This document shows, piece after piece, positions 1 to 64,000 of a DNA stretch of 64,000 bases. The stretch's first letter is position 1; each line of letters begins with the position of its first letter. The position numbers were made by a program, and so were the translations under genes. Location of the stretch: the IMG/VR virus record IMGVR_UViG_3300047445_000186, positions 186,001 through 250,000 of that record; one strand, 5' to 3'. The notes under the pieces are model-generated. The model was not told where the DNA came from. It worked only from the letters and a program-made list of their open reading frames with translations, and ran no database searches.

Positions 1-1
1 G

Positions 2-1327
2 AACAAGGACACGCAAGTCGGCGTGATGAAGGTCGAGCCGGGCGACGAGAACAACCAAGACGTCTCTGTGCTGGTCGGCAAGACTGATCTGCGGAAGCTC
101 GAGAAGTTCAGCCAGAATCACCCGTACGCTTACACATACGGTGGTGGTCTGAATCGCACGAACCAAGGCCTGATGGACTTCGCCGAAATGTTCAAGGCGA
201 ACATCAAGACGCTGAACCCGTTGCTGATGGCTACGCAAGAGCACAACTACAACGGTACCGAAGCGATCCCAGCGATGCCTTACACCGGCATTATCTGCGC
301 GCACAGCAACGAGTCCGAGTGGTTCGCGTTCAAGAACAACAAGACGAACGAAGCGTTCCTTGACCGTGTGTACATCGTGGACGTGCCGTACTGCCTCCGC
401 GTCGACGAAGAAGTGAAGATCTATCAGAAGCTGATCGCGGGCTCCTCGCTCTCGAAGGCACCGATGGCTCCGTACACTCTCGAGCTGCTCGCTCAGTGGA
501 TGGTTCTGACTCGCCTGAAGGAGCCAGAGAACTCGACGCTGATGGCGAAGATGAAGGTCTATAACGGCGAGAACGTGAAGGACACGATGCCGAACGCAAA
601 GCCGTACGAAGAGTACCGCGATGCTGCCGGGAACGACGAAGGTATGAGCGGCCAAAGCACTCGATTCGCGTTCAAGATCCTGTCGCAATCGTTCGATCTG
701 CGCCCTGAAGAACAACAGGCAAACCCTGTGGATCTGATGTACGTGATCGACGCCGCGGTCAAGAAGGAATCGCTGCCGGAAGAAACCGAGAAGAAGCTCC
801 TGACGCTGATCAAGGATCTGCAACGGAAGTACTTCGATTTCCTCGAAAAGGAACTGCGCGCTGCCTACCTCGACTCGTTCAACAGCTTCGGCCAGAACAT
901 GTTCGATCGGTACTTCCTGTTCGCTGAAGCCTGGATTGCTGATGAGCAATGCCGCGATCCGGAAACTCATCAGATGATGAACCGCGAGAAGCTGAACGCA
1001 GCTCTCGAAGAGACCGAAAAGCCGGCTGGGATCGTGAATGCCAAGGACTTCCGGAACGAGATCGTGAACTACGTGCTGCGGTACAAGAACAAGCACGACG
1101 TCGCTCCTCGCTGGAACGAGTACGAGAAGATCAAGGTCGTGCTCGAGAAGCGGATGTTCAGCGCAACCGAGAACATCATGCCAGTCGTGTCGTTCGGTCC
1201 GAAGGGTGACAAGGAAGCTGAAGAGAAGCACACGAAGTTCGTCGAGCGCATGATCGAGAACGGGTACAGCGAAAACCAAGTGAAGATCCTGGTGTCCTGG
1301 TGGTCGCAAAACAAGAAAGCTGCATAA
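2..1327 (+). CDS. yeaG: PrkA/YeaG-family AAA+ ATPase / serine kinase, 5'-truncated by the window edge
   Basis: Frame is open from base 2 (NKDTQVGVMKVEPGDENNQD). Motifs GGLNRTNQGLMDFAEMFK, AHSNESEW and NEAFLDR are typical of PrkA; yeaH and ycgB homologs follow. Confidence 0.9.
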   Translation, partial: NKDTQVGVMKVEPGDENNQDVSVLVGKTDLRKLEKFSQNHPYAYTYGGGLNRTNQGLMDFAEMFKANIKTLNPLLMATQEHNYNGTEAIPAMPYTGIICAHSNESEWFAFKNNKTNEAFLDRVYIVDVPYCLRVDEEVKIYQKLIAGSSLSKAPMAPYTLELLAQWMVLTRLKEPENSTLMAKMKVYNGENVKDTMPNAKPYEEYRDAAGNDEGMSGQSTRFAFKILSQSFDLRPEEQQANPVDLMYVIDAAVKKESLPEETEKKLLTLIKDLQRKYFDFLEKELRAAYLDSFNSFGQNMFDRYFLFAEAWIADEQCRDPETHQMMNREKLNAALEETEKPAGIVNAKDFRNEIVNYVLRYKNKHDVAPRWNEYEKIKVVLEKRMFSATENIMPVVSFGPKGDKEAEEKHTKFVERMIENGYSENQVKILVSWWSQNKKAA

Positions 1328-1349
1328 GCTAAAGCAGCTCTGAGAGGGT

Positions 1350-1389
1350 GAAGGCGGAGTGGAGGATATCCCTCCGCCTTCTTTAGTTT
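1350..1389 (+). terminator. Probable intrinsic terminator after yeaG
   Basis: Stem GAAGGCGGAG (1350-1359) / CTCCGCCTTC (1372-1381), followed by TTTAGTTT. Confidence 0.7.
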
Positions 1390-1404
1390 CGAACTAGGAC
1401 AAGT

Positions 1405-2778
1405 ATGGAAAAGCTTCCAGTAGCAACATATATTTTCGTGGATCGTCGGAAGACGGGCCGCGGCAAGTCGCTTCCGAATCGTCATCGTCTGCTGCGTCGG
1501 ATTAAGGACGCGATCCGCGCATCGCAACCGCAGGACATCGATGCTGGTGGTGTGAAGGGCGCTGCATCTCCGCAATCGGCATCATCTGGGAACGCCGTGA
1601 AGGTCACGCGGAACTCACTGCATGAGCCGACGTTTCATTACGCGAGCGGTACCGGGAATCACAACATCGTTCTGATCGGAAATGATCAGTGGGAACGTGG
1701 TGATGACTTCCCTCTGAGTGATGAAGACTCGGGTGCAGGGAACGGCCAAGGCGGACCAGGCGACGATGGTGAAGACGACTTCATCGTGAACATCTCGCGT
1801 GATGAGTTCTACAATGTGTTCTTCGAAGATTGCGAGCTGCCGAATCTGCAAGAGACGCATGAGAAGGAACTGCCTGAGATGGTTCCAAAGCACGCTGGCT
1901 TCCAGAAGGAAGGTAACCCAGCGCAGCTGAACGTGATTCGCTCGTACAAGAACGCGCTGCCACGCCGTCGTGCGCTGACCACCGAAGCACGTGAACAGCT
2001 CGAGGAACTTGAGGCCGAGTACGAGAAGCTCATGAATGAGCTGGGCTCGCAGTTCACGCTCGCATCGCGCGCTGAAGTGATCCAAGACCGGATGGCCGAG
2101 ATTGAAGAGCAGATCACTGCACTCCGCAGTCGGATCAGTGCTGTGCCGTTCTTCGAGAAGCTCGATCTGCGGTACACGAAGAAAGAGAAGGTCATGGTGA
2201 AGTCGGCTGACGCCGTGTTCATCATGCTCATGGACATCTCTGGTTCGATGGACGAGACCAAGAAGCGTCTTGCACGAAAGTTCTTCTCGCTTCAGTACGC
2301 GTTCATCAAGCGTAAGCACCCAGGTACGGACCTCGTGTTCGTGGCGCACACTGAAACGCCTGTTGAAATGCAGGAAGAAGAGTTCTTCACGACCCGTAAG
2401 AACGGTGGCACGATCGTTTCGCCAGCGTACAAGCTCGTGAATGATATCGTGAAGGCGCGGTACGACGCAACGCAGACGAATCTCTATCTGTCGCAAGCAT
2501 CTGACGGTGACAACTGGGACGATGACAATGCGGAGATCATTCCAGAACTCGAGGACAGTGGCCTGCTCTCAAAGCTCCGTCACATGAGCTACGTTCAGGT
2601 CGGTGTTCCGTACGACTACGGCGGCTACTCGTTCGGTACCTCGATGTTGACGCTGTGGACGACTCTGACGTCGATCGCGAACACATCGAAGAAGCTCTCG
2701 ATGGTCAAGATCGCTGATGACACGCAAGTGTTCGACGCGTTCCACAAGATCTACAAGAAGAGCAATCAGACGAAATGA
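1405..2778 (+). CDS. yeaH: YeaH/YhbH (DUF444) vWA-domain protein
   Basis: N-terminal IFVDRRKTGRGKSLPNRHRLLRR, MIDAS-like DISGSM, and SQASDGDNW; lies between yeaG and ycgB. Confidence 0.9.
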   Translation: MEKLPVATYIFVDRRKTGRGKSLPNRHRLLRRIKDAIRASQPQDIDAGGVKGAASPQSASSGNAVKVTRNSLHEPTFHYASGTGNHNIVLIGNDQWERGDDFPLSDEDSGAGNGQGGPGDDGEDDFIVNISRDEFYNVFFEDCELPNLQETHEKELPEMVPKHAGFQKEGNPAQLNVIRSYKNALPRRRALTTEAREQLEELEAEYEKLMNELGSQFTLASRAEVIQDRMAEIEEQITALRSRISAVPFFEKLDLRYTKKEKVMVKSADAVFIMLMDISGSMDETKKRLARKFFSLQYAFIKRKHPGTDLVFVAHTETPVEMQEEEFFTTRKNGGTIVSPAYKLVNDIVKARYDATQTNLYLSQASDGDNWDDDNAEIIPELEDSGLLSKLRHMSYVQVGVPYDYGGYSFGTSMLTLWTTLTSIANTSKKLSMVKIADDTQVFDAFHKIYKKSNQTK

Positions 2779-2782
2779 AGTC

Positions 2783-2816
2783 ACAACCCGGTCTTCGCAA
2801 GTACCGGGTTGTTTAC
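2783..2816 (+). terminator. Probable intrinsic terminator after yeaH
   Basis: Stem ACAACCCGGT (2783-2792) / ACCGGGTTGT (2803-2812), short T tail. Confidence 0.6.
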
Positions 2817-2847
2817 TGAATATGATAGACTGATCATAAGGACTTAA

Positions 2848-4392
2848 ATGGACAAACTCGTCATTGACTCTCGCACCGACTGGACGCCTGAAATCCTGCG
2901 CCGTGCTTGGGACGAAATTGCAAAGATCTCGGTCGAAGAGCTCGAGCTGGTTCCTGGCAAGGACCTGTACCCGAATCAGTTCGAGATCGTTTCGGCCGAG
3001 CAGATGCTCGATGCGTACGCCTCGATCGGTCTGCCAGTGCACTACAATCACTGGAGCTTCGGCAAGGAATTCCTGCAGAACCAGAAGTCGTACGAGAAGG
3101 GCCAATCCGGCCTGGCGTACGAAATGGTCATTAACAGCAATCCTTGCGTGAACCTGTTGATGGAAGAGAACCTTGCGTACATGCAAGTGATGGTCATGGC
3201 GCACGCTGGCGTCGGCCATAACGCAGTGTTCGCGAACAACGTGTACTTCAAGGAGTGGACGGCTGCAGGTTCGATCATCGACTACATGCTGTTCGCACGT
3301 GACTACATCCGCCATTGCGAAGAGCGGTACGGCGAGCGTGAAGTTGAAGAGGTGCTCGATGCTGCGCACTCCCTCGCATCGCACGGGATTGATAAGTACA
3401 AGCGGAAGCATCGTCCGCATCTGAGCGAAGAGCAACGTCTGAAGAAGCTCATGAGCGCCGATGACCAGCGCCAGCGTGAACTCGACGTGATCATGCTGAA
3501 GACGTCGCTGAATCGCGCCGATGAAGAAGAACTGATGCTCGACGAAGGCGAATCGTTCGAAGACGGCGAAGAGAATCTGCTGTACTTCATCATGAAGAAG
3601 TCGCCGAATCTCGAGCGTTGGAAGCGCGAAGTTATCCGGATCGTGCACAAGATCAATCAGTACTTCTCGCCGCAAGGTCCGACGAAGACTCTGAATGAAG
3701 GTTGCGCCACGTTCTGCCACTGGTACATCATGAAGCGTCTCGAAGAAAAGGGTATTATCACCCCCGACGCGTACATGGCTTATCTGCACTCGCACAGCGG
3801 CGTGGTCTTCCAACCGTCGTACAAGAGCAAGTACTACAGCGGCCCGAACCCGTACGCCCTTGGGTTCAACATCCTGAAGGACGTGAAGCGGATCTGCGAA
3901 GGCGGTGAATGGATCGAGAAGTCTAGTGGTCGTGAATGGGTCGCTATCACCGACGAAGACCGCGCATGGATGCCACATCTGGTCGGCAAGCGCTGGCAAG
4001 ACATGATCAAGGAAGCTTCGTTCGAACACCGTGATGACTCGTTCATCCAGCAGTACCTGTCGCCGAAGGTCATTCGTGACATGAAGCTCTTCACTGTCGG
4101 AATTCGGTACTCGGAAGACGAAGACTACAAGCACCCGACTGCTACGGCTACGGTTGACGAGATTCACGATGACCTCGGTTACGCGAACATTCGGACTGCT
4201 CTGGCTCGCTCGAAGGAACGCGTGAACTACGTCCCGCAGATCGTGGTCGTGGACGCTGATTTGGAAGGTGACCGCACTCTCCATCTGCGGTACGATTCGT
4301 ACATGGGCCGTGAGCTCGATGAGTCTGACGCCGAAGAAGTCGTGCAGTACCTGGACTTCCTCTGGGGTTACCCAGTCAGGCTCGAAGCATGA
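2848..4392 (+). CDS. ycgB: SpoVR/YcgB-family protein
   Basis: Motifs YASIGLPVHYNHWSFGK, LAYEMVINSNP, AHAGVGHNAVFANN, TKTLNEGCATFCH and NPYALGF. Confidence 0.9.
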   Translation: MDKLVIDSRTDWTPEILRRAWDEIAKISVEELELVPGKDLYPNQFEIVSAEQMLDAYASIGLPVHYNHWSFGKEFLQNQKSYEKGQSGLAYEMVINSNPCVNLLMEENLAYMQVMVMAHAGVGHNAVFANNVYFKEWTAAGSIIDYMLFARDYIRHCEERYGEREVEEVLDAAHSLASHGIDKYKRKHRPHLSEEQRLKKLMSADDQRQRELDVIMLKTSLNRADEEELMLDEGESFEDGEENLLYFIMKKSPNLERWKREVIRIVHKINQYFSPQGPTKTLNEGCATFCHWYIMKRLEEKGIITPDAYMAYLHSHSGVVFQPSYKSKYYSGPNPYALGFNILKDVKRICEGGEWIEKSSGREWVAITDEDRAWMPHLVGKRWQDMIKEASFEHRDDSFIQQYLSPKVIRDMKLFTVGIRYSEDEDYKHPTATATVDEIHDDLGYANIRTALARSKERVNYVPQIVVVDADLEGDRTLHLRYDSYMGRELDESDAEEVVQYLDFLWGYPVRLEA

Positions 4393-4589
4393 TCTTCCTT
4401 GTTGCAGGGTCCGTTCGTAAAACGGACTATGAAGGGGAAACCAGAAGCTTCAAGGTAATCCGTCTCGTCGAAGCAGAAGACGAGACGGAAGCTGACCAGA
4501 AGTTCAGCGAGTACTTCAGGGCGAAGACTCGTGAGTACAGCACGTACTACTCGGCAACGGCGGACGAAATTAGTGAAATGATCGTATGA
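4389..4589 (+). CDS. Hypothetical protein (66 aa)
   Basis: ATGA overlaps with both neighbours; phage-like codon usage. Confidence 0.65.
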   Translation: MIFLVAGSVRKTDYEGETRSFKVIRLVEAEDETEADQKFSEYFRAKTREYSTYYSATADEISEMIV

Positions 4590-4948
4590 ATACTGAATTC
4601 CAAACTGGTGACCGCGTGATCGTGAACGGGCACGGCGATCTGTACTTCGAGTACGAATCCCGTGCGTTCATCGGGAACGCGTGCACGGTCCTGAAGAAGA
4701 CGAAAGGTGGTCTGTACCACGTCTCCTTGGACAGCGATCCGAAGAAGACGTACTCGCTGGCGAAGCGCAATCTTGACCCGATTCCCGATTACAGCTTGCC
4801 AGCTTTCGTGCAGGCAACGGAGCCCGGGGCAGTGCAGTACGAGATCATTTACAAGATCCCACCTCGGGGACCGAGACAGGTCTTCTACATCGAGCCTGAT
4901 CCGACCAAGATCAAGCGAGCGAAAATACAGGCATTAGGTGACAAATAG
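4586..4948 (+). CDS. Hypothetical protein, SH3/KOW-like N-terminus
   Basis: FQTGDRVIV motif; coupled to the upstream ORF. Confidence 0.6.
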   Translation: MNTEFQTGDRVIVNGHGDLYFEYESRAFIGNACTVLKKTKGGLYHVSLDSDPKKTYSLAKRNLDPIPDYSLPAFVQATEPGAVQYEIIYKIPPRGPRQVFYIEPDPTKIKRAKIQALGDK

Positions 4949-4978
4949 CGTTCAGCTGTTCCATTGAAAATTCCGTTG

Positions 4979-4984
4979 TAAATA
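4979..4984 (+). promoter_or_regulatory. TAAATA putative late promoter
   Basis: Resembles T4 late TATAAATA and recurs upstream of structural genes; 58 nt before 5043. Confidence 0.55.
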
Positions 4985-4985
4985 G

Positions 4986-5020
4986 AGTTCCACCGTTGCT
5001 TTTGACGGTGGAACTTTTAT
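4986..5020 (+). terminator. Intrinsic terminator hairpin
   Basis: 11-bp stem AGTTCCACCGT / ACGGTGGAACT, 7-nt loop, followed by TTTATT. Confidence 0.7.
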
Positions 5021-5042
5021 TGCTTTTACAAAGGAAAATTTC

Positions 5043-5945
5043 ATGACAGCAATTTCTCAACTCGATCTTTCTACAACCTCGGCAATTCCAGCAACGCCAC
5101 CCACAGGTGAACTCACCGTCACGGCAAAGGTTAGCAACAACAGCGTGCTTTACGGAGCACCGTATACCCGGCTGACAACCACAGATGAGTTTGGCAAAAC
5201 TCGCAGTTTGGTGATCACTGACACGCCATCACTTGTTCTTGAAACTTCCGGTGGCAATGTGACAATCCCGACTGCCACAGCAGCAATTCCTACGTCTAGC
5301 TTCGCAACTGGACACGTACAGTTTGGAAATGCCGGTACCCCCGCAGCATCCCCATATTTCTGGGGTAGTTCAGACAGCACCAGCGCATATCTTGCGCTTG
5401 GGTACGATATGGCTGCAACAGGTTATGGACCCGCATCTGTGCCGACGACGATCATTATTGGTGGCCAACACAACATTATTTCTGATCCAAATTTGACATA
5501 TTCGCCAAATCTGGCGCTTGGTCTGAATGTGCTGTCAAATGGAACGATGCTCTTGCAAGCTAAGTCAAACCCTGGCACGAGCTCGTCGTATGTCACGCTT
5601 CAAGCAAGCACTGGTATCGTCTTCAAGGACAATGCGAACGTGGTTCTGGCGACTGTGACCTCTGCAACAGGCAATCTCACGTTCCTTAAGAGCTCCGGCA
5701 CGATTTCGTACAACGAATCTGGCGGTAACAAGCGGACGGGTGTGGCAACTCTCGTTGGTGGTACTGTGACGATTTCAGTGACAGGTCTTGCGTCCGGCAA
5801 TCGCTTCTTCCTGACGAATCAGAATGGTGGCACAGCCCCTGGTTCGTTGTACGTCTCTTCGTGGAATTCGTCTGGGTTCACGATCAGCTCGACATCGGCA
5901 ACTGACGACTGCAAGGTTGCATGGCTAATCACGAACAGCAACTAA
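5043..5945 (+). CDS. Probable virion structural protein (Ser/Thr/Gly-rich, beta-rich)
   Basis: 300 aa with RBS AAGGAAA, behind TAAATA; composition resembles the tail-associated proteins nearby. Confidence 0.6.
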   Translation: MTAISQLDLSTTSAIPATPPTGELTVTAKVSNNSVLYGAPYTRLTTTDEFGKTRSLVITDTPSLVLETSGGNVTIPTATAAIPTSSFATGHVQFGNAGTPAASPYFWGSSDSTSAYLALGYDMAATGYGPASVPTTIIIGGQHNIISDPNLTYSPNLALGLNVLSNGTMLLQAKSNPGTSSSYVTLQASTGIVFKDNANVVLATVTSATGNLTFLKSSGTISYNESGGNKRTGVATLVGGTVTISVTGLASGNRFFLTNQNGGTAPGSLYVSSWNSSGFTISSTSATDDCKVAWLITNSN

Positions 5946-5966
5946 TCAGGTCCGCCTGAAATGAAC

Positions 5967-5997
5967 GAGGGACCCTAGGGTCCCTTTCTTGTTTAGC
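5967..5997. terminator. Palindromic bidirectional terminator-like element, copy 1
   Basis: AGGGACCCTAGGGTCCCT perfect palindrome at 5968-5985 between convergent genes; same element at 22708-22727. Confidence 0.7.
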
Positions 5998-6050
5998 CTA
6001 TCACCTTCGCCGTTCGAGTGCAACCGGCGTCGCCTGGTGAGACCGAGCCG

Positions 6051-6599
6051 CTATACGACCCAGGTACCGAGCCTGGCCTTCGCCTCGTCGAACGGAATTC
6101 CGAGACCGGACTTCGTATCCCGAAGAACCAGGCTGATCACCCAACGTTCTTCGTTCGTGCTGTTGAACACTGCATGTGGCTGCCCAACGTTCACGAGGGT
6201 TGGTGTGCCAATTGATTGCGCATGTTTTGGCCGAACATCAGCTTCATTGATCTGGCCGTACGAAAATCCACAGATGTTCGTGGACGATTTGATCAACGAA
6301 GGATCATTCAATCGGTACCAGATCATCAAGCTTCCAGCCGCCCCGTAGCAGAAGTTCAGCTTTGCGAAGTTGTTCAGCTCGCCGCTGTCAAGGTGAACCC
6401 TGAGCTTCGCCTTTGGCGGGGTGTGAAAGATCTCGCAGACCGCGACACGCATGCCAATGCGATTCAGGAATTCCAGCAGCTTCATCGGGAGCTTTGCGGC
6501 TCCCATGGTCGTATGCAGGAACGATGTCCGTGGAACTTCACGGACTACGAGTGGTTCAAGATTACACTCGAACGGGAGTTTGATGTTTGCCGCGTACAT
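6051..6599 (-). CDS. Cupin/DSBH Fe(II)/2OG-oxygenase-like protein
   Basis: HxD motif (RVHLD), distal His (NVGQPHAVFN) and RWVISL; paralog of 36455-37027. Start MYAANIK at 6599 is my choice. Confidence 0.6.
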   Translation of the reverse strand: MYAANIKLPFECNLEPLVVREVPRTSFLHTTMGAAKLPMKLLEFLNRIGMRVAVCEIFHTPPKAKLRVHLDSGELNNFAKLNFCYGAAGSLMIWYRLNDPSLIKSSTNICGFSYGQINEADVRPKHAQSIGTPTLVNVGQPHAVFNSTNEERWVISLVLRDTKSGLGIPFDEAKARLGTWVV

Positions 6600-7332
6600 T
6601 TCGTGTCCTAATGACCTTGATGACATACTGGCCTAAATCAAACCTACCGAAACGCGTATCCTTTGGGCGAGCATGATGATGACCATGCTCCCACTCACCG
6701 CCAGTAAAGAGAAGAAATTCCAACCAGCCCTGGTCAAGAGGGCCTTCGGAGTCGTGTGCGAAGACTTGGTGCGCGGACCCCACAAAGTGCAGCCACCCCA
6801 GAGGAATGAGGTAGCAGAACAGGAGAGCGTTCACTCCAAAAGCCAGCAGACCGAGAACTGCTCCAGCGACGACGAGGCTGTAGTAGTTGTGCAGGAATCG
6901 ATGCATCGGATTCCGGTACAGTCGGCTGATTACGCGACGATTGAACGTCGTTGGTCGGTTCTTCTTCCAAAACAGATACTCCCAACCAGTGTAATGCGGA
7001 TCTTTGTCAGTGTCAGAGTACTTGTGGTGCGAAGAGTGCATCCCCGCCCATTGAACCGTGGATCCATAAACGGCAAGTGTGCCTAGGATACCGAACGTCC
7101 AGTGCCAGAACTTGCTCGTCTTGAACGCAGCATGACAGAACAGACGATGCAGGCCGACCGTCACGCCCATCAAAATCCAGAGCGTAAAGAACAGCATTGG
7201 CAGCAGCCAAAGCAGACTAGCCGCGCCCGTGCAAAGCAAGTATCCACCGTACAGCATCGCCGCGAAGCCGACATACGACGCGATTGGCGTCATCAGCAGG
7301 CGGTGTCCGAAGATTTTGTCAGGCCTAGTCAT
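6562..7332 (-). CDS. Membrane fatty-acid (delta-9-type) desaturase
   Basis: Three His boxes (HRLFCH, HSSHH, HGHHH), DPH motif and hydrophobic spans; ATG at 7332 overlaps the upstream stop. Confidence 0.85.
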   Translation of the reverse strand: MTRPDKIFGHRLLMTPIASYVGFAAMLYGGYLLCTGAASLLWLLPMLFFTLWILMGVTVGLHRLFCHAAFKTSKFWHWTFGILGTLAVYGSTVQWAGMHSSHHKYSDTDKDPHYTGWEYLFWKKNRPTTFNRRVISRLYRNPMHRFLHNYYSLVVAGAVLGLLAFGVNALLFCYLIPLGWLHFVGSAHQVFAHDSEGPLDQGWLEFLLFTGGEWEHGHHHARPKDTRFGRFDLGQYVIKVIRTRNVRGKHQTPVRV

Positions 7333-7831
7333 GGAATTCGAGAAGAATGACGTCATGAAGCGCAAGCACTTCACGAGGTTCTGATGTTCTAAATGTTTTT
7401 TCTTCAGTGAACTCTTTGCCGTTCACTTCGACCGAACCGAGACAGACGAGAAAAGCGCCGTGCATTGTCTGCATCTCGCCTTCCTTCAGCTCGTGCTTCG
7501 TAACAGTAGGAAGCTTCCCGTCGTTGATCTTTGCTGGGATGCAGATCCGGGTCGTTGGTTCGACGTACGTGATCTTGAACTCTCCACCTTGACCGACAAC
7601 CTCGTGTTCTGAAGACAGAACACCAGGAACCCGATCCTTGCGGAGAACACCATCCAACTCGAACTGAGCCCGACCCTTAGTGAACAGGGTCAGAGCTTCA
7701 GTCATCATTGAGTCGCCGTCAACCGTCTGCCAACACCCTTCAGGGAAGTCGCGGAACGTGATAATCCATTTGAACGCCCGCTTGATGCGGGTTTCATCTT
7801 TCTTATCTGCTCCGTGGAGGGTCTCGAGCAC
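7325..7831 (-). CDS. Hypothetical protein, possible cupin-like beta-barrel
   Basis: GTG start, 168 aa, beta-strand-rich pattern (AFLVCLGSVEVNG); coupled to the desaturase. Confidence 0.55.
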   Translation of the reverse strand: MLETLHGADKKDETRIKRAFKWIITFRDFPEGCWQTVDGDSMMTEALTLFTKGRAQFELDGVLRKDRVPGVLSSEHEVVGQGGEFKITYVEPTTRICIPAKINDGKLPTVTKHELKEGEMQTMHGAFLVCLGSVEVNGKEFTEEKTFRTSEPREVLALHDVILLEFHD

Positions 7832-7840
7832 GGCAGGACC

Positions 7841-8209
7841 TTAAGCTTGTGCTTCGCGGACTTCTTCGAGCACTTGATAGATCAGAGCGCGAAGGTACTC
7901 TTCTTGCCAGTCGCCAACAGTCTGAGCCACTTCAGGTGTAGCCACTTCCATGCTGGACTTGTCGACGGTAGTTGTGCCACCCAAGCCGACTTGAACGTCC
8001 GCGCTTGGCGTGACGTCTACGACACGCTGCCATTCAGTCGTTGGCGCATAGCTGCGAACGTGTTCTTCAACATTAACTCCCTCAGCAGGAATTGGAATGT
8101 TCAGTGAACGTGCGAGGCCTGGCGCGCCATCAGGCGTGTACTTCACGACCATGTGATGAGTAGCCATGTCAGTCGATTCAACGACCCAAGAGAAAACGAA
8201 AATTGTCAT
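7841..8209 (-). CDS. Hypothetical protein, possible tail-fibre accessory protein
   Basis: RBS AAGGA, TAAATA 22 nt upstream; follows the adhesin genes. Confidence 0.55.
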   Translation of the reverse strand: MTIFVFSWVVESTDMATHHMVVKYTPDGAPGLARSLNIPIPAEGVNVEEHVRSYAPTTEWQRVVDVTPSADVQVGLGGTTTVDKSSMEVATPEVAQTVGDWQEEYLRALIYQVLEEVREAQA

Positions 8210-8248
8210 GATGTTCCTTAGAAGTTCGAACTATTTATTCTGGCCGGA

Positions 8249-9253
8249 TTAGCCGTTCATGGCGCCGTACGTGTTTCCCCAACCTGCGGGCCAGCTGATA
8301 ATACTTGTGTTGTCAACGGCGGTTCCTGGGGGTCCACCACCTGCACCACCTGTTTGGCCGGCGTTCACGCAACAACCGTCAGGTCCACCGCCACCAGCAC
8401 CCCAGTTACCTTGGTTGCCGCCGGCCCCGCCATCACCACCGGCAACAGCCCCACCGATAACTCCGCGACCTCCACCGCCGCCAGCGTAGTCCCAGCTCGC
8501 ATTGCCACCGCCAGCACCGCTTGCAGCGCCAGCACCGCCAGCTGCGTAGCCGCCGCCGCCGCCACTACCGAATCCACGGCCTCCTCCGCCACCGCCTCCT
8601 CCGCCATGATAGTAGTTCGTTGTTGGGTACTTGCCGCCAGTTGAAATACCATTTCGCGCTGCGCCGCCGCCACCGCCACCACCGCCGCCGCCACCAATTT
8701 GGCCGTAGTTATAGAGTGTCATCGACCCGCGAGCAACAAGGGCTGGCCCACCGCCACCACCGCCGCCGGCTCCGCCGAGAGTGCCATTGTTTGAGGAAGC
8801 ACCACCACCGCCGTTTCCACCTCTACCGATGATGTATGAGTTGTTTGTAAGAATGATGTTTGACCCGGCAGCATAACCCTGCCCCATGTCCCACGCCCAG
8901 TTTCCAGTACTACCAGAGTAACAGACGTTGTTGTTCACGATGTCCGCGTAAACGGGGGAACCACCATTCCAGCCGTTCGCGAGAAGCTGATTCCGCAGGT
9001 TGTAATCCTGTGTGGCAGAACCGAGAGTCTGCCAGAATGTGAACGTTCTAGTCACATTCCGGAACGTGCCAACTTGAAGTGCGCCAGATGATGCAATCGT
9101 TCCGTACCCACCGCTTGAAGTACCAGCAGATACGTAATTTCCTGAGCCGTACCCGCCGTTATTTCGGTAGTATTCGCTTAGTGAAATTGGATTACCACCA
9201 CCGAACTCACCCTGGAGCGTGCTGAAAGAAACTGAACCAGTTCCGATCGTCAT
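8249..9253 (-). CDS. Glycine-rich tail-fibre tip adhesin (gp38-like polyglycine protein) B
   Basis: N-terminal SFSTLQGEFGGGNPISLSEYY; multiple GGGGGGG runs separated by aromatic-rich loops. Confidence 0.7.
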   Translation of the reverse strand: MTIGTGSVSFSTLQGEFGGGNPISLSEYYRNNGGYGSGNYVSAGTSSGGYGTIASSGALQVGTFRNVTRTFTFWQTLGSATQDYNLRNQLLANGWNGGSPVYADIVNNNVCYSGSTGNWAWDMGQGYAAGSNIILTNNSYIIGRGGNGGGGASSNNGTLGGAGGGGGGGPALVARGSMTLYNYGQIGGGGGGGGGGGAARNGISTGGKYPTTNYYHGGGGGGGGGRGFGSGGGGGYAAGGAGAASGAGGGNASWDYAGGGGGRGVIGGAVAGGDGGAGGNQGNWGAGGGGPDGCCVNAGQTGGAGGGPPGTAVDNTSIISWPAGWGNTYGAMNG

Positions 9254-9254
9254 C

Positions 9255-10658
9255 TTAGTATCTCCAGTTGTCGGCCTCGATCAGGACGTTATCCGCCAGA
9301 TCGCGCATCTGCATCGCCATACCACCAGGGCCTTCAGAGTTATTGATCTGGATTTCAATCAGATTACCACCTGGAATGAGATTGAATGTGTTCGAAGTGT
9401 ACACTGCGCCGAAGCCCATGTTCGTGGTCAGTCCGATTTGAACACCGTTCACGTACATGTCGGTCATGATATTGTCGGTCGAACCAACAAGCTTACCTGT
9501 GACGTTCCCACCGCGATTATTCCACCAGACTGAACGCCACCAGATTGAACCTGTGACCCCGGCCGCTTGAGCATTCTGATTCACCCACAACCAGTTCCAG
9601 ATACCGGTATTCCAGCCAGGAGAAACGCCGTTCGTGTTGATACCGAGCGTTCTACCTTGGGAGGTGAACATGTTACCGAGAGTCGTCGCGCCCCAGTTGT
9701 TGAAGAAGCCGAGCACACGACCGAAAGAGCCGGCCCAGATCGGATAACCTGCACCTTCAGATGCGATCGCCCAACCAGCACCACCGCCTCCACCACCGCC
9801 AGCTTCCGTGTATCCACCACCAGCATAACCTGGTTGGCCAAGATTACCGCCATTGCCGCCAGCGCCAGACAGTCCGCCGAGATTAGCACCACCAGCACCA
9901 CCACCGTAGAATTCAGAGCGTGCGCCCCATTGGCCAGCGCCCGGTCCACCGAAGTTATTTCCTGGAGCTCCACCGCCACCGCCACCTTGCCAGCCAGCTC
10001 CACCGCCACCACCGCCACCAGAGCCTCGGTTGTAGTACGGAGTCTTGCCACCAACGTATTGACGACCACCTGCACCGCCACCGCCACCACCGCCACCACC
10101 GGCAATGATGCCGTAGTTGATCAGGTATGTTGGGTGACGAAGAACAAGTCCATGACCGCCCGTACCGCCTCCACCACCGCCAGTTGGAGGATCTCCGCCG
10201 TTACCACCGCCTCCGCCCTGACCGCCGCGGCCAACAATGTACCCGTTGTTGTACAGCGTCATCGTTGAACCAGCAGGAAGTGCATCAACGAAGAACGCGG
10301 CATCCGTAGAGCCGTAACCCGAGCTGAACACGCCAACACCTGGATTGACCGTGACGGTCGCAATCAGAGGAACAGCGCCATTCCAACCTGCAGCCACAGC
10401 CGCCGCAGTCACGGAGTATGTCGCGCCTCGGTCAGAATAGATCGTGTCATTGAACACGAAGTTCTTGTTCAGACCTAGGAAGTTGCCGATCGAGATCGTG
10501 CCGGTGTTTGGCACGGCGCCTTGTTGATACGCGCTCGTAGGAGCAGGGTTCGAAACGTACGCGCCACCTTTGTAGTACTCATTCAGGCCGATGGGTCCAC
10601 CACCGCCGAACTCATTTTGGATGTCTAGAAGACTGGCTGGGCCGGTAGGAACTGTCAT
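9255..10658 (-). CDS. Glycine-rich tail-fibre tip adhesin (gp38-like polyglycine protein) A, with extra C-terminal beta domain
   Basis: N-terminal SLLDIQNEFGGGGPIGLNEYY and IIAGGGGGGGGG; directly follows an S74 fibre gene. Confidence 0.7.
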   Translation of the reverse strand: MTVPTGPASLLDIQNEFGGGGPIGLNEYYKGGAYVSNPAPTSAYQQGAVPNTGTISIGNFLGLNKNFVFNDTIYSDRGATYSVTAAAVAAGWNGAVPLIATVTVNPGVGVFSSGYGSTDAAFFVDALPAGSTMTLYNNGYIVGRGGQGGGGGNGGDPPTGGGGGGTGGHGLVLRHPTYLINYGIIAGGGGGGGGGAGGRQYVGGKTPYYNRGSGGGGGGGAGWQGGGGGGAPGNNFGGPGAGQWGARSEFYGGGAGGANLGGLSGAGGNGGNLGQPGYAGGGYTEAGGGGGGGAGWAIASEGAGYPIWAGSFGRVLGFFNNWGATTLGNMFTSQGRTLGINTNGVSPGWNTGIWNWLWVNQNAQAAGVTGSIWWRSVWWNNRGGNVTGKLVGSTDNIMTDMYVNGVQIGLTTNMGFGAVYTSNTFNLIPGGNLIEIQINNSEGPGGMAMQMRDLADNVLIEADNWRY

Positions 10659-13339
10659 GCTTGACCTTTAAGAGCAGCGATTTCTGCTTTCAATGTTTTC
10701 ATCTCGGTATTTAGGTCCTTCAGAGCCTCAATCAAAAGGCCAACCATGTTCCCGTACGCAACAGACAGAGTACCGTCAGCATTCTCAAGGACAGCTTCAG
10801 GCAGAACTGCTTGAACTTCCTGAGCGATCACACCAGTTCCGCGCTGTTCATCTTCGATTCGAGTGAAGTTCACTCCGCGAATCTGCTGAACCCGATCCAT
10901 GGCACCAGTGATAACCTCGATGTCCTTCTTCTTGCGGATATCCGAGAAAGCGGTAATGTCACCAGCCATCGTCAGATTGCCGGACATGTCCATCTGGAGT
11001 CTGTTCGCCGATGCCGACCAACCACCGATACGGAAGACGTTGTCAGAGTCGAGACCCATGTTCAAACCGAACGCACCAACTCGGTGGAACGACATTGTCG
11101 CGCTTGTGGCACTCGGAGCGAATGCGCACATATTACCAGACTGGCCTGTGTAACCGGTTCCATTCGTCGATTGGAAGTTCTGACCGCCAGTCCAGGTGTA
11201 TGTGCCGCCGAGCGCGTTCGAAACGCTGTACGTATTCGATGCGTCAGTTGCAGAGGCTGCGCTTGTCGCGTACCCTGCATTCGTCGCGTACCCTGCGTTT
11301 CCAGTGATGTTGATCGTCCAGGTACCAGAAGCGCCACCGCCAGTTGCTGATGGAGCTCCGATCGAGTTGTACGAAATGGTCGTGTTCGCACCACCATTGA
11401 ATCCTGTACCGGATGCAGCACCTGCTCCGCCATTGTTGAACGTGACGGTGTTCACCAATCCAATGTTGATGCTCGCGCTGCCGTCAAAGGCCACACCGTT
11501 GATGGTGCGGGCTGAAGAAAGCACTGCTGCAGCTGCAGCAGTTCCTGTTACGTTGATACCCCACGTACCAGAAGCGCCAGTACCCGTGAGAGATGGGGCG
11601 CCGATCGAGTTGTACGAGATTGTTCTAGCAGCCGATCCGTTGAACGTGCTGCCAGAAGCTGCGCCACCACCTGCACTTGACAGAGTGAGCGCGAAATTTG
11701 TGTTCACTGCGATGTCAGCAGAACCATCGAACGGAACACCGTTGATGTTCCGCGGCGTTTCCAAACGTGTTGCCGTCGTTGAAGTCGCTGCATTCCCGGT
11801 GATTGAGATACCCCAGGTACCTGTTGCTCCAGTACCATCCAACGCAACAGCTGCTGGATTAGAACCTGCAGTAACGCGACCCTTCGAGTCAACAGTGACC
11901 GATGTGTACGTGCCAGGAGTACCGACGTTCGTCAGAGCAAGTTGAGCATTACCGGCCGTTGAGCTTGCAAGATTGTCAACGGTCGTCATGATACCACCGC
12001 CAACATAAACGTCAACGACAAGATTACCGCCGCCGTCGAATGTCAGTCCATGCGCTTCCTTGATCGAGACAAGACCACCGACTGCAACGTTCACGCCATT
12101 GCCGGCAGAGGTGATAACTGGACCAGAGATCGAGGTGTACGTGATTGGATCAGTGCCAAGAGCCGTGATTGTCGCGATCTGAATGAACGTACCCTTACCA
12201 TTCACTGTACCGCCAGCAAGCGTGAAAACGGCCTGCTGAGTCATCTCATTTGGATCGTTCGCGTCATTTGCGCGTGGCCAGGCACCAGTTGCTGCAGTGT
12301 AGATACCGTTCTGGCTTGCAGATGCTTGGTCCTTCACGAGGACACGATCACCAACCGAGAGAGCAACACCGTCAACAGTTTGCAGACCGCTCAAGGTGAT
12401 TGGAGTTGAAGTCGCGACCCGAACTGGAGTCGTCCAGTGCAGACCTTGAACGTACACGTCCACGTAGTCTTTGTTCACGGCATCAGAGCCGGAAGTCGGA
12501 GTCGGAACACCAGTGATCTTTGCACCACCAGACAAGATCAAGTTCCCAGTGATCGTGTCACCGGACTTCGAGACCTTCGTGCTTGTGAGCGTGCTCAGAG
12601 CCGAGGAAACCGTAGCTTGGCTGATTGATGTCAGGTACGAGTCAATTCCAAGGATACGATTCACGTCAGCAGAAGAAGCCGTCAGAGCAGTCAGGAACGA
12701 GTACATTCCTGTGCTGAGGTGCTTGTTCGTATCTGCGATGTGGCCATTCACTGTCGCAGTCAGAGTCGTCAGATCAGTGAGCGCCTGTGGAACTGCGTTC
12801 AGATTCGCAGCAGTCAGAGTCGGCAGATTCAGCGCATCGAGGAACGTGTTCTGATTCGCTGTCAAGTGCAGCGTCAGATCAGTCATGTGACCTGGAAGCT
12901 GATTCACCGAGGTTGCTGACAGGGTCGGCAGATTCAGACCATCGAGGAACGTGTTCTGATTCGCTGTCAAGTGCAGTGCGACATCAGAAGCGTGTGTACC
13001 GGCAGTCGAGGTGATCGTGTTCAGCTGAGTCTGAATCGACGATGTGACACCGTCAACGTAGTTCAGCTCGGTAGCCGTGAGCGTTCCAGCAAGACCATCC
13101 AGCAGAGTGTTCTGTGCTGGAGTCAAGTGCATCGCGTAATCGGATTCGTGCGCAGCACCGAGGGTACCGACGTTGATGAACGTCCAACCGAGCGTCGTCA
13201 TGTACACGCGGAGCTGTTCAAGGTCCGTGCGATAGAAGAACTCGCCGACGTTAGGCGTAGAAGGATCAACGGTACCAGAAGGTACCGTCAGATTCATAAT
13301 CGCAGAACCTTCTACGATTTGTGGACGGTCAATAAGCAT
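10655..13339 (-). CDS. Long tail fibre with C-terminal peptidase S74 chaperone
   Basis: FSDIRKKKDIE...GVIAQEVQAVLPEAV...VAYGNMVGLLIEALK; PRNINGVPFDGSADI and ARTINGVAFDGS fibre repeats; DAVNKDYVD. Confidence 0.9.
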   Translation of the reverse strand: MLIDRPQIVEGSAIMNLTVPSGTVDPSTPNVGEFFYRTDLEQLRVYMTTLGWTFINVGTLGAAHESDYAMHLTPAQNTLLDGLAGTLTATELNYVDGVTSSIQTQLNTITSTAGTHASDVALHLTANQNTFLDGLNLPTLSATSVNQLPGHMTDLTLHLTANQNTFLDALNLPTLTAANLNAVPQALTDLTTLTATVNGHIADTNKHLSTGMYSFLTALTASSADVNRILGIDSYLTSISQATVSSALSTLTSTKVSKSGDTITGNLILSGGAKITGVPTPTSGSDAVNKDYVDVYVQGLHWTTPVRVATSTPITLSGLQTVDGVALSVGDRVLVKDQASASQNGIYTAATGAWPRANDANDPNEMTQQAVFTLAGGTVNGKGTFIQIATITALGTDPITYTSISGPVITSAGNGVNVAVGGLVSIKEAHGLTFDGGGNLVVDVYVGGGIMTTVDNLASSTAGNAQLALTNVGTPGTYTSVTVDSKGRVTAGSNPAAVALDGTGATGTWGISITGNAATSTTATRLETPRNINGVPFDGSADIAVNTNFALTLSSAGGGAASGSTFNGSAARTISYNSIGAPSLTGTGASGTWGINVTGTAAAAAVLSSARTINGVAFDGSASINIGLVNTVTFNNGGAGAASGTGFNGGANTTISYNSIGAPSATGGGASGTWTINITGNAGYATNAGYATSAASATDASNTYSVSNALGGTYTWTGGQNFQSTNGTGYTGQSGNMCAFAPSATSATMSFHRVGAFGLNMGLDSDNVFRIGGWSASANRLQMDMSGNLTMAGDITAFSDIRKKKDIEVITGAMDRVQQIRGVNFTRIEDEQRGTGVIAQEVQAVLPEAVLENADGTLSVAYGNMVGLLIEALKDLNTEMKTLKAEIAALKGQA

Positions 13340-13371
13340 AAACGTTCTCTGAAGTGACCGTCTATTTATGA

Positions 13372-13713
13372 TCAGCCAGGCATTCCGTTCGCAGCATGCG
13401 TGACGTCACGTTGCTTCGCCAGATGGATGTACAGCGAATGGAGCATCACGTACAGATCGATGTGATTCGCCGTCTGACCGATTTCGTCACCGGTTGCTGG
13501 ATTTACCAGTGGGAACACGCCTTCTGGATTGAATTCAACCCGAACTGCGCCAACTGGAGTAACTGGCTGATTGAAAGTCGTACCATTCAAAGTAACGACG
13601 TCTTCCTCAGTGAACGTGACGGTCTTCGCACCGGTCAGTGGATTGTCAAGAGTCACGCCCTTAGCACGGCGCCATGCCAATGCTTCTGCTACTGTTTCGC
13701 GATAATCAGCCAT
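13372..13713 (-). CDS. Hypothetical tail-associated protein
   Basis: 113 aa between two fibre genes; overlaps the upstream gene end. Confidence 0.65.
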   Translation of the reverse strand: MADYRETVAEALAWRRAKGVTLDNPLTGAKTVTFTEEDVVTLNGTTFNQPVTPVGAVRVEFNPEGVFPLVNPATGDEIGQTANHIDLYVMLHSLYIHLAKQRDVTHAANGMPG

Positions 13714-14620
13714 TTTCGTTTTCCTTCAATTTTGCTTCCAGTGCTTCCACCTTAGCTGTCAATTCTTTAATGGCCTCAATGAAGAGACCTGCCATATTTC
13801 CGTACGCAACAGACAGCGTGCCGTCTGAATCTTCGTGAATCACCTCAGGCAGAACAACTTGAACTTCCTGAGCGATAACTCCGGTACCACGAACATCATC
13901 TTCGATACGAGTGAAGTTCACTCCTCGAAGCTGATTAACCCGAGCCAGAGCATCAGCGATTACCTCGACGTCTTTCTTCTTACGAATGTCAGAGAACGCG
14001 GTGATGTCTCCGGACATTGTCAGATTGCCGGACATGTCCATCTGGAGTCTGTTCGCCGATGCCGACCAACCGCCAATGCGGAAGTAGTTGTCAGGGTCAA
14101 GACCCATATTGATCGCGTACGCGCCACCTCTGTGGAACGACATCGCGGCGGAACCGCCATCAGTAGAGTACGCTTCCAGTGTATACGTGGTTTGACTACC
14201 TGAGTACGAGCCAGATCCTTTGTTTGACCTGAAGTACTGAGTGGCTTCTGGCCAGGTGTACGATAGACCAACTGCACCAGAAATAGAATTCGTGTTCCCA
14301 GCAGTCGTTGCTGAAGTTGCGGTCGTTGCTGTAGTGGCCGTTGTAGCTGATGTGGCGGTCGTTGCCGATCCGGCCGTCGTAGCTGACGTGGCAGTGCTGG
14401 CATTACCATTCAGCGTGCCATTCAACGTGCCATTCAACGTGTTCGTGAACGTGATCTGCCCATCCGCTGCAATCGCCAAGATCGAACTGCCGAGCGCTCC
14501 CAAGTTACCGCGGTACAGAGTCGCAGTGCCATTTGGCGTATCAGGTGTCTTCAGAACGAAGTTGTTCGAAGCAGTGACGCTGTCGCCAAGCTGAATCGCT
14601 CGTAGTTTGAGATTGGACAT
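13706..14620 (-). CDS. Short tail-fibre protein with C-terminal S74 chaperone
   Basis: ATTA/ATSA repeats; C-terminus closely similar to that of 10655-13339. Confidence 0.85.
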   Translation of the reverse strand: MSNLKLRAIQLGDSVTASNNFVLKTPDTPNGTATLYRGNLGALGSSILAIAADGQITFTNTLNGTLNGTLNGNASTATSATTAGSATTATSATTATTATTATSATTAGNTNSISGAVGLSYTWPEATQYFRSNKGSGSYSGSQTTYTLEAYSTDGGSAAMSFHRGGAYAINMGLDPDNYFRIGGWSASANRLQMDMSGNLTMSGDITAFSDIRKKKDVEVIADALARVNQLRGVNFTRIEDDVRGTGVIAQEVQVVLPEVIHEDSDGTLSVAYGNMAGLFIEAIKELTAKVEALEAKLKENENG

Positions 14621-14627
14621 CGGGTAT

Positions 14628-14909
14628 TTATGCCGCTGGGACGAGCATCTTTTCCATCAAACGCAGGTTAGCTTCGTTCCGTTCGAAACCGCTTGGAAGT
14701 TCACTTGCCATGGCCATCTCTTCACGAGTGCCTGAGATAGCGAGGCCATTCTTCAGACGGAACTGGATATCGTCGTTCACGAGCTCGTCAATTGCGAGAC
14801 GGGCGCGTTCACGGATTGCGTTCTGAATCCATTCGTCAGCACTCAGAGCGACATAATTTAGACCCTTGACTTCAATGTCAGTGAGTTCGATAGTGAATGT
14901 TTGAGACAT
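14628..14909 (-). CDS. Hypothetical protein (93 aa)
   Basis: Compact ORF in the tail operon with RBS AAGGA. Confidence 0.7.
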   Translation of the reverse strand: MSQTFTIELTDIEVKGLNYVALSADEWIQNAIRERARLAIDELVNDDIQFRLKNGLAISGTREEMAMASELPSGFERNEANLRLMEKMLVPAA

Positions 14910-14917
14910 AGTTTTCC

Positions 14918-15442
14918 TTATCCAATGAGGGTAATTGTGGTGCTGTTGTGATTTGATCTGTACATGCCTGGGCTGTTACCAGCCGGACTTGGCGCAGTGT
15001 TCACACTGATCTGAATGGTGTCGCCAACAGCGAGCTGCACCATGGTCTGGAATAGTGAAGGGGTCCAAGCATCATTCGTGTACCAGCAATTGAATCCGTA
15101 CACCGCGCCGTTCTTGATGATCCCGATGTAGCCGTACTTGATGTCAGTGGCGACCGTATTGTTCCCCGAGCCATTTACGATATGCGCCGTGGAAACGAAA
15201 TACAACCCAGCTACTGGTGCCGTGAAAGTCGTATTGCCGGTCCAGGCTCCGCTATTGAGCGTTACCGAATTAATGTTCTGCGGGTATTCACTCACGACCG
15301 ATCCGTCAATGATCGTTGAGCCGTGCATGGCCGGGTAATTTGGGCTGATCACTCGCCCACCGCTGTCAATCTTGGCTCCGGCCGCGCCGAAGCTAAAGTC
15401 AGAACCACCCGTGAGTACGAAGCCATTGATGTCCAGTGCCAT
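14918..15442 (-). CDS. C1q-like domain protein 3
   Basis: FTAPVAGLYFVS and VQLAVGDTIQI are C1q/TNF-like motifs. Confidence 0.7.
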   Translation of the reverse strand: MALDINGFVLTGGSDFSFGAAGAKIDSGGRVISPNYPAMHGSTIIDGSVVSEYPQNINSVTLNSGAWTGNTTFTAPVAGLYFVSTAHIVNGSGNNTVATDIKYGYIGIIKNGAVYGFNCWYTNDAWTPSLFQTMVQLAVGDTIQISVNTAPSPAGNSPGMYRSNHNSTTITLIG

Positions 15443-15984
15443 TACTTGACCAATCCACAGAAGAAGTTACCATGTCGATCCCCGCCGTACCAACCGTTTG
15501 CGGAGGACGCAGGACTTGGAGCCAGATTAATCGCGAAGGAAATCGTGTCACCAATTGCGCAGTCAACCACCGCAGACAATGAAACGTGCGAGTAGTGCGT
15601 TGCAGTATTCCAGTGGCTGAACGCCCACGCTCCACCGTTCTTGATGATCGCGAAGTACCCGTACCCAACCGTGTCGTTCCCTTGAGCTAAACCATTCGCA
15701 ATACCGTTCATGCCAGCCAAGTATCGGCCAGCTACAGGGCACGTGAACTTCCCAGTGCTGTTGTTCCAGGCGCCACCAGTGTTCAGATTAACTGAACCCA
15801 TGACCGCAGAAGCAGTCCGTACGTTGTTACCCTGGCTGCCGAAGTGCCCCTGAAAAGCGACGATTTGTTCGCGTGTCAGTCGGCCAGACGAGTCAACTTT
15901 CAACCACGGTGTTCCACCGTTGTCGATCGAGAAGTTCGTTCCTGCTGAAGAGGAGAGAGTAATCCCAGCTACGTTGAAAGCCAT
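15442..15984 (-). CDS. C1q-like domain protein 2
   Basis: GKFTCPVAGRYL and VDCAIGDTISF. Confidence 0.7.
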   Translation of the reverse strand: MAFNVAGITLSSSAGTNFSIDNGGTPWLKVDSSGRLTREQIVAFQGHFGSQGNNVRTASAVMGSVNLNTGGAWNNSTGKFTCPVAGRYLAGMNGIANGLAQGNDTVGYGYFAIIKNGGAWAFSHWNTATHYSHVSLSAVVDCAIGDTISFAINLAPSPASSANGWYGGDRHGNFFCGLVK

Positions 15985-16526
15985 CAGCTAACCCTCGTAA
16001 TCCAAATGTGGTGATGAGAATCAGGATACCAGCCGTAATTGCCCGATGCCGCACCAGCATTAACGTTCTGCAATGGCGCGTTATTCACATGGAACCGAAG
16101 CGTGTCGCCAGCTGCGCAGTCGAACAGTTGGCAGGTACCGCCCTGACCCCACGAGTTCGTCTGTGAAATGTTGAAGTGCATGTACGCGGAGTTCACGTTG
16201 TTCTTAGAGAATCCAGCATACCCGTGCGTGCCGGCCGAGCCGTACCCGTTCATAATCCCAGCAGCCGAGCAGAGATAACGTCCAGCGATCGGGCATGTGA
16301 ACACCCCAGACGCGATGTGACCGGACGTCCACGCGAACTGATTGAGCGGCCATGGACCATTCGAGGGGCTGTACTGATTCGAATCGGAACCGGGTGAGCC
16401 CTTCCATCCGCTGAAACCTGGCTGCTTCGTCACTGGAGCAGCGACACCAGCTGAATTGAACGCCATCCCACCAATAGTGAGTCCACCGCCAGAAACAATG
16501 ATCTGTTGTCCGTTCGCGTCGATCAT
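15984..16526 (-). CDS. C1q-like domain protein 1
   Basis: GVFTCPIAGRYL and FDCAAGDTLRF. Confidence 0.7.
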   Translation of the reverse strand: MIDANGQQIIVSGGGLTIGGMAFNSAGVAAPVTKQPGFSGWKGSPGSDSNQYSPSNGPWPLNQFAWTSGHIASGVFTCPIAGRYLCSAAGIMNGYGSAGTHGYAGFSKNNVNSAYMHFNISQTNSWGQGGTCQLFDCAAGDTLRFHVNNAPLQNVNAGAASGNYGWYPDSHHHIWITRVS

Positions 16527-16960
16527 GATGTCTGCGCCTTCGCTGGAACAACACTTGGATCAACTTCGATCAGAGCGAACTTGAATGTCTTTCCAGACTT
16601 GTTGTTATACAGGAACAGATCCTCTTCACCTTCGACGATCGTGTAGTCACCGATACCATTCGAGAGTTGCAAGTCATTCGTGTAAATGTTTCGCCAGCGA
16701 AGTGAAGCAGATCCGAGATCGGCGACGTTCGTAACTGTCGGGAGGATGTGACTCACGCTGTTCACGTTCCCAACAGCTGCCGTTCCAGATGTGCTGAATC
16801 CACCAGCAACGAACGTGCCAGTCGACGACAGCGTGCCGGAGATTGTCATTGAGAGAGCTGTAGTGATACCAGAGACGGAGTCGATCTTCAGACGATCAAC
16901 GCCATCAACCATGAGGTATACGTCGGTGCCGGAGCCGGCTCTAATTCCTGCTGTTGCCAT
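16523..16960 (-). CDS. Tail-fibre-associated protein
   Basis: DLGSASLRWRNIYTNDL and YTIVEGEEDLFLYNNKSGK, motifs common in T4-like fibre proteins. Confidence 0.7.
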   Translation of the reverse strand: MATAGIRAGSGTDVYLMVDGVDRLKIDSVSGITTALSMTISGTLSSTGTFVAGGFSTSGTAAVGNVNSVSHILPTVTNVADLGSASLRWRNIYTNDLQLSNGIGDYTIVEGEEDLFLYNNKSGKTFKFALIEVDPSVVPAKAQTS

Positions 16961-16963
16961 AAT

Positions 16964-19894
16964 TTATACGATTGTCCAAGTTGAGCCGCTCGGGATTGTC
17001 ACTGTTTTGCCAGATGCGATAGTGATCGGTCCAGCGGACATTGCGTTCTTGTTCGTCGTGACAGTGTAGTCGTTGTTCACGGTGATGTCATTCTCGAAGA
17101 AGATCTTGTCGCTGCCACCGCCTCGTGCAGCGACGGCTGCCGACAATACGTACGCAGTGCTCGCGGCTGTAGTGTCATTCGTGCCTGGTGAAGCGGTTGG
17201 GATCGTGACCGTGCCAGTGAATGTTGGATTCACCTGTGGTGCGAATGCAGCCGTTTGCGCAGTGCTGACCGGCTTATTCACGTCACTCGTGTTATTCACG
17301 TTCCCAAGGCCGACTTGGGCTGCAGTGACAGAGTGCGGATTTGAAGTATTGCTGAAGTGATCAGAGAACTGCTTCTGCAGCTTGCCAAATGCGCTCAGCA
17401 CTGAATCGCCAGCAGTGATTACCGCGTTCGTAGCGGTACTCAGACCAGCCAGGATCGTTCCGAGGACACGAGACTCGGTGAAGTACTTATTCGTGCTACC
17501 TTCGGTCACTGCATCAGTCGAGCCGGGAGATGCAGTGATTTCAACGTACACTGAACCTGTCCAGCGGTACGGCTTGTTCGTATCCAATGCAACGTAGATC
17601 TTACCAGTCTCTCCAGTGCCAGGGAACGCAGCAAGATTCGCGGCTTCGAGAACGTCGTCAACGTAGCTTGGGAGCTGAGCCGTTGGGACCTTACCGCCAG
17701 AATCAAGAGATGCAACACCGTTCGCGGCGCCAACCAAAGAGGTGCTGACCTTAGCAGCCACGTCTGTGAGTGTCGCGAGAGTGCCGGTTGTCGGGAGCGT
17801 GACGTTCGTGCTGCCAGTGGCTGTCAGTGTGATACCACCGCCCGTGGTAGTGAAAGCAGCACCAAGAGTAAGATCACCGCCAATGGTCAGAACACGACTG
17901 GCATTGTTCAGCTTCCAAGTCAGGACCGTACCAGCCGAGGCCGTGTCGTTGTACTGATGAGTCAGGAAGAACGAGCCAGAACCGATGTTCTGCATCTTCA
18001 CGGATGTCAGTGACAGTGCGCCCGTTGCCTTGTCGAACGTGAAGCCTGAATTTCCAGCAAGCGCGCCGCCATCGTTGAACTGAACTTGCTTATCGGTTCC
18101 AGCAACGCCTACAGAAGCTGGTGTCCATGCAGCGTTCTTTCGAACGTAGTTCTGCCCATCTGACGGAGCATCGCCGATCTTCAGTGCGATTGCAGCAGCT
18201 TGCGCTGTGCTGACTGGCTTGTTCGCGTCACTGGTGTTATCCACATTACCGAGACCGACCATGGTGGCCGTGATACCAGACACGGTACCAGTGAAGGTTG
18301 GGTTTGCCTTGTCCGCCTTCAGATCCAACGCGGTTTGCTGAGCCGTGCTGACTGGCTTGTTCGCGTCTGACGTATTCGTCACGTTACCGAGACCGACCAT
18401 AGCGGCCGTGATACCAGACACGGTACCTGTGAAAGTTGGGCTGGCCTTGTCTGCCTTCAGGTCCAACGCCGTTTGCTGCGCTGTGCTGACTGGCTTAGCC
18501 GCATCAGACGTGTTCGTCACGTTACCGAGACCGACCATAGCGGCCGTGATACCCGTTACCGTGCCTGTGAAGGCAGGACTTGCCTTGTCTGCCTTCAGAT
18601 TCAATGCGGACAACTGAGCAGTGCTGACTGGCTTCGCGGCATCGGACGTGTTATCTACCTGATCCAGACCAACAGTAGTCTTCGTCAAACCAATGACCGT
18701 GCTACCCGTGAATGATGTCGTGCCTGTGAAGGTCGGATCGGAAACTACAGGACCTGTCAGATTGGTCGTCGTCCAGCCAACGCCGGCTGCGGCGTCAGGG
18801 TACGCACTAGTTGGTGCAGTGAAGTTCGACGTGTACCGAGCCGCACCCTTTGTCCAGCGCAACTCGTCGATGTAGCCATTGAAGAAAGCGTAAACAGAAG
18901 GATTGTTCGCGTCAGTACCACCACTGGCGCCGAGTCGAGCAGGCTGATCAGTTCGCGTGGTCAACATCCCGTTCGTGCTGCTGCCGAAGTTAGTACCGCT
19001 TACCCACGCACCGGCCTTCTCCACACCGTCGATGAAAATCTTGATCTGTCCGCTAACGAACACTACGGCAATATGGTACCACGTGTTCGCCACAACTTCA
19101 GAACCGGTGTTCAGCGCCCAACGGCAGAACCACCCAGGTACTGTGTTCGCCACCGTGTAGTTCTGGCTAACTGAGACGTACAGACGACCAGTCTGCTCGT
19201 AGATTTCCCAGCCGCCTCGGGCCGTACCGCCAGAGCCAGGCAAGGCGTGCATGAAGATCACTCGCTGCGTGCCGTTCACGACGTTCCAGCGGATGTGCGC
19301 CTCCCAGGTCATGGCCGAGGCCGAAGTCATCGCACCAAGATCGAACTCTGGCCCGTTCGTCGTCAAGGTAATGTAGTCACCTGTACCGTCCAACGAGAGT
19401 GAGGTGCTACCGAATTTGGCTGCAGTTGTGCTCAGCTTCGCATCGCCAGTGGCTGTCCATGACAGACCCTTCTGGTCAGTGAAGGTTGTCGCGTTGTTCG
19501 CACCATCGAAGTGCAACAGCGAAACTACGTACCCGAAGTTCGAATCCATCGACGAACCGGATGCCGAGTACATCCAGAGCTTGTTCGCGGTCGTGTCGAA
19601 TACGATTGGCAGCGATCCAGTCGGCACATTCACTGGAACCCCAGTCGGAGTTCCTGTTGTAGTTGGGATCGTGATGAAGCCACTAGTGGCAGTCGTCAGG
19701 AGCGCAACACCAGCACCGCCATCAAGCTGAATGTTCCCGCCTGGACTTGGTTGGAGCGTGAGATTGCTCGCACCCTTTACCAGACCTGGTGTTACTGTTC
19801 CGGCAACAGTCAGCCCGCCTGCGACGGTCGAAGTGCCTGTCCCTGTAACCTCAAGGAGATTCTTTACCTTGAAGTTCGGATTGATCGTTGCCAT
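16964..19894 (-). CDS. Tail fibre with LamG/concanavalin-like domain and 46-aa tandem repeats
   Basis: SLLHFDG...WYHIAV...GYIDELRWTKGAARYTSNF (LamG-like) plus GLGNVxNTSDxxKPVSTAQ repeats. Confidence 0.85.
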   Translation of the reverse strand: MATINPNFKVKNLLEVTGTGTSTVAGGLTVAGTVTPGLVKGASNLTLQPSPGGNIQLDGGAGVALLTTATSGFITIPTTTGTPTGVPVNVPTGSLPIVFDTTANKLWMYSASGSSMDSNFGYVVSLLHFDGANNATTFTDQKGLSWTATGDAKLSTTAAKFGSTSLSLDGTGDYITLTTNGPEFDLGAMTSASAMTWEAHIRWNVVNGTQRVIFMHALPGSGGTARGGWEIYEQTGRLYVSVSQNYTVANTVPGWFCRWALNTGSEVVANTWYHIAVVFVSGQIKIFIDGVEKAGAWVSGTNFGSSTNGMLTTRTDQPARLGASGGTDANNPSVYAFFNGYIDELRWTKGAARYTSNFTAPTSAYPDAAAGVGWTTTNLTGPVVSDPTFTGTTSFTGSTVIGLTKTTVGLDQVDNTSDAAKPVSTAQLSALNLKADKASPAFTGTVTGITAAMVGLGNVTNTSDAAKPVSTAQQTALDLKADKASPTFTGTVSGITAAMVGLGNVTNTSDANKPVSTAQQTALDLKADKANPTFTGTVSGITATMVGLGNVDNTSDANKPVSTAQAAAIALKIGDAPSDGQNYVRKNAAWTPASVGVAGTDKQVQFNDGGALAGNSGFTFDKATGALSLTSVKMQNIGSGSFFLTHQYNDTASAGTVLTWKLNNASRVLTIGGDLTLGAAFTTTGGGITLTATGSTNVTLPTTGTLATLTDVAAKVSTSLVGAANGVASLDSGGKVPTAQLPSYVDDVLEAANLAAFPGTGETGKIYVALDTNKPYRWTGSVYVEITASPGSTDAVTEGSTNKYFTESRVLGTILAGLSTATNAVITAGDSVLSAFGKLQKQFSDHFSNTSNPHSVTAAQVGLGNVNNTSDVNKPVSTAQTAAFAPQVNPTFTGTVTIPTASPGTNDTTAASTAYVLSAAVAARGGGSDKIFFENDITVNNDYTVTTNKNAMSAGPITIASGKTVTIPSGSTWTIV
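18207..18700 (-). repeat. In-frame 138-nt (46-aa) tandem repeat, about 4 copies
   Basis: GTGCTGACTGGCTT occurs at 18207, 18345, 18483 and 18621 (period exactly 138). Confidence 0.9.
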
Positions 19895-19933
19895 CAGTTT
19901 CCCTATCCACCATTGGCATGATGAGCTAGCTCA

Positions 19934-21370
19934 TCAGTTGTTAAAAATTACAGCTTGAAACTTTAGTTGAGTACTGTTCGTTGATGCTGGCGTAACTAGA
20001 AGACGAACATTTGCGCTGCCGTCGTAATCAGCCGTAAAATCAACGAGATAAGTGCCACTCACAATGGTTCCATACTCTGAGATGTACACGTTATTCGAGT
20101 TCGTTCTACTGACCAGAATCTCTGTGAACATCACTGCACCTGACACAGTGTCAAGTACCTGAACAACATATTTAGCTGAGCGATACGTGCTCACTGGCCA
20201 TGAGTCGAGACTCACTTGCGTTACTGCTGCCGTGGTCAAAGCGCCAGCACGTTCACCGAACATCGCACCTGCTGAGAGCACGGTCGAAGTTGTTGTGCCT
20301 GTACCGAGCGCGATCGTTGGAGCTGCGAGCGAGCCGGCTGTCAGTGCACCTGCTACGGACAACGAACCGGCGATCGACGATGAACCCAGTCCAGACGTGG
20401 TCAGTGTGCCAGCGGTAATTGAAGCCTGAGTGTACAGTGGCAGATAATTCGGAGTGCCAGCCCCGTCGATCATCGTGAACCGATCGTTCGTCTCATCCCA
20501 GATGAACTTCACAATGCCATAATCACCGCGACGGACTTGGAAGCCGGCATCAGCGCTCGGAATACCTGTCGTGAATGAGCTGTTCAGCTCGATGATGTTA
20601 TCGGAGATCAGAACAGTCTGAGTGTTCACTGTAGTGGTCGTGCCAGAGAACGTGACATTTCCAGAGAACGTTTTGTTCCCGGCAATTGTCTGATCACCCG
20701 TAGTCCGAACAATCGTGCTGTCGCTGGAAGTCAGACCGTCAACGTACCCCTTGTTCACACCGTCTGTGGAGGTCGATGGATTCCCTACATTCAGTAGCTT
20801 CCGACCACCAAGGTCAATATCGTTCCCGAACAGGATCTTCACGCCTGCGGTATCGGTGATTACGCTTCCAGAGGTAATGTGTAGCGTGCCCTTGATAATC
20901 ACGGCACCACCAGCACCGGTCTGCAGTTCCAAATTACCGGTGCCAGACGTCTGAATTCGCAGATTCTGATTAATGTCCGTGCTGAACGTGATCGTGTCTG
21001 ACACATCCTCGAGGATCTTCTTGCCATTCATGTAGATCGAACCAGGACCTACGTAAATGTCGCGCCACATCATCGTTGGCGAGCCAAGATCGTACGTGAT
21101 GTTCGCAGTCGGAATGATGCTTGCCGACATGTTCAGATTGCCGGTCATCGTGCCGCCGGCTAGTGGCAGGTAAGCACCAGTAGCGCTCGAAAATCCAAGG
21201 CGTTGCCAAGAACCGTTCACATAAACGTGCATACCTTTGACTGAGGTATCCGCGTCAGAGCGAAAGAACAGTTCTCCTTCATCAGCCGAGCCAGGGAAGG
21301 AAGTGCCAGAGTTGATCACCGGATTGGTGAACTTCGAACCTTCTTCGAGTTGAATGCCGTGGAACTTCAT
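19934..21370 (-). CDS. Tail/baseplate-associated fibre-like structural protein
   Basis: Start MKFHGIQLEEGS (21370) aligns with MLIDRPQIVEGS of 10655-13339; DGVNKGYVD and GDQTIAGNKTF fibre motifs. Confidence 0.7.
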   Translation of the reverse strand: MKFHGIQLEEGSKFTNPVINSGTSFPGSADEGELFFRSDADTSVKGMHVYVNGSWQRLGFSSATGAYLPLAGGTMTGNLNMSASIIPTANITYDLGSPTMMWRDIYVGPGSIYMNGKKILEDVSDTITFSTDINQNLRIQTSGTGNLELQTGAGGAVIIKGTLHITSGSVITDTAGVKILFGNDIDLGGRKLLNVGNPSTSTDGVNKGYVDGLTSSDSTIVRTTGDQTIAGNKTFSGNVTFSGTTTTVNTQTVLISDNIIELNSSFTTGIPSADAGFQVRRGDYGIVKFIWDETNDRFTMIDGAGTPNYLPLYTQASITAGTLTTSGLGSSSIAGSLSVAGALTAGSLAAPTIALGTGTTTSTVLSAGAMFGERAGALTTAAVTQVSLDSWPVSTYRSAKYVVQVLDTVSGAVMFTEILVSRTNSNNVYISEYGTIVSGTYLVDFTADYDGSANVRLLVTPASTNSTQLKFQAVIFNN

Positions 21371-21396
21371 GTCTTGACCTGATGCTGGAACAGGAG

Positions 21397-21412
21397 TATT
21401 TAGGCATAAATA
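21397..21412. promoter_or_regulatory. Back-to-back TAAATA putative late promoters
   Basis: TAAATA on the minus strand at 21397-21402 and on the plus strand at 21407-21412, between divergent genes. Confidence 0.65.
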
Positions 21413-21432
21413 GCCCATACAAGGATTGATCT

Positions 21433-22326
21433 ATGTTCTCACTGCTGAAACAAATTCTCACCGAGGGTGGGAAAGCTACCGAAAAGCTCGGTACCGTTCG
21501 CGCCGATCAGGCTGCCATGAAGGCTGCGATCGAGTTCGTATCGAAGACCACTGGCATGAAGGCCTCTGTTCTGGCCGATCGACTGCTCGGCTCTGCTCGC
21601 CTGACGTACAACGGGAAGCAGAAAGACAGCGGTGACGTGGACATCGCCGTGAATGAAACGGAAGTCGATAAGGACTCGATCGTTCAGAAGATGACCGATG
21701 CATGCGGAAATCCTCCACACGTCACTGGTGGTTCGACGTACAGCTTCGCGGTTCCGGCTGGTGAGATCAAAGTTCAGGTTGACCTGATGTTCGTGCCTGA
21801 TGTCGATTGGGCAAAGTTCTCGCACTTCGCAGCAGAGAACAGCAAGCACAAGAGCGGCGTTCGTAATGAGCTGATTCACTCGGCCCTGAAGTACTCGATG
21901 AAGGCAGGTCAGGACGTTCGTGTGAAGGACAAGGAAGGGAACGACATCGTTCGCGCTTCGCGTGCGTACAAGCTGGACGTTGGTGTCGAGCGCCTGTTCA
22001 AGGTTGCCCCAATCCGCAAGGACGGCAAGGGTCGCGTGAAGGGCGTGAAGCCAGCGAATCCAGACGAAGTCGAGCAGACTCTAAAGGACCTCGGTCTGAA
22101 GCGGAACTTCAGCAAAGAACCTGACATCATTCGCGACCCGACCACGTTCGCGAACATGCTCTTTGGTCCAGACGTTTCGCCAGATGACATGGCCTCGACC
22201 GAGCAGATGATCGCGCTGATCGCGAAGTACAAGAAAAAGTACGCGGCCGAGATCTTCCGTGACGCGGTGAAGGGGATCAAGCGCCTGAAGTTCCCGGTTC
22301 CTGACGAACTGAAACAGTACGAGTAA
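21433..22326 (+). CDS. Pol-beta-superfamily nucleotidyltransferase-like protein
   Basis: LLGS-x9-SGDVDIAV and a later VQVDLMF (third acidic residue). Confidence 0.6.
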   Translation: MFSLLKQILTEGGKATEKLGTVRADQAAMKAAIEFVSKTTGMKASVLADRLLGSARLTYNGKQKDSGDVDIAVNETEVDKDSIVQKMTDACGNPPHVTGGSTYSFAVPAGEIKVQVDLMFVPDVDWAKFSHFAAENSKHKSGVRNELIHSALKYSMKAGQDVRVKDKEGNDIVRASRAYKLDVGVERLFKVAPIRKDGKGRVKGVKPANPDEVEQTLKDLGLKRNFSKEPDIIRDPTTFANMLFGPDVSPDDMASTEQMIALIAKYKKKYAAEIFRDAVKGIKRLKFPVPDELKQYE

Positions 22327-22364
22327 CCGACCGTTACGAAGTCTGGCCGGCCATGGTGTACAAT
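22323..22364 (+). promoter_or_regulatory. GTTAC(G)-N20-TACAAT promoter, copy 1
   Basis: GTAAC 22323, GTTACG 22333-22338, TG-TACAAT 22359-22364, ATG at 22370. Confidence 0.65.
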
Positions 22365-22369
22365 TTACC

Positions 22370-22687
22370 ATGACCAAACCATCTACCCCGCGGCAGATGA
22401 ACAAGACCGTGGCCGAGTACTTCGAGGCCAGTGGGTGGAGTTCGTCCCTGTTCGTCGAGCACGCGAAGTACGTGTTCGCAGAGCTCAAGGAAGCTCAGAT
22501 CATCATCGGCCGGACCGTGATCCACGTCGAAAAAGGTCCGAAGAAGATCAAAGTGTACGTGCACTACGCCGGGAAGTCGCGTGAATTCGTGACGATCACG
22601 GACCGGTACGGCATGCCGATCGAGGTGTACCACTACAAGTCCAGTCCTGAAGCTCTGCTGAAGGCGATCAGGGACCACCTGGTCTGA
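22370..22687 (+). CDS. Hypothetical protein (105 aa)
   Basis: Directly downstream of the TACAAT box; phage-like codon usage. Confidence 0.7.
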   Translation: MTKPSTPRQMNKTVAEYFEASGWSSSLFVEHAKYVFAELKEAQIIIGRTVIHVEKGPKKIKVYVHYAGKSREFVTITDRYGMPIEVYHYKSSPEALLKAIRDHLV

Positions 22688-22696
22688 CGGTGTTTA

Positions 22697-22727
22697 GCTA
22701 AACAAAAGAGGGACCCTAGGGTCCCTC
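22697..22727. terminator. Palindromic bidirectional terminator-like element, copy 2
   Basis: GAGGGACCCTAGGGTCCCTC 20-bp palindrome at 22708-22727 between convergent genes. Confidence 0.7.
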
Positions 22728-22754
22728 GGCTGTTTCTGGTGGCACGGTAAGTGC

Positions 22755-24599
22755 TTAGGCACCGCACTTGCACATGCCGGCCTTCAGCTCGTCGATCTGA
22801 GCTTGCTGGGCCTTCACAGCTTCAACGAGCAGACCAACCAAGTTACCGTACGCGACCGACAGGTAACCTTCTTCGTGCGTTTCAACAGCTTCAGGAGCGA
22901 CAGCAATGACGTCCTGAGCGATCAGACCAGTACCACGGATACCGTCGTGAATGCGGGTGAAGTTCACACCAGTAAGCTTCATGACCTTAGCGATCGCGTC
23001 TTCGATCGGCGTAATGTCCTTCTTAGCGCGGCGGTCAGAGAAAGCCGTGACGTTACCCTGAGCGGTGATCGCGCCACCAGCGTAGATGTTACCCGTCATC
23101 GAAGCGCCACCTGCAACACGAAGAGCGCCGTTGTCAGCGTTCCAGTTACCGGAGTTTGCACCGCTCTGAGCGATCAGGTACTGACCGTACGCGGCGTTCG
23201 TTGCCACGGTGTTCACACCTTGGACGTTACCCGTATTGGAAACGATAGCACCACCACCAGAAGTGATCTGACCAGTTGCGTAGATCGCACCAGCGGTCGA
23301 GATCGCGGATGTTGCGTGCGTGAACGTGATGCCGTTGATGACCAGATTGCCGGACATCGTGGAACCATCGCGACGGACGTAGTTCGCGTTCGCCACGGTT
23401 GCTGAGACGTATCCAACTGCATTGCCGAGCTGGCCAACTTCAGTCAGATTCTGATTGTCCCAGAGCGTTCCCCATGCACCCCACGAGCCGACTGTACCGC
23501 TGTCATCGTTCACACGGAAGCGCAGACCGCGAGCAGCAGTTTCTTCAAGGTTCCAGTTCGCTGCGATCTGCAGACCACGAGCGCCTGCTGGAGCAGATTG
23601 ACCCATCAGCGTCAGACCAACTTGGTATTGGCCGATGTCAGACGTGAAGTAGCTGTCAAAGCCGGAGATCGAGTAAGCGGGGAATGTCGTTGGAGCTGGG
23701 GAAGCGGTGCCTGCATCACCGAAATCATAGAACAGAGTTGGACGGCCGGAGACGCCAGTCCAAGGCACGTTCGATGCGTTCGTTGCATTGATCGCGTTCG
23801 TGGCGTTATTTGCGTTGTTCGCAGTAGATGCGTTCGTCGCGAATCCGACGCTCAGGGCGGATTGGGATGCCCACGTTGGAGCAGCAGCACCACCAGAGAG
23901 CAGGACTTGCAGCGCAACACCAGCGGCTGTCGTACCGATCTGCGAAGTGCTAGCGCCGTAAGCGACACCACCAGCGATCGTCGAAGTAGAACCCGTACCA
24001 CCGCGCGTGACAGCGAGGGTACCAGTCGCCATGTTCGATGCGTTCTGATAAAAAGCGCCTTGTTGACCGTCAAGCAGGTCAGCGTCAAGAGTCGAACCAG
24101 CGCCGTCATTGCCAGCGTGCCAGACTTGTTGACCGAGCCATGTCAGACCCGCATCGAGAGACTGAACGCTGATTCCAAGCCCTGGAGTGAGGGTGCCACC
24201 AGTCGACCAATTCGTACCTTGACCGATATTCAGATTGCCGTTCAGACCTTCGAGAACGACTGGCAGCGCGCCGCCATTCTGATTGCCGATCAGGATACGC
24301 TGAACACCGGTGTTCTTCGTGACGCGCAGAACATCAGGAACTGTCAGTGGGCCTGTCAGGACACCACCACCTGTGCTCAGGTACAGATCAGGCGAAACGG
24401 CCGAGGTCCAACCTTGTTGAACTTGCGAGCCGAACTGGCCTGGGTTCGAGTCCTTGATGAACCCGAACAGGTACAGACCCGACGAACCGCCGATCGCGCT
24501 GTCTGTTTTGTAGAACAATGCACCGTCTGATGCTTGTCCTACGGTAGGCAGCGTCGGACCGTAAGAAATGAGTGCGCCGCCGTTGAGGATCTTTGCCAT
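22755..24599 (-). CDS. Tail fibre with C-terminal S74 chaperone
   Basis: Start MAKILNGG with GGAG RBS and TAAATA at 24635-24640; LDADLLDG, TLAVTRGGTG, FSDRRAKKDI...VAYGNLVGLLVEAVK. Confidence 0.85.
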   Translation of the reverse strand: MAKILNGGALISYGPTLPTVGQASDGALFYKTDSAIGGSSGLYLFGFIKDSNPGQFGSQVQQGWTSAVSPDLYLSTGGGVLTGPLTVPDVLRVTKNTGVQRILIGNQNGGALPVVLEGLNGNLNIGQGTNWSTGGTLTPGLGISVQSLDAGLTWLGQQVWHAGNDGAGSTLDADLLDGQQGAFYQNASNMATGTLAVTRGGTGSTSTIAGGVAYGASTSQIGTTAAGVALQVLLSGGAAAPTWASQSALSVGFATNASTANNANNATNAINATNASNVPWTGVSGRPTLFYDFGDAGTASPAPTTFPAYSISGFDSYFTSDIGQYQVGLTLMGQSAPAGARGLQIAANWNLEETAARGLRFRVNDDSGTVGSWGAWGTLWDNQNLTEVGQLGNAVGYVSATVANANYVRRDGSTMSGNLVINGITFTHATSAISTAGAIYATGQITSGGGAIVSNTGNVQGVNTVATNAAYGQYLIAQSGANSGNWNADNGALRVAGGASMTGNIYAGGAITAQGNVTAFSDRRAKKDITPIEDAIAKVMKLTGVNFTRIHDGIRGTGLIAQDVIAVAPEAVETHEEGYLSVAYGNLVGLLVEAVKAQQAQIDELKAGMCKCGA

Positions 24600-24666
24600 T
24601 TGTGCTCCAGGACTTCTGGGTAAATTCGATCCAGTATTTAGCCCGAACCTCCTCTCTGGACGAACT

Positions 24667-24688
24667 TGTAACGTCTGTTCGTTACAAT
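24667..24688 (+). promoter_or_regulatory. TGTAAC-N8-GTTACAAT promoter/operator
   Basis: Inverted repeat whose right arm overlaps a TACAAT -10 box, 21 nt upstream of 24710. Confidence 0.6.
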
Positions 24689-24709
24689 TGAACATTCATA
24701 GGAGAGTAC

Positions 24710-25762
24710 ATGGAACATATGCAATTGGGGCATCTGAACAACGATTTTCGGACGTGCCTGCATCATCTGAATGCGCACGGCATGACTGCGCACCCACGTG
24801 GAACGACCACGAAAGAGCTGCTGAATTACAACATTTCGCTCGGCGATCCACGCAATCGGATCATCAATTTCCCTGATCGGAAGACCAATCTGAAGTACCT
24901 GCTCGGTGAATTCTGCTGGTATCTCGCTGGTGACAACGACCCTGACAGCATCATCCCGTACAGCAAGTTCTGGGACAACATCCGCAATTCTGGCGACATG
25001 CCGGGATACGCGAAGGGCACGATCAATTCGAACTACGGCTATCGTCTGTTCGGTCTGGACAACGAGATGCTCGTTCCGCATGTCGAGAAGGCAATGACTC
25101 CGTACGGTTGCGATGAGACCGGTGCAGTCGTGATCGAGCCGCATGAGACGACAGTGATTCGTGGTCAGAGCCAGTGGGCAGCAGTAGTCGACATGCTCAA
25201 GGCCGACAAGGATTCGCGTCAAGCGATCATGAACATCCATCGCCCAAGTGATCGTCACGTCGGGAACAAGGACGTTGCATGTACCCTGACCCTGCAGTTC
25301 TTCATTCGTGAGAACAAGTTGTTCATGATCACGAACATGCGATCGAACGACATCATTCTCGGCTTCACGAACGACGTGTTCCAGTTCACGATGCTGCAAG
25401 AAGGCCTGATGGTTCAACTGCGTGAAACGTACCCTGAGCTTGAGCTCGGCGCGTACTACCACAATGCAGGTTCGATGCACATCTACGACAGGCACTTCGA
25501 GATGGCGAACAAGATCGTCGCTGACGAACGAGCACTCGAGCTGTCAATGGTTCCAATGGATCGATTCGACTCCGAGATTCTGGACAGCCTGGTCGAGATT
25601 GAAACTGAGTGGCGCAAGGACGGCATGAAGAAGGACTTCAACTTCAATCTGTACACCTCGTACCAGAAGCTCACACCGTACTGGCAGAACCTGATTCAAA
25701 TGTGCTTCGCCGAAGATGGTGAAGCAATGCACGCCGTGTTCGGCATCCCAGAGGAGCATTGA
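24710..25762 (+). CDS. T4 gp42-like dCMP hydroxymethylase/hydroxylase (thymidylate synthase fold)
   Basis: INSNYG, DSRQAIMNIHRPS, catalytic ACT, MRSNDIILGFTND (Asp at the dCMP-specifying position, like gp42 D179) and NAGSMHIYDRHF. Confidence 0.85.
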   Translation: MEHMQLGHLNNDFRTCLHHLNAHGMTAHPRGTTTKELLNYNISLGDPRNRIINFPDRKTNLKYLLGEFCWYLAGDNDPDSIIPYSKFWDNIRNSGDMPGYAKGTINSNYGYRLFGLDNEMLVPHVEKAMTPYGCDETGAVVIEPHETTVIRGQSQWAAVVDMLKADKDSRQAIMNIHRPSDRHVGNKDVACTLTLQFFIRENKLFMITNMRSNDIILGFTNDVFQFTMLQEGLMVQLRETYPELELGAYYHNAGSMHIYDRHFEMANKIVADERALELSMVPMDRFDSEILDSLVEIETEWRKDGMKKDFNFNLYTSYQKLTPYWQNLIQMCFAEDGEAMHAVFGIPEEH

Positions 25763-25763
25763 A

Positions 25764-25940
25764 ATGGAAATGGCATTTGCGCTGTTGCTAGTTCTGATCG
25801 GAGGCTTCGGCCTTCTGGTCGGCTTGAACTTCAGCCACAAGGAAGGTGACGGCGACATGTCGACGTTGTACGCCATAATTGGCGGTGCTTGGGCTGCTGG
25901 CCTTTGCACGTTCGCAGCGAAAGTGATGCACCTCACATGA
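25764..25940 (+). CDS. Small two-TM membrane protein
   Basis: 58 aa with two hydrophobic spans; ATGA-coupled to the next ORF. Confidence 0.65.
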   Translation: MEMAFALLLVLIGGFGLLVGLNFSHKEGDGDMSTLYAIIGGAWAAGLCTFAAKVMHLT

Positions 25941-26146
25941 GCGATAACCTGGTTGGATATAGAGGCGCGACCACTATGGACACCGGGTATTTCTACTGTC
26001 CTTATCCGTTCGGGTCTACTGAAGAGCAGATCCGAGCGATAAACGCGAGCCTTGAAGCATCGCGTCTGACGGAAGAACAACGTGCGTTCCAGCAGAAGCT
26101 CGCAAAGAGCATCAAAGACACACCGAAGGTTCCATGGAAAAGCTGA
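25937..26146 (+). CDS. Small protein with a gp23 major-capsid-like N-terminal motif
   Basis: LVGYRGATTMDTGYFYCPY versus T4 gp23 VGYKGPNEMDAGIYYAPY (recalled). Confidence 0.6.
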   Translation: MSDNLVGYRGATTMDTGYFYCPYPFGSTEEQIRAINASLEASRLTEEQRAFQQKLAKSIKDTPKVPWKS

Positions 26147-26601
26147 CAATCATTGCGTACTACAGGCCTGAAAGCGATAAGAACGCGTTCGCCATCCGCG
26201 GCGAAGTCTCTGAACGGTACGAGTCGCTATACAAGTGGCTGAGTGGCGGGAAGTGCTCGGCTCGGTCCGTGTACAGCGACATGCCGTGGGACGTGATCGT
26301 TTTCGATGATCCATTCGATGAGCAATCGTTCCTCGTGTTCTATGAAGGTGACATCGAATTCAGCACCATGCAGGGAGACGAGCCGTACCGTCCGCTGCCG
26401 AAGATCAAGTACAAGCAAGGTGTCGTGCCGGCCGAAGAGCGAGTGATCGGTCAGTCGTACCTTGGGAACTGCGGGCACTATCACGTTCATCAGGACCCGA
26501 ACCGGGATTTCATGGGCGAACTTGCAGACACTTTGGCCGCCGAGATCTCTCGGGAGATTGACAACGAGATCCTAGAACAGCTCCGCAAAGAATTCACTTA
26601 A
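26134..26601 (+). CDS. Hypothetical protein with a gp23 major-capsid-like C-terminal helix
   Basis: ELADTLAAEISREIDNEIL versus T4 gp23 ELSGILATEIMLEINREVV (recalled). Confidence 0.6.
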   Translation: MEKLTIIAYYRPESDKNAFAIRGEVSERYESLYKWLSGGKCSARSVYSDMPWDVIVFDDPFDEQSFLVFYEGDIEFSTMQGDEPYRPLPKIKYKQGVVPAEERVIGQSYLGNCGHYHVHQDPNRDFMGELADTLAAEISREIDNEILEQLRKEFT

Positions 26602-26617
26602 AGTCTAGAATACCTCA

Positions 26618-28363
26618 ATGAGATACGAAAAACAAATTCTCGAGGCGTACGATCGCCTTGAGTTCAAACCACGTGGTCGTCAGGTCGAAGACATCGACAC
26701 GATCATGACCTCGTTCCTCGATGAGGGATTCAAGACCGTGATTCTGTCGGCTCCGACTGGCACGGGTAAGTCGATCATTGGTGCCGTTACTGCTGAAGCT
26801 CTGCACCGCATTCGCTGGCCGGATCTGAACGCGAACGCGAGCTTCTTGCTCACGCCAACGAACATTCTGTCTCAGCAGTACCACGACACCTTCCAAGAAG
26901 GACGTGATCCGAATGACACGCGTTTCCGGATGATCAAGGGCGCTGGGAACTTCCCATGCGAGGCTCTTAGCACGGAGTCTGAACCGCAGACCGCCGAGTC
27001 GTGCGCGCTCCGTCTGTTCCAGAAAGAGCAGATGACTTCGATGATCGACACGTTCTGCAATGGATGTGACTTCGCCCATCAGAAGAAGATGCGTGACAAG
27101 TCGCGCCATCTGATCACGAACTACGCGTACTACTTCATCGATCGGATGTACATGGAGATGCTCGCGAAGCGAACCGTGTGCGTGTTCGACGAAGCGCATT
27201 TGCTGAACGATCTGTTCACCGAGCACAACGCGATCTACTTCAGCGATTCGCGTCTGAAGAAGATGGCCGAGGAAATCAACGAAGGCCTATCGCTCGGGCA
27301 CACTGAAGTGTTCAAGATCCTGAAGACGGTGAAGACGGATCTGAATGCCGGGAAGATCAACGATCAGACGTACATGAACTATCTGCACCAGCTTGCAGAC
27401 GCGTACGGGCAAGTCACTGAAGCGGCTCAAGAAGCGGCTGAACGTGAAGTGCGGAATCCGAAGAAGTACCTGCAACTCTCGCGCCTGTCGAAGAAGTACT
27501 TCGGCCTTGGCTGCAAGATTGGTGACCTTGTTGAGTACGGGTACCCACATGCATTCGAGTACAAGGAACGGAATCCGAAGTTCAATCAGCACGAAGACGA
27601 AATCTCCGTGAAGCCAATCTTCGTTGGCGACATGTTCGACAAGCTGATCAACGCAGATTACAACCTACTGATGTCGGCAACGTTCAGCGAGCAGTTCGCT
27701 CGTCGTACCCTGACCCTCGAGAACGCGAAGCACATCCGTCTGCAACCTTCGTTCCCGAAAGAGAACAAGAAGGTCGTGTTCTACAAGCCGCAGAATCTGA
27801 ACTTCACCTCGCTGAAAGAGTCGAAGACAGTGAAGCAGCTTCAAGCGACCTGCTACGAGATCGCGAAGCACCACACCGACAAGGGTGAACGTGGTATCGT
27901 GCTCGCTCCGAGCTTCGCGCTGAATGAAGGCATTGCCGCTGCGTTCGACGTGATGGGTCTGAAGGCACGAGTGTTCGAGCACAAGCGCGGTGAGAAGCTC
28001 GCTGAAGTTCTGGGTCGATTCAAGCGACACACTGACGGACCTGCAGTGATGCTCACTCCGTCTGGCTTCGAGGGTATGGACTTGGCTGGTGATCTGAGCC
28101 GTTATCAGATCATCTTGAAGGCACCGTTCGGTTCGCTGGGTGAAGCGCGGATGAAGAAGATTCTGGCAACGTGGCCTGACATTTACTCGCTGCTTTGCAC
28201 GATGAAGCTCGTTCAAGGTGCTGGTCGTTCGGTCCGTGGGCCAGATGACTACGCCACGACGTACATGCTCGACACGAACATTCAGCGTCTCTGGACAGCG
28301 AAGAACATGGAATGGGCTGATGAGTTCCAGACGATCTTCACTTCGATGCTGAGCGACGACTAA
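26618..28363 (+). CDS. DinG/Rad3-like SF2 helicase
   Basis: SAPTGTGKS, FDEAHLL, LMSATF, GFEGMDL and QGAGRSVRGPDD. Confidence 0.85.
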   Translation: MRYEKQILEAYDRLEFKPRGRQVEDIDTIMTSFLDEGFKTVILSAPTGTGKSIIGAVTAEALHRIRWPDLNANASFLLTPTNILSQQYHDTFQEGRDPNDTRFRMIKGAGNFPCEALSTESEPQTAESCALRLFQKEQMTSMIDTFCNGCDFAHQKKMRDKSRHLITNYAYYFIDRMYMEMLAKRTVCVFDEAHLLNDLFTEHNAIYFSDSRLKKMAEEINEGLSLGHTEVFKILKTVKTDLNAGKINDQTYMNYLHQLADAYGQVTEAAQEAAEREVRNPKKYLQLSRLSKKYFGLGCKIGDLVEYGYPHAFEYKERNPKFNQHEDEISVKPIFVGDMFDKLINADYNLLMSATFSEQFARRTLTLENAKHIRLQPSFPKENKKVVFYKPQNLNFTSLKESKTVKQLQATCYEIAKHHTDKGERGIVLAPSFALNEGIAAAFDVMGLKARVFEHKRGEKLAEVLGRFKRHTDGPAVMLTPSGFEGMDLAGDLSRYQIILKAPFGSLGEARMKKILATWPDIYSLLCTMKLVQGAGRSVRGPDDYATTYMLDTNIQRLWTAKNMEWADEFQTIFTSMLSDD

Positions 28364-28374
28364 CCCGGTACAGG

Positions 28375-28400
28375 GATGGAGGGTGTTCCCCTCCATCTTA
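28375..28400 (+). terminator. Hairpin after the helicase gene
   Basis: GATGGAGGG / CCCTCCATC stem; weak T tail. Confidence 0.45.
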
Positions 28401-28409
28401 GAATGATTC

Positions 28410-29528
28410 ATGGCAAATCAACCTCTCGCAAGAAAAGCAAAGCGCGAGCAGAAGGCAACACGCTCCACCCGCCGCCGACTGTCAGATAATCCCAGACACG
28501 CAGTTTACGAAGACAACTTCATGGATGAACCACAACTAGAAAATTCGCGGAACGCAGGGCCTGATGGCGTTGTGTTCGGTGTGTACGGTCTCGATGACTG
28601 GGTCACGAACACATACCTCCGAAATGCCGTCGAAAAAGGCATGAACACCCTCAGCCTTGAGGGCACATGGATCACCCCGTCGAGCTGGAAGCTCCATGAG
28701 TGGGTCACGGCGAAAGCTGAGCGATTCAACTTCATGTCGGCCAATCGTGCTCTCGCATGGTTCAGCTGGGGCATGATCGAACTGACCCTGACATCGGGTA
28801 AGCTCTGCATCGAGCTGAACGGTACGCCAGAAGAAGTCGTCGCATTCGTTGCATCGGTTGACGGTGAAATGAAGCGCGCCGAGAATCTGATCGAGTGGAT
28901 CTACAACACGAAGGGCGACAGCATCTCGGTTCCGCTGAACTATCGTGCAGCAGTTCCAGGCGCGTACCCTTGGCTCCCAACGGAGATCGGTGAGTACATC
29001 GACGGGTACATGAACTCGAACGCGAGTGTGCTCGTTCTGATCGGCCCTCCAGGCACCGGCAAGACGTCGTTCATCAAGCAGCTCATTCACCGCTCTGGCA
29101 GTGACGCGAAGATCACGTACGACGAGAAGGTCATGAGCGACGACTCGCTGTTCGCAGGGTTCGTGGAAGACGATGCAAAGTTCCTGATCATGGAAGATGC
29201 GGACGCATTCCTGAAGAGCCGAGCCGATGGGAACACGATGATGCATCGCTTCCTGAACGTGTCGGATGGTTTGATCTCGGCCCGCGACAAGAAGCTCGTG
29301 TTCAGCACGAATCTCCCGTCGATCCGTGACATCGATGACGCGCTTCTCCGGGCTGGTCGCTGCTACGACGTGATCGAGTTCCGTGCTCTCACGCGAGCTG
29401 AAGCCGAGCCAGTGGCTGCCGAGCTTGGGCTGGAGCTCCGAGATGGTGCCGAGTTCACACTGGCCGAGCTGTTCAATGAGCAACCTTCCAGTGGTCGTAA
29501 AAATGTTCGAAAGGTCGGATTCGTATGA
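28410..29528 (+). CDS. AAA-family ATPase
   Basis: Walker A GPPGTGKT, Walker B IMEDAD, FSTN sensor and LLRAGRC arginine finger. Confidence 0.85.
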   Translation: MANQPLARKAKREQKATRSTRRRLSDNPRHAVYEDNFMDEPQLENSRNAGPDGVVFGVYGLDDWVTNTYLRNAVEKGMNTLSLEGTWITPSSWKLHEWVTAKAERFNFMSANRALAWFSWGMIELTLTSGKLCIELNGTPEEVVAFVASVDGEMKRAENLIEWIYNTKGDSISVPLNYRAAVPGAYPWLPTEIGEYIDGYMNSNASVLVLIGPPGTGKTSFIKQLIHRSGSDAKITYDEKVMSDDSLFAGFVEDDAKFLIMEDADAFLKSRADGNTMMHRFLNVSDGLISARDKKLVFSTNLPSIRDIDDALLRAGRCYDVIEFRALTRAEAEPVAAELGLELRDGAEFTLAELFNEQPSSGRKNVRKVGFV

Positions 29529-29716
29529 AGAAAGTTCTCCTCTCCCTCGCCGTTCTGACAGCCCTCATGGGCTGTGGCAAGATCGATCGCATGACTGCTG
29601 CATGGGCCGGTGACGGCACGAAGACGTGCGTTGACGGTGTCACGTACCTGCAGTTCACGAGCGGCGCGACTCTCCAAGTGGACCGGACTGGCAAGCCAGT
29701 TCCTTGCGGCAAATGA
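29525..29716 (+). CDS. Small lipoprotein
   Basis: Signal peptide MKKVLLSLAVLTALMG-C (lipobox). Confidence 0.75.
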   Translation: MKKVLLSLAVLTALMGCGKIDRMTAAWAGDGTKTCVDGVTYLQFTSGATLQVDRTGKPVPCGK

Positions 29717-30006
29717 CAACGATCTCGTCCCGCAAGGGGACGACTTCAAATAGCCTGACGTTCGATGACCTAACCGACGCAGAGCTCGAGCTGATCTCGG
29801 CCTTGGTCTACAATGTACGACTCGGCAAGGGAAGTATCTATCGCGAAGCTGCGTACGATCTGATGAACAAGATCGAATCCTTCAAGCAGGACGATGACTA
29901 CATCAGCCGAGCCAGTGCACTCGTGGACCCTGAATGTGATGTGCTTGACAGCCATGGCACGCCAGCGTTCACGATCCGTAATCAAGACTACGAAGTCGTC
30001 GTATGA
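29713..30006 (+). CDS. Hypothetical protein
   Basis: ATGA overlaps on both sides. Confidence 0.65.
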   Translation: MTTISSRKGTTSNSLTFDDLTDAELELISALVYNVRLGKGSIYREAAYDLMNKIESFKQDDDYISRASALVDPECDVLDSHGTPAFTIRNQDYEVVV

Positions 30007-30590
30007 GCATAAACAAATTTCTGATCGAGGGTCTCGATCGTCTCGGCAAAGACACCCTGATCGATGGGATCATGCACCAGCGCGGGTACCATCAGGTCCT
30101 GCACTTCTCGAAGCCACGTCATCTCGCTCGGTACATGCCAAGCCCAACGGGCATGACTGCAGCCGAGATGGAGAGTGTCTCGTTCAAGGAGTACCAAGAG
30201 CAATCGTTCAGGACAATGTTCGCGATGCTCCGCAATCTGCCGTACACTCAGATCATTTGCAATCGGGCGCACCTTGGCGAATGCGTGTACGCTCCCCTGT
30301 ACCGCGGGTACGCAGGCGAGTACGTGTTCGACATCGAGAAGCAGTTCTTGAAGGGCGATTCGCGAACCATTCGTCTGATCCTGCTCACTGAAGACTTCAG
30401 CGTGTCGAAGCACTTCGTCGATGACGGTGAGTCATTCGACATCGCAAAGCGCGAGCAAGAGCAGGACCTGTTCAAGGCTGCGTTCGAGAAGTCGTGCATC
30501 AGTGACAAGCGAATCGTGAACGTCACCGATCGCGAAACTGGCGGCTATCGCTCGAAGCAAGACATTCTGCTTGAGGTCACCTCACTATGA
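30003..30590 (+). CDS. dNMP (thymidylate-kinase-like) kinase
   Basis: P-loop IEGLDRLGKDT, ICNRAHLGECVYAPLYRG. Confidence 0.75.
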   Translation: MSINKFLIEGLDRLGKDTLIDGIMHQRGYHQVLHFSKPRHLARYMPSPTGMTAAEMESVSFKEYQEQSFRTMFAMLRNLPYTQIICNRAHLGECVYAPLYRGYAGEYVFDIEKQFLKGDSRTIRLILLTEDFSVSKHFVDDGESFDIAKREQEQDLFKAAFEKSCISDKRIVNVTDRETGGYRSKQDILLEVTSL

Positions 30591-30979
30591 TCCGCGCACC
30601 ATTCAAGGGGACGATCTCGATCAATCGCCGCTCTGACGACAAGATCAGCGTCTCGTTCGTCGACGATGCATCGCGAACCGAATTCCTCGATGTTCAGCTC
30701 TCAATGTCAGAAATGATGAGCGCCCTCACTGGCCTGGCGTACGTGCCGGTTAAAGGTGAGGTTCGCGGGCTTGACGTGGTCGGCAAGGAGCGTGTTCGCG
30801 AGAAGCGCTCGATCACCTACCCTGGAAGATCATCCGATCGCAGTGTCATGCAAAAGTGGCTCACTGAGAACGCCCAAGAAGAGGGCTGGACCGTTGACTC
30901 GTACCTTGGTTCGCAGTCGTCGATCTCGTACAAGGACGGCGAAACGATCCTGAACTACGCGGTGTTCAAGTTCGTCTGA
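30587..30979 (+). CDS. Hypothetical protein
   Basis: Coupled ORF, 130 aa. Confidence 0.65.
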   Translation: MIRAPFKGTISINRRSDDKISVSFVDDASRTEFLDVQLSMSEMMSALTGLAYVPVKGEVRGLDVVGKERVREKRSITYPGRSSDRSVMQKWLTENAQEEGWTVDSYLGSQSSISYKDGETILNYAVFKFV

Positions 30980-30982
30980 ACG

Positions 30983-31010
30983 GGAAAAGGGCCCATCAGG
31001 GCCCAGTTCC
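30983..31010. terminator. Hairpin between convergent genes
   Basis: GGGCCC-ATCA-GGGCCC, with TTTT on the minus-strand side. Confidence 0.55.
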
Positions 31011-31024
31011 GGTAGCGCGGTCGA

Positions 31025-31207
31025 TCAGACGTCGAGCAGAGCCTTCAGCTTGTCGATGTGCTTCTCGATGCCCTCGAGCTGCTCCTTCGAGATCTTCGCG
31101 CGGATCGCCGCCGTGGTGAGCTGCGTCTTCATGCGCTCGTGGATCGGGGGCGGTGCACGACGTTCACGTGCGGGTTTTGCTTCCTTGGTGGCAGTGGCTG
31201 TGGCCAT
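31025..31207 (-). CDS. Small basic protein (60 aa)
   Basis: RBS CAGGAG and a TACATT box upstream; Lys/Arg/Ala-rich. Confidence 0.7.
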   Translation of the reverse strand: MATATATKEAKPARERRAPPPIHERMKTQLTTAAIRAKISKEQLEGIEKHIDKLKALLDV

Positions 31208-31352
31208 GATCAATCTCCTGGTTTAATCGACCACCATCGGCCGATGTGTCTAATGTATCCCGAACCTGGCCAAACGTGTTTGGCGAATTGTAATGAACTG
31301 TAACAGCCGGCCAACTCAGTATTTCATCGTCCCAATTTGGCCCCGAGAAGCC

Positions 31353-31371
31353 TGAACAATTCGGTTACAAT
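31353..31371 (+). promoter_or_regulatory. TGAAC-N6-GTTACAAT promoter/operator variant
   Basis: TGAACAATTCGGTTACAAT closely resembles TGTAACGATTTCGGTTACAAT at 44390. Confidence 0.55.
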
Positions 31372-31394
31372 CTCCTTTGGATTTGGGGAACTCT

Positions 31395-31835
31395 ATGACA
31401 CTAATATTTGAAATCAAAGCGGCCCAATTGGCCGCTCGTAAAGAACGTCGGGCAGCGGATGTTGCTGTGCTGACGACCCTGATCGGTGAGGCGGAAATCA
31501 TCGGCAAGAACGATGGAAATCGCGCAGTCACGGACCAGGAAGTGCAGGCCGTAATTAAGAAGTTCATCAAGAATATCGATGAGGTTCTGAAGGTCGTAAA
31601 TCCTGGGTCTGATCAATTCACGACCGCTCAGGAAGAGAAGATTCTTCTGAGCACGTTCCTGCCTGTGCAGCTCTCTGAAGCTGACCTGCGGCTGATCATT
31701 CAAACCGTGATCGATGCACATCAGCTCGTGGCTCCAAAGGGTCTCGGTGTTCTGATGAAGGAACTGAAGGACTCGCATAACGGCACGTACGATGGTGCGC
31801 TTGCCTCGAAACTTGCAAAGGAATTGTTGAAGTGA
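31395..31835 (+). CDS. GatB/YqeY-domain protein
   Basis: EEKILLSTFLPVQLSEADL, GVLMKELK and YDGALAS match the YqeY pattern. Confidence 0.8.
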   Translation: MTLIFEIKAAQLAARKERRAADVAVLTTLIGEAEIIGKNDGNRAVTDQEVQAVIKKFIKNIDEVLKVVNPGSDQFTTAQEEKILLSTFLPVQLSEADLRLIIQTVIDAHQLVAPKGLGVLMKELKDSHNGTYDGALASKLAKELLK

Positions 31836-33001
31836 AAGTTGGTGTAGTTAAACTTGGTGCTCGCATTACCTGGGAAACCGACGCAGCTGTCGGTCCTGGT
31901 GAAGCGATCTCGATCTGCAAGGCACTCACGCGAGGTGGGGCTGAGGTCCATGTGTTCACGAAGATTCTGGCGAAGGACACGCTCGATCCGTCGATTCAGT
32001 GGCACAATACGGTTGGCAGCGATGCACGTTCAATCCATGCAGGTCAAGACCTCGACACGACCGGTCTCGATGCTCTGCTCGTGATTAACGGGAATGTGAA
32101 CTTCTTCGGTGGCGCCGAAGATCGTGCTCAGATTCTGAATTACACGATCATCAATCGGTTCGCGGGTCCGGTGATCTACGTGATGTGCGACCCTGAACTG
32201 CCGATGCTGCAGATCTGGGAGAACGTCTCGAAGAAGCAAGTCGATCCGAAGTACAACTGGGAGAACGTGTACGCTGAGTCGGACATTCGTGTCACGAAGC
32301 CGATCAATGTGCTCTGCCAGCCGTTCAATGTTCAGGCAATGCAGGAAACGTGGAAGAGCAAGAAGGGCGCTGTGCCACTCGGCACGATGTTCCACTTCCC
32401 GATGGAACGCTTCCCGCTCCTGAACGAGTGGCTAGATTACGCCGAAACTCCGGCAGTCGATCTGCTCTACGGCGGTACGGCTCGTGGTGGGCGCCGCATT
32501 CCGAATCTGTACAAGTGGTACTGCGGTCTGCCTGAAGATCTGAACGTCGAAATCTTCGGCAAGATCGACAATGAAGACTTCGAGAAGCACAACAAGATCG
32601 GGAAGCTTCCAGTGAAACGGTACCCAACGTTCACGGGTATGGTGAAGTACTCTGAAGTGCTACCAAAGATGAACAACGCTCTTGCGCATCTGGTCACTGG
32701 CGATCCGTCGTACGAAACGCTCGATCTGATTCCTCAACGCGTTGCCGAGTGCATCGCCGCTGGGAACATCGTGTTCATCGACGCGAACATCGACAAGAGC
32801 CGTCGGATCTATCCTGTTGGAACCGAGGCGCATGACTTCCTGTACGTGCAGACGCAAGATGAACTCGTCGAGCGACTGCGTGTGCTGAAGGAAGAGCCAA
32901 GTCTGCGCTCCACTCTGTGGCAGCAACAGACGATCGCAACGAACTTCAACGCCGACACGTTCACAAAGTCGTTGGTCACGAAGATCGCGGAGTTCGTATG
33001 A
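31832..33001 (+). CDS. bgt: T4 beta-glucosyltransferase-family DNA glycosyltransferase (GT-B)
   Basis: Colinear with T4 BGT: LLVINGNVNFFGG, DLLYGGTARGGRR, VEIFGK, PTFTG, FIDANIDKSRRI. The sugar donor is not established. Confidence 0.85.
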   Translation: MKVGVVKLGARITWETDAAVGPGEAISICKALTRGGAEVHVFTKILAKDTLDPSIQWHNTVGSDARSIHAGQDLDTTGLDALLVINGNVNFFGGAEDRAQILNYTIINRFAGPVIYVMCDPELPMLQIWENVSKKQVDPKYNWENVYAESDIRVTKPINVLCQPFNVQAMQETWKSKKGAVPLGTMFHFPMERFPLLNEWLDYAETPAVDLLYGGTARGGRRIPNLYKWYCGLPEDLNVEIFGKIDNEDFEKHNKIGKLPVKRYPTFTGMVKYSEVLPKMNNALAHLVTGDPSYETLDLIPQRVAECIAAGNIVFIDANIDKSRRIYPVGTEAHDFLYVQTQDELVERLRVLKEEPSLRSTLWQQQTIATNFNADTFTKSLVTKIAEFV

Positions 33002-33186
33002 CCAGGAAGCAGGAGCTCGAATCTCTTGCTCGCAAGAAGGATGCATTCATGACACAACACGAAATTATCGAAGCGCTCGAAGAGATCATCCGTGAAGCGG
33101 ATGAGCGGGATGATTTTCCCGAAGTGCCACAAGGCATGGTTGAGACCTGGACTCTACAAAGTCTGATCAACAGGATCAAGAAGTAA
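32998..33186 (+). CDS. Hypothetical protein (62 aa)
   Basis: ATGA-coupled to bgt. Confidence 0.65.
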   Translation: MTRKQELESLARKKDAFMTQHEIIEALEEIIREADERDDFPEVPQGMVETWTLQSLINRIKK

Positions 33187-33198
33187 TAAAATGGGGTC

Positions 33199-33693
33199 AT
33201 GCCTTCTCTGAACCAATTCAAGAAGCTTGACCCCGAGCTTCGTAAAGACCTGATCGAGCGAGTGATCCTTCGTAAGAAGCGATTCCTCGCTCTGACTGGC
33301 AAGCGTGGTACGTTCGATCCGTCGACGTGCGACGTTCTGCTGGTTGGCGATCGACCGGCCCCATCGGCCCCTGATGACGCGAATTTCCATTACACTCCAT
33401 TCGGTGCCCTCTGGAACTCCTCGTTGTACGTGAACATGGAACTACACAAGGGCGGAATCGATGAAGCTCGGTTGGCCTGGGTGAACTCGGCCGACTTCCA
33501 TGGCGTGCCTCAAGACTATTCGGTTCTCGATCTGCCGTGGAAACACGTGATCGCTCTCGGAGGAGCGGGATCGAAGTGGCTGAAAAAATCGCCGCAGAAA
33601 ATTCCGCACGAAATTTTTCACCACCCCAGTTCTTGGAAACGATTCCACTCCAAGGAACCGTACCCGCTGATTGACTACCTGAAGACGATATGA
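33199..33693 (+). CDS. Uracil-DNA-glycosylase-superfamily fold protein
   Basis: Ordered motifs DVLLVGDRP, PF, WVNS, VIALG and HHPS. Confidence 0.6.
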   Translation: MPSLNQFKKLDPELRKDLIERVILRKKRFLALTGKRGTFDPSTCDVLLVGDRPAPSAPDDANFHYTPFGALWNSSLYVNMELHKGGIDEARLAWVNSADFHGVPQDYSVLDLPWKHVIALGGAGSKWLKKSPQKIPHEIFHHPSSWKRFHSKEPYPLIDYLKTI

Positions 33694-33974
33694 CCCCGAA
33701 GATTCTTGCGCGCATGATCACCCCACGTCCGTTCTACGCGATGTGGCAGCGGGGGCTTGTCACGCAAGATGGTCGAACATTCGAGTGGATGAACCGTCAG
33801 CCGTATTACACACGCAATCTCGAGGTTGGTGATCGCGTATGGATCGCGAAGCGCCTCCCTGTTTCAGGATACGACTGGTGCTTTGAGGTCTATCAGATCA
33901 CGATCGAGCAGACCGATTACGGCACGCCAAAGCTCTGGCTTGGCAAAGGTCGGCAACTGCTCTTGCCCACCTGA
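33690..33974 (+). CDS. Hypothetical protein, possible PUA/ASCH/EVE-like fold
   Basis: LEVGDRVWIAK motif; weak. Confidence 0.5.
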   Translation: MTPKILARMITPRPFYAMWQRGLVTQDGRTFEWMNRQPYYTRNLEVGDRVWIAKRLPVSGYDWCFEVYQITIEQTDYGTPKLWLGKGRQLLLPT

Positions 33975-34042
33975 TCCTCCTCTCAGGACGCCGCGAAGGT
34001 GTCCGAATGTAACAATGCTTCTATTCCCACGGAGCATTGTGA

Positions 34043-34729
34043 ATGCACTTCAACACCCCTACACTGGTCACTCTGACCGCCCCATCTTGCGCTGGCAAGA
34101 GTTACCTGCTCGAGGCAATGGTTGACAGCCTTGGCATGCAGCGTATTGTGTCCACCACTGATCGCGCTCCACGAGCCGGTGAAATCGAAGGTGTGCACTA
34201 CAACTTCATCACGACGAACGAATCTCTGCAGTACGAAGCTGAAGGAAAGTTCGCCGAGCTTGTGACGTTCAATGGCACTCGGTACGGTGTCACTCACGAG
34301 GAAATGGAGAAGAAGCTCGTTCCTGGTGCACCAGCTCCGATCGTGATTCTCGAGCCGAACGGTGTGAACATCTACCGCCAGTACTGTGGTTCGAAGAACT
34401 GGTCGATCTTCACCGTGTTCGTCTCGACGCCTGAAGCCGTTCGCCTTGAACGCCTCGCTGCTCGTACCACTGCTGATCTGCTGAACATTGCAGTGAATGG
34501 CGGTGATCTGGAGAAGAGCCTTCTTGCACGCGGCAATTTGTTCGACCGGTTCGAGAAGATCGTTCACGCGAACAACAAGCGCCTGAAGGCGATCATCGAA
34601 CAAGAACGTCTCTGGGCTGCCACGAACCTGTGGGATGCGCAGATCACAGGTCAAGACCTGAACGTTGCACTCTCGCACCTGAAGCAATCGATCGCCAGCC
34701 GTAACGCCCGCTCCGCAATCTACGCCTAA
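34043..34729 (+). CDS. gmk: Guanylate-kinase-family NMP kinase
   Basis: APSCAGKS P-loop, STTDRAPRAGEIEGVHYNF and TFNGTRYG. Confidence 0.85.
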   Translation: MHFNTPTLVTLTAPSCAGKSYLLEAMVDSLGMQRIVSTTDRAPRAGEIEGVHYNFITTNESLQYEAEGKFAELVTFNGTRYGVTHEEMEKKLVPGAPAPIVILEPNGVNIYRQYCGSKNWSIFTVFVSTPEAVRLERLAARTTADLLNIAVNGGDLEKSLLARGNLFDRFEKIVHANNKRLKAIIEQERLWAATNLWDAQITGQDLNVALSHLKQSIASRNARSAIYA

Positions 34730-34731
34730 TC

Positions 34732-35061
34732 ATGAAAACCCTCGCCGTAGTACTGTTCATGCTCGGTTCGCACGCTTATGCAGGTGCATTCCTCACTGGG
34801 AAAGACCTGCTTCGCCAATCAACTGAATTCACGACTGGCTTTGTGGCCGGTGCGGTGGACAGCTTGAGTGGTGCTGGTCTCGTGTGCGTCCCGCCGCAGA
34901 CCAAGCTCGGTGAGGTTCATGAGCTGGTAATCGCATGGGTGAAGAACAAGCCAGAACGTCGTGATGGAGCAGCAGTTGAGCTGTTGTTCGAGGTTCTGAC
35001 GAATCGCTACCCATGCGTAAAGCAAGCCCCGACTCTGTCAGCACGTCGGGCAGACGTTTAA
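34732..35061 (+). CDS. Secreted Rap1a-like (T6SS amidase immunity) protein
   Basis: Signal peptide, then TGKDLL, GFVAGAVD, CVP, KNKPE and RYPC. Confidence 0.7.
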   Translation: MKTLAVVLFMLGSHAYAGAFLTGKDLLRQSTEFTTGFVAGAVDSLSGAGLVCVPPQTKLGEVHELVIAWVKNKPERRDGAAVELLFEVLTNRYPCVKQAPTLSARRADV

Positions 35062-35101
35062 CTCTCGGCGAAAATCGCCGTTTTAACCACTGAAGGAAAC
35101 T

Positions 35102-35383
35102 ATGACAAAAGCAATCAACAAAGCACTGCAAACCCCTGAAGCCCAAGCTCTCCTGGCCGCTGGCCTGAAGCTGAAGTCGACCAAGCGTCAACTCGCGAAC
35201 GGCACGATCGCCCTGACCGGCCGCGTGAAGAAGCGCGCTGTGTCGTACAAGATCACGGCCACTGGTTCGGTCTTGAGCAATGAGTTCGTCGCTCGTCGCG
35301 TTCTCGAATCCACCGAAGGTCAACTGTACCGCGCTGGTCTCCGCGCTGCTGCTGAACTGCTCGCCAAGCGCAAGGCTGCCTGA
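35102..35383 (+). CDS. Hypothetical basic protein
   Basis: RBS AAGGAA; strong codon bias. Confidence 0.75.
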   Translation: MTKAINKALQTPEAQALLAAGLKLKSTKRQLANGTIALTGRVKKRAVSYKITATGSVLSNEFVARRVLESTEGQLYRAGLRAAAELLAKRKAA

Positions 35384-35904
35384 TGCAGTTGTACACCGCT
35401 CCCGAGCCCGTACCGTTCGGCCTTGATCCAGTTCCGTCTGTGTTCTTGGCTGGTTCGATCGAGCAGGGTACCGCAATTGACTGGCAGCACGAAGTGCTGG
35501 ACGAGATCAGCGATCTGCGGGTAGTGGTGTTCAACCCACGACGCAAGGCATGGGACGCGTCGTGGGTGCAATCAATCGACAACCCTCAGTTCAACAAGCA
35601 AGTGAACTGGGAGCTCGACAATCTGTCTCGTTCAGACATCGCGTTCTTCTACTTCGATCCAAAGACGAAGTCGCCAATCACGCTCATGGAACTTGGTTTC
35701 ATGCTTGGCCAATCCATGCAAGGTGGATGGTACGAGATCATCGTGGTTTGCCCAGACGGCTTTTGGCGTCAAGGGAATGTCGAGATCATGTGTGCTCGAG
35801 CCGTCGTGGCTGATGGCACTCGCGTTTCGTACGTGACCGAGCTTGACGCAGGGATTTCGATTCTACGCGACGACATTGAACGCCAGCTGGAACGCGCGAT
35901 TTAA
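35383..35904 (+). CDS. Nucleoside 2-deoxyribosyltransferase-like protein (NDT/DNPH1/MilB superfamily)
   Basis: SVFLAGSI, FNPRR, QVNWELDNL and SPITLMELG. Confidence 0.8.
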   Translation: MQLYTAPEPVPFGLDPVPSVFLAGSIEQGTAIDWQHEVLDEISDLRVVVFNPRRKAWDASWVQSIDNPQFNKQVNWELDNLSRSDIAFFYFDPKTKSPITLMELGFMLGQSMQGGWYEIIVVCPDGFWRQGNVEIMCARAVVADGTRVSYVTELDAGISILRDDIERQLERAI

Positions 35905-36458
35905 AGTCCCGTATCAGACGAGATCAGACGGAGCGGAGCTCCGTTGTTCTTGAACGTGAACGCAAGTTCTAAGAGTTGCTTGACTGCTTCGGTGGTCAAG
36001 CACTTTTTCGTATCGAAGCCAGGGTGATGCTTCAAAAATAGCTCAGTAGCGACCATGCCAAATCGGACCGTCGTGACTTTGCATGCGTAAGTCGAGTTGT
36101 TCGTCAATTTCGCTGCTTCCTCAAGACCGATCTTCGCGATTCGGTACTCCCACCATCTCTGATTCTCCGTGACCGCATCGACGACCGTGCTCGATGACGT
36201 GACCATGTGTGTTTTCCGGCTCTTGTTCGCGGCTGCCCATTCCAGAGCGAGCTTCGTCTGCGCAGAGACATGGTACGCATTGTTCAAGAACACGTCAGCG
36301 ATCAGAGATTTCTCGATGATCTGTTTCTGAACGTCCTCAAGCGAGATGTCCTGCCCATCTGATTTATCGAAGCCGATTACTTCGTAGCCAAGTCCGCTTA
36401 GGACTTCAGCGCCAAGCTTACCGATTCCGGCCAGATGGCCCGTGATTACGGCGATCAT
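35901..36458 (-). CDS. Short-chain dehydrogenase/reductase
   Basis: TGxxxGIG (ITGHLAGIG), NNA and YxxxK (YRIAK). Confidence 0.8.
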   Translation of the reverse strand: MIAVITGHLAGIGKLGAEVLSGLGYEVIGFDKSDGQDISLEDVQKQIIEKSLIADVFLNNAYHVSAQTKLALEWAAANKSRKTHMVTSSSTVVDAVTENQRWWEYRIAKIGLEEAAKLTNNSTYACKVTTVRFGMVATELFLKHHPGFDTKKCLTTEAVKQLLELAFTFKNNGAPLRLISSDTGL

Positions 36459-37027
36459 GTGATCAAGTGCCCGATAGGTTCGCTGAATCGCAGCGAAAGA
36501 GAAACACGGATCGTGTTCTTGAAGTTCTGAACGTTGTGCGCGGTGCCGACGTTCAGCCAGTACGGTTTGTTCAGCTCAACGCGCGAGATCTCGGTTGCGT
36601 TCTCGTACTTCGCGTACCCAAGCGTGCGTCTTGCGTTCGTGCCACCGTCGAACGGATCATCTTGCACGTCAACATGTACGTGCAGTTTCTCGGCCTTGCC
36701 TTCGGGCTCGTAGAACACGGTGTGCGTGCCATCGCAGTGATGGATCGGAAAGTTCAGCGCCAGGAACCGATCGTCCTCTAGATCTGCGTGAACAGGAATG
36801 TCGCTGTTCGGCATGATCACAATCAGCTGCGCAGCATCGACGAACGGTAGAACACCGCTTACCTCGAGAGCTTCCGAGAGTTCAGGCGCGGCCGCCAAGA
36901 GCTTCGGTAGATCTAGCGTCAGGAAGCGAGGAACCTTGATCGAATAGAAGTTCACCTGACGCAGAATGGCACGCGTTAACGCGCTCTTGAACGTGTACTC
37001 GGGCTGGAATGGTTTGAAACGGAACAT
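36455..37027 (-). CDS. Cupin/DSBH Fe(II)/2OG-oxygenase-like protein
   Basis: PVHAD, NVGTAHNVQN and RVS; paralog of 6051-6599; TAAATA 4 nt before the ATG. Confidence 0.65.
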   Translation of the reverse strand: MFRFKPFQPEYTFKSALTRAILRQVNFYSIKVPRFLTLDLPKLLAAAPELSEALEVSGVLPFVDAAQLIVIMPNSDIPVHADLEDDRFLALNFPIHHCDGTHTVFYEPEGKAEKLHVHVDVQDDPFDGGTNARRTLGYAKYENATEISRVELNKPYWLNVGTAHNVQNFKNTIRVSLSLRFSEPIGHLIT

Positions 37028-37102
37028 CGGGTATTTACCAAGTCGTTACGACGTTACAGATTCGTCGTCCCAGATCCTCGGCGCTGGTATAAGATGCCAG
37101 TC

Positions 37103-37486
37103 ATGCTACAAACGACCTACAAACTGAACACGCTCACGGCCACCGGCTGGGTCCGTTCGGAAACGACCGAGCTGAACGTGGGCGACAAGATCACGTTCAG
37201 GTGCAATGGCCGCGGTCGTGGTGGTCACTTCAACGTCACGGCGATCGTGACGAAGATCAAGCGGAAGACGATCGACTGCACGGAAGCCGAGCGCTCGTAC
37301 CGCCCAGGAACTCCCTGGTGCGTGAACAAGGAAGATGTCACGATTATGCGTGAAGCGCCGACCGTGTTCCTTCCGCTCGAGATGTCCGAGCGCGCGATCA
37401 AGCGCAGGATGGAAACCGCGTGGGACCTGCCCGGTGGATTTCTCGACAAGATCAATCTCGACATTCCCGTGCGGGAAATGAAATGA
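37103..37486 (+). CDS. Hypothetical protein, SH3-like
   Basis: LNVGDKITF; start is 37094 or 37103. Confidence 0.65.
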   Translation: MLQTTYKLNTLTATGWVRSETTELNVGDKITFRCNGRGRGGHFNVTAIVTKIKRKTIDCTEAERSYRPGTPWCVNKEDVTIMREAPTVFLPLEMSERAIKRRMETAWDLPGGFLDKINLDIPVREMK

Positions 37487-37563
37487 AAAACCTCGTTCGC
37501 GTTCTCGCGCTCCTGCTCGCGTGCGCGATCGTTCTCTCTGGCGTAATTTGGGTGACACGATGA
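37483..37563 (+). CDS. 26-aa membrane micro-protein
   Basis: MKNLVRVLALLLACAIVLSGVIWVTR; ATGA overlaps at both ends. Confidence 0.6.
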   Translation: MKNLVRVLALLLACAIVLSGVIWVTR

Positions 37564-37835
37564 GACTTGTGCTTTTCTTCACGGACGGCGATGGCTGCTC
37601 CTGGTCCGCAGACACGACCCTCCCGTTCGAGTGGGAGTCGGCCGAAGCTGCGATCGTCGAGTTCGAGCGAGCCTGCAAGACCGCGTTCGCCGAGCGTCAG
37701 CAGACATTCATGTTCGCAGGTCACGAGCTCTCGCCGGACGCATTCTACCCGCGCGATTCGTACTTGCAACCGAAGTACCAAGCTCCGTCGATCATGACGG
37801 TCGATGAGTGGTTCGAAAACTACGGAGGTCAATGA
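37560..37835 (+). CDS. Hypothetical protein
   Basis: Coupled small ORF. Confidence 0.6.
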   Translation: MRLVLFFTDGDGCSWSADTTLPFEWESAEAAIVEFERACKTAFAERQQTFMFAGHELSPDAFYPRDSYLQPKYQAPSIMTVDEWFENYGGQ

Positions 37836-38218
37836 TGGCTGCAACAATCCAGTGGCAGAAGAACTGCTACGGCTGCACGGAAGCGGAACTTCGTGACGGC
37901 CTTGCGCGAGCGATCGCGCTGAGCGGACCGGCGATGATCGCGATGTCGATCCTGTCGGACTCGCAGGAAATTCTCGAGGGGCCGAAGGGCGACAAGGATC
38001 TCGCGAGACAGTTCATGAACCGCGCGAAGTGGGTAATCGCCGAGCACATGCCGCGGATGATCCACGCGGGCTGGGAAGGTCGCCAGCTCTACCATGACGA
38101 GAACGTCTGGAGCTCGTGGAAGCCGATCGAAAAGGGCGATCTCGAAAGGTGGATGGCGCGTCAAGGCGACCGGAACTACGAGATGCGCAAACTGTTCATT
38201 GAAGAAAAGAGGGACTGA
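37832..38218 (+). CDS. Hypothetical protein
   Basis: RBS GGAGG, coupled. Confidence 0.65.
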   Translation: MMAATIQWQKNCYGCTEAELRDGLARAIALSGPAMIAMSILSDSQEILEGPKGDKDLARQFMNRAKWVIAEHMPRMIHAGWEGRQLYHDENVWSSWKPIEKGDLERWMARQGDRNYEMRKLFIEEKRD

Positions 38219-38219
38219 C

Positions 38220-38615
38220 ATGAAAGCTTGGGACAAATACAAGACGAACCTGCCGTACCCGTCGAAGAGCGAGTTCACGACCACGTACTACTACCGTCGT
38301 GGCGAGCTGATCGCGAAGAAGCTCGGTGATGCAACGGCGGTTTACGAGCCGAACTGCATGACCGTCGCGCTCGACCAGTGCGTGACCGAGAAGGTCGTCG
38401 ACGAAGCCGCATTCAAGAAAGCGCGGAATGAGTACGGCACGGAAGAGCGCCGGCTGCAGGAAGAATTCGAGAAAGATCTGTACGAAGATCTCGGCATCGT
38501 CGGCCACCCAAAGGCCTCGCGCCTGTACGGCATGGCCTGGGAAGACGGACACGCGAACGGGTACAGCGAGGTGTACAGCCGTGCTGCGGTGCTGGTCGAT
38601 CTGATCAAGGACTGA
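38220..38615 (+). CDS. Hypothetical protein
   Basis: C-terminal LYGMAWEDGHANGYSEV; strong codon bias. Confidence 0.7.
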   Translation: MKAWDKYKTNLPYPSKSEFTTTYYYRRGELIAKKLGDATAVYEPNCMTVALDQCVTEKVVDEAAFKKARNEYGTEERRLQEEFEKDLYEDLGIVGHPKASRLYGMAWEDGHANGYSEVYSRAAVLVDLIKD

Positions 38616-38618
38616 CGC

Positions 38619-38822
38619 GTGCACAGGCAGAAAATCCTGATCGACAAGGTTCGGCCTGTGCACTCTGGCGGGCGATTGCACGCGCTGATCCACACGATCC
38701 CCGAGCCGTACCAATCGCAGTTCTTGGCGGATACCGATCCAGCGCTGCTTGTTCGCTCGAATCGAGGGAAGGTCATGATTCCGTTCCTCGTGTGGCAGCG
38801 CTGGATGCAGAAACAGGTGTGA
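38619..38822 (+). CDS. Hypothetical protein
   Basis: GTG start directly after the previous stop. Confidence 0.5.
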   Translation: MHRQKILIDKVRPVHSGGRLHALIHTIPEPYQSQFLADTDPALLVRSNRGKVMIPFLVWQRWMQKQV

Positions 38823-39183
38823 CATGGGAACACGTCAATATCAACTAGGATTGCGGCACGCTGAGAAAGGCGTGCCGTACATGAGCCATCGGAAATTCCC
38901 GTACAACGGAAGATCCGATCAACGCAGTTACGACCACGGATATCGAGATGGTAAGAGCCCTCCTCACAGCAGAACGAATTCGACAAATCGGAACGGTCCA
39001 GCCGTTTAACGTGTCGCTTGATGCTCTCCAGTACGTGGCTGGTCAGCTCTCGGCGCGGTGCAGCACCTTCGAGGAAGTTCTCGAGCAGGAGTCGTATCTC
39101 GAAGATCTCGAGAACGCGGTTCGGAAACTGCGCCTCGCGTACGAAACAGCAAAGGCGTTAGCGCCAGTCAAAGGAAGAAGATC

Positions 39184-39456
39184 ATGAGTTTGCCAGTTCA
39201 GATGGAAGCAATCAAGAAGAGCATGCAGAAAGACACGATCTCGTCTTTCTGGACGATGCTTCAAGAACTCGACTCCGTTGCTCGAGATACGAAGGACAAG
39301 GTCCTGATGCACTGGGTCGTGTGCTGGTACAAGCAGTGGAATGCGATCACGAACGACGAGAAGGTTCCGTCGTGGCTGCGTGATCAAGCGAACACGTACA
39401 CCGACACGCTGATCGACAAGCTCACGGAATCGGCAGCCAAGAATCTCGAGGGCTAG
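39184..39456 (+). CDS. Hypothetical protein
   Basis: RBS AAGGAAG; start MSLPVQM. Confidence 0.6.
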   Translation: MSLPVQMEAIKKSMQKDTISSFWTMLQELDSVARDTKDKVLMHWVVCWYKQWNAITNDEKVPSWLRDQANTYTDTLIDKLTESAAKNLEG

Positions 39457-39459
39457 ACT

Positions 39460-39549
39460 ATGAACTGGCATCTTGTCTGGACTCTGTCTCCAGTCTGGGG
39501 ACCCATTCTCGTACTTGGCCTCGCGCTGATCGTGAAAGGGGAGTTGTAA
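39460..39549 (+). CDS. 29-aa membrane micro-protein
   Basis: MNWHLVWTLSPVWGPILVLGLALIVKGEL fills the intergenic gap. Confidence 0.5.
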   Translation: MNWHLVWTLSPVWGPILVLGLALIVKGEL

Positions 39550-39595
39550 CGGTGCCGATCACCGTTACAGATTGACCCTGCAAGTGTGGTACAAT
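39545..39595 (+). promoter_or_regulatory. TGTAAC-N13-GTTACA-N20-TACAAT promoter, copy 2
   Basis: TGTAACGGT / ACCGTTACA inverted repeat; GTTACA 39564-39569, TACAAT 39590-39595. Confidence 0.7.
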
Positions 39596-39601
39596 TCACC
39601 C

Positions 39602-41143
39602 ATGAACACCACACTGAACCCTGTCGCCGAAGCTGCTGCCGCAGTCTTCCTGCCCAGCCCTCAGCAAGCGGACTTCTTCAAGTGGATCCTTGAAGGCGTT
39701 GGCTCCTGCGTTCTGGAAGCTGTCGCTGGTGCCGGCAAGACGACCACGCTGATTCAAGCGCTTGGCCTGATGGTCGGAACGATCTTCCTCGGTGCATTCT
39801 CGAAGAACATCGCGGTCGAGATCGAAGCACGCGCGCCGAAGAAGCCGGGTCTGTTCATCAGCACGATGCATGCTGCTGGTTTCAGGGCCTGGCGCCGCGC
39901 CGCTCCGAAGGTCCGCATCGACGAAGACAAGTGCCGGAACATCTTCCGCAATGCGTGCCTGAAGTACCCCGAGTACAAGCCATTCGAGCAGCCGGTCCTG
40001 AAGCTCGTCGAAATGGCAAAGCAATCCGCCGTCGGTATCACGAAGTCCGAAGCTGACCGGAACGTGTGGGTCGAGATCATCGAGCACTTCGACATCGAGA
40101 CTTTCGACGAAGAACTCGGCGTCGACAACACGAACAAGATCATCAGCCTCGCTCGCAAGACCCTGCAACGTTCGCAAGAGATGGACATGGACGCCGTTGA
40201 CTTCAACGACATGATCTACGCGCCGCTGTTCCACAACGTGCGTATGTTCGAACACGACTGGGTGCTGGTTGATGAAGCCCAAGACACGAACGAGATTCGT
40301 CGCCTTCTCGCCCTGCGGATGCTGAAGCGCGGTGGACGTCTGGTCGCAGTTGGTGATCGTCACCAAGCGATCTTCGGTTTCACCGGTGCCGATTCGAAGG
40401 CACTCGAGATGATCGCGACGGCCGTGAACGCGAAGCTCCTCCCGCTCACGATCACGTATCGCTGCCCGAAGTCAGTCGTTGCTTACGCAAAGCAATGGGT
40501 GAACCACATCGAAGCTGCCGAAACCGCGCCTGAAGGCGTCGTGTCCCACGGTGATGTGAACAACCTGTTCAGCCTCGCGGTTCCTGGTGACGCAATCCTC
40601 TGCCGCTTCAACGCGCCGCTGATCAAGTATGTGTATCAGTTCATCGCCCGCGGTATTCCCGCGAAGGTCGAAGGTCGCGAAATTGGCGAAGGTCTGAAGG
40701 TCCTCGCACGTCGCTGGAAGGTCAAGAAGCTCGCTGCCATGACCGACAAGCTCGACGCGTACCTCGAGCGTGAAGTCGCGAAATGGCGCGTGAAGGAACA
40801 AGAAGCGAAGGCCGCCGCGGTCGAAGACAAGGTGAACTGCCTCCGCGTGATCATCGATCGCGTCGCCAAGATCGATCCGAACTGCGCGAATCCGGTCGAA
40901 CGCGTTTGTGAAGAAGTCGACGCGATCTTCACCCAAGAAAAGGGACAGAAGGTCGTGCTGTTCAGCTCGATCCACAAGGCCAAGGGTCGCGAATGGCACA
41001 AGGTTGTTTGGCTCCAAACCGGTCCTTCTGCTTGGGCTCGCAAGGAATGGGAACAAGAGCAAGAGGATAACCTCTGCTACGTTGCAGCAACTCGTGCAAA
41101 GCACGAACTCTGCCTGGTCGATATCTCGAAGGAAGAAAAGTGA
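39602..41143 (+). CDS. UvrD/Rep-like SF1 helicase
   Basis: AVAGAGKTT, LVDEAQD, VGDRHQAIFGF, TYRCP, SIHKAKGREW and YVAATRAK. Confidence 0.9.
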   Translation: MNTTLNPVAEAAAAVFLPSPQQADFFKWILEGVGSCVLEAVAGAGKTTTLIQALGLMVGTIFLGAFSKNIAVEIEARAPKKPGLFISTMHAAGFRAWRRAAPKVRIDEDKCRNIFRNACLKYPEYKPFEQPVLKLVEMAKQSAVGITKSEADRNVWVEIIEHFDIETFDEELGVDNTNKIISLARKTLQRSQEMDMDAVDFNDMIYAPLFHNVRMFEHDWVLVDEAQDTNEIRRLLALRMLKRGGRLVAVGDRHQAIFGFTGADSKALEMIATAVNAKLLPLTITYRCPKSVVAYAKQWVNHIEAAETAPEGVVSHGDVNNLFSLAVPGDAILCRFNAPLIKYVYQFIARGIPAKVEGREIGEGLKVLARRWKVKKLAAMTDKLDAYLEREVAKWRVKEQEAKAAAVEDKVNCLRVIIDRVAKIDPNCANPVERVCEEVDAIFTQEKGQKVVLFSSIHKAKGREWHKVVWLQTGPSAWARKEWEQEQEDNLCYVAATRAKHELCLVDISKEEK

Positions 41144-41502
41144 AAATTCAAATTCAAGGAAAGCCAGAGTTCGAGATCAGCCTGACGAAGGAGCACGTGC
41201 TCCTTCTCATGAAGCTCTCAAGCTGCCACTACGATTCGCGTTGCAAGAACGCCAGCCAGCCTCGCGGTTTCCTGTTCGGCTGGAACAACATCCTCGGCCT
41301 CACGCCCGACGGCGAGACCCTCCCGATTCGCGCGACTTGGCACGAACTCGACACGGTCCTGAAGATCATCGAGATGCCGCCGCCCCTGACCGCGGACGAG
41401 ATCCATCTCCGCGCCGAAATGCAGCGCTGCTTTTTCGCAGCTTTCCGCCTGGCAAACGAGGTCTACAGTGCGTGGACAGTGACACTCGAGGACCCAGCCT
41501 AA
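41140..41502 (+). CDS. Hypothetical protein
   Basis: GTGA overlap with the helicase stop. Confidence 0.6.
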   Translation: MKIQIQGKPEFEISLTKEHVLLLMKLSSCHYDSRCKNASQPRGFLFGWNNILGLTPDGETLPIRATWHELDTVLKIIEMPPPLTADEIHLRAEMQRCFFAAFRLANEVYSAWTVTLEDPA

Positions 41503-41586
41503 GAACCTATCACTGAGCGCGACGAAAGTTCCCTGACGTCACCTCGTGTCGCCGAGCCTACCTTCAAACCACCTTAGGAGAATGCA

Positions 41587-41844
41587 ATGCCGAAAGAGAA
41601 AGCAGTGATCTTCCGTGTTCTGATCGAGCCGAAGTCCCTCGCCCGCGTGCTTGTCCACGCTGTTGAGCTCGACGCTCAGAACTTCCATGTTCAGGACGAT
41701 CGTGGTGGCACGGGTTACTGGCACGTGAACTTCACCGACATCCAACGGAACGTCGTTCGACAGATCGTCGGTCCTGGCGTCGACATTCAAGATCTCGACG
41801 AACATGGCCGCCCGATCCGGGTGCTAGCCTTCGCTGAGGAGTGA
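41587..41844 (+). CDS. Hypothetical protein
   Basis: RBS AGGAG. Confidence 0.65.
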   Translation: MPKEKAVIFRVLIEPKSLARVLVHAVELDAQNFHVQDDRGGTGYWHVNFTDIQRNVVRQIVGPGVDIQDLDEHGRPIRVLAFAEE

Positions 41845-42053
41845 ACATGGACGAGTTCTACCAATACCACCTGAGCGAACAAGGTCGGGCAGAGATTGCC
41901 AAGAAAGCCGAGGAACTCAGGAAGAAGCTCGAAGAAAGCCGCGAGAAGCGCGTGCCATTCAAGCTGCACGACATCGGCCAGCGCGGGGTTGCTGAAAGCT
42001 GAACGCTATCTGCCACCTAATGCCTGTATAACTCGCACCTCATGGAGAATTGA

Positions 42054-42275
42054 ATGGCTTCGATAGGAAACGGACGATGCTGCTGGGTTCTAGTTCCCGC
42101 GAAAGCAGGACAAGAAGCAGTGTTCTGCGAGAAGCCGACGGGGTACGACATGCCTCGCGACGACGATGGAAATCGACATCGCAAGTACCGCACGTTCTGC
42201 CCAGAGCACGAGGTGATCGCAAGTAAACAGGACGAGGATGAGACTCGTTCGCATGAGGACTACGGGGACTCTTGA
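42054..42275 (+). CDS. Small Cys/His-rich protein (possible Zn finger)
   Basis: CC...C...CPEH pattern; RBS GGAG. Confidence 0.5.
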   Translation: MASIGNGRCCWVLVPAKAGQEAVFCEKPTGYDMPRDDDGNRHRKYRTFCPEHEVIASKQDEDETRSHEDYGDS

Positions 42276-42287
42276 TCCCGAACCCAA

Positions 42288-42806
42288 ATGAAGGTTGCAT
42301 ATGACGTCGTGATTGGTCGGCCAGCGTGTATAGTTCTAGCTATGCGCCTAGGCGCCGACATTGCGACTTCGTTGATCTTCGACAAGAAGCACTGGTTGAT
42401 GGAACAGACCGCGAACATGAGAGTACACGACGTATCGTTCGCGACCCTTCGAAATATGGTGTACCTCTCAGAGGCGCGCTGGAACCAATGGAGCAGAGAG
42501 ATGGACAAACCGCTGGACAAATCTGAAATCACGATTCGCAAGGGTGGTGGAATGTCGATCGTCGGCGCAGACGCCACGAACCTCTACCGCGCCGTGATGC
42601 TCGGGCAGGCACTGAGGATGTACGCGAAGACCAAGATGCTCGCGACACGGAATGCGACTCCGAGCGTGATGCTCAGGATGGCGGCCGAATACTCTGGCAA
42701 GACGTACAAGCGTGGCCAGTACGTGCAGGCGGCCGATGATCTCCAGATCTGGATCGACACCATGAAGGCCGCGTTGCCGATCAACTACGAGGACGAGAAG
42801 TCATGA
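42288..42806 (+). CDS. Hypothetical protein
   Basis: The C-terminal half has strong phage codon bias; the start is uncertain. Confidence 0.55.
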   Translation: MKVAYDVVIGRPACIVLAMRLGADIATSLIFDKKHWLMEQTANMRVHDVSFATLRNMVYLSEARWNQWSREMDKPLDKSEITIRKGGGMSIVGADATNLYRAVMLGQALRMYAKTKMLATRNATPSVMLRMAAEYSGKTYKRGQYVQAADDLQIWIDTMKAALPINYEDEKS

Positions 42807-43027
42807 CCTGGCTGAAGCTCTACCGCTGGTGGAAAGGCGGTCGGTGGGTGAAACACGAGAACAAGTGGTACCTCGCTGACGTGAACGGCTACATCCGCGG
42901 CGAGTGTCTGAGCGACGAAGGGCGACCATCGTACTTCTCATGCCACGCCGATTTCAAGGGGAACCAAGCGGTCGAAGACTACCGCGCCCCGTACAAGAAT
43001 TCCCCATTCAACAAGAAAGCAAAATGA
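42803..43027 (+). CDS. Hypothetical Trp-rich protein
   Basis: ATGA overlaps. Confidence 0.55.
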   Translation: MTWLKLYRWWKGGRWVKHENKWYLADVNGYIRGECLSDEGRPSYFSCHADFKGNQAVEDYRAPYKNSPFNKKAK

Positions 43028-43485
43028 GCTACCGCCTTTACACCTTCGTGAACCACATCTACATGAGCGAGAAGCAGTTCGGTATCCAGACCGCGCACCT
43101 CGTCTCGACGATGATGAACAACGTCGCCGAACTCAAGGGCGAAGACATGCGGTCGTACCACAAGGTGCATGCATGGGCCGCTGAGTCACCAACGATCATC
43201 ATGTGTCAGGGTGGGAACGTTGCAATGCTGACTGAGTTGTACGAGAAGTTGAAGCCTCTCGCAGCCGATCTGCAGTTGCCCGTCGCGAAGTTCCACGAAG
43301 ATGAACAGAGCCTTGGTGGTGTAATCACCTGCGTCGGGGTTCTCGTTCCTGAGTACCTGTTCGACGCTGAAGTGGTATGGATCGCTGGTTCTCCAGTGTT
43401 CACGATCACGCAAGACAACCCGCGCCCTGCAACTCTGCTCGAGAACGAGTTCCTGGGGATCGTGAAGATCGCGCGTCTCGCGTAA
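43024..43485 (+). CDS. PTH2-like (peptidyl-tRNA hydrolase 2 fold) protein
   Basis: GIQTAH, a W..ESPTII segment, FHEDEQSLGGVITCVG. Confidence 0.55.
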   Translation: MSYRLYTFVNHIYMSEKQFGIQTAHLVSTMMNNVAELKGEDMRSYHKVHAWAAESPTIIMCQGGNVAMLTELYEKLKPLAADLQLPVAKFHEDEQSLGGVITCVGVLVPEYLFDAEVVWIAGSPVFTITQDNPRPATLLENEFLGIVKIARLA

Positions 43486-43495
43486 GGAGTCTCCC

Positions 43496-43981
43496 ATGAC
43501 TGATGACAACATTGACAAGTTCTTCAACGATGCAGGGTTCGCCGCTTGGCACGCCAAGATCGCGCTCACGATCGCTAAAAGTGGTCATCAGCTCATGGGC
43601 GTGTTCGATCATGAAGGCACCATGGCAAGCTTCACGTATACGATTGGTCTTGAGAAACAACTCGGATTCGAGCTGATCGTGTTCGGCCTCCCGTACAAAT
43701 ATGCAGGTCTACTTCTGAATTACATCGCGGCTCAAGTGAAAGCTGGCGAAAAGCTGGTCCTCGATGTACCAGATCAGCGGTGGGCGCAGATTCCGCTGCT
43801 GTTCAAGAAGGCCGATGAAAGAGCGCGAGGATACGTGTGCCAAGCTGATCGGTACTACGGGCACGATGTGCAGACCGTCCAGATCGTGCTACCCGATAAG
43901 AATGCTCGTTTTCCTGGAGACGCGGAGTACGATATTGAGTACATGGAACCCCGCCAATCTCTGCTCTATGACCCAACATAA
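43496..43981 (+). CDS. DUF4262-like protein
   Basis: FTYTIGL, ELIVFGLP and VQIVLPD...FP. Confidence 0.65.
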   Translation: MTDDNIDKFFNDAGFAAWHAKIALTIAKSGHQLMGVFDHEGTMASFTYTIGLEKQLGFELIVFGLPYKYAGLLLNYIAAQVKAGEKLVLDVPDQRWAQIPLLFKKADERARGYVCQADRYYGHDVQTVQIVLPDKNARFPGDAEYDIEYMEPRQSLLYDPT

Positions 43982-44360
43982 AATCGTTCACGTCCTCGTT
44001 CCAGTCCATGATCAGGGCCGCAAGGGCCCTGTCGGGGTTTTGATTCTGCATCATGTCGAAACAGAGATGTGGTTCATGCCTGCCGATTACCTTGGCGACG
44101 AGACGGCGAAGGAAGCGGCCTCGAGAATTCTACGGGACCGAACGTTCATCGACATTCCGTCTTCGCAGTTCCGGTTCGTTGCGCATCGTGGAGGCATGAC
44201 TGAAGTGTTCATGCTCTCTCAGACACCCCTGACGGTGGCCGAGGTGGACCGAGTGACACCGACCGGCGAGTATGATATGGCTACACTAGGCTCGCCAGTC
44301 GATGTCCTCGGCTCACGTGTCGAGACTGACATTCTCAGGGATCTTTCGTACTGGTCCTGA
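43968..44360 (+). CDS. Degenerate Nudix-fold protein
   Basis: WFMPADYLGDETAKEAASRILRDRT resembles a Nudix box lacking the REUxEE glutamates. Confidence 0.45.
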   Translation: MTQHKIVHVLVPVHDQGRKGPVGVLILHHVETEMWFMPADYLGDETAKEAASRILRDRTFIDIPSSQFRFVAHRGGMTEVFMLSQTPLTVAEVDRVTPTGEYDMATLGSPVDVLGSRVETDILRDLSYWS

Positions 44361-44389
44361 ACCCGACATCCCGGGTGTGAGGTTCAAGT

Positions 44390-44410
44390 TGTAACGATTT
44401 CGGTTACAAT
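44390..44410 (+). promoter_or_regulatory. TGTAAC-N7-GTTACAAT promoter/operator
   Basis: Inverted repeat overlapping TACAAT, upstream of the isomerase gene. Confidence 0.6.
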
Positions 44411-44438
44411 TACATGCATAGCTTACTGGGAGACATGC

Positions 44439-45179
44439 ATGTCAACAAACCTCGCACTTCAGTGCATTGAACGTCAAATCGAAGCGCTTCGTGCGCTTCC
44501 CACCCTCGTCGAAACCTCGGAGGAATACAAGAAGATCGTCACGATCGTCACTGAGGTCGCGTTGAGCGAGCACGGAGCTCGTGTCCTGCTTGCCGGCGTC
44601 GGCAAGAACTCGAACATCGCGTCCAAGGTCAGTCAGACCATGGCCAGCCTCGGCATTCCGTCGATGCCGTTGAATGTCTCGCACCTTGGTCACGGCGACT
44701 ACGGCTTCATTGGGAAGTACGATGTGATCATTCACATCAGCCGTTCTGGCATGACCCGTGAAATGCTGGAAGGGATCGAGCACATCTCGCTCATTCGCCC
44801 ATTCGTGACGCAAATCCTGATTCACTGCAAGGCCGGCAAGGTCAAGAACGAGCATGCCGAGATTGAGCTCTTCCTGCCTGATGTCCTCGAAGGCGATGAG
44901 CATGGTCTTGCACCAACAACCTCGACGACCGCGCTGCTCTGCATTCTGGATTGCATCTCGGTTCAAGCATCGGCGAACATCGAGTTCGAACGTCTGGACT
45001 TCCTGAAGTTCCACCCTGATGGCGCACTCGGCGAAATGCTGAAGGCCGAGAAGGCGAAGAAGGTTCACACTGATATTTCGGCCGCCGTTCCTGTCGAAGG
45101 CGTGCCAATCAATGATCCAGCGATCGCAGCATTGGTCACTCCTGAATCCGCTGAAGCAGCACGAAAGTTGGTTGTATGA
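44439..45179 (+). CDS. kdsD: SIS-domain D-arabinose-5-phosphate isomerase (KdsD/GutQ-like, no CBS pair)
   Basis: GVGKNSNIASK, HGDYGFI, ISRSGMTRE, APTTSTT and FHPDGALG. Confidence 0.85.
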   Translation: MSTNLALQCIERQIEALRALPTLVETSEEYKKIVTIVTEVALSEHGARVLLAGVGKNSNIASKVSQTMASLGIPSMPLNVSHLGHGDYGFIGKYDVIIHISRSGMTREMLEGIEHISLIRPFVTQILIHCKAGKVKNEHAEIELFLPDVLEGDEHGLAPTTSTTALLCILDCISVQASANIEFERLDFLKFHPDGALGEMLKAEKAKKVHTDISAAVPVEGVPINDPAIAALVTPESAEAARKLVV

Positions 45180-45337
45180 ACGTCGTAAACATTGGCCTCA
45201 AGACCTTTGACGACGCGGGCCTGGATTGGGATGCGTTCGTGTCGCTGAAACACGAGAATGGAAACACTGAAGACATCCGCCTCACTGAACTTATTGAACG
45301 GATCGTAGAGCGGAAGATCAAGGAAAAACAAGAATGA
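45176..45337 (+). CDS. Hypothetical protein (53 aa)
   Basis: ATGA overlaps with both kdsD and the NTP transferase gene. Confidence 0.6.
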   Translation: MNVVNIGLKTFDDAGLDWDAFVSLKHENGNTEDIRLTELIERIVERKIKEKQE

Positions 45338-46944
45338 ATATCGTGATTGTTGCGGGTGGGCTTGGTTCCCGCCTCGCTCCACTGACAAACAACGTGCCGA
45401 AGTTCCTCGTGAACATCGGGAAGAACACGGGGTATGTGGAGCAAGTTCGGTACTGGGCGAAGCAAATTGATTTTTCTCCGTTCAGCGAAACAAATGACAC
45501 GCTCACCGTGATCGTTCACAGCGCGTACGAAGCTCTGATCAATGCGTACCACAAGGTGTACTTCCCGAACATTCCGCTGATCGTGCAAACGGTTGACGTG
45601 GCGAACGGCTCTGCACACGCGATCTTGAGTACATGTCGTCATTTGAACGGCAAGCCAGTGGTCTTCCAGTGGTGCGACGTTATGCCTGCCGTTCCGCTTC
45701 CAGATTTCGACAAGGAACAGAACGCGATCTTCACGAACTACGATCACTCAAATCGCTATGGCCTTTCGTATGCGAAGACTCCAGGCGGTGGGTGCATTCC
45801 TACACCTCAGCCGGATGGCAAGGGTGGTGTGTTCGGCATGTACTACATCGCGAACTTCCACACGAGTGTGACGTCCCATGATGGTGAAGACTTCGTTGAC
45901 GTGATCACCCAGTACGGCAAGATCCAAGAAGTGAAGCTTGATGGCATCATCGACTGGGGCGACATGCCTAAGCTGAATCAGACCCGTGATACGGCTGATG
46001 CCGCACGTGAGTTCAACAGCATCTCGGTCCAAGGGAACTTGGTCATGAAGTCCGCGCTGAACAAGCAGGGCGAAACGCTGATCGCTCGTGAGATCAATTG
46101 GTACCGCAAGGTCCACAAGGATGGGTACGGCGTTTCGATCCCTGAGATCTGGCCAGCAGATGACGGCAAGAGCTTCATCATGGACAAGGTCGAAGGCGAG
46201 CCGATCTTCAAGGTCTGGCCTGCACTTGATCCTCAAGGACGTGGAATCGTTCTGCGGAAGATCTTCGAGCAGCTCGATCGCCTCCATGACGATGGTGATC
46301 TGTTCGCCGTAGGGACTGACACTGTTCTGCGTGACGTGAAGATCGAAGCTTGTGACAAGCTCCTTGCTCGCTATCGCGAAATCAAGGACGTGATCAAGGC
46401 GTTCGGCCCTATCACGCACGTGAACGGTCTGTACATCGGCGATCTGAATCCAGAGGTCACGATCCACAAGCTGTACGCACGTCTGCACGAGCACTATGCT
46501 GGCACAGAAGATTACAGCATGATCCACGGTGATCTGCAGATGTCGAACAGCATGATCGATACCAGCAATCTCGAAGTGTCGTTCATCGACCCACGCGGTT
46601 ATTTCGGCAAGAGCGAGCTCATGGGTCTGCCAGATTACGACATCGCGAAGGTTTACTACAGCCTGAGCGGGTACGATCTGTTTAACTACAGCCGCGATTT
46701 CCACATCAAGGAACTCGCTGACGGACATCTGGAGTTCGAGATTCCGAAGCCGAATCTCGATGGATGCGAAGACGTGATGGGTGAGCGATTCTGGCACCAA
46801 CATCGCCTGTGGCTCGCGGTGATCTGGATCGGTCTTGCAGGGTACATCAAGAACGACCCGGTGAAATCACTGTGCGCGCACTACCACGGCCTCGCGATCG
46901 CGGAACAAATCTTCCGCGACACGTTCGATCCGTTCAAGCCATGA
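45334..46944 (+). CDS. Bifunctional sugar nucleotidyltransferase + APH/choline-kinase-family kinase
   Basis: N-terminal VAGGLGSRLAPLT...PKFLV and WCD; C-terminal IHGDLQMSN, FIDPRG and YDIAK. Confidence 0.85.
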   Translation: MNIVIVAGGLGSRLAPLTNNVPKFLVNIGKNTGYVEQVRYWAKQIDFSPFSETNDTLTVIVHSAYEALINAYHKVYFPNIPLIVQTVDVANGSAHAILSTCRHLNGKPVVFQWCDVMPAVPLPDFDKEQNAIFTNYDHSNRYGLSYAKTPGGGCIPTPQPDGKGGVFGMYYIANFHTSVTSHDGEDFVDVITQYGKIQEVKLDGIIDWGDMPKLNQTRDTADAAREFNSISVQGNLVMKSALNKQGETLIAREINWYRKVHKDGYGVSIPEIWPADDGKSFIMDKVEGEPIFKVWPALDPQGRGIVLRKIFEQLDRLHDDGDLFAVGTDTVLRDVKIEACDKLLARYREIKDVIKAFGPITHVNGLYIGDLNPEVTIHKLYARLHEHYAGTEDYSMIHGDLQMSNSMIDTSNLEVSFIDPRGYFGKSELMGLPDYDIAKVYYSLSGYDLFNYSRDFHIKELADGHLEFEIPKPNLDGCEDVMGERFWHQHRLWLAVIWIGLAGYIKNDPVKSLCAHYHGLAIAEQIFRDTFDPFKP

Positions 46945-47171
46945 ACGAAGGCACGTTCAGTGCCGAAGATTTGGTAGCGTGCTATGCGCCGCCAAATCTT
47001 CGCTCAGTAATGCCTGGGAACAAAGTGATGCTCCGCTCTGGCGGGCCAGAGATGATCGTTACTGGCGTTGACGCCGGTGGCTACGCAATTTGCGTGTGGC
47101 CAAATGACGCTGGGATCCTACAGCGCCGAGCATTCGCTCTCGAATGCTTGACTTGTTATGGTGCTAAGTAA
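46941..47171 (+). CDS. YodC/DUF2158-like protein
   Basis: VMLRSGGPEMIV...ICVW. Confidence 0.7.
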   Translation: MNEGTFSAEDLVACYAPPNLRSVMPGNKVMLRSGGPEMIVTGVDAGGYAICVWPNDAGILQRRAFALECLTCYGAK

Positions 47172-47224
47172 GGCGCTTGCCACCGCGAAGCCACCACAAC
47201 CAAAGGTTCCAACCGTGTGCCATA

Positions 47225-47773
47225 TCAGACCTTGATCTCTTTGCCGTTGCAGTAGTACATCTTTGCATCAGGCTTAACCGTCTGCGTTCCGCGCTCTACC
47301 ACAATCCCGTGTTCTTCGATGAACTTGAAGAACTCGGGCGTCAGGTCACGAGCGCGAAGCCCGTAGAAGTGGAACTGCACTGGCATTGGAATCTGGCCAT
47401 TGATTGCAGCGAACGCATCTGAACGAGCGCGGCCTTCATGGCCCTTGACCTTCACGGCTTCAGGAGCTTCTGGCTCTCCTTCGATGTCCAAGATCAGAAA
47501 TGGCGCGCCGATCGCCTTCCCATCACGCATCTTCTGCTCGAGGTTCTTCGCGTCATCGGCGCGATCCGCTTCCAACGCAAGCTTGCGGAACGTGTTCGGC
47601 TTCATCCAAGCCACGCAGCCGCGGTACATCACGTTCGCGTTATTAGGCGTTGCGCCCAGACCATCCACATTGTCGAACGTCGTATTTCCAACGTTGTAAA
47701 CGCCGTCCACGTTGTTCGGCGACGGCAGGGATTCGTTCAGGTTCGAGACTTCTTGGAGCAGTTTCATGATCAT
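47225..47773 (-). CDS. Hypothetical protein, possible ParB/Srx-like domain
   Basis: APFL...GHEGRAR motif; TAAATA at 47792-47797. Confidence 0.5.
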   Translation of the reverse strand: MIMKLLQEVSNLNESLPSPNNVDGVYNVGNTTFDNVDGLGATPNNANVMYRGCVAWMKPNTFRKLALEADRADDAKNLEQKMRDGKAIGAPFLILDIEGEPEAPEAVKVKGHEGRARSDAFAAINGQIPMPVQFHFYGLRARDLTPEFFKFIEEHGIVVERGTQTVKPDAKMYYCNGKEIKV

Positions 47774-47859
47774 GCAAGGTATGTGAACCCGTATTTACGC
47801 TGCCAGAACGAGGTTACGCGATGTACGATTCACCATCGCATCACTAACCTGGAGACAAA

Positions 47860-48141
47860 ATGCGTTCTGGCAGTTTTGGTTACCGTGAAAATGGCGGCTC
47901 GAAGGTCACAAAGGCCTCGCTGCAAGAAGGAATCTTCTCGATGGATTTCATCAGCACGCTGCAGCACCAGCCGCTGGACATCGCGAAACAGGTCTGTCTC
48001 GAGCGAATCGACAATTCGACCGCCACGCCCGAGAACAAGATGAAGGCGCAACAAGCGGTCACGAAGGCAGCCAGCCTGAAGAATCTTCTCCTCACGACTT
48101 CGAACTTCAGCCTCGCGCATCAAGGCATGAAAGTTCTGTAA
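47860..48141 (+). CDS. Hypothetical protein
   Basis: TG-TACGAT box and RBS TGGAG upstream. Confidence 0.65.
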   Translation: MRSGSFGYRENGGSKVTKASLQEGIFSMDFISTLQHQPLDIAKQVCLERIDNSTATPENKMKAQQAVTKAASLKNLLLTTSNFSLAHQGMKVL

Positions 48142-48186
48142 CGGTTACCGACTCGTTACAGAGTCGGCCCAGGTTTGGTGTACAAT
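48137..48186 (+). promoter_or_regulatory. TGTAAC-N12-GTTACA-N20-TACAAT promoter, copy 3
   Basis: GTTACA 48155-48160, TG-TACAAT 48181-48186. Confidence 0.7.
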
Positions 48187-48214
48187 GCACCATCGCATCA
48201 AACCTGGAGCTTGA

Positions 48215-48439
48215 ATGCCGCGAACGCAAGACGAACTCTCGGCTGCTTTTGACCTCGTCAAGAACAGCACGCACTGGAAGAAGCCGATCAACGCACGTGT
48301 CGCCCTGACGGATGAGCAGGTCGACGCCGTGCACGAAGCCGTGATCCACTTCACTGGCTCGATCGCCACGATCACGAACCTCCCGAACGGCAAGCGCCAC
48401 GTCCGCGCCGCCGGGTACTACGCCACGATCGGAGCTTGA
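48215..48439 (+). CDS. Hypothetical protein
   Basis: RBS TGGAG; C-terminal VRAAGYYATIG. Confidence 0.7.
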   Translation: MPRTQDELSAAFDLVKNSTHWKKPINARVALTDEQVDAVHEAVIHFTGSIATITNLPNGKRHVRAAGYYATIGA

Positions 48440-48440
48440 C

Positions 48441-48728
48441 ATGCTGAAGTTCAAACTGGGCCAGCGCGTCGTCGCGACCCGCACGATCCACAAAGGCGCC
48501 GTTGGCACGATCGCGATGATCCCCTCCTCGCTGCGCGAAGGCAAACGCTGGGTGTACGTCCAGCGCGATGATCGCGTGTCGCCGACCTGGTTCTTCGAGG
48601 ACGAGCTCGAGGCGACGACCGAGCGCGTTCAAGACCTTCGCGCTCGCCTTGCCGTGATGCAGAACGACCCCACGCACGCCTTGATGGCGACCACCATTTC
48701 CAAACTGATCGGAGAACCGAATGTCTGA
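48441..48728 (+). CDS. Hypothetical protein, SH3/KOW-like
   Basis: FKLGQRVV...KGAVGTI. Confidence 0.6.
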   Translation: MLKFKLGQRVVATRTIHKGAVGTIAMIPSSLREGKRWVYVQRDDRVSPTWFFEDELEATTERVQDLRARLAVMQNDPTHALMATTISKLIGEPNV

Positions 48729-49017
48729 CTTCCACATCGACCTCGATTTCGTGCTCGAAGAAACGCGGAACAAGATGAACCGCGTGTGCGTCCAAGGCGA
48801 GCTGCGCGCGGAGCTGAAGAAGCGCGCGATCACGAGCCGCGTTCTCCAGGAGAACGGCCCGGCCGGCGGGAACCCGCTCGTTCGTTTGTACGGCACGCGC
48901 CGCGCGCTCGAGACGTACGTTCGTGAAGAGTACTGCAAGGAAAACGGGGCCGAAGACGCCGAGTTCCACATCGGGTTCATCAAGCGAAACGAGGGTCGCA
49001 GCCATGGCCAAGTCTAA
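48721..49017 (+). CDS. Hypothetical protein
   Basis: RBS GGAG; contains GPAGGNP. Confidence 0.65.
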   Translation: MSDFHIDLDFVLEETRNKMNRVCVQGELRAELKKRAITSRVLQENGPAGGNPLVRLYGTRRALETYVREEYCKENGAEDAEFHIGFIKRNEGRSHGQV

Positions 49018-49276
49018 GTTGCTCAGCATCAACGACGTCTGGGACGCTCGTCGTGTCTCGAAGTACCTCGGGCCCATGCTGGTCGATCTCGAAGATTCGA
49101 TTATGAAGACCCCGACGGGGCCGGCCCGCGACGTCCTGACCGAGGCGAACATCCTCGTGATGCAGGCCCAGGCGCTCCTTCACGCGTTCGATGGGCGATG
49201 CGTGAAGGAGCACTACCAGCGCACGCCAGAAGATTGGGCGGCCGAGCTCCCAAAGGACGGAGGGCATGATGCCTGA
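49004..49276 (+). CDS. Hypothetical protein
   Basis: RBS GAGGG; overlaps both neighbours. Confidence 0.6.
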   Translation: MAKSKLLSINDVWDARRVSKYLGPMLVDLEDSIMKTPTGPARDVLTEANILVMQAQALLHAFDGRCVKEHYQRTPEDWAAELPKDGGHDA

Positions 49277-50132
49277 AGGACCTGAAGTGAAACGGATCGC
49301 GGCGGGCCTCGAGTCCCTCCAAGGGAAGACGATCGCAAGCGGGCAAGTCGTGTCGGGCCGTTATCTGCGCGGCCAAGAGATCACGTTCGAGACGATCATC
49401 GGCGCGAAGGTCGAGCGCGTGATCTGCAAGGGGAAGCTGATCGCGTTTCACTTGAAGGGTGCCGAGGGGCCGCTGGCGATCTTGAGCACGATGGGGATGA
49501 TGGGCCGTTGGATCGTCTTGACCGAGGCGAACAGCGACTTGGATGCGCACCGTCGTGTCGAGCTCACGTTCGATGACGGCACAATCGCCGCGTTCTTCGA
49601 CCCTCGGAATTTCGGCACGTTCAAGATCGTGTCGTACGCCGAGATGAAGCGGAAAATGCAGGAGCTCGGCCCCGACATCCTCACGGCGCCAGGGCACTGG
49701 CATGCAATCGCCCTGCCCGAGTTCTACGAGCGCGTTCGCCGATTTGGCAAGGATCTCTCGCTTGCCGAAGGGCTTCTGGACCAACGAATCTGCTCTGGCT
49801 GTGGGAACTACATCAGGGCCGACGCGATGTGGCTGGCGCGCTTCTCGCCCAAACGGCGCATGTCCGAGATGACTGACGCCGATCTGAAGCGGATCTGGAT
49901 CGCGATGCATGAAATCGCGATCGCGGCGGCCGAGAACAAGGTCCCACCACTGCACATGGACGGCGAAGGGCATCACAGCGCTCTGATCCAGATCTCGAAA
50001 GAGATCAGCGCCGTCGGCGAATTCTTCAACCTCGCTTATGGCCAGCCCGAAACTGCAAGTGGCGGTATGATCGAGTCTTACAAGGACTCGAATGGTCGCA
50101 CGGTGTGGTGGTGCCCCAAGGAACAGAAATGA
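49269..50132 (+). CDS. Fpg/Nei-family DNA glycosylase/AP lyase
   Basis: N-terminal MPEGPEV, KGK, MGMMG and H2TH LLDQRICSGCGNYIRADAMW; no four-Cys zinc finger. Confidence 0.9.
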   Translation: MPEGPEVKRIAAGLESLQGKTIASGQVVSGRYLRGQEITFETIIGAKVERVICKGKLIAFHLKGAEGPLAILSTMGMMGRWIVLTEANSDLDAHRRVELTFDDGTIAAFFDPRNFGTFKIVSYAEMKRKMQELGPDILTAPGHWHAIALPEFYERVRRFGKDLSLAEGLLDQRICSGCGNYIRADAMWLARFSPKRRMSEMTDADLKRIWIAMHEIAIAAAENKVPPLHMDGEGHHSALIQISKEISAVGEFFNLAYGQPETASGGMIESYKDSNGRTVWWCPKEQK

Positions 50133-50326
50133 AAATCGACAATCTCTCGAAAATCCTCGCAGTTATCACCGCTGCTGGCAAAGGTGAGCACACGATCTGC
50201 GCCGAGCATGACGCAATCTTCTTGTTGCCGTCAGATGAAATCGAAGAAGACAGCGTCGCTGGGAAACAGCTCATCGAGCTTGACTGTTTTTACGACGAAA
50301 GCTCGGGCTGGGCGGTCTTCGTATGA
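50129..50326 (+). CDS. Hypothetical protein
   Basis: ATGA overlaps. Confidence 0.6.
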   Translation: MKIDNLSKILAVITAAGKGEHTICAEHDAIFLLPSDEIEEDSVAGKQLIELDCFYDESSGWAVFV

Positions 50327-50592
50327 GCGTGTGGTTCGGCGGCTGTAGCAGCCCTCCAATGGAGGACCCGAATGAGTACGATGTCGTGCTCACCAAGATC
50401 ACGGCTGAAGATCGATTCAAGGTCTGGTGGCGAGTGCGCTATCTCACGCTCCTCGATGGAGTGAGCGCGAAACGGCTGATCGACAATCTGCCGCAGACGT
50501 TGAAGACACACGTGACAGATTGGCGAGCTGAAAGCATTCGTCAAGAATTTGCCGAGGTTGGTGGGATAATCGAAGTGAAGCGATCAAAATGA
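50323..50592 (+). CDS. Ribosomal protein bL12 (L7/L12) C-terminal-domain homolog
   Basis: EYDVVL...VRYLTLLDGVSAKRLIDNLPQTLKTHVTDWRAESIRQEFAEVGGIIEVK is colinear with the bL12 CTD (EFDVIL...EAGAEVEVK). Confidence 0.7.
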   Translation: MSVWFGGCSSPPMEDPNEYDVVLTKITAEDRFKVWWRVRYLTLLDGVSAKRLIDNLPQTLKTHVTDWRAESIRQEFAEVGGIIEVKRSK

Positions 50593-50990
50593 AGAAGTGC
50601 AAACACATCACCGCGTGGACGGACTACCCTTTCGTCGAACTCGGCGATACTGCGGGTGAGCTCGCGCCGATTCGCCACGTGAACGTGATCTCATACGATG
50701 GTGACAAGTACGTCACGGTCTCGTTCGAAGATAACGGGTCGCATCTCGAAGTCAAGGCCGGGTACCTGTACCAGAAGGCCACTCGATACGGCGGCTCGAA
50801 GCAGATCAGCACGCTGAAACTCGCACGCATGGGCGATGGCAAGGTCTATCGCCACCATGTTCGCTGGGAGCGCGAGTTCGCGAGACGTGAACGGCAGTTC
50901 ATGCAACATTGCCGTGAAACGCCGTGGTGCGAAGATGACGTGCATCTCGTGACCGCAACCGACCCAATCGCCATCTACGAAGGAGCGTGA
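50589..50990 (+). CDS. Hypothetical protein
   Basis: Coupled ORF. Confidence 0.6.
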   Translation: MKKCKHITAWTDYPFVELGDTAGELAPIRHVNVISYDGDKYVTVSFEDNGSHLEVKAGYLYQKATRYGGSKQISTLKLARMGDGKVYRHHVRWEREFARRERQFMQHCRETPWCEDDVHLVTATDPIAIYEGA

Positions 50991-51250
50991 TGTTCTCACC
51001 AATAGAAAAAGAAATCTTCGCCAAAATCCTCAGCGAGGCAGAAGATGCAATGAGCAACAACGGGTGCAATGACTTCGAGGTCAAAGTCACACGAAAGAAC
51101 AAAGCTGATCTGTTGGTCTTCATCAATGAGATGTGTCCGAACAGCGACGAGGAAGAGCGCCTGGTTGAACAGGTCGAAACCGGCACCGTGTACTTCGTCG
51201 ACTGGTTGCTACTCGCGTACCTGAAGCACAAGATTCTGAACACGAAATGA
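50987..51250 (+). CDS. Hypothetical protein
   Basis: Coupled ORF. Confidence 0.6.
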   Translation: MMFSPIEKEIFAKILSEAEDAMSNNGCNDFEVKVTRKNKADLLVFINEMCPNSDEEERLVEQVETGTVYFVDWLLLAYLKHKILNTK

Positions 51251-51459
51251 GCACTCCACGCTTTACAATCGAGGTCGAGTGGCAAGTGCTCGCGACCCAA
51301 AAGGCCGTGCTCGTTGTCACTGACCAGCAGGACATGCTGAATCAACTTGCTGCGCACGACGCGCAGATTCGCAGCACTGCGCTAGTGACCAAGGCGAAAC
51401 GTGACAAGCACGGAAAGTACGAATTCCATGAACTGAGCAAGGACTGGGACCTGCCATGA
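51247..51459 (+). CDS. Hypothetical protein
   Basis: Coupled ORF. Confidence 0.55.
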   Translation: MSTPRFTIEVEWQVLATQKAVLVVTDQQDMLNQLAAHDAQIRSTALVTKAKRDKHGKYEFHELSKDWDLP

Positions 51460-51641
51460 GCCGCGGAACCGGCGTTCTGACGCTGAACACGATGTGGCCC
51501 GATGATTTCGGGAACGTGTACGTGCAGTACATTCCTCTGTGTGTGGACGACTTCGGCAATCAGTGGGCGGAGCGCTGGGTTTTCGGCGACTGGTGGGGAT
51601 CGCGTTATTACTTCTTTACAGGAGAGCCAGATGGAGATTGA
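51456..51641 (+). CDS. Hypothetical protein with an internal DDFGN repeat
   Basis: PDDFGNVY and VDDFGNQW. Confidence 0.5.
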   Translation: MSRGTGVLTLNTMWPDDFGNVYVQYIPLCVDDFGNQWAERWVFGDWWGSRYYFFTGEPDGD

Positions 51642-52092
51642 AGACTTCTACACGTACCTGTACAACGGTGCGGCGGCCGTAGTTGCTGACAAGACGGAGC
51701 ACGTGCCGATGATGTTCGCCCTGCTTGACTCAGGTGGAATCGCGGTCATACCGACTCCAGGCATGACGAAATCACAGATGGAATCGTTTCAAGAGTACCT
51801 TGTGCAGCAGCCGCCAATTCGAGCGGCTGCTCTGGTATTCGAAGCGTACGGAGTTCGCGTTCAACATCCTGAGGAGCTCCCTCGGAACACGAGCATCGCA
51901 AATCACCCAGGCAGATTCGAAGCGGTCGTGATCAGCATTCTCACGCATGGCCGTCAGGCATTCATTCAATGCGAGATCGATCGCACGAATGACACACTCG
52001 CGAAAGCACCGTTCAAGTGGATGAACGAGAAAGGTGGTGGTCCAGTCGGGGTTGGTCGCTTCATTCGAGGTTCAGGATTGAATGGCTCATGA
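51631..52092 (+). CDS. Hypothetical protein
   Basis: RBS AGGAG before MEIEDFY. Confidence 0.65.
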   Translation: MEIEDFYTYLYNGAAAVVADKTEHVPMMFALLDSGGIAVIPTPGMTKSQMESFQEYLVQQPPIRAAALVFEAYGVRVQHPEELPRNTSIANHPGRFEAVVISILTHGRQAFIQCEIDRTNDTLAKAPFKWMNEKGGGPVGVGRFIRGSGLNGS

Positions 52093-52132
52093 AGCACGAT
52101 AGAATAGCGACTGAATTTCATCCGAAAGCTAC

Positions 52133-54037
52133 ATGACAAAACACATCGCACAAACGTACCAGGTGCTCGACGAGATCGAACACGTCCGTCGCAGAACGGG
52201 CATGTACGCAGGCAGCACCGAGCTGCAGACCGCCAGTGAGTGGGTGTACGACCCGATCGAAAAGAAGATGGTCAAGCGGACTATCTCGTACATCCCAGCG
52301 CTGGTGAAGGTCTTCTCCGAAATTCTGGACAACGCAATCGACGAGCATCGTCGCCAGCCCATGGATTCGATTCGCGTCGAGTTCGATCCAAGCGGCATGA
52401 TCAGCGTTCAAGACTCTGGCCGAGGCATTCCAGTCGAGATTCACCCGCAGACCGGGAAGTACGTCGCTGAGACGATCTTCTCGAACATGCGAGCTGGCTC
52501 GAACTTCAATGACAGCGAAGACCAACAACTGATCGGCACGAACGGCGTCGGCTCGACCCTGACGAACATTCTGTCGAAGCACTTCCGCGTCGAATCTTGC
52601 GATGGCAAGAAGCTTCTCACGCAAGACTTCTATGACGGTCTGCGCGAGCGCACCGAGCCGAAGATCAAGCCTGACACGAAGAACCGCACGAAGATCTCAT
52701 TCGTTCCTGACTACGAGTTCTTCAAGCTCCAAGGTCTCGATGGTGATCACGCGCTGAAGATGACGAAGAAGATCGTCGATGCAGCCGCATGTAATCCCGC
52801 TGTGAAGTTCTACGTGAACGGCGAGCGGATCAACGTGCGCGACTTCGGCGATTACATCGGCCTGTACTCAGACGAGTACGTGTACGACGACACCGAAGAC
52901 TGGAAAGTCGGGGTCTCGGCATCGGACGGTTTCGAGCAGATCTCGTTCGTGAACTCGGTCGAGACATACCAAGGCGGAACGCACGTGTTCTACGTGATGG
53001 ACCAGATCACGGAAGCTGTCCGTGCATTCATCAAGAAGAAGCACAAGATCGAGGTGAAGCCAGCCGACATTCGGAATCACATGCGCGTTTACATCAGCGC
53101 GAACGTGAACCGTCCGAAGTTCTCCAGCCAGACGAAGGAGAACATGATCAGCCAGCCCGGCACTTACAAGACCACGTGGTCAGTGCCAGACAAGATGATC
53201 AACAAGCTCTTGAAGAGCCCAATCATTCAGTCCGTTCTGGATTGGGTCACGGCGAAGAGCAAGGCGGCCGAGCTCGCGGAACTGCGGAAAGCTGGTAAGG
53301 ACATCGCGAAGGCGAATCCAAAGCGCGTTGACAAGTTCACTGATGCAGTCGAGAAGCGCGATCGCCACCTGTGCGAATGCTACTTCACCGAAGGCGACTC
53401 TGCTCGGAACTCGATTCAATCGGCTCGAGGGAAGAACAAACTGATCGGCTCGTTCTCGCTGCGTGGCAAGCCACTGAATGTGTACGACACCGAGACGAAG
53501 GAAATCCTGGCGCCCCGCAAGAACGGCGACATGAGTGAATTCGCGAACGTGATGGTCGTCACAGGTTTGCAGTTCGGTGAAACGATCAATCACGTCAGCC
53601 AGCTCCGGTTCGGTAAGCTCGTTGTTCTGTCTGATCAGGACTTGGACGGCTTCCACGTGACCTCGCTGGTCCTGAGCTTCTTCGCGAAGTACTGGCCAGA
53701 ACTGTTCAAGCTTGGCGTGATCTACCGGATGAACACCCCGTTGTACATCGCGACCACGACCAAGGGCGATGTGTTCGAGTTCTTCACCGAAGAAGAGTAC
53801 GAGACCTGGGCAGCCACGGCACCGAAGCACAAGGCCGATTACTTCAAGGGTCTGGGTGGTTTCGATACCGAGACGTTCGAGCGCTTCCTCGAGAATCGCG
53901 AGCGTTATCTGACCCGCATCACTGCGCTCGAAGCCGCCGACTTGGCGAAATTCGAACTCGCGTTCTCGAACACTGAACAGGACGCTCGTAAAGAGTGGCT
54001 CCAAGACATTCGGTACTTCGAGCCAATCGGAGAATAA
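52133..54037 (+). CDS. Type IIA topoisomerase large subunit (T4 gp39+gp60 / GyrB-like, uninterrupted)
   Basis: EHVRRRTGMY, EILDNAIDE, GRGIP, GTNGVGS, EGDSA, LRGKPLN and DQDLDG. Confidence 0.95.
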   Translation: MTKHIAQTYQVLDEIEHVRRRTGMYAGSTELQTASEWVYDPIEKKMVKRTISYIPALVKVFSEILDNAIDEHRRQPMDSIRVEFDPSGMISVQDSGRGIPVEIHPQTGKYVAETIFSNMRAGSNFNDSEDQQLIGTNGVGSTLTNILSKHFRVESCDGKKLLTQDFYDGLRERTEPKIKPDTKNRTKISFVPDYEFFKLQGLDGDHALKMTKKIVDAAACNPAVKFYVNGERINVRDFGDYIGLYSDEYVYDDTEDWKVGVSASDGFEQISFVNSVETYQGGTHVFYVMDQITEAVRAFIKKKHKIEVKPADIRNHMRVYISANVNRPKFSSQTKENMISQPGTYKTTWSVPDKMINKLLKSPIIQSVLDWVTAKSKAAELAELRKAGKDIAKANPKRVDKFTDAVEKRDRHLCECYFTEGDSARNSIQSARGKNKLIGSFSLRGKPLNVYDTETKEILAPRKNGDMSEFANVMVVTGLQFGETINHVSQLRFGKLVVLSDQDLDGFHVTSLVLSFFAKYWPELFKLGVIYRMNTPLYIATTTKGDVFEFFTEEEYETWAATAPKHKADYFKGLGGFDTETFERFLENRERYLTRITALEAADLAKFELAFSNTEQDARKEWLQDIRYFEPIGE

Positions 54038-54038
54038 G

Positions 54039-54254
54039 ATGTTCATACACGGCAAGCGGTACTACACCGATGGGAAGACGACTGCGCAGTTGGAGCACAT
54101 GCTTCAGCTCGCGAAAGACGAACTCGTTCATTACAGGATCGCTTGCCGGAACTATCCTCCTGGTCGCATGGAGCGGCATGGAACGCCGTTCATCATGCGG
54201 CTCGAAGCGAACATCAATGAAATCCAGACTGCATTGAAGGACGATCACTCGTGA
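54039..54254 (+). CDS. Hypothetical protein
   Basis: First of three small ORFs between the topoisomerase genes. Confidence 0.6.
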   Translation: MFIHGKRYYTDGKTTAQLEHMLQLAKDELVHYRIACRNYPPGRMERHGTPFIMRLEANINEIQTALKDDHS

Positions 54255-54496
54255 CAGCAGACCTCCCAGGAAATCCGTGGACGATCACGTACGTTGCTCG
54301 CCACCCGCGCACTGCAAGCGACGTCGAAAAGAAGTACGTCCAATTCGGCCGGCACGCGAACAACGCCGCGATCTTCAAGGAAGTTCGGCGTGATCTGGCC
54401 GAGATCCGTCTGTGGGACATCTATGATGGACACACGAACGAGGCACGTGAAGGCGCGAAGGCCGCACTCCGCCGAATTCTCGATCGGGAACCATGA
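54251..54496 (+). CDS. Hypothetical protein
   Basis: GTGA overlap. Confidence 0.55.
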   Translation: MTADLPGNPWTITYVARHPRTASDVEKKYVQFGRHANNAAIFKEVRRDLAEIRLWDIYDGHTNEAREGAKAALRRILDREP

Positions 54497-54684
54497 TCGA
54501 CGCTAAGACACTCGAGTTCATCAAGACAACTCTGAACGAATCGCAGCAAGAGCATCACTATCTTCCGGGTCATCATGCGGCGAATGTGGAGCATTGCCGC
54601 CGGATCTTGAATCGCGAGATCAAGATCCAAAAGAACCTGAAATTGCTCGGGCAGACTGCAGAACAAGAACATAAAATTCAATAA
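54493..54684 (+). CDS. Hypothetical protein
   Basis: Overlaps both neighbours. Confidence 0.6.
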   Translation: MIDAKTLEFIKTTLNESQQEHHYLPGHHAANVEHCRRILNREIKIQKNLKLLGQTAEQEHKIQ

Positions 54685-56060
54685 TGGCAAAAGAACTTCC
54701 GAACTACAAATTCACGATGGCGGCGTCAGCGCTTGAGCTGAGCGCGTCTCAGTTCATCGACGACAAGCTTCGCCTATATTCCGCGCACTCGAATATCCGT
54801 GGCATTCCATTCATTGGTGACGGCTTCAAGCAGTCCCATCGGAAAGCTCTATGGGGCATGATGCGCCGCGGCGAGAACGCCGACAAGGACACCGTCGAGC
54901 GTATCGCAGCAGCTGGTGCTTCAGCAACCGATTACCACCACGGTGTCGGCTCGTTCGAAGGCACGATCGTTGGGATGGCGCAGGACTATGCGGGCTCGAA
55001 CAATCTGCCGCTCTTCGAAGCGCATGGCCAGTTCGGCAATCGTCTGAACAAGCTCGCGTCTGCTTCGCGGTACATCAAGACGAAGTTCAGCCCGATCTTC
55101 CGTCAACTCTTCCGCAAGGAAGATGACCTGATCTTCGAGCACAACATGTCAAATGGCATGGCCGTCGAACCGAAGTACTTCACACCGATTCTGCCGCTCG
55201 TGCTGATCAACGGCGCCGAAGGCATGGGCACTGGTCACAGCACGTACATCTTGTCGTACAAACCCGACGACATTCGCGCCGCTGTCTTGAAGCTCCTCGA
55301 TGGAAAGACCCTGAAGCCGAACGGCCTGCTCCCATGGTGGCGCGGTTTCAACGGCACGGTTTCTCGCGATCCAGTGTCTGGCCAGATCTCGATCGAAGGG
55401 AAGTACGAGCTGAAGGAAGGGCGATCGCCGACAATCACGATCACCGAGCTTCCGATTGGCGCGCAGTCCGATTCGTACGAAGCCGTTCTGCAGAAGCTCG
55501 AAGACAAGGGTGTGATCGTCTCGTACGACAATCTGTCTGACAAGCGTGGCTTCGAGTTCATCGTGTCCATTCCCCGGATCGCGACAATGATGTCCGACGA
55601 GGAGATCAAGAAGACGTTCAAGCTCATTAGCCGTGAAACCGAGAACCTCACGGTCTGGGACGGTGATGGTGTCCTCACTCGGTACGAAACGGTTGAAGAC
55701 CTCCTCACTGAGTGGACCGTATGGCGTGTCGAGCGGTACGAAGACCGTCGCCTTGCACTGATCAAGAAGATCGAGGCCGACATCACGTGGGCCAGCCTGA
55801 AGATCCGCTTCATTCGGTTCTACCTCGCGAACTACAAGTACTTCCGTGACACGGCGAACAAGGAGCTGAACGCTCGTCTGATCGCTGAAGGGTTTGATCG
55901 CCATGACGAGCTGCTTGCGATGCCGATGCGGAACCTCACGCACGACAAGATCAAGGAACTCGAGGCGGACGTCGAAGATCTGAAGCTGAAGTTGGCCAGT
56001 CTGCAGAAGGACAACGCGATCGAGATGTTCAAGCGCGAGCTGAAAGAACTGAAGCTGTGA
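54684..56060 (+). CDS. Type IIA topoisomerase DNA-cleavage subunit (T4 gp52 / GyrA-like)
   Basis: DGFKQSHRK, YHHG, GQFG, catalytic SRY, LINGAEGMGTG and ITELP. Confidence 0.95.
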   Translation: MAKELPNYKFTMAASALELSASQFIDDKLRLYSAHSNIRGIPFIGDGFKQSHRKALWGMMRRGENADKDTVERIAAAGASATDYHHGVGSFEGTIVGMAQDYAGSNNLPLFEAHGQFGNRLNKLASASRYIKTKFSPIFRQLFRKEDDLIFEHNMSNGMAVEPKYFTPILPLVLINGAEGMGTGHSTYILSYKPDDIRAAVLKLLDGKTLKPNGLLPWWRGFNGTVSRDPVSGQISIEGKYELKEGRSPTITITELPIGAQSDSYEAVLQKLEDKGVIVSYDNLSDKRGFEFIVSIPRIATMMSDEEIKKTFKLISRETENLTVWDGDGVLTRYETVEDLLTEWTVWRVERYEDRRLALIKKIEADITWASLKIRFIRFYLANYKYFRDTANKELNARLIAEGFDRHDELLAMPMRNLTHDKIKELEADVEDLKLKLASLQKDNAIEMFKRELKELKL

Positions 56061-56269
56061 TCTACTCCCGACCACAGGCGGCTCCCGCGTTCGCGCAAAA
56101 GGAGCTCGTGATCACGGACGATCGCACTGTCGATCCAGCGGTTCTGACTGTTGAGCTTGATGGGCAGCTCATCCTGGCGAAACCATCTGGTGATCCGTTC
56201 TCGATGTTCGATCTATTCTCGATCGTCGGGGCCCTTGGGCACGGGGTTGACTACTCCGAGATCCACTGA
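56057..56269 (+). CDS. Hypothetical protein
   Basis: GTGA overlap. Confidence 0.5.
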   Translation: MIYSRPQAAPAFAQKELVITDDRTVDPAVLTVELDGQLILAKPSGDPFSMFDLFSIVGALGHGVDYSEIH

Positions 56270-56296
56270 CCAGAAACTGAAGTTCACTCTGAACTC

Positions 56297-56334
56297 AGGG
56301 CGGTAGAATGAAAGTTCTACCGCCCTTTTGGTTT
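56297..56334 (+). terminator. Intrinsic terminator
   Basis: 12-bp stem AGGGCGGTAGAA / TTCTACCGCCCT followed by TTTGGTTT. Confidence 0.8.
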
Positions 56335-56339
56335 CTGAT

Positions 56340-56648
56340 ATGTCCTTTTCAAAACTGCAACCCGCCCACAAGTACGTGACCGAGATCGCGCAGATGCCGA
56401 CGACCGAACACTGGGCCGTCGTGTACGACGAATCATTCACGTATGACGATGGGTACGGCGACGATCGTCATGGCAAGAGCTACTCCACGAAGTCATACAT
56501 GACGTACCTGTCGTTCGACAATGTCGAGCAGGTCATTGCGTGGATCCATGAGAACGAGAACACGAAGTACGGCTCGCCAAAGACCTTCCGCGTTCTGCAT
56601 GTGAAGCCAGGTGCCGTGAACAAGCAAGTGTCGATCTCGATCGAATGA
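56340..56648 (+). CDS. Hypothetical protein
   Basis: Coupled to the J-domain gene. Confidence 0.65.
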   Translation: MSFSKLQPAHKYVTEIAQMPTTEHWAVVYDESFTYDDGYGDDRHGKSYSTKSYMTYLSFDNVEQVIAWIHENENTKYGSPKTFRVLHVKPGAVNKQVSISIE

Positions 56649-57556
56649 ATCCGTACCTCGTTCTCGGTCTTGAACGGACAGCTACCAAGAAGCAAGCCAA
56701 GGTAGCGTACCGCAAGCTCGCCATGATCCATCACCCGGATCGGGGCGGGGACAAGGCGCGCTTTCAAGAAATTCAGGCCGCCTGGGCCTGGATCGAGAGC
56801 GACAAGCCGGTGCCCCCGGAGACACCCGAGCCGGCCGTTGAGAAGACATACACGTCTTCGTTCACAGACCCACAGGGCCGCACGAGGCCACCTCCACGAC
56901 CGTCTCCGGGCTTTCAGTCCGATCGCCCGACGCAGACCAGAGCCGGTAAGCCGGCTCCAGGTTACGAGGCGAAGGGTCCGCCAAAGCTGCCGAAGACGAA
57001 GACGCACGGTCGAGATCACTCGGTTGTTCTCGAGGTCACGCCACAGCAAGCCGCTCTTGGCTGTATGGTTCCGTTCTTACATACAGATTACGGACGGCCT
57101 TCAAAGCTCGAGCACTGGGTTGCTCCAGGCTCTGGCCCGTACACGGTGTACTGCAGATTCGTGACGGACGAGATGATCGGCTCGCAAGCGCATTCGGTCG
57201 GAATTCATGTCACGGTCAAGATCATCACGCCGAACACGCATGAGTTCATGCACGAGTCGGAGCTGAACGAGAAACCAACTGGGAACATGAAGGTCACGCT
57301 TCGCGTTTCAGCATTGGCGCTTTTCACCGGTGGTCTGCTCGAGACGAAGGACTACCTTGGTGAGACGGTTCCTGTGGTGATGCCACCTGGGTACGATCCA
57401 AGCAAGCCGCTCGTGGTGAACAACAAGGGGTATGGACCGAAGAATAATCGAGGAGATCTGTACGTGCACGTCGAACCGGTCTTCAAGGATCCGAGCAAGT
57501 TAACAACAAGTGATAAGACGCTCTTGACGCGTCTTTACGAACAGGTGAACAGATGA
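56645..57556 (+). CDS. J-domain (DnaJ/CbpA-like) protein 1
   Basis: YLVLGL...[15 protein letters not shown], Pro-rich linker, DnaJ-C-like [13 protein letters not shown]. Confidence 0.85.
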
Positions 57557-58401
57557 GTGATTTGTACGCGACGCTAGGTGTCGCAAAGAATGCGTCGCAA
57601 GACGAGATCAAGAAGGCATACCGAAAGCTTGCGCAGACGCATCACCCTGACAAGGGCGGTGACGAAGCGAAGTTCAAGGAAATCCAGACTGCGTACGACA
57701 CGCTTGGCGACGAGCAGAAGCGAGCTCAACATGATCGCGGTGGGAACGGTCACCAACCATTCGGCGCGTACGGAAATTCGCAGATGGACGACATCTTGCG
57801 GCAGATGCGTGAGTCCATGCATCGAGCGCAGCAAACGTTGCACATGCAGATTCGCGTTCCAATCGCGAAGGCATTCAAGGGCGAGAAGCTTCCGATCACT
57901 GTGAACGGCCGCTCGATCGCGTACCAAGTGAAGGCAGGTATTCCGCAAGGCGTGACGTACATCGACGAGATCCCGTTCGAAGACAAGATGCTCCGCGCCG
58001 AAGTCTCGATCGTGATCGATGGTGGACCATTCCGCTTCATTCGCCCAGGCACGATGGACGGCAGATTCTTCAGCGGCGATCTCGAAGCCGATATCGAAGT
58101 CGACGCGCTTGATCTGATCCTCGGTGGCTGGACTGTCGTGACTGACTTCCTTGGTAAGCAACTTCAAGTCCGCATTCCTGAAGGGTTCGATCTCGCTACT
58201 CGTCTACGCGTTGCTGGCCACGGGTACTCGCACTGGGTCGGCGATGCGCAAAGCGAACGCGGTGATCTGCATCTGCGCGTGATTCCGAAGTTCGGCACAA
58301 TCAAGGATCTCGACGTGAAGAAGATTGAGGACCTCGCAGCTCGAGTTGTTGCAGCGCATGCCGAGCCTGAAGCTCCCGCTGCGGCTGAAGGAGAAGTGTA
58401 A
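57553..58401 (+). CDS. J-domain (DnaJ/CbpA-like) protein 2
   Basis: [32 protein letters not shown]; DnaJ-C-like LRVAGHG...RGDLHL; no Zn finger. Confidence 0.9.
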
Positions 58402-58447
58402 CGCCCATTACACTCGTTACAAACTCGACCGGCGGATGTAGTACAAT
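58397..58447 (+). promoter_or_regulatory. TGTAAC-N13-GTTACA-N20-TACAAT promoter, copy 4
   Basis: GTTACA 58416-58421, TACAAT 58442-58447. Confidence 0.7.
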
Positions 58448-58476
58448 CAACCCATCGCACAACGATGGAGTTCCAA

Positions 58477-58689
58477 ATGAAGCTTGCTTATCTGCCAGTC
58501 GCATCCAATCCCGCTGCACTGGACGTGTTCCTGGCCCGCGACGCTGGTCCTCACCACGTCGGGTACGTCGAACTCGAAGATGGCGTTTTCAAGTTCCGCC
58601 CGAACGACGCTGGCGCGGACATCGGCTTCATGGAAGCGCACAGCGAAACCTCCGCTGCCACAGCAGTCTCGGTCGGCCGCCCACTCTAA
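58477..58689 (+). CDS. Hypothetical protein
   Basis: RBS TGGAG. Confidence 0.6.
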   Translation: MKLAYLPVASNPAALDVFLARDAGPHHVGYVELEDGVFKFRPNDAGADIGFMEAHSETSAATAVSVGRPL

Positions 58690-58701
58690 AGGAGCACGAA
58701 C

Positions 58702-58971
58702 ATGGGAAAGCTCAATCTCACTTTCACCCTCCTGAAGACCGAGAACCTCACGGTCAAGGCCGGGAAGAAGATGAAGACCGAGGAGGCGTACTTCTACCAG
58801 GGCTCGAACGGCGCGAAGGTCGCGTTCCACGCTCATCCCACCCGCGCCTGGAACTGGGTGCTCGTTCCCGAAGGTTCGAACGAGCTCGGTCAGGTGATGG
58901 CGAACGCGGTGATCGACGAATTCTGCCGAGTCGGCGCCGAGCCCGAAGCGATCAAGTCCCTGTCCGTCTGA
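58702..58971 (+). CDS. Hypothetical protein
   Basis: RBS AAGGAG. Confidence 0.7.
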   Translation: MGKLNLTFTLLKTENLTVKAGKKMKTEEAYFYQGSNGAKVAFHAHPTRAWNWVLVPEGSNELGQVMANAVIDEFCRVGAEPEAIKSLSV

Positions 58972-58980
58972 GGAGTTCCC

Positions 58981-59265
58981 ATGAGCTTCAACATCCCTCC
59001 GCATGACCATGTCCTGCGCCCGTTCATCGATCTCGAGCAGATCGCGAGCTTGCAGTTCGCCGAGAATCGCATGAAGCTCCGCGGAATCGTGAAGACCCGC
59101 GTCGAGGGACGGAAGATGCTCGCTGCGAACAAGGAAATCAAGTTCCTGTTCATGCTCGCGGAAACCGTGCATGACGATCTGGTCCTGATCCGCGTGGACA
59201 AATTCTCGCAAACCGTCGAATGGAACTTCGGTTCCCTGTTGCAATTCCAAGGAGATCAAGTATGA
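58981..59265 (+). CDS. Hypothetical protein
   Basis: RBS GAGGAG. Confidence 0.65.
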   Translation: MSFNIPPHDHVLRPFIDLEQIASLQFAENRMKLRGIVKTRVEGRKMLAANKEIKFLFMLAETVHDDLVLIRVDKFSQTVEWNFGSLLQFQGDQV

Positions 59266-59397
59266 CCGGTCGCGAACTCTTCCGCAAGTACGTTCTGGCA
59301 GGTCTCTGCACGAACACCGTGTACCTCTGGGACGATCTGTCTCCTGTGATGCAGGAGCGCTGGAACCTCCTCGCCACTCAGCTCAAGGAAGTCTGAC

Positions 59398-60021
59398 ATG
59401 TCGCTCTTGAACGACAAAACGTGGCTGATGGAACAAGCCCTCCCCCTCCCCAAACAGAGAGTCGAAAAGATGTACGCAGGACTTCGCAAGGTTATCAGTG
59501 GCGGCCAAACGGGCGCTGATCAAGCAGGGCTGATCGCTGCTGCGAAGATGAAGATTCCGACTGGTGGCACTGCCCCAGCGAATTGGATGACGCAAGCGGG
59601 TCCGAACCCCCTGCTCGAAGTTCTCGGCCTGAAGGCGGAAGGCACGCTCAGAACTCGCACGATCAAGAACATCACGGACTCCGTCGGCACCGTGCTCCTG
59701 ACCGTCTCGCCGAACTCGCCTGGTTCGGTCCTCACGCGGAACGAGTGCAAGCGCCAAGGGAAGCCGATCCTCGAGATCGACCTGGTGCCTGTTCTCGAAG
59801 GCCTGCAGAAGGGTGGTGGTCAAGACTTCGCGAACCTCGTGCAGAAAGAAAGCGCGAAGGTCACGCAGTGGATGATCACGGAAGGCGTCACGGTCTTGAA
59901 CGTCGCCGGCAACCGCGAACGCGGCGAAGCCCTGATGACGACCACAGCCGTCACGACGATCTTGACGAACGCGTTCAAGGCACTCGACAACGTCGACGCA
60001 ATCGTGCGGGAATTCGCATGA
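59398..60021 (+). CDS. SLOG-superfamily (MoCo-carrier-like) protein
   Basis: KVISGGQTGADQAGL, RTIKNITDSVGT and VLNVAGNRE. Confidence 0.75.
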   Translation: MSLLNDKTWLMEQALPLPKQRVEKMYAGLRKVISGGQTGADQAGLIAAAKMKIPTGGTAPANWMTQAGPNPLLEVLGLKAEGTLRTRTIKNITDSVGTVLLTVSPNSPGSVLTRNECKRQGKPILEIDLVPVLEGLQKGGGQDFANLVQKESAKVTQWMITEGVTVLNVAGNRERGEALMTTTAVTTILTNAFKALDNVDAIVREFA

Positions 60022-60218
60022 GCACGAAACTGCACGTACTCGTGAAGGTCGTTTACAGCGACTTCGACATCGCGGTGCCCACGCCGATCGCTGTTTCGGC
60101 GAACGTGGAACGCCTTCGCATCGAAGCGGCTGAGCTGAACACGAAGCTCACGGCCGAAGAGCGTCGCGTGGAAACGCACTACAAGGTGCAGGGCCAGGTG
60201 AAGTTCCTCGATGTCTGA
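60018..60218 (+). CDS. Hypothetical protein
   Basis: ATGA overlap. Confidence 0.55.
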   Translation: MSTKLHVLVKVVYSDFDIAVPTPIAVSANVERLRIEAAELNTKLTAEERRVETHYKVQGQVKFLDV

Positions 60219-60423
60219 GTTCACACCAGGAACGGACGAGGACATCGAGCATCTTGAGTTCCGTGTCAGGACTGCCGCGAAGGTCCTTGCTGACGTGGAT
60301 GTCCAAGACCAGCTCGCGTTCATGGCGAATCTGATGTGGCTGAAGCAGAACCATGAGAATCTCGAGATCAGCCGAATGCTTCGCCATCGAATCCGTGAAG
60401 AGGAAGCGCGATTCCCTAAATAA
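60211..60423 (+). CDS. Hypothetical protein
   Basis: Overlapping small ORF. Confidence 0.55.
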   Translation: MSEFTPGTDEDIEHLEFRVRTAAKVLADVDVQDQLAFMANLMWLKQNHENLEISRMLRHRIREEEARFPK

Positions 60424-60427
60424 GGGC

Positions 60428-60847
60428 ATGCTGATCACTGAACTCTTCTCCAAAGACACGACTCTCACAGTCGTGAAAGACACGCCACAGGAATTCTCGA
60501 CTCGATCCAAGATTGCTGGGCGCGTCATTGAGTTCACCGCAAAGCTCGCTGCAGGCAGCTGGTTGATCTTCTTCGTCGAGAAAGATCCTGACGGCAAGAG
60601 CATTTACGACACCACGACCCCCACTGGAAATGGTGCTGAGTTCGAAGTGTTCTCGATGGTCTTCCAAAGCCTTCGCGAGTTCATCAAGAAGCGCAATCCA
60701 GAGAAGATGGACTTCGCTGCCGCTGGAACCAATCGCGCAAGTCTGTACCGTCGGATGCTGAAGCGTTTGGTGGGGTATGACTTCACCGAAACCAAGCCGC
60801 AACCTGGCGTTTCAGGGTTCAAGATCTTCAAGCAACCCAAGACCTGA
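60428..60847 (+). CDS. Hypothetical protein (putative late)
   Basis: TAAATA 5 nt upstream; MLITELF start; NRASLYRRMLKR. Confidence 0.65.
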   Translation: MLITELFSKDTTLTVVKDTPQEFSTRSKIAGRVIEFTAKLAAGSWLIFFVEKDPDGKSIYDTTTPTGNGAEFEVFSMVFQSLREFIKKRNPEKMDFAAAGTNRASLYRRMLKRLVGYDFTETKPQPGVSGFKIFKQPKT

Positions 60848-60882
60848 TGTAGCTCAGGTTTCATGCGCCTTACAATAGGTGC

Positions 60883-61431
60883 ATGACACTCACAGACAAA
60901 AGCAAGTTCCTCGCGTTCTTGCTGAGGCATAAGCCGCAAGAAGCAAACCTGATTCTCGACAAGCAGGGCTGGTGCCCGATCGCTGACATCACAGCGAACA
61001 CCGAGATCACCTTCGAAGATTTGATCTCGATTGTCGACACCGATAAAAAGGGTCGGTACTCGTTCGATCAGCCGAAGCAGTCCTCGCAAGCGCCGACAAA
61101 AATCCGCGCAAATCAAGGGCACAGCACCGACAAGGTCAAGCTCTCGTTCAAGACGGCCGTTCCTCCAGTCGTTCTGTACCATGGCACTTCAGCCGAAGCT
61201 GCCGTTCAAATCTGCCGCATTGGCCTGCTCGCGATGAGCCGCCATCACGTCCATCTCTCTGCTGACATCGAGACTGCCCGCACCGTCGCATCCCGGCGTA
61301 AGGGCAAGACAGCGATGTTCCTCGTGGACGCTAAGCGAATGCTCGCCGACGGGTTGAAGTTCCAGCTCTCTGAGAATGGAGTCTGGTTGGTTGACGCCGT
61401 ACCCGCTAAGTACCTTACACAGGAAACTTAA
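60883..61431 (+). CDS. kptA: RNA 2'-phosphotransferase (KptA/Tpt1)
   Basis: SKFLAFLLRH, IRANQGHS, LYHGT, RHHVHLS and SENGVWLV. Confidence 0.92.
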   Translation: MTLTDKSKFLAFLLRHKPQEANLILDKQGWCPIADITANTEITFEDLISIVDTDKKGRYSFDQPKQSSQAPTKIRANQGHSTDKVKLSFKTAVPPVVLYHGTSAEAAVQICRIGLLAMSRHHVHLSADIETARTVASRRKGKTAMFLVDAKRMLADGLKFQLSENGVWLVDAVPAKYLTQET

Positions 61432-62369
61432 TGGATAACATGTACACCTTCGAAGACGAATACCTGGATCTGCTCGATTTCATTCTGAAGCGCGGCGAAG
61501 ACCGCGGTGATCGCACTGGAACTGGAACACGCGCCGTGTTCGGCCAGCGCCTGCAGATTGATTTGAAGCAGGGTTTTCCGATCATGACGACCAAGAAGGT
61601 CGGTCTGAAGTCAATCATCTCTGAGCTCCTCTGGTTCGTTGAAGGCAGTGGTGATGAGCGGCGTCTGTGTGAGATTCTGTACGGTACCCGTGACGCTGCA
61701 AAGCGCACAATCTGGACCGACAATGCGAACTCCTCGTACTGGAAGCCGAACGCAGAATTTGAGGGTGACCTCGGACGCGTCTACGGTGTTCAGTGGAGGC
61801 ACTGGAAGAGTCTTACACTGAAAGAATCCGGGGCCCACGTCGATCATTCTGGTGGTTCCGAGACACATTTCGACGCGAAGGTTCTCGTGCAAGAGGTCGA
61901 TCAACTGAAGCGAGTGATCGATACCCTGAAGACGAACCCGACCGATCGTCGTCTCGTCCTGACGGCCTGGAACCCAGGCGAACTCGGCTCGATGGCTCTG
62001 CCACCATGCCACATGTTCGCGCAGTTCTTCTTGTCGAACAAGAACGAGCTGAGCTGCCAAATGTACCAGCGCTCGGTTGACGTGTTCCTCGGCTTGCCGT
62101 ACAACATCGCGTCGTACGCAGCACTGACGCACATGATTGCTCGAGTGATCGGTGCTGAGGTTGGTGAGCTGATCATGGTTCTCGGCGACACGCACATTTA
62201 TCAGAATCACATCGATCAAGTGAAGCTCCAGCTCAGCCGCGAACGATTCGATCTGCCAAAGCTCGTGATCAGCGGTGAGCAAAAATCCATTGACGATTTC
62301 AAGCTCGCCGATTTCTCCCTTGAAGGTTACCAGTGTCACGAAGCGATCAACGCCACAATGGCGATCTGA
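61431..62369 (+). CDS. thyA: Thymidylate synthase (canonical, dUMP-specific)
   Basis: DRTGTGT, ELLWF, PTDRR, MALPPCH, YQRSVDVFLGLPYNIASY (Asn) and DTHIYQNH. Confidence 0.95.
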   Translation: MDNMYTFEDEYLDLLDFILKRGEDRGDRTGTGTRAVFGQRLQIDLKQGFPIMTTKKVGLKSIISELLWFVEGSGDERRLCEILYGTRDAAKRTIWTDNANSSYWKPNAEFEGDLGRVYGVQWRHWKSLTLKESGAHVDHSGGSETHFDAKVLVQEVDQLKRVIDTLKTNPTDRRLVLTAWNPGELGSMALPPCHMFAQFFLSNKNELSCQMYQRSVDVFLGLPYNIASYAALTHMIARVIGAEVGELIMVLGDTHIYQNHIDQVKLQLSRERFDLPKLVISGEQKSIDDFKLADFSLEGYQCHEAINATMAI

Positions 62370-62854
62370 AGCCATCGGTTTTCTATCGGTACATCCGCCC
62401 GGCTCGGTTCCTTGAGAACCGCGCTGAGGTCGTCGTATCGCCGAACGGTGGGGTGTGTCTTCGTTTCGAGATCTACAGCGGTCAGCTCTGGTTCACGTTC
62501 GCTCGTGGATCTTCAAAGGACCGATTCTCAAAGGACGTCGCTAAGAAGATCGCGGATCATCGCTCGATGTCGGCACGAATCGTTCCAATCGGCGATATCA
62601 CTCCGTTCGCAGGAATTCTGCCAAAGGTCACGAAGGATACGGACGAGCTGATCACGCTCGTGATCGACTGGTGCCTGACTTGGTCAGCCCCTGAAACGCC
62701 AACTGGGAAATTCCTTCAGGTCGAGTACGATGAGCTCGCGAAACAGCTCGCGGAAATTCGCTTGAAAAATTCCCAGCAAGAAAAAACCGCCGAAGAATGG
62801 AAATCCATTCAGGCTGCAGCAAATTTCGCAGGACAATATCGTGCTCCAACGTGA
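62333..62854 (+). CDS. Hypothetical protein (start uncertain)
   Basis: Fills the gap between thyA and the macro-domain gene. Confidence 0.55.
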   Translation: MSRSDQRHNGDLKPSVFYRYIRPARFLENRAEVVVSPNGGVCLRFEIYSGQLWFTFARGSSKDRFSKDVAKKIADHRSMSARIVPIGDITPFAGILPKVTKDTDELITLVIDWCLTWSAPETPTGKFLQVEYDELAKQLAEIRLKNSQQEKTAEEWKSIQAAANFAGQYRAPT

Positions 62855-63362
62855 AGGCAATCTCCTTGACCATGTCAAGGCTGGGATCATCGTTCAACAA
62901 GTGAACGCCCAAGGCGTAATGGGATCTGGGATCGCGAAATCGATTCGAGATAAGTGGCCGGTCGTCTGGGAAGAGTACTCAAGGGTGGTTCGTCAGAGCA
63001 CGATTGACATGGGCGCCGGGTACATGGGGATGATCATTCCAGTCGAAGTCGAGAAGAACCTCTGGGTCGTGAACATCGTCGGCCAACAGTTCTATGGTCG
63101 TGAACCTGGGAAACGACCTGGCGGACGGTACACCTCGTACGACGCGCTTGACCTCGGCTTCCAGCGACTAGGCGCATTCGCTCTCGAGAACATGATCGTC
63201 GAAGATGGGCACTACACTGGATACCCGCAAATTCACTTCCCCTTGATCGGCTGCGGTCTTGGTGGCGGTAAGTGGAGTGTCGTTCAGGCGCTGATCAAGG
63301 ATCGGCTGCCTGGATTCCACAAGTTCCTTTGGACCCTTCCGGGGACGAAGGTACCGGCCTGA
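62841..63362 (+). CDS. Macro-domain (ADP-ribose / Appr-1''-p processing) protein
   Basis: GNLL, QQVNAQGVMGSGIA and PLIGCGLGGGKW. Confidence 0.88.
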   Translation: MLQREGNLLDHVKAGIIVQQVNAQGVMGSGIAKSIRDKWPVVWEEYSRVVRQSTIDMGAGYMGMIIPVEVEKNLWVVNIVGQQFYGREPGKRPGGRYTSYDALDLGFQRLGAFALENMIVEDGHYTGYPQIHFPLIGCGLGGGKWSVVQALIKDRLPGFHKFLWTLPGTKVPA

Positions 63363-63403
63363 CGCCTAAATATCAGGTCAAGAACACCGCTTAGCGGGAT
63401 TAT

Positions 63404-63577
63404 ATGGGACAACACATCAACACAAAGTCTACCAAGCGCAAGGTCAAAGAGCACGACGAAGGTGCTCGCCGTCAGCGCACGTCTTTCAAGCAGTACCTCC
63501 GGAATCTGGAAGAGTCCCTGCTTGAAGAAGAACTGGAAGACGACCTCGACGACTTGACAGGCTTGAACGACGAGTAA
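63404..63577 (+). CDS. 57-aa protein with a basic N-half and acidic C-half
   Basis: Translated by hand: MGQHINTKSTKRKVKEH...EESLLEEELEDDLDDLTGLNDE; TAAATA at 63367-63372. Confidence 0.65.
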   Translation: MGQHINTKSTKRKVKEHDEGARRQRTSFKQYLRNLEESLLEEELEDDLDDLTGLNDE

Positions 63578-63632
63578 CCCGGTTGGATTGAGGTTTGGTC
63601 TGTAAATAGCAGATCAAACTCCGAGTCCAACC

Positions 63633-64000
63633 ATGTTCGTCGTTCCCCTGATCGGTGACAGCATTGATGTCGGTGCAGGTGTTACGCACACTGTACTGTC
63701 TTATGCTGCGCTCAAAGATCAACCTGCAGTGTACGTTGAAAGCGAAGGTGCTGACACGCAAAGTGTCGAGTTCTCCGCGATCAAGAAAATCAACGGCACC
63801 CCAGTCACCCTGAGCACCAGCAAGATCTTCACTGCTAGTTCGCTCGTGAAGCGCACTGTCCAGCTCCCGCAGCCGGGTGACAAGGTCACTGTTGGCGGCC
63901 AGGTCCTGAAGGTAAAGGCTCTGAAACTCCGAGAACATGGAAAGCTGACGAACGGTCTGCTGGTAGCAGGTGTACCAGAAGGCTCGGACGAAGTAACCAC
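63633..64000 (+). CDS. Hypothetical protein, 3'-truncated by the window edge
   Basis: Open frame MFVVPLIGDSIDVG... to the window end; TAAATA at 63603-63608. Confidence 0.65.
   Translation, partial: MFVVPLIGDSIDVGAGVTHTVLSYAALKDQPAVYVESEGADTQSVEFSAIKKINGTPVTLSTSKIFTASSLVKRTVQLPQPGDKVTVGGQVLKVKALKLREHGKLTNGLLVAGVPEGSDEVT

What the first reader, a model, noticed from the sequence alone, without database searches (positions are those of the whole stretch)
6051..8237. Fatty-acid desaturase, Fe/2OG-type oxygenase and cupin transcribed as the tail of the adhesin block
Seen: behind TAAATA at 8232, four tightly packed minus-strand genes (three of them overlapping) run 8209, 7831, 7332 (desaturase with three His boxes) and 6599 (HxD...H oxygenase), ending at the palindromic terminator. 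Established: phage desaturases are best known from cyanophages, where they are thought to alter membrane fluidity. Inference: late timing and position next to receptor-binding genes suggest membrane remodelling for lysis, or oxidative tailoring of virion proteins or attached lipids.
Basis: partly seen in the sequence, partly recalled or inferred. Interest (0 to 1): 0.6.

Follow-up and report, generated by a model that had tools for sequence, protein, structure and literature searches.

The report
Jumbo-phage mini desaturase late operon
A 332-kb soil (rhizosphere) jumbo phage carries, just behind its tail-fibre adhesin genes, a late-promoter-driven four-gene cluster: a small unknown protein, a metal-free double-cupin, an unusually short Delta9-type membrane fatty-acid desaturase and a small iron/2-oxoglutarate oxygenase. 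This is a new variant of the lipid-desaturase auxiliary genes known from cyanophages.

Summary
Four tightly packed minus-strand genes (8209-7841, 7831-7325, 7332-6562, 6599-6051) lie between a TAAATA motif (8237-8232) and a GC-rich palindromic hairpin (5985-5968).

- **Gene 3:** a 256-aa, four-TM, SCD1/DesC-type di-iron desaturase. All nine metal-binding His are invariant in its family (profile vs SCD1 structures, E 3e-23).
- **Gene 4:** a 182-aa double-stranded beta-helix protein with invariant HxD...H...R. It belongs to a large virus-only Fe/2OG-oxygenase-like family with no Pfam or PHROG model.
- **Gene 2:** a compact bicupin (pirin/ChrR-like fold) with no metal-binding His.
- **Gene 1:** unknown.

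Genes 1-3 form a fixed, overlapping trio behind gp38-like adhesin or fibre genes in all 10 related uncultured jumbo-phage loci examined. Gene 4 is optional and has paralogues elsewhere in the genome.

TAAATA behaves as a T4-type late promoter genome-wide, so the cluster probably has its own late promoter rather than being only a read-through tail of the adhesin block.

The most likely function is O2-dependent remodelling of host membrane lipids late in infection. Tailoring of virion proteins or lipids has no support. Activity, substrate and the bicupin's role are untested.

Verdict: new variant of a known kind, moderate interest.

The parts
8232..8237 (-). TAAATA, a T4-type late-promoter-like -10 element, 22 nt upstream of the gene-1 ATG
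   Evidence: The same hexamer sits 20-27 nt upstream of the orthologous gene in L002/3, L004/5 (a full TATAAATA), L006 and L008. Genome-wide, 23 of 89 TAAATA lie 12-40 nt before an SD+ATG, against 0-17% for 13 of the other 14 same-composition hexamers (ATATAA, 2 of 5). Sampled downstream genes include head protease, tail tube and endolysin.
7841..8209 (-). Gene 1: 122-aa soluble protein of unknown function with a conserved C-terminal helix motif (EEYLRAxIYQVLEE)
   Evidence: No Pfam hit; one weak PHROG hit of unknown function. Orthologues occupy the same position in all loci. In L009 and L013 the syntenic protein carries Pfam DUF7936. Only the C-terminal 26 residues match by hhalign (96% probability). 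The look-alike to a tail assembly chaperone is weak (TM 0.49).
7325..7831 (-). Gene 2: 168-aa compact bicupin without metal-binding His; the constant upstream partner of the desaturase
   Evidence: 103 homologues, none with Pfam. AF2 model pLDDT 93.5. VIA Z 10.8 to pirin YhhW (152 residues aligned), 9.7 to ChrR, 9.6 to YhaK. Invariant residues include several Arg, C97 and C130 but no His. Single copy in the genome. Absent from GenBank phages.
6562..7332 (-). Gene 3: 256-aa mini Delta9-type (SCD1/DesC-class) membrane di-iron fatty-acid desaturase
   Evidence: Pfam PF00487 scores 28.6 bits, just under the 29.7 cut-off. Family profile vs SCD1 structures 4zyo/4ymk gives E 2.8e-23. Nine invariant His. 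Two hydrophobic hairpins indicate 4 TM helices. 72 homologous clusters of about 244 aa, all metagenomic. Best cellular homologues are only 26-34% identical.
6051..6599 (-). Gene 4: 182-aa small DSBH Fe(II)/2OG-oxygenase-like protein (optional accessory)
   Evidence: No Pfam, PHROG or NCBIfam hit for it or for 42 relatives. 905 representative clusters in the exhaustive search. Invariant H69, D71, H142, N146 and R152. AF2 pLDDT 96.3. Best VIA matches are Fe/2OG oxygenases: 7v4p Z 10.3, proline 3-hydroxylase 9.3, AspH 8.7. ESM Atlas look-alikes are virus-only clusters.
5968..5985 (.). GC-rich palindromic hairpin between the convergent genes; a probable bidirectional intrinsic terminator that closes the cluster
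   Evidence: Found on both strands by the scan. Centroid hairpin -13.1 kcal/mol.
8249..10658 (-). Context: two glycine-rich gp38-like adhesin genes (334 and 467 aa) directly upstream
   Evidence: Their N-terminal ~140 aa are 37-49% identical to proteins of relatives that carry Pfam GP38 (PF05268) hits. The window's own proteins do not reach Pfam thresholds.

Best explanation
The region is a late-transcribed accessory operon of an uncultured T4-like jumbo phage. The phage is 331,776 bp, comes from rhizosphere metagenomes, and is a distant relative of Ralstonia phage RsoM2USA.

Its core is a vertically inherited three-gene module: small protein, metal-free bicupin, and a minimal Delta9-type membrane desaturase. 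The module is fixed at the 3' end of the tail-fibre/adhesin operon.

Proposed mechanism:
- The desaturase inserts into the host inner membrane through four TM helices.
- It carries a complete di-iron site (nine His).
- It uses O2 and host-supplied reducing equivalents to introduce a cis double bond into acyl chains of host membrane lipids (or acyl-CoA).
- This changes membrane composition and fluidity during virion assembly and release. It is the same kind of auxiliary function as the experimentally shown Delta9 desaturases of cyanophages.
- The bicupin, always encoded immediately upstream with overlapping stop and start, is inferred to be a dedicated accessory subunit (substrate or ligand binding, or regulation).
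- In this phage a small Fe(II)/2OG oxygenase has been appended. It is one of four paralogues in the genome and is probably a hydroxylase acting on a lipid or another small or host target.

What is shown: gene structure, family assignments, catalytic-residue conservation, synteny, and promoter-motif statistics. What is inferred: substrate, regiospecificity, timing, and any physical partnership.
For: - **Desaturase class and intact active site:**
- **Purifying conservation:** catalytic His are invariant across 25 sequences, 23 of them family members down to 46% identity and two distant bacterial-type homologues at 26-27%.
- **Trio synteny:** 10 of 10 other loci, typically with 4-8-nt overlaps.
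- **Lineage-specific pairing:** bicupin and desaturase are both absent from 50,697 GenBank phage records apart from two distantly related desaturases. The bicupin is absent around 80 cellular desaturase loci.
- **Late promoter:**
- **T4-like context:** gp37-like and gp38-like fibres, topo II, Dda-like helicase, gp44.
- **No phage-encoded electron carrier:** no ferredoxin, cytochrome b5 or rubredoxin, so electrons must come from the host.
- **Precedent:** cyanophage vFADs are Delta9 lipid desaturases active in yeast (PMC5776448).
- **Wider theme:** the genome holds a second, more canonical desaturase next to AspH-family oxygenases. An unrelated phage contig links the gene-4 family, AspH and a desaturase in one operon. 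This points to a general phage oxygenase/lipid-modification theme.
Against: - No expression or activity data exist. No RNA runs hold this sequence.
- The window's desaturase falls 1 bit below Pfam's gathering score and far below NCBIfam equivalog cut-offs.
- It is about 70-100 residues shorter than characterised Delta9 desaturases and has His where SCD1 has the water-bridging Asn. Substrate and chemistry could therefore differ.
- The host is unknown.
- A T4 gp55-like late sigma factor was not detected.
- The strict linkage to adhesin genes is not explained by a pure membrane-fluidity role.
- The bicupin partnership rests on gene order only. The complex prediction could not be run.
Confidence: 0.5

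Rival explanations
1. Envelope or receptor modification. The module, with the optional oxygenase and the sulfotransferase-like and glycosyltransferase genes seen in relatives, modifies outer-membrane or LPS-associated lipids (lipid A or ornithine-lipid-type acyl chains). The infected cell or its debris then no longer binds the phage's own adhesins or competing phages. This would explain why it is encoded with the receptor-binding genes.
For: - The trio is invariably placed right after gp38-like adhesin or fibre genes.
- Relatives carry a Glyco_transf_25/methyltransferase gene and sulfotransferase-like genes in the same block.
- The genome holds AspH-family oxygenases, the class to which lipid A hydroxylase LpxO belongs (my own knowledge), next to its second desaturase.
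Against: - SCD/DesC-type enzymes are known to act on phospholipid or acyl-CoA chains, not on lipid A.
- Module boundaries after fibre genes are common insertion points for unrelated accessory genes in T4-like phages.
- The sulfotransferase call is by eye only; there is no Pfam hit.
- There are no host or adsorption data.
Confidence: 0.17
2. Tail-fibre or virion maturation. Genes 1 and 2 (and possibly 3-4) act on the adhesins or on virion-attached molecules, as chaperones or oxidative tailoring enzymes.
For: - Synteny with adhesins and a shared late promoter type.
- Gene 1 has a weak structural look-alike among phage tail assembly chaperone clusters (TM 0.49).
- Many DSBH enzymes hydroxylate proteins.
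Against: - The desaturase is an integral membrane enzyme with an SCD-like core, a class with no known protein substrates.
- The gene-1 look-alike is below the level that means anything.
- Gene 4 is missing from most loci that keep the adhesins.
- The closest cultured relative, RsoM2USA, has no detectable homologue of the desaturase or the bicupin.
Confidence: 0.1
3. The 'desaturase' performs different di-iron chemistry (hydroxylation, or desaturation of a non-fatty-acyl substrate) together with the bicupin as a two-component enzyme. The bicupin replaces the cytosolic parts that the mini enzyme lacks.
For: - The family is shortened (about 244 aa against about 300-360).
- His replaces the Asn of SCD1's NSxxH motif.
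- The bicupin is a strictly co-inherited, typically gene-overlapping partner, rich in invariant Arg.
- No close cellular homologue exists.
Against: - The whole catalytic core aligns with SCD1 at E 3e-23.
- The phage family's nearest relatives are ordinary bacterial Delta9-type desaturases.
- There is no evidence of physical interaction.
Confidence: 0.15

Closest known systems
Cyanophage vFAD-I / vFAD-II (DesC-like Delta9 acyl-lipid desaturases; Roitman et al. 2017, PMC5776448)
   Same: - A phage-encoded membrane desaturase of the Delta9 (first-desaturase) class with three His boxes.
- Carried by T4-like myoviruses.
- No dedicated reductase, so electrons presumably come from the host.
- Presumed role in remodelling host membrane lipids.
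   Different: - The vFADs cluster with their hosts' DesC clades. The family here has no cellular homologue above 34% identity.
- It is shorter, at about 244 aa.
- It sits in soil/rhizosphere jumbo phages related to a Ralstonia phage, not in cyanophages.
- It is locked to a bicupin and a small protein behind the adhesin genes.
- Its activity is untested.
Mammalian stearoyl-CoA desaturase 1 (PDB 4ymk, 4zyo)
   Same: - The only solved structures hit.
- Same His-box arrangement (HX4H, HX2HH, HX2HH plus one His before TM4's end).
- Four TM helices.
- The profile match covers the whole core.
   Different: - About 100 residues shorter.
- SCD1's Asn265 position is His188.
- No cytochrome b5 system is available in bacteria or in the phage.
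- The substrate (acyl-CoA versus acyl-lipid) is unknown.
Desaturase genes annotated in Pelagibacter phage Mosig and Acinetobacter phage MD-2021a
   Same: Among 50,697 GenBank phage records, these two phages (three records) are the only ones with a detectable homologue.
   Different: - Only 26-32% identical.
- Closer to this phage's second, canonical desaturase.
- No bicupin homologue was found in any GenBank phage.
Fe(II)/2OG oxygenases of the AspH/LpxO and prolyl-hydroxylase type
   Same: For gene 4: the DSBH fold, the HxD...H triad, and a conserved Arg ten residues after the distal His.
   Different: - No sequence-level membership in any Pfam 2OG family.
- Minimal size of 182 aa.
- A virus-only family.
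- Substrate unknown.
Pirin / YhaK / ChrR-type bicupins
   Same: For gene 2: two fused small beta-barrels; Z 9.6-10.8 over 141-152 residues.
   Different: - About 60 residues shorter.
- None of the metal-binding His or Glu residues is conserved.
- No sequence similarity to any PDB chain or Pfam family.

Membership tests
Membrane-bound fatty-acid desaturase, Delta9 SCD/DesC class (Pfam PF00487, COG1398-type) | Three histidine boxes HX4H, HX2HH, HX2HH in the canonical order | tested here: met
   HRLFCH 62-67, HSSHH 99-103 and HGHHH 216-220. The box His residues are invariant in 25 aligned sequences.
Membrane-bound fatty-acid desaturase, Delta9 SCD/DesC class (Pfam PF00487, COG1398-type) | Ninth metal-ligand His (SCD1 H269, NSxxH motif) and the water-bridging Asn | tested here: inconclusive
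   H193 is invariant at the His position. The Asn position is His188 in the phage family but Asn in the two distant bacterial-type homologues. The consequence is unknown.
Membrane-bound fatty-acid desaturase, Delta9 SCD/DesC class (Pfam PF00487, COG1398-type) | Four transmembrane helices arranged as two hairpins flanking the His boxes | tested here: met
   Kyte-Doolittle windows of at least 1.6 at residues ~30-65 and ~149-187; the other three proteins have none.
Membrane-bound fatty-acid desaturase, Delta9 SCD/DesC class (Pfam PF00487, COG1398-type) | Significant sequence match to the family model or to solved members | tested here: met
   The Pfam score for the window's protein alone is 28.6, against a cut-off of 29.7. 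Many orthologues do carry PF00487. The family profile matches SCD1 at E 2.8e-23 over profile positions 42-227. NCBIfam equivalog cut-offs are not reached.
Membrane-bound fatty-acid desaturase, Delta9 SCD/DesC class (Pfam PF00487, COG1398-type) | O2- and electron-donor-dependent introduction of a Delta9 cis double bond | not testable with these tools
   Needs heterologous expression and FAME/DMDS GC-MS. No ferredoxin, cytochrome b5 or rubredoxin gene is in the phage genome.
Fe(II)/2-oxoglutarate-dependent oxygenase (DSBH) | Double-stranded beta-helix fold | tested here: met
   AF2 pLDDT 96.3, pTM 0.91. Most of the top 50 VIA matches are Fe/2OG oxygenases, best Z 10.3. Foldseek gives cupin/2OG hits.
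Fe(II)/2-oxoglutarate-dependent oxygenase (DSBH) | HxD/E...H iron-binding triad | tested here: met
   H69, D71 and H142 are invariant in 43 sequences with 23-40% identity to the query. Their spatial clustering in the model was not inspected.
Fe(II)/2-oxoglutarate-dependent oxygenase (DSBH) | Basic residue that binds the 2OG C5 carboxylate, after the distal His | tested here: inconclusive
   R152, ten residues after H142, is invariant. That position is typical of RxS-type enzymes (my own knowledge). Its role is not shown.
Fe(II)/2-oxoglutarate-dependent oxygenase (DSBH) | Membership of a curated 2OG family (PF03171, PF13640, PF05118 and others) | tested here: not met
   No Pfam, PHROG or NCBIfam hit for any of 43 members. 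No PDB sequence hit. Only distant Atlas look-alikes carry 2OG-FeII_Oxy_3 or Asp_Arg_Hydrox.
Cupin superfamily (bicupin, pirin-like) | Two tandem small beta-barrel (jelly-roll) domains | tested here: met
   AF2 pLDDT 93.5. VIA Z 10.8 to YhhW pirin with 152 of 168 residues aligned; ChrR, YhaK and HutD also match.
Cupin superfamily (bicupin, pirin-like) | Cupin metal-binding motifs (His/Glu ligands) | tested here: not met
   No invariant or nearly invariant His among 35 sequences. It is a cupin by fold only.
DUF7936 (PF25590), considered for gene 1 | Match to the ~103-residue DUF7936 domain | tested here: not met
   No Pfam hit, and none in the own genome (that search's controls did not ring). 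Only the C-terminal 26 residues are shared with the syntenic DUF7936 proteins of L009 and L013.
T4-type late promoter (TATAAATA, gp55-dependent) | Conserved AT-rich -10-like octamer shortly upstream of late genes, with no -35 element | tested here: met
   - (S)TAAATA is the commonest of 15 same-composition hexamers (89 copies).
- 26% of copies lie 12-40 nt before an SD+ATG.
- It precedes head protease, tail tube, endolysin and fibre genes.
- It is conserved before the orthologous gene in four relatives, one with an exact TATAAATA.
T4-type late promoter (TATAAATA, gp55-dependent) | Phage-encoded gp55-like late sigma factor | tested here: inconclusive
   T4 gp55 and gp45 find nothing in the genome; gp44 does (E 6e-26). 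gp55 diverges quickly, so absence is not shown.

The most novel reading that the evidence does not exclude
The bicupin and the mini desaturase form a phage-specific two-component di-iron enzyme. The metal-free, Arg-rich bicupin supplies the substrate-binding or docking functions that the truncated desaturase has lost. The pair acts on an envelope lipid that matters for adsorption (for example lipid A or ornithine-lipid acyl chains), which would explain why it is genetically locked to the receptor-binding genes of a whole clade of jumbo phages.
Probability: 0.12. Interest if true: 0.75.

Novelty: new variant of a known kind. Interest (0 to 1): 0.45.

Why it matters
Phage-encoded lipid desaturases have been shown to work only in marine cyanophages. 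This finding extends the idea to a clade of soil, rhizosphere and freshwater jumbo phages related to a phage of the plant pathogen Ralstonia.

It also defines:
- a distinct, virus-only minimal Delta9-type desaturase of about 244 aa;
- a constant, previously unrecognised bicupin partner;
- a large virus-only family of small Fe/2OG-oxygenase-like proteins (905 clusters) that has no entry in Pfam or PHROGs.

A minimal desaturase would be a convenient model for membrane di-iron enzymes. The bicupin may reveal how such enzymes are supplied or regulated in bacteria.

The genome-wide (S)TAAATA late-promoter motif is a practical annotation aid for this phage group.

Tried and rejected
There is no result either way.
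- **ESM-Atlas fold library:** not installed.
- **DNA search of the region against GenBank phages:** no match.
- **tblastn against phages:** nothing for gene 4 or the bicupin.
- **Pfam, PHROG and NCBIfam** gave nothing useful for genes 1, 2 and 4. The DUF3945 hit for gene 2 (E 0.04) and the VNAR, STIV-A81 and TCR hits in PDB sequence searches were rejected as noise.
- **hhalign** of the gene-4 family against the 211-aa protein of the second cluster: not significant (probability 1.3%). A weak BLAST bridge through L013 exists.
- **Word search for gene 4:** found only itself, which is why the exhaustive search was used.
- **T4 gp55 and gp45:** not detectable.
- **Expression data:** no RNA sequencing runs hold the region.
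- **A recent host origin for the desaturase:** rejected, because the best cellular matches are 26-34% identical and spread over many phyla.
- **A decaying gene:** rejected, because all catalytic His are invariant.
- **An electron-carrier role for the bicupin:** considered and not adopted, since it has no Fe-S or haem-type ligand pattern, only two invariant Cys.
Full report
**1. What is there**

The window is bases 186,001-250,000 of a 331,776-bp IMG/VR virus record (CheckV 94% complete). The region also occurs in several rhizosphere metagenome runs.

On the minus strand, between 8237 and 5968, lie four closely packed ORFs:
- gene 1, 8209-7841 (122 aa);
- gene 2, 7831-7325 (168 aa, GTG start);
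- gene 3, 7332-6562 (256 aa);
- gene 4, 6599-6051 (182 aa).

Junctions are +9, -8 and -38 nt.

The cluster is closed by a 16-nt GC-rich palindrome (5968-5985) shared with the convergent plus-strand gene 5043-5945. That gene encodes a protein with a K1-lyase_C tail-spike domain.

Upstream on the same strand are:
- two glycine-rich proteins homologous to GP38-type adhesins of relatives;
- an 894-aa fibre with a Peptidase_S74 chaperone domain;
- further gp37-like fibre genes.

On the other side lies a PrkA/DUF444/SpoVR trio on the plus strand.

**2. Gene 3, the desaturase**

Pfam FA_desaturase scores 28.6 bits, just under the 29.7 cut-off. NCBIfam DesA models match only weakly.

The word search found 72 clusters of about 244-aa proteins at 46-79% identity, all metagenomic. 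JGI labels several of them stearoyl-CoA desaturase.

In the alignment of 25 sequences (23 family members plus two distant bacterial-type homologues), nine His are invariant: H62, H67, H99, H102, H103, H193, H216, H219 and H220. H188 is nearly invariant, at the place where the two distant bacterial-type homologues, like SCD1, have Asn.

The single sequence hits mouse and human SCD1 structures at E 1e-8. The family profile hits them at E 2.8e-23 over the whole core, and hits nothing else in the PDB.

Hydropathy shows two hydrophobic hairpins, which indicates four TM helices.

Among one genome for each of 185,579 prokaryote species, the best homologues are only 26-34% identical and are scattered over many phyla. 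The mini-desaturase clade is therefore virus-specific and was not recently captured from a host.

In 50,697 GenBank phage records, only Pelagibacter phage Mosig and Acinetobacter phage MD-2021a have a distant homologue (26-32%).

**3. Gene 4, the oxygenase**

Pfam, PHROGs and NCBIfam found nothing, and the word search found only the protein itself.

That search found 905 representative clusters at E<1e-3, most of them 180-195 aa. None of 43 sampled members hits Pfam or PHROGs.

H69, D71, H142, N146 and R152 are invariant. The AF2 model is very confident (pLDDT 96.3).

An all-against-representatives structure search ranks Fe/2OG oxygenases on top: 7v4p at Z 10.3, proline 3-hydroxylase 9.3, EvdMO1 9.1, AspH 8.7, plus ALKBH6 and viral collagen prolyl hydroxylase. 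ESM Atlas look-alikes are virus-only clusters, and the more distant ones carry 2OG-FeII_Oxy_3 or Asp_Arg_Hydrox.

So 'Fe/2OG-type oxygenase' is a sound fold-plus-motif assignment, but the protein belongs to an uncurated, virus-only family.

The gene is optional. It is present in the window and L007, frameshifted in L002/L003, and absent in L004/5, L006 and L008. The genome holds three more family members, one of them inside the window at 36455-37027.

**4. Gene 2, the bicupin**

There are 103 homologous clusters, all labelled hypothetical, with no Pfam hit.

The model (pLDDT 93.5) is a compact double beta-barrel. It matches pirin YhhW at Z 10.8 (152 residues aligned), ChrR at 9.7, YhaK at 9.6 and HutD at 8.9.

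No His is conserved. The invariant residues are mostly Arg, Asp, Glu and aromatic residues, plus C97 and C130. It is a cupin by fold only.

It is single-copy in the genome and absent from GenBank phages. It is also absent from the neighbourhoods of 80 cellular desaturase genes.

**5. Gene 1**

Gene 1 encodes a soluble 122-aa protein with a conserved C-terminal helix. Syntenic proteins in the most divergent loci (L009, L013) carry DUF7936. Only the last 26 residues match between the two groups.

A look-alike to tail assembly chaperone clusters is too weak to use (TM 0.49).

**6. Synteny**

The order fibre/adhesin gene(s), small protein, bicupin, ~244-aa desaturase recurs in all ten other loci read: L002-L009, L013 and a 351-kb ENA contig. 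Overlaps within the trio are typically 4-8 nt.

What follows the trio varies:
- the convergent SpoVR/DUF444/PrkA block;
- the gene-4 type oxygenase;
- members of a second small DSBH-like family;
- sulfotransferase-like genes (identified by eye only).

The closest cultured phage is Ralstonia phage RsoM2USA (344 kb; topo II 46% and SpoVR 48% identity). No homologue of its desaturase or bicupin was detected.

**7. Transcription**

ATAAATA occurs four times in the window, always just upstream of a gene start.

Genome-wide, TAAATA is the commonest of the 15 hexamers with that composition (89 copies). Of these, 23 lie 12-40 nt before an SD-preceded ATG of an ORF of at least 70 aa. The comparable figure is 0-17% for 13 of the other 14 hexamers; ATATAA has only 5 copies, 2 of them so placed. 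The base before the motif is usually G or C.

Ten downstream genes were sampled. They include head maturation protease, tail tube, endolysin and two tail-assembly-like proteins. In the window the motif also precedes fibre genes.

The motif is conserved before the orthologue of gene 1 in four relatives whose intergenic sequence otherwise differs, and one of them has the exact T4 consensus TATAAATA.

The genome is T4-like in its replication and fibre genes, but a gp55 homologue was not detected.

Conclusion: the cluster very probably has its own late promoter. Read-through from the adhesin genes is also possible, because the 39-nt gap has no terminator. No RNA data exist.

**8. Wider context in the same genome**

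A second, more canonical desaturase lies at about 156.4-157.1 kb (PF00487, 66 bits; 31% identical to gene 3). It sits in a plus-strand island at about 149.3-158.2 kb that also holds:
- two AspH-family oxygenases;
- two gene-4 family members;
- a further small DSBH-like protein;
- a radical-SAM-like gene.

An unrelated 10-kb contig (L010) links a gene-4 homologue (40% identity), an AspH-family gene and a desaturase in one operon.

The phage encodes no ferredoxin, cytochrome b5 or rubredoxin.

**9. Interpretation**

The most economical reading is an auxiliary, O2-dependent host-lipid-modifying function expressed late. This is analogous to the Delta9 desaturases of cyanophages, which were shown to be active in yeast (PMC5776448).

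What is new here:
- the virus-specific minimal form of the enzyme;
- its fixed bicupin and small-protein partners;
- its anchoring to the adhesin operon;
- its occurrence in soil-type jumbo phages.

The link to the adhesin genes may be functional (receptor or envelope modification) or merely historical (an insertion at a module boundary that was inherited vertically). Present data cannot tell these apart. Nothing supports oxidative tailoring of virion components.

All functional statements about activity, substrate, timing and protein-protein contact are inferences.

Noticed in passing
G000:C1:149300-158200 (outside the window; loci L001, L096-L098, L100): A plus-strand 'oxygenase island'. It holds a second, more canonical Delta9-type desaturase (PF00487, 66 bits), two AspH-family (PF05118) oxygenases, two members of the gene-4 small-DSBH family, a further small HxD...H protein (211 aa) and a radical-SAM-like 484-aa ORF. 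A similar mix is seen on unrelated contigs L010 and L011.
   Followed up: partly
window 36455-37027 (-): A 190-aa ORF that is a distant member of the same small DSBH oxygenase family as gene 4 (profile E 2e-9).
   Followed up: no
window 2-4392 (+): A PrkA (AAA_PrkA plus PrkA), DUF444 (YeaH-like) and SpoVR gene trio. The same trio lies convergent to the desaturase module in relatives L004-L006 and L008 and in a 351-kb ENA contig. SpoVR is 48% identical in Ralstonia phage RsoM2USA and also occurs in >590-kb uncultured megaphage records.
   Followed up: partly
window 5043-5945 (+): A 300-aa protein whose C-terminus matches K1-lyase_C (capsule-specific lyase C-terminal domain) and a PHROG annotated as polysaccharide deacetylase. 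It is probably a further tail-spike or fibre tip, convergent on the cluster and sharing its terminator.
   Followed up: no
whole genome; in the window at 8237, 10713, 13368, 14630 (-) and 21407 (+), 24640 (-): (G/C)TAAATA behaves as the late-promoter core of this phage: 89 copies, of which 23 are correctly spaced before SD+ATG starts. The two copies at 287237 and 290730 are each followed by a near-identical hairpin-forming leader and by paralogous ~400-aa phrog_9998 genes.
   Followed up: partly
L002:6639-7323 and L003 (same sequence): The orthologue of gene 4 is split over two reading frames in the 338-kb relative. This is either a frameshift or pseudogene, or an assembly error.
   Followed up: no
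L007:7307-7981, L009:3840-4478, L013:7243-7899: Genes just downstream of the desaturase in three relatives encode ~215-aa proteins with an N-terminal PRSGS/T motif reminiscent of the PAPS-binding loop of sulfotransferases. This is by eye only; Pfam gives no hit.
   Followed up: no
window 8249-10658 (-): The two adhesin-like proteins contain long poly-glycine runs and do not reach any Pfam or PHROG threshold themselves, although their homologues in relatives are recorded with PF05268 GP38.
   Followed up: partly
L007:1950-3395: One relative has a fused TylF/Methyltransf_24 plus Glyco_transf_25 (LPS-type glycosyltransferase) gene in the same fibre-end block.
   Followed up: no

What the first reader, a model, noticed from the sequence alone, without database searches (positions are those of the whole stretch)
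22323..58447. Promoter class GTTAC(A/G)-N20-TACAAT with an upstream inverted half-site
Seen: four intergenic sites have exactly 20 nt between GTTAC(A/G) and TACAAT (22333/22359, 39564/39590, 48155/48181, 58416/58442). Each has (T)GTAAC 5-13 nt further upstream, and there is no TTGACA at 17-nt spacing. Similar boxes lie 29-41 nt from -10-like hexamers at 31252-31304 (minus) and 37045-37093. Caveat: in all four, the GTAAC half-site includes the upstream gene's TAA stop, so that arm may be partly coincidental. Inference: a phage activator box analogous to the T4 MotA box, or a site for a modified sigma factor, defining an early or middle class.
Basis: partly seen in the sequence, partly recalled or inferred. 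Interest (0 to 1): 0.65.

Follow-up and report, generated by a model that had tools for sequence, protein, structure and literature searches.

The report
Box-dependent promoter class of jumbo phage
An uncultivated 332-kb rhizosphere phage drives its early and DNA-metabolism genes from about two dozen promoters that pair a normal-looking -10 element (TACAAT) with a conserved box (GTTACAGATT) set at whole helical turns upstream, which points to an unidentified transcription factor, not the usual -35 contact.

Summary
There are 4 exact GTTACR-N20-TACAAT sites in the window against 0 expected. Across the 331,776-bp genome the box-to-TACAAT spacing peaks at 20-21 nt (13 sites), with smaller peaks at 29-31 and 10-11.

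About 24 sites form one class: (C)GTTACAgATT, then ggaTGnnG, then TAcAAT, then tCAcCCAT. All lie on the + strand, ahead of ORFans and DNA-metabolism operons, never ahead of structural genes.

In 18 of 24 sites a second GTWAC box lies within 30 nt upstream, direct or inverted, so the upstream half-site is real. It is a second box copy, not generally a hairpin arm.

Orthologous promoters in relatives (GC 45-58%) keep the boxes while the flanking DNA diverges. When the box sits about 30 nt upstream, a separate -35-like TKTACA usually lies at N16-18. At N20 there is none.

Start codons lie exactly 6 nt after the -10 in 20 sites, which implies leaderless mRNAs and gives indirect support for promoter function.

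Searches found no MotA, AsiA, gp55, sigma or RNA polymerase gene.

Best reading: host RNA polymerase is recruited by an unidentified box-binding factor. No RNA data exist, so timing and the factor are inferred.

The parts
22323..22372 (+). Class A promoter 1. Distal inverted box GTAAC 22323-27, which holds the TAA stop of ORF 21433-22326. Proximal box GTTACG 22333-38. TGnnG 22354-58. -10 TACAAT 22359-64. ATG 22370, 5 nt after the -10 (leaderless, 105-aa ORF 22370-22687).
37045..37105 (+). Class A promoter, N31 variant. GTTAC 37045-49. GTTACAGATT 37053-62. -10 TAAGAT 37090-95. In-frame ATG at 37103, 7 nt after the -10 (ORF to 37486). A late-type TAAATA for the divergent minus-strand genes lies at about 37037.
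39546..39604 (+). Class A promoter 2. Distal inverted box TGTAACGG (GTAAC 39546-50). Proximal box GTTACAGATT 39564-73. -10 TACAAT 39590-95. ATG 39602, 6 nt after the -10. The gene is a leaderless UvrD-like helicase, 39602-41143. The two boxes can pair as an RNA hairpin of -14.4 kcal/mol.
47813..47862 (+). Degenerate relative; membership uncertain. GTTACG 47813-18 lies only 5 nt before TACGAT 47824-29. The leader TCACCATCGCATCA is the same as at promoter 3. An SD precedes ATG 47860 (93-aa ORF).
48138..48217 (+). Class A promoter 3. GTAAC 48138-42, which holds the TAA stop of ORF 47860-48141. GTTAC 48144-48. Proximal box GTTACA 48155-60. -10 TACAAT 48181-86. Leader with GGAG. ATG 48215 (74-aa ORF). 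It heads the operon running to the Fpg-like glycosylase (49266-50132) and topoisomerase II (52133-54037).
58398..58479 (+). Class A promoter 4. GTAAC 58398-402, which holds the TAA stop of ORF 57553-58401. Proximal box GTTACA 58416-21. GGATGTAG. -10 TACAAT 58442-47. Leader CAACCCATCGCACAACG. ATG 58465 or the SD-preceded ATG 58477 (ORF to 58689).

Best explanation
These sites are one class of pre-late phage promoters read by the host RNA polymerase.

Anatomy. Each has a sigma-70-type -10 hexamer (TAnnAT, usually TACAAT). It is preceded by a class-specific TGnnG and followed by tCAcCCAT. Transcription should start 7 nt after the hexamer. In about a third of sites that nucleotide is the A of the start codon, giving a leaderless mRNA.

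The box. In place of a -35 hexamer at 17 nt there is a 7-10-bp box, (C)GTTACA(gATT). Copies sit at quantised distances from the -10 (about 10, 20 and 30 nt, plus an inverted copy about 18 nt beyond the N20 copy), so they lie on one face of the helix.

Inferred mechanism. A trans-acting protein binds these boxes. It is most likely phage-encoded or virion-delivered and has not been identified. At N20 it contacts RNA polymerase and substitutes for the missing -35 contact. At N30 it assists a weak TKTACA -35. This resembles class II and class I activators, lambda CII, PhoB, or T4 MotA in logic.

Shown: the motif, its spacing law, its gene context, and its conservation in relatives. Inferred: the polymerase used, the existence and origin of the factor, activation as opposed to repression, and timing.
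For: 1. Motif and spacing: 4 window sites against 0 expected. Genome-wide peaks at N20-21, N29-31 and N10-11.
2. Phasing: over 24 sites and 47 boxes, direct copies start 16-17, 26-27, 35-37, 45 and 54 nt before the -10, and inverted copies 42-44 nt before it. Rayleigh R = 0.88 at a 10-nt period.
3. Second box: present within 30 nt in 18 of 24 sites, against about 0.02 expected per site. Inverted copies keep the CGTTACA flanks.
4. Division of labour: most N30 sites carry either TTTACA/TGTACA at N16-18 or another box at N10-21 (the window site at 37053 and genome site 20834 are exceptions). N20 sites have no -35-like hexamer at 16-18 and no TGn extended -10.
5. Promoter function, indirect: ATGs opening ORFs of 60 aa or more pile up exactly 6 nt after TA[CG]AAT, 20 of 145 against 0-4 at the other offsets up to 22 nt and 1-5 across the SD-led range at 23-30 nt. 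Six of the 20 sites with a TA[CGT]AAT -10 listed are leaderless, including the 513-aa helicase.
6. Selection on the elements, not on a repeat: flanks average about 0.3 pairwise identity.
7. Footprinting: orthologous helicase promoters in relatives G003, G004 and G005 (65-74% protein identity, GC 45-57%) keep distal box, proximal box, TAnnAT, N6-7 and ATG, while the rest diverges.
8. Clade-wide enrichment: GTTACAGATT occurs 10 times in G000 (0.4 expected) and 14 times in G003 (0.9 expected). The N30 architecture recurs in contigs down to 43% topoisomerase II identity.
9. Context: all 24 sites are on the + strand, ahead of ORFans and DNA-metabolism genes. Structural genes instead carry cTAAATAc.
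10. Host polymerase: no RNAP or sigma was detected. Canonical sigma-70 promoters are almost absent.
Against: - There is no transcript evidence at all. Only DNA runs from rhizosphere metagenomes hold this sequence.
- No candidate DNA-binding factor was found. Searches for MotA, MotCF, AsiA, OmpR-type winged helix, HTH_3, MerR and sigma region 4 were all empty. The first genes behind these promoters are unannotatable ORFans.
- GTTACA matches TTGACA in 4 of 6 positions, so direct sigma contact over a long spacer is not excluded.
- Site selection required a box near N20 or N30, so part of the phasing signal is built in.
- Activation and repression cannot be told apart from sequence.
- Three large ORFans (952, 774 and 755 aa) have no assigned function.
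Confidence: 0.5

Rival explanations
1. GTTACA is simply the -35 hexamer. Region 4 of the host primary sigma, native or modified by the phage, reads it across an unusually long 20-21-bp spacer. No separate DNA-binding factor exists, and the extra boxes are redundant or vestigial.
For: GTTACA matches TTGACA in 4 of 6 positions. The spacing is sharply fixed, as for a two-hexamer promoter. The -10 is a good sigma-70 hexamer. No phage transcription factor was detected.
Against: Primary-sigma promoters work best at 17 +/- 1 bp (established knowledge). The same box recurs at N30-32 together with a separate TKTACA at N16-18, and at N10-11, where it cannot be a -35. Boxes come in inverted orientation, and the conserved unit extends to 10 bp, GTTACAGATT. 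A second promoter class with the same -10 has a different upstream box and no GTTACA.
Confidence: 0.2
2. The boxes are operators for a repressor. The promoters are early ones read by host polymerase unaided, and a later phage protein binds the GTWAC arrays over and upstream of the -35 region to shut them off.
For: Several boxes overlap the -35 and spacer regions. Some copies sit at N10-11, inside the spacer, which is typical of operators. The N30 sites carry a usable -35. Early shut-off is common in large lytic phages (general knowledge).
Against: N20 sites lack any -35 or extended -10, so they should be weak without help. Strict helical register with the -10 is expected for a protein that touches polymerase and is not needed for occlusion.
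Confidence: 0.15
3. The sites are PeSL-like mobile terminator/promoter cassettes. The inverted half-sites form a stem-loop that ends the upstream transcript, and the repeated unit mainly serves recombination between gene modules.
For: PeSLs of T4-type phages are stem-loops joined to early promoters, scattered next to ORFans (PMC2839356 listed; PMC4122927). The window sites at 39546-69 and 48138-60 fold at -14.4 and -12.4 kcal/mol. A few site pairs share leaders or upstream stretches.
Against: The hairpin is not general: mean z is -0.7 over 24 sites, and many sites have direct repeats or a 1-3-nt gap (G004 sites). No T-run follows the stem. Flanks are not conserved (about 0.3 identity). PeSL promoters have N17 spacing.
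Confidence: 0.05
4. The whole conserved stretch from about -40 to +2 is the promoter of an unrecognised phage-encoded polymerase or sigma-like factor, not of the host holoenzyme.
For: Conservation is continuous from box to start (box, TGnnG, TACAAT, tCAcCCAT). Three large ORFans (952, 774 and 755 aa) and many small ones have no assigned function. The authors of the related phage RsoM2USA also left this possibility open.
Against: No hit to T7-like RNAP (control silent), RNAP beta, or sigma regions 2 and 4. No D[FY]DGD-type catalytic motif occurs in any ORF of 300 aa or more outside the DNA polymerase. The TAnnAT hexamer with a start 7 nt downstream fits sigma-70 geometry.
Confidence: 0.07

Closest known systems
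T4 middle promoters (MotA box plus sigma-70 -10, with AsiA 'sigma appropriation')
   Same: A phage-specific upstream box replaces the -35 hexamer in front of a normal TAnnnT -10. The promoters drive pre-replicative genes and coexist with a T4-like late motif (here cTAAATAc).
   Different: The box sequence is GTTACAGATT, not TGCTTtA. It sits 20 nt from the -10, not about 12 nt. It is usually duplicated, in either orientation, and recurs one turn further out. No MotA, MotCF or AsiA homologue was found.
Class I / class II activator promoters with phased repeats (lambda CII TTGC-N6-TTGC; PhoB pho boxes)
   Same: Short repeats with a period of about 10 bp overlap or replace a poor -35, in fixed register with the -10. 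The N30 position with its own -35 looks like class I. The N20 position without one looks like class II.
   Different: The factor is unknown. Inverted as well as direct copies occur. No OmpR-type or HTH_3 domain was found in the phage. This is a resemblance in layout only.
PeSL promoter-early stem-loop cassettes of T4-type phages (PMC2839356, PMC4122927)
   Same: Dispersed intergenic units directly follow the preceding stop codon. Some have a stem-loop joined to a promoter, next to ORFans.
   Different: PeSLs carry TTGACA-like hexamers at N17 and a separate stem-loop. Here the 3' arm is the box itself, the spacing is 20, the stem is often absent, and the flanks are not conserved.
MerR-type promoters (19-20-bp spacer)
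   Same: An overlong 20-bp distance separates a -35-like hexamer from the -10.
   Different: No conserved dyad operator lies inside the spacer (sequences). No MerR domain is encoded.

Membership tests
T4 MotA-dependent middle promoter | MotA box (a/t)(a/t)(a/t)TGCTT(t/c)A centred near -30, 11-13 bp from the -10 | tested here: not met
   The box is (C)GTTACAgATT, 20-21 nt from the -10.
T4 MotA-dependent middle promoter | Sigma-70-type -10 (TAnnnT) with no functional -35 | tested here: met
   The -10 is TACAAT or TAnnAT. The hexamer at N17 matches TTGACA in 2 of 6 positions or fewer in the four N20 window sites.
T4 MotA-dependent middle promoter | Phage encodes MotA (activation and DNA-binding domains) and AsiA | tested here: not met
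   PF09114, PF09158 and PF09010 gave no match at E <= 1 in the 331,776-bp genome. Very divergent analogues are not excluded.
Canonical sigma-70 promoter | TTGACA-like -35 at 17 +/- 1 bp from a TATAAT-like -10 | tested here: not met
   The spacing is 20-21 nt. Only the N30 subclass has TTTACA or TGTACA at N16-18.
Canonical sigma-70 promoter | Transcription start about 7 nt downstream of the -10 | not testable with these tools
   No RNA run holds the sequence. The indirect support is the spike of start codons exactly 6 nt after the hexamer.
PeSL cassette | Stable stem-loop immediately upstream of the promoter at most copies | tested here: not met
   Only about 5 of 24 sites fold clearly better than shuffles (mean z = -0.7). 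Many sites have direct repeats.
PeSL cassette | Highly conserved repeat unit, including flanks, that can support recombination | tested here: not met
   Mean pairwise identity is 0.29 upstream and 0.32 downstream of the core. Only 3 of 276 pairs reach 0.7 in either flank.
Activator-dependent promoter with phased boxes (class I/II layout) | Binding sites in fixed helical register with the -10, overlapping or replacing the -35 | tested here: met
   Box start distances cluster at 16-17, 26-27, 35-37 and 42-45 nt, with R = 0.88 at period 10. The layout is conserved in relatives.
Activator-dependent promoter with phased boxes (class I/II layout) | An identified protein that binds the box and is needed for initiation | tested here: inconclusive
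   Eight DNA-binding or sigma families searched gave nothing. Proof needs experiments.
MerR-type promoter | Dyad operator within a 19-20-bp spacer, and a MerR-family regulator | tested here: not met
   There is no conserved dyad in the spacers and no PF13411 match.

The most novel reading that the evidence does not exclude
A clade of uncultivated jumbo phages, distantly related to T4 and lacking recognisable MotA, AsiA, gp55, sigma or RNAP genes, redirects host RNA polymerase with at least two unknown box-binding adaptors. One reads GTTACAGATT (this class). The other reads aaCCyGAa (the larger class B). Both act on promoters without a -35 element, and both are coupled to systematic leaderless translation. 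That would be a new, independently evolved counterpart of sigma appropriation.
Probability: 0.3. Interest if true: 0.7.

Novelty: new variant of a known kind. Interest (0 to 1): 0.5.

Why it matters
Nothing is known about how jumbo phages of the RsoM2USA/XacN1 type are transcribed. The RsoM2USA paper reports no RNA polymerase and does not mention promoters.

This analysis gives a concrete regulatory map for one clade:
- a box-dependent pre-late class (the finding);
- a second, larger box class sharing the same -10;
- a T4-like late motif;
- many leaderless genes.

The map makes gene starts and operons predictable. It defines a short DNA bait for finding the unknown factor. If the factor is phage-encoded, it would add a new way in which phages take over host RNA polymerase. 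The limits are that the phage is uncultivated and its cultured relatives lack the box.

Tried and rejected
- **Nucleotide search against deposited phages:** no match.
- **Cultured relatives (RsoM2USA, XacN1, pf16):** no GTTAC-N20-22-TACAAT. The 10-mer box is no more frequent than its reversed control. The 'phage specific promoters' annotated in pf16 are unrelated sequences.
- **IMG/VR pattern scan:** it returned only near-identical copies of the same phage plus one AT-rich chance hit.
- **Transcript evidence:** only DNA runs hold the stretch, so read laying was not used and no start sites could be checked.
- **Homology searches in the genome, all empty:** Sigma70_r2, r4 and r4_2; T4 gp55 (protein, phrog_234, phrog_12791); MotA; MotCF; AsiA; T7-like RNAP (its control was silent, so this one is uninformative); RNAP beta; OmpR-type; HTH_3; MerR.
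- **Catalytic-motif scan for a hidden two-barrel RNAP:** the only hit was in the DNA polymerase.
- **Large ORFans:** the proteins of 952, 774 and 755 aa gave nothing in Pfam, PHROGs or PDB sequences.
- **GTTAC depletion:** it looked twofold depleted against a mononucleotide model, but that is a composition artefact. Observed over expected is 0.96 under a Markov model.
- **Hairpin or terminator reading of the upstream arm:** rejected as a general feature.
- **Repeat-family reading:** rejected.
- **Rfam:** no family in the window.
- **Literature:** no paper holds both hexamers in a phage context.
Full report
**What the window is.** The window is bases 186001-250000 of a single 331,776-bp contig, GC 54%. 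IMG/VR classes it as a virus record, about 94% complete. It encodes:
- tail fibres, a helicase and T4-type topoisomerase II subunits;
- a T4-like portal, tail sheath, family B DNA polymerase and ribonucleotide reductase.

By topoisomerase II, the nearest deposited phages are Ralstonia phage RsoM2USA (46% identity), Pseudomonas phage pf16 (45%) and Xanthomonas phage XacN1 (37%). Only DNA runs from rhizosphere metagenomes hold the sequence. Contigs that are 99.98-100% identical occur in other IMG/VR samples.

**Check of the observation.** The four GTTACR-N20-TACAAT sites are exactly where stated. None of 100 dinucleotide-preserving shuffles gave a match. GTAAC lies 5-13 nt upstream of each box. 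In three sites it contains the TAA stop of a real upstream ORF. In the fourth, only a 29-codon ORF ends there.

There are 140 GTTAC[AG] boxes and 101 TACAAT hexamers on both strands. Spacing 20 occurs 10 times and spacing 21 three times. Spacings 29-30 occur seven times and 10-11 three times. All other spacings from 5 to 45 occur 0-1 times.

**Anatomy of the class.** I also admitted TAGAAT, TATAAT, TAAGAT, TATGAT and TACTAT as -10 hexamers. This gives 24 sites, all on the + strand, spread from 10.9 kb to 330.6 kb. The consensus is cCGTTACAgATT, a variable stretch, ggaTGnnG, TAcAAT, then tCAcCCAT.
- The T and G at 5 and 4 nt before the hexamer are present in 19 and 23 of 24 sites.
- The G directly before the hexamer is present in 19 of 24 sites.
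- The other TACAAT promoters lack this TGnnG.
- It is not the classical extended -10, which would lie 2 nt closer.

The window site at 37053-37095 is an N31 member with TAAGAT. The minus-strand GTTACA near 31292 is only 6 nt from TACAAT, has no gene behind it, and is not a member.

**The upstream half-site.** A second GTWAC lies within 30 nt upstream in 18 of 24 sites, against about 0.02 expected per site. So it is not an accident of the TAA stop codon.

It is also not one arm of a fixed palindrome. Copies are direct (GTTAC-N4-GTTAC in three sites; GTTAC-N13-GTTAC in three) as often as inverted (GTAAC-N13-GTTAC in four; N1-5 in others). Inverted copies keep the CG and A flanks of the box when read on the other strand.

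Folding the segment gives strong RNA hairpins at only a few sites: window 39546-69 at -14.4 kcal/mol and 48138-60 at -12.4 kcal/mol. The mean z-score over 24 sites is -0.7, and no T-run follows the stems. In relative G004 the two copies are separated by 1-2 nt, too close for a hairpin loop.

**Spacing law.** I measured from box start to -10 start.
- Direct copies fall at 16-17 (3), 26-27 (16), 35-37 (14), 45 and 54 nt.
- Inverted copies fall at 42-44 nt (8).
- The Rayleigh statistic for direct copies at a 10-nt period is R = 0.88.

The 26-27 peak is partly built into the site selection. The other peaks are not.

Where the box lies about 30 nt from the -10, most sites also have one of two things: a -35-like TTTACA or TGTACA at 16-18 nt, or a further box at N10-21. 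The exceptions are window 37053 and genome site 20834. Where the box lies at 20 nt, nothing resembles a -35 at 16-18 nt.

Canonical sigma-70 promoters are almost absent from this genome. Only six noncoding sites reach 10 of 12 matches, and three of those are the N30 subclass. The generic scan of 38-49 kb finds fewer hits than shuffles do.

**Indirect evidence that these are working promoters.** ATG codons opening ORFs of 60 aa or more pile up exactly 6 nt after TA[CG]AAT: 20 of 145 hexamers, against 0-4 at the other offsets up to 22 nt. A broad SD-led hump follows at 23-30 nt, and control hexamers show nothing. That places the A of the start codon at the expected transcription start, so these are leaderless mRNAs. 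Within class A:
- 22370: 105-aa ORF;
- 39602: 513-aa UvrD-like helicase;
- four sites outside the window.

Rfam finds no known RNA in the window.

**Gene context.** The first genes behind class A promoters are mostly ORFans with no Pfam or PHROG function. The operons continue into a UvrD-like helicase, an FRD3-like protein, an Fpg-type glycosylase, topoisomerase II and a cpYpsA protein. None precedes the minus-strand structural blocks. Those blocks carry cTAAATAc 20-35 nt before their start codons, which is a T4-like late motif. The class is therefore pre-late. Early versus middle cannot be told.

**Other promoter classes sharing the -10.** TACAAT is not specific to this class. About 35-40 further sites (class B) have the box aaCCyGAa 29-31 nt upstream, often GGGAC at 21 nt, and cgtTA[CG]AATtg. 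They drive:
- a thymidylate-synthase-family enzyme;
- the 581-aa helicase;
- an AAA ATPase;
- the topoisomerase II medium subunit;
- a Tpt1 RNA 2'-phosphotransferase.

Most of these genes are leaderless. Class B also lacks a -35.

**Conservation.** The 24 sites are not copies of a repeat. Flank identity is about 0.3, and only 3 of 276 pairs reach 0.7 in either flank.

IMG/VR relatives with about 80% topoisomerase II identity but GC from 45% to 58% were fetched whole. Upstream of the helicase orthologue (65-74% protein identity) each keeps a distal box, a proximal GTTACA/G, a TAnnAT, 6-7 nt and then ATG, while the rest has diverged. The spacing is N19 in G004, and N27-32 with an inner TGTAC(A/G) in G003 and G005.

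GTTACAGATT occurs 14 times in G003 (0.9 expected) and 10 times in G000 (0.4 expected). G004 has six N9-N20 sites, all leaderless. The N30 architecture recurs in contigs with only 52% and 43% topoisomerase II identity. The cultured relatives RsoM2USA, XacN1 and pf16 lack it.

**Which polymerase and which factor.** The following were not found:
- Sigma70 regions 2 and 4;
- T4 gp55, by protein and two PHROG profiles;
- MotA or MotCF, and AsiA;
- RNAP beta;
- T7-like RNAP (its control was silent, so this is weak);
- OmpR-type, HTH_3 and MerR domains.

No D[FY]DGD-type catalytic motif occurs in any ORF of 300 aa or more outside the DNA polymerase. Three large ORFans remain unexplained.

I infer that host polymerase with its primary sigma reads the TAnnAT hexamer. 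The box is conserved across phages whose GC content suggests different hosts. It is therefore more likely read by a phage protein, or by a universal part of the polymerase, than by a host-specific regulator.

**Mechanism proposed.** A box-binding protein sits on one face of the helix. At N20 it replaces the missing -35 contact (class II layout). At N30 it helps a weak TKTACA -35 (class I layout). Extra copies provide cooperative binding.

The rivals are:
- direct reading of GTTACA as a -35 across a 20-bp spacer;
- a repressor operator;
- a PeSL-like terminator/promoter cassette;
- an unrecognised phage polymerase.

Their weights are given in the Rival explanations section.

**Comparison with known systems.** In logic the class is closest to T4 MotA-dependent middle promoters. 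It fails the membership tests for box sequence, box position and presence of MotA/AsiA. In layout it resembles lambda CII or PhoB sites. It shares only its dispersed, post-stop-codon placement with PeSLs. No paper in the searchable library describes the motif, and the RsoM2USA paper does not mention promoters.

**Verdict.** This is a real, conserved promoter class, a new variant of the phage 'box plus -10' design. The trans-acting factor and the timing are unproven.

Noticed in passing
window 24683, 26606, 28399, 31366, 44405, 54672, 60871 (-10 starts); about 35-40 sites genome-wide: A second and larger promoter class shares the TA[CG]AAT -10. Its upstream box is aaCCyGAa at 29-31 nt, often with GGGAC at 21 nt, and the -10 context is cgtTACAATtg. 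It drives a thymidylate-synthase-family gene, the helicase, an AAA ATPase, the topoisomerase II medium subunit and Tpt1.
   Followed up: partly
genome-wide; in the window e.g. ATG 22370, 26618, 28410, 37103, 39602, 54684, 60883: Leaderless genes are widespread. Start codons of long ORFs lie exactly 6 nt after the -10 hexamer: 20 of 145 TA[CG]AAT hexamers, and 27 (plus 9 at 7 nt) for TAnnAT. Relatives G003-G005 show the same. This is unusual for phages whose cultured relatives infect proteobacteria.
   Followed up: partly
window minus strand at 8237, 13368, 14630, 21402, 24640, 37037, 47797: A T4-like late motif, cTAAATAc, lies 20-35 nt before the start codons of the minus-strand structural genes, including both tail-fibre genes. 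There are 78 noncoding copies genome-wide. Even so, no gp55 homologue was detected.
   Followed up: partly
class A sites, e.g. window 22350-22372 and 48176-48192; genome 82664, 252216: The -10 hexamer is often flanked by a short inverted repeat whose sequence varies between sites (GGATG/CATCC, CATGGT/ACCATG, TGGTG/CACCA, TCGATA/TATCGA). Matched flanks pair better than flanks swapped between sites: 4.28 against 3.58 bp for class A, z about 3. The effect is modest and its meaning is unknown.
   Followed up: partly
window 1-4392 (+): The phage carries the bacterial PrkA / DUF444 (YeaH) / SpoVR stress-response gene trio. PrkA is at genome 185369-187327 (window up to 1327), DUF444 at 1405-2778 and SpoVR at 2848-4392, all with very strong Pfam scores.
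   Followed up: partly
genome 1261-4119, 298206-300530 and 300527-302794 (outside the window): Three large ORFs (952, 774 and 755 aa; the last two adjacent) have no Pfam, PHROG or PDB-sequence match. They are the main unknowns if a hidden transcription enzyme is sought.
   Followed up: partly
L005 11762-13607: A 99.99%-identical contig from another sample (G001, 234,547 bp) runs about 1.8 kb past the end of this contig, so the 331,776-bp record is not the full genome. Contigs 99.98-100% identical to this phage come from several IMG/VR samples, and several rhizosphere metagenome runs hold the window stretch.
   Followed up: no
window 47813-47862: A degenerate copy of promoter 3 has the same leader (TCACCATCGCATCA) and TACGAT as its -10, but the GTTACG box is only 5 nt upstream. 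It sits one gene before the true class A site at 48155.
   Followed up: no
window 48721-49017, 49266-50132, 59398-60021, 60883-61431: Accessory genes in the class A/B operons include an FRD3-like protein (below the Pfam cut-off), an Fpg/Nei-type DNA glycosylase, a circularly permuted YpsA (SLOG) protein and a Tpt1/KptA RNA 2'-phosphotransferase.
   Followed up: no

What the first reader, a model, noticed from the sequence alone, without database searches (positions are those of the whole stretch)
24667..44410. The three modification operons share an unusual promoter/operator motif
Seen: TGTAACGTCTGTTCGTTACAAT (24667-24688) precedes the dCMP modifier. TGAACAATTCGGTTACAAT (31353-31371) precedes the yqeY-bgt-UDG operon. 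TGTAACGATTTCGGTTACAAT (44390-44410) precedes the isomerase-NTP transferase operon. A looser TGTAACAAT (34008-34016) precedes gmk. In each full copy the right arm of a TGTAAC/GTTACA inverted repeat overlaps a TACAAT -10 box. Inference: the scattered genes form one regulon, which is evidence independent of protein similarity that they act together. The repeat may be an operator for a phage regulator.
Basis: partly seen in the sequence, partly recalled or inferred. Interest (0 to 1): 0.72.

Follow-up and report, generated by a model that had tools for sequence, protein, structure and literature searches.

The report
Genome-wide phage early/middle promoter motif
The shared "motif" is the -10 box of a promoter type that this uncultured 332-kb phage uses about 20 times (about 45 in looser form) for all its DNA-replication and nucleotide genes, so it does not single out the DNA-modification genes; only an extra inverted half-site at three promoters (one of them the gp32-like single-strand-binding protein (SSB) gene) could be an operator.

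Summary
All four quoted strings are at the stated coordinates. Only two of the three "full copies" (24667, 44390) are true inverted repeats; 31353 is not.

The right arm is part of GTTACAAT. That word occurs 21 times in the 331,776-bp phage genome (19 on the coding strand; 3.7 expected). It is the -10 box of a promoter class that lacks a -35 box and has a fixed upstream gAnCCy box. TACAAT-N6-ATG occurs 19 times (0.8 expected), which places the transcription start 7 nt downstream and implies many leaderless mRNAs.

This class also drives the gp32-like single-strand-binding protein (SSB) gene with UvsX, UvsW, NrdAB, DNA polymerase, primase/helicase and nucleases. It is retained before the orthologous genes in a relative with 59% amino-acid identity. 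Structural genes use a separate TAAATA late-type motif.

So the modification genes belong to a broad DNA-metabolism regulon, not a private one.

The left arm (TTGTAAC) is non-random: 3 of 21 promoters against a background of 0.001 per window. The third carrier is the gp32 promoter. The arm is evolutionarily labile and no regulator was found, so an operator role remains possible but unproven.

The parts
24645..24662 (+). Upstream box of the TS-family gene promoter. GAACCT at 24645-24650 has its CC exactly 35 nt before the hexamer; GGACG follows at 24658-24662.
   Evidence: Read from the sequence. CC at -35/-34 is present at 43 and 31 TAnAAT sites against a baseline of about 6; GG at -26/-25 at about 20 against about 6. 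Class profile.
24666..24688 (+). Left arm TTGTAAC (24666-24672), 8-nt spacer, then GTTACAAT (24681-24688) with the -10 hexamer TACAAT at 24683-24688. Inferred transcription start near 24695. The start codon of the thymidylate-synthase-family gene is at 24710.
   Evidence: for the sequence. Pfam Thymidylat_synt 8e-22. PHROG thymidylate synthase 1e-43. The transcription start is inferred from the leaderless spacing rule.
24635..24642 (-). Late-type GCTAAATA box on the minus strand, for the divergent tail-fibre-like gene at 22755-24599.
   Evidence: One search lists the site. Pfam Peptidase_S74 7e-13. The complementary CTATTTAG is conserved in relatives.
26606..26611 (+). Internal TAGAAT -10 box with a CC box 35 nt upstream, placed 6 nt before the ATG of the DEAD_2/Helicase_C_2 helicase gene (26618). 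The mRNA is probably leaderless.
   Evidence: site list; Pfam.
28399..28404 (+). Internal TAGAAT -10 box with a CC box, 5 nt before the ATG of the AAA ATPase gene (28410).
31328..31371 (+). Promoter of the YqeY / beta-glucosyltransferase-family operon. CC box CGTCCC at 31328-31333, GTTACAAT at 31364-31371. There is no true left arm; TGAACA at 31353 is not complementary. Start codon at 31395.
   Evidence: Pfam YqeY 3e-15 and T4-Gluco-transf 4e-17. The G001 orthologue keeps only TACAAT.
31287..31304 (-). Divergent minus-strand TACAAT (31292 down to 31287) with a GTTACA word 6 nt upstream of it (plus-strand 31299-31304). It precedes a 60-aa minus-strand ORF.
33973..34016 (+). gmk promoter. CC box GATCCT at 33973-33978 overlaps the upstream stop codon. 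GGACG is at 33986-33990. The -10 variant TGTAACAAT is at 34008-34016. The architecture, including the 32-nt gap, matches the TS-family gene promoter.
   Evidence: for the sequence. Conserved as TGTAACAATG in G001. Pfam Guanylate_kin 5e-15.
44367..44410 (+). Promoter of the sugar-isomerase / nucleotidyltransferase-kinase operon. CC box CATCCC at 44367-44372, left arm TTGTAAC at 44389-44395, 7-nt spacer, GTTACAAT at 44403-44410.
   Evidence: PHROG arabinose 5-phosphate isomerase 9e-66. Pfam NTP_transferase plus APH. The G001 orthologue has a 5/6 left arm at the same spacing.
39545..39595 (+). Class A promoter: TGTAAC-N13-GTTACA, then 20 nt, then TACAAT (39590-39595), then 6 nt to the ATG of a UvrD-like helicase gene (leaderless).
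48137..48186 (+). Class A promoter: TGTAAC...GTTACA repeat at 48137-48160, then 20 nt, then TACAAT at 48181-48186. This is the third strict repeat match in the window.
58397..58447 (+). Class A promoter: TGTAAC-N13-GTTACA, then 20 nt, then TACAAT at 58442-58447.
31154..31172 (+). Terminator-like hairpin after the last gene of the TS-family gene operon (ends 30979).
   Evidence: consensus scan only.
35977..36002 (+). Strong terminator-like hairpin (11 pairs plus a T run) that closes the YqeY...gmk...deoxyribosyltransferase gene string.

Best explanation
The window lies in an uncultured, T4-related jumbo phage of 331,776 bp from rhizosphere metagenomes. No phage RNA polymerase or sigma factor was detected.

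SHOWN: a genome-wide promoter architecture.
- The reported sites fit one pattern: a gAnCCy box with its CC exactly 35/34 nt before the hexamer, no -35 hexamer, then a TAnAAT -10 box.
- About 45 sites fit this pattern. About 20 of them carry the longer form CGTTACAATTG.
- In that longer form, the G two bases before the hexamer sits where the G of an extended -10 box (TGn) would be.

INFERRED: the transcription start.
- Transcription should start 7 nt after the hexamer, because TACAAT-N6-ATG recurs and opens real genes as leaderless mRNAs.

SHOWN: which genes each class drives.
- The CGTTACAAT subclass drives DNA replication, recombination, nucleotide metabolism and DNA-modification genes together.
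- Structural genes use a separate (C/G)TAAATA late-type box.
- Small unrelated early-type genes use a third cassette (class A): two GTTACA words, tandem or inverted, ending 20 nt before TACAAT.

INFERRED: mechanism.
- Host sigma-70 holoenzyme reads the -10 box.
- An unidentified factor, or an RNA polymerase contact, uses the CC box about 47 nt upstream of the start in place of a -35 contact. The logic resembles T4 middle promoters, but MotA and AsiA are absent.

The left arm TTGTAAC.
- It is an accessory extra copy of the word CGTTACA. It occurs at three promoters here: gp32, the TS-family gene and the arabinose-5-P-isomerase-like operon.
- My best guess, at about 40% within this explanation, is that it adds a second binding site for a factor that recognises this word. 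Because it lies across the spacer and -10 box, it would damp these promoters.
- This last step is not shown.
For: Motif counts and positions:
- GTTACAAT occurs 21 times (19 on the plus strand) against 3.7 simulated. It is 18 intergenic against 1 coding on the plus strand, and GTTACA is the most enriched intergenic hexamer.
- Fixed registers and the CC box are shown.
- The generic -35/-10 scan finds none of the four sites, and canonical promoters are not enriched: 6 found against 8.1 expected.
- TACAAT-N6-ATG occurs 19 times against 0.8 and opens ORFs of 55-513 aa.

Downstream genes:
- gp32, RecA/UvsX, UvsW-like helicase, NrdA/B, AAA clamp-loader-like protein, NMNAT-Nudix, NT5C, RNase_T-family exonuclease, DNA polymerase B, 5'-3' exonuclease, Toprim/DnaB, PD-(D/E)XK nuclease.
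- The modification genes.
- The late-type TAAATA box precedes tail sheath, adaptor, tail fibre and tail assembly genes.

Conservation:
- In G001 (336 kb, 45% GC, median 59% amino-acid identity) GTTACAAT is again about 21 copies and strand-biased. It precedes orthologues of NrdA, the UvsW operon, gp32, primase, the polB operon, SIS and the TS-family gene.
- The CC box and the N6-ATG spacing recur in G001.
- The TS-family gene orthologues of about 11 of 22 relatives keep GTTACAAT.

Other:
- No RNA polymerase, Sigma70_r2, MotA or AsiA was detected.
- The exact left arm occurs in 3 of 21 GT-TACAAT promoters and 0 of 53 other TACAAT promoters, against a background of 0.00106 per window.
- Extra GTTACA/TGTAAC words recur around the gp32 -10 box in many lineages.
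Against: - There is no transcript data. No RNA run holds this DNA, so start sites, timing and the -10 role are inferred from sequence statistics only.
- The host is unknown, so "sigma-70-type" is an assumption.
- Very divergent phage RNA polymerase or sigma proteins (phiKZ type, gp55 type) could escape Pfam. The MotA, AsiA and T7-RNAP searches had no positive control.
- A promoter element about 47 nt upstream of the start with a 27-28 nt gap to the -10 box has no well-established sigma-70 counterpart.
- The GG half of the box is not enriched in G001.
- The C before the G (CGT rather than TGn) does not match the extended -10 consensus.
- The same word CGTTACA occurs as an upstream element in class A promoters. 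This is not explained by a pure -10 reading.
Confidence: 0.72

Rival explanations
1. The palindrome is an operator of a dedicated phage regulator, and it defines a private regulon of the three DNA-modification operons plus gmk.
For: - Two modification operons (TS-family gene, arabinose-5-P-isomerase-like) carry perfect 7-bp-arm palindromes over the -10 box.
- In relatives the repeat recurs at the TS-family gene in G002, and before a MazG-like NTP pyrophosphohydrolase in G001 that could belong to a cytosine-replacement pathway.
- The overlap of 2 of 3 repeat-bearing promoters with 3 modification promoters among 21 has a hand-calculated p of about 0.04.
Against: - The 31353 and 34008 sites are not palindromes.
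- The best palindrome cluster in the genome is at the gp32/UvsX promoter. In G001 it is at the UvsW operon.
- The shared GTTACAAT occurs at about 20 promoters of general replication genes.
- The left arm is absent from most orthologous TS-family and SIS promoters. Three near-complete relatives have no such palindrome at all, yet G004 still has GTTACAAT strongly enriched.
- No candidate regulator was found.
Confidence: 0.08
2. The left arm has no function of its own. Extra GTTACA/TGTAAC words near -10 boxes would be by-products of local duplication or recombination between abundant promoter cassettes, and are tolerated rather than selected.
For: - Orientation and spacing of the extra words vary freely between lineages at the same promoter. 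Examples: inverted N8 here against direct N6 in G001 for the TS-family gene; N7, N8, N3 and direct repeats for gp32.
- Three related genomes lack the palindrome entirely.
- Two of the three sites here share 23 of 25 positions including the spacer, read. This is compatible with copying.
- Shared promoter cassettes are known recombination substrates in T4-type phages (PMC4122927, PMC2839356).
Against: - Repeated independent appearance at the same few promoters (gp32 in at least four lineages, the TS-family gene in two) and 0 of 53 at other TACAAT promoters argue for selection.
- The arm always extends to 7 bp (TTGTAAC).
Confidence: 0.3
3. The promoters are not read by unmodified host sigma-70 holoenzyme. 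A phage-encoded or phage-modified specificity factor, undetected here, would recognise CGTTACA(AT) and the CC box directly.
For: - There is no -35 box.
- The CC box position is unusual.
- The identical 7-mer CGTTACA is used both at the -10 box and at upstream positions in class A promoters.
- The motif is enriched in the close uncultured relatives but not in Ralstonia phage RsoM2USA, the closest cultured relative. This suggests a lineage-specific factor.
Against: - TACAAT is a near-perfect TATAAT, and TAGAAT and TATAAT substitute for it in the same architecture.
- No sigma or RNA polymerase homologue was found.
Confidence: 0.15
4. The palindrome is a pair of back-to-back -10 boxes, that is, a bidirectional promoter giving an antisense or divergent transcript.
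For: - At the gp32 promoter here, and at the UvsW-operon promoter in G001, full GTTACAAT boxes do occur on both strands.
- 24667 lies in a divergent intergenic region.
Against: - At 24667 and 44390 the left arm read on the other strand is GTTACAAG or GTTACAAC. It lacks the final T that is essential in -10 hexamers.
- The divergent tail-fibre gene at 24599 has its own late-type box.
- At 44390 there is no minus-strand gene to serve.
Confidence: 0.05

Closest known systems
Bacteriophage T4 middle promoters (MotA box plus sigma-70 -10 box; sigma appropriation by MotA/AsiA), as reviewed in PMC2988021
   Same: - A host-type -10 box with a stringent match and no -35 hexamer.
- A phage-specific upstream element.
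- An extended -10 feature in a large fraction of sites.
- Tens of copies per genome.
- The same gene set: SSB (gp32), uvsX, uvsW, DNA polymerase, nrd genes, dCMP-modifying enzyme, glucosyltransferase.
   Different: - The upstream element is gAnCCy about 47 nt before the start, with a 27-28 nt gap to the -10 box. The MotA box is TGCTTtA, 12 +/- 1 bp from the -10 box.
- No MotA or AsiA homologue was found.
- Many transcripts appear to be leaderless.
Extended -10 (TGn/-10) sigma-70 promoters
   Same: A G two bases upstream of the hexamer, and independence from a -35 element.
   Different: The preceding base is C, not T (CGT rather than TGn). An additional distal CC box is conserved.
Repressor operators that overlap the -10 box (palindromic operators of phage and bacterial dimeric repressors)
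   Same: At 24666-24687 and 44389-44409, a palindrome with 7-bp arms and a 7-8 nt spacer covers the spacer and the -10 box.
   Different: - One arm is itself the -10 box, so its conservation says nothing about an operator.
- The other arm is labile in orthologues.
- The half-site spacing varies (3, 7, 8, and 12-13 in class A).
- No cognate protein is known.
T4-type late promoters (TATAAATA read by gp55/gp33 with the sliding clamp)
   Same: A TAAATA core without a -35 box precedes structural genes on both strands. It also occurs as a second promoter before gp32.
   Different: The preceding bases are C or G rather than TA. gp55/gp33 homologues were not searched for.
PeSL cassettes (promoter-early stem-loop) of T4-like phages (PMC4122927, PMC2839356)
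   Same: The class A elements are conserved cassettes of about 60-70 bp, an inverted repeat plus a promoter, placed before unrelated small ORFs.
   Different: The sequence is unrelated. The order (repeat before promoter) and any recombination role were not tested.

Membership tests
Sigma-70-type -10 promoter element | Hexamer close to TATAAT, with T at the first position, A at the second and T at the last. | tested here: met
   TACAAT at 24683, 31366 and 44405; AACAAT at 34011. TAGAAT and TATAAT substitute in the same architecture.
Sigma-70-type -10 promoter element | Transcription starts 6-8 nt downstream of the hexamer. | tested here: inconclusive
   The support is indirect only. TACAAT-N6-ATG occurs 19 times against 0.8 expected and opens real ORFs; the same spacing is seen in G001. 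No RNA data exist.
Canonical -35/-10 sigma-70 promoter | A TTGACA-like hexamer 16-18 bp upstream of the -10 box. | tested here: not met
   The consensus scan finds none of the four sites. TTGTAA lies only 11 nt from the hexamer.
Extended -10 (TGn) promoter | TG at positions -15/-14, one base before the hexamer. | tested here: inconclusive
   The G at -14 is present in all 21 GTTACAAT sites. Position -15 is mostly C rather than T.
T4 MotA/AsiA-dependent middle promoter | A MotA box (a/t)(a/t)(a/t)TGCTTtA 12 +/- 1 bp upstream of the -10 box (PMC2988021). | tested here: not met
   The class profile shows no such box. The only conserved upstream block is gAnCCy at -38 to -33 from the hexamer.
T4 MotA/AsiA-dependent middle promoter | MotA and AsiA are encoded by the phage. 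| tested here: not met
   No match to PF09158 or PF09010. The control genomes hold no positive, so sensitivity is unverified.
T4 MotA/AsiA-dependent middle promoter | Drives replication, recombination and nucleotide-metabolism genes. | tested here: met
Palindromic repressor operator | Dyad symmetry of the site. | tested here: met
   Met at 24666-24687 and 44389-44409, with 7-bp arms. Not met at 31353 or 34008.
Palindromic repressor operator | Both arms are conserved at orthologous promoters. | tested here: not met
   TS-family gene: the left arm is present in 1 of 22 related loci, and one more has a direct repeat. SIS: 5/6 in G001 and absent in six other loci. gp32: words are present but with variable orientation and spacing.
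Palindromic repressor operator | A cognate DNA-binding protein exists. | tested here: inconclusive
   No Sigma70_r2, HTH_3 or HTH_17 domain is encoded. Other folds and host factors were not examined.
Dedicated regulon of the DNA-modification genes | The motif is restricted to the gene set in question. | tested here: not met
   GTTACAAT occurs at about 20 promoters of general DNA metabolism. The palindrome also occurs at gp32/UvsX.
T4-type late promoter | A TAAATA-containing box without a -35 element, upstream of virion genes. | tested here: met
   About 60 sites. Downstream genes are tail sheath, adaptor, tail fibres and tail assembly.
T4-type late promoter | gp55/gp33-type late factors are encoded. 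| not tested
   No accession for these families was at hand. Sigma70_r2 gave no match.

The most novel reading that the evidence does not exclude
The 7-mer CGTTACA could be the recognition word of an unidentified phage factor that acts at two promoter classes.
- In class A promoters it occurs as tandem or inverted words about 38, 48 and 57 nt upstream of the start.
- In the DNA-metabolism class it lies over the -10 box.
- It forms high-affinity palindromes at the gp32, TS-family gene and arabinose-pathway promoters.

Such a factor could time the early-to-middle-to-late switch in a T4-related jumbo phage lineage that lacks MotA and AsiA. Together with the CC box about 47 nt upstream of the start, this would be a new way of redirecting host RNA polymerase.
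Probability: 0.2. Interest if true: 0.7.

Novelty: new variant of a known kind. Interest (0 to 1): 0.38.

Why it matters
- It corrects an over-reading. Promoter sharing here cannot be used as independent evidence that the scattered modification genes form one pathway, because the same promoter serves the whole replication apparatus.
- It gives a usable transcription map for an uncultured jumbo-phage lineage. There are three sequence-defined promoter classes that partition by gene function, widespread leaderless mRNAs, and a conserved distal CC box.
- These features allow temporal classes to be predicted for hundreds of unannotated genes in this phage and its relatives.
- If the CGTTACA word or the CC box is bound by a phage factor, this would be a MotA/AsiA-independent route to middle-type transcription in T4-related phages.

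Tried and rejected
- **Megablast of 8 kb against cultured phages:** no match.
- **RNA evidence:** no RNA run holds this DNA. Only distant wastewater metatranscriptomes share protein words.
- **Read laying on four DNA holders over 23800-26800:** identical sequence with no variants, so no population-level test of the arms was possible.
- **Full-text search for GTTACAAT:** only irrelevant primer hits. The paper on the closest cultured phage, RsoM2USA, has no promoter analysis, and its genome shows no GTTACAAT enrichment.
- **TTGTAA as a -35 box:** rejected. It is 11 nt from the hexamer, and nothing resembling a -10 box lies 17 nt after it.
- **The palindrome as a terminator or RNA hairpin:** rejected. 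It lies upstream of the inferred start, the stem is AT-rich, and there is no T run (one search lists none there).
- **The CC box as merely stop-codon context:** rejected. Its distance to the hexamer is fixed, while the distance to the upstream stop codon varies from 1 to about 2000 nt.
- **A CC...GG dyad centred about 41.5 nt upstream of the start, like a class II activator site:** kept only as a weak idea, because the GG half is not enriched in G001.
- **Resemblance to TyrR, LexA or LacI-family boxes:** recalled from memory only. The spacings do not match, so this was not pursued.
- **Second palindrome site in G002 (L046):** no G000 homologue lies downstream.

Full report
**Setting**

The window is bases 186001-250000 of a single 331,776-bp contig with 54% GC. 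The contig is a virus record estimated at 94% complete. The same sequence is found in several rhizosphere metagenomes, and no RNA run holds it.

My own gene call gives 485 genes, 437 of them on the plus strand. By DNA polymerase, the closest cultured phage is Ralstonia phage RsoM2USA at 47% identity, followed by Xanthomonas and Stenotrophomonas jumbo phages and the Rak2-like group. Uncultured relatives of 190-350 kb are present in IMG/VR.

**Checking the observation**

All four quoted strings are at the stated coordinates.

- 24667-24686 and 44390-44408 are perfect TGTAAC/GTTACA inverted repeats, with spacers of 8 and 7 nt. The arms extend to 7 bp.
- The 31353 "copy" is not an inverted repeat. 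TGAACA is not complementary to GTTACA, and the site fails a scan that allows one mismatch.
- 34008 (TGTAACAAT) is a -10 variant.
- The strict pattern gives three matches in the window against none in 100 shuffles, but the third is at 48137, upstream of another promoter type.

**The motif across the genome**

| Pattern | Observed | Expected |
|---|---|---|
| GTTACAAT, both strands | 21 (19 on plus) | 3.7 +/- 2.2 |
| TACAAT, both strands | 101 (86 on plus) | 55.5 |
| Palindrome overlapping the -10 box | 3 | 0 |
| TACAAT-N6-ATG | 19 | 0.8 |

- GTTACAAT is 18 intergenic against 1 coding on the plus strand. GTTACA is the single most enriched intergenic hexamer, with TACAAT close behind.
- Relative to TACAAT, the word GTTACA sits in three registers: -2 (21 sites), -26/-27 (10 sites) and -35/-36 (6 sites). 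TGTAAC sits at -45/-44 (6 sites) and -16/-15 (3 sites).

**Three promoter classes**

Aligning all candidates shows distinct architectures.

It carries a gAnCCy box whose CC lies exactly 35/34 nt before the hexamer.
   - CC is present at 43 and 31 TAnAAT sites against a baseline of about 6.
   - A weaker GG(ACG) follows at -26/-25.
2. *Class B without the extension.* The same CC box occurs with plain TACAAT, TAGAAT or TATAAT. Classes 1 and 2 together come to about 45 sites.
3. *Class A.* Two GTTACA words, tandem or inverted, end 20 nt before TACAAT and are followed by a conserved leader. Window examples are at 39590, 48181 and 58442.

A fourth motif, (C/G)TAAATA, occurs about 60 times on both strands.

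The gmk site fits the class B architecture exactly: GATCCT, a 32-nt gap, then AACAAT. It shares the CCTCCTCTCwGGACG stretch with the TS-family gene promoter.

**Evidence that TACAAT is a -10 box**

- TACAAT-N6-ATG opens ORFs of 55-513 aa. These include the UvrD-like helicase gene at 39602 and several class B genes.
- This pattern is expected if transcription starts 7 nt after the hexamer and the mRNAs are leaderless. The same spacing is enriched in a relative.
- A generic -35/-10 scan finds none of the four sites, and canonical promoters are not enriched. These promoters therefore lack a -35 box.
- In GTTACAAT the G lies where the G of an extended -10 box (TGn) would be, although the base before it is usually C.
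- No RNA polymerase, Sigma70_r2, MotA or AsiA homologue was detected. Divergent factors could be missed, and three of those searches had no positive control.

**What the classes drive**

| Gene (window coordinates) | Annotation | E-value |
|---|---|---|
| 24710 | Thymidylate-synthase family | Pfam 8e-22, PHROG 1e-43 |
| 31395 | YqeY | 3e-15 |
| 31832 | T4 beta-glucosyltransferase family | 4e-17 |
| 34043 | Guanylate kinase | 5e-15 |
| 44439 | SIS protein; PHROG "arabinose 5-phosphate isomerase" | 9e-66 |
| 45334 | Nucleotidyltransferase plus kinase | 1e-4, 1e-5 |

The other CGTTACAAT promoters precede the following:

- gp32-like single-strand-binding protein (SSB) and RecA/UvsX
- a UvsW-like helicase
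- NrdA and NrdB
- a clamp-loader-like AAA protein
- NMNAT-Nudix
- an NT5C nucleotidase
- an RNase_T-family exonuclease
- family B DNA polymerase
- a 5'-3' exonuclease
- Toprim/DnaB helicase
- a PD-(D/E)XK nuclease
- an FAD oxidoreductase

Plain CC-box promoters drive RNA-repair and nucleotide genes, including a genuine ThyA. TAAATA boxes precede tail sheath, head-tail adaptor, tail fibres and tail assembly genes.

The classes therefore partition by function. The modification operons belong to the general DNA-metabolism class.

The TS-family gene "operon" also has internal leaderless promoters at 26606 and 28399. Terminator-like hairpins lie at 31154 and 35977.

**Conservation in relatives**

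- *G001.* This 336-kb relative has 45% GC, is syntenic, shares 222 of 485 genes and has a median 59% amino-acid identity.
  - It again has about 21 GTTACAAT sites, biased to its coding strand.
  - The sites lie before orthologues of NrdA, the UvsW operon, gp32, primase, the polB operon, SIS, the TS-family gene and others.
  - The CC box is conserved (peak at 20 of 97 TACAAT against a baseline of about 3-4). The GG half is not.
- *TS-family gene orthologues.* Upstream of the gene in 22 related loci, about 11 have GTTACAAT and most of the rest have TACAAT, TAGAAT or TATAAT. The divergent late-type box is also conserved.
- *Other genomes.* GTTACAAT is enriched in G004 and G002, weakly in G005 and G003, and not in RsoM2USA.

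**The left arm**

The left arm is statistically real. The exact TGTAAC occurs at -24 to -10 in 3 of 21 GT-TACAAT promoters and 0 of 53 other TACAAT promoters, against a background of 0.00106 per window.

It is not specific to the modification genes:

- The third site is the gp32/UvsX promoter, which carries a cluster of four words.
- In G001 such palindromes precede the UvsW operon and a MazG-like NTP pyrophosphohydrolase.
- In G002 they precede the TS-family gene and an unknown region.
- G003, G004 and G005 have none.

At orthologous promoters the arm is labile:

- The TS-family gene promoter has an inverted N8 repeat here and in G002, a direct N6 repeat in G001, and nothing elsewhere.
- The SIS promoter has a 5/6 arm in G001 and none in six other loci.
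- gp32 promoters in many lineages carry extra words in variable number, orientation and spacing. The inverted N8 form recurs in L076 and L080-82.

No HTH_3 or HTH_17 protein is encoded.

The same 7-mer, CGTTACA, forms the -10 box of class B, the left arms (as its complement) and the upstream words of class A. This hints at a factor that recognises the word, but it does not prove one.

**Conclusion**

The shared part of the motif is the -10 box of a genome-wide, lineage-conserved DNA-metabolism promoter class. That class resembles T4 middle promoters in logic (PMC2988021) but differs in its upstream element and lacks MotA/AsiA.

The operator idea remains open for three promoters, including gp32. 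Against it stand the poor conservation of the arm and the absence of a candidate binding protein.

Class A cassettes precede unrelated proteins and resemble PeSL elements of T4-like phages (PMC4122927).

Noticed in passing
genome-wide; window examples 21402/21407, 24635-24642 (-), 37037 (-), 47797 (-), 63367, 63603: A (C/G)TAAATA motif occurs at about 60 intergenic sites on both strands. It precedes tail sheath, adaptor, tail-fibre and tail-assembly genes and resembles the T4 late promoter TATAAATA. It also forms a second promoter about 70 nt downstream of the class B -10 box before gp32, an arrangement conserved in many relatives.
   Followed up: partly
genome-wide; window 22359, 26606, 28399, 39590, 60871: Leaderless genes appear widespread. 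TACAAT-N6-ATG occurs 19 times against 0.8 expected, with TAGAAT variants as well. Examples include the UvrD-like helicase, the DEAD_2 helicase, the AAA ATPase and the Tpt1-ThyA operon. This is unusual for a T4-related phage and may say something about the unknown host.
   Followed up: partly
window 22359, 39545-39595, 48137-48186, 58397-58447; about 16-18 sites genome-wide: Class A cassettes consist of two GTTACA words (inverted N12-13 or tandem N3), 20 nt, TACAAT and a conserved CACCCATCGACA-like leader. They precede unrelated, mostly small ORFs with no paralogy by blastp. They are PeSL-like and are also present in G001.
   Followed up: partly
window 44439-46944 and 31832-33001: The SIS protein matches the PHROG annotated as arabinose 5-phosphate isomerase (9e-66). 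It is followed by a fused nucleotidyltransferase plus APH-type kinase. With the TS-family enzyme and a T4-Gluco-transf-family transferase, this suggests a glycosylated (possibly arabinosylated) hydroxymethyl-pyrimidine DNA rather than plain glucosyl-hmC.
   Followed up: no
window 24710-25762 versus 61431-62369: There are two thymidylate-synthase-family genes. One is divergent (Pfam 8e-22) and is the candidate hydroxymethylase. The other is a canonical ThyA (6e-100), co-transcribed with a Tpt1/KptA RNA 2'-phosphotransferase. A dCMP deaminase gene lies at genome 65782-66270, and a weak thymidylate-kinase-like protein is encoded at window 30003-30590.
   Followed up: partly
   Followed up: partly
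window 34732-35061: A 109-aa protein matches Rap1a (Pfam 1.6e-14), an immunity protein against type VI secretion peptidoglycan-hydrolase effectors. It sits just after gmk and is an odd passenger in a phage nucleotide operon.
   Followed up: no
genome 49328-50479, 75064, 86050-87321, 131535, 138236; window 60883-61431: The phage carries a large RNA-repair toolkit: an HD plus AAA_33 kinase (Pnkp-like), RNA ligase with a PHA02142 OB domain, RlaP, HAD_SAK_2, CCA/polyA polymerase and Tpt1. All are behind CC-box promoters. tRNA-like k-mers are enriched in intergenic DNA near genome 116-119 kb; no tRNA scan was run.
   Followed up: no
genome 50650-50702 (outside the window); G001 121265-121288: Back-to-back GTTACAAT boxes on opposite strands, with several extra words, occur at the gp32 promoter here. 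At the UvsW-operon promoter of G001 they are nested inside a 12-bp GC-rich inverted repeat.
   Followed up: partly
genome 185369-187327 (runs into window 1-1327): A full-length PrkA-type AAA protein kinase (Pfam 4e-145) lies behind a CC-box promoter. It is uncommon in phages.
   Followed up: no
G001 versus G000: Two syntenic relatives with 59% median protein identity differ by 9 points in GC content (45% against 54%). They nevertheless keep the same promoter words at orthologous positions.
   Followed up: partly
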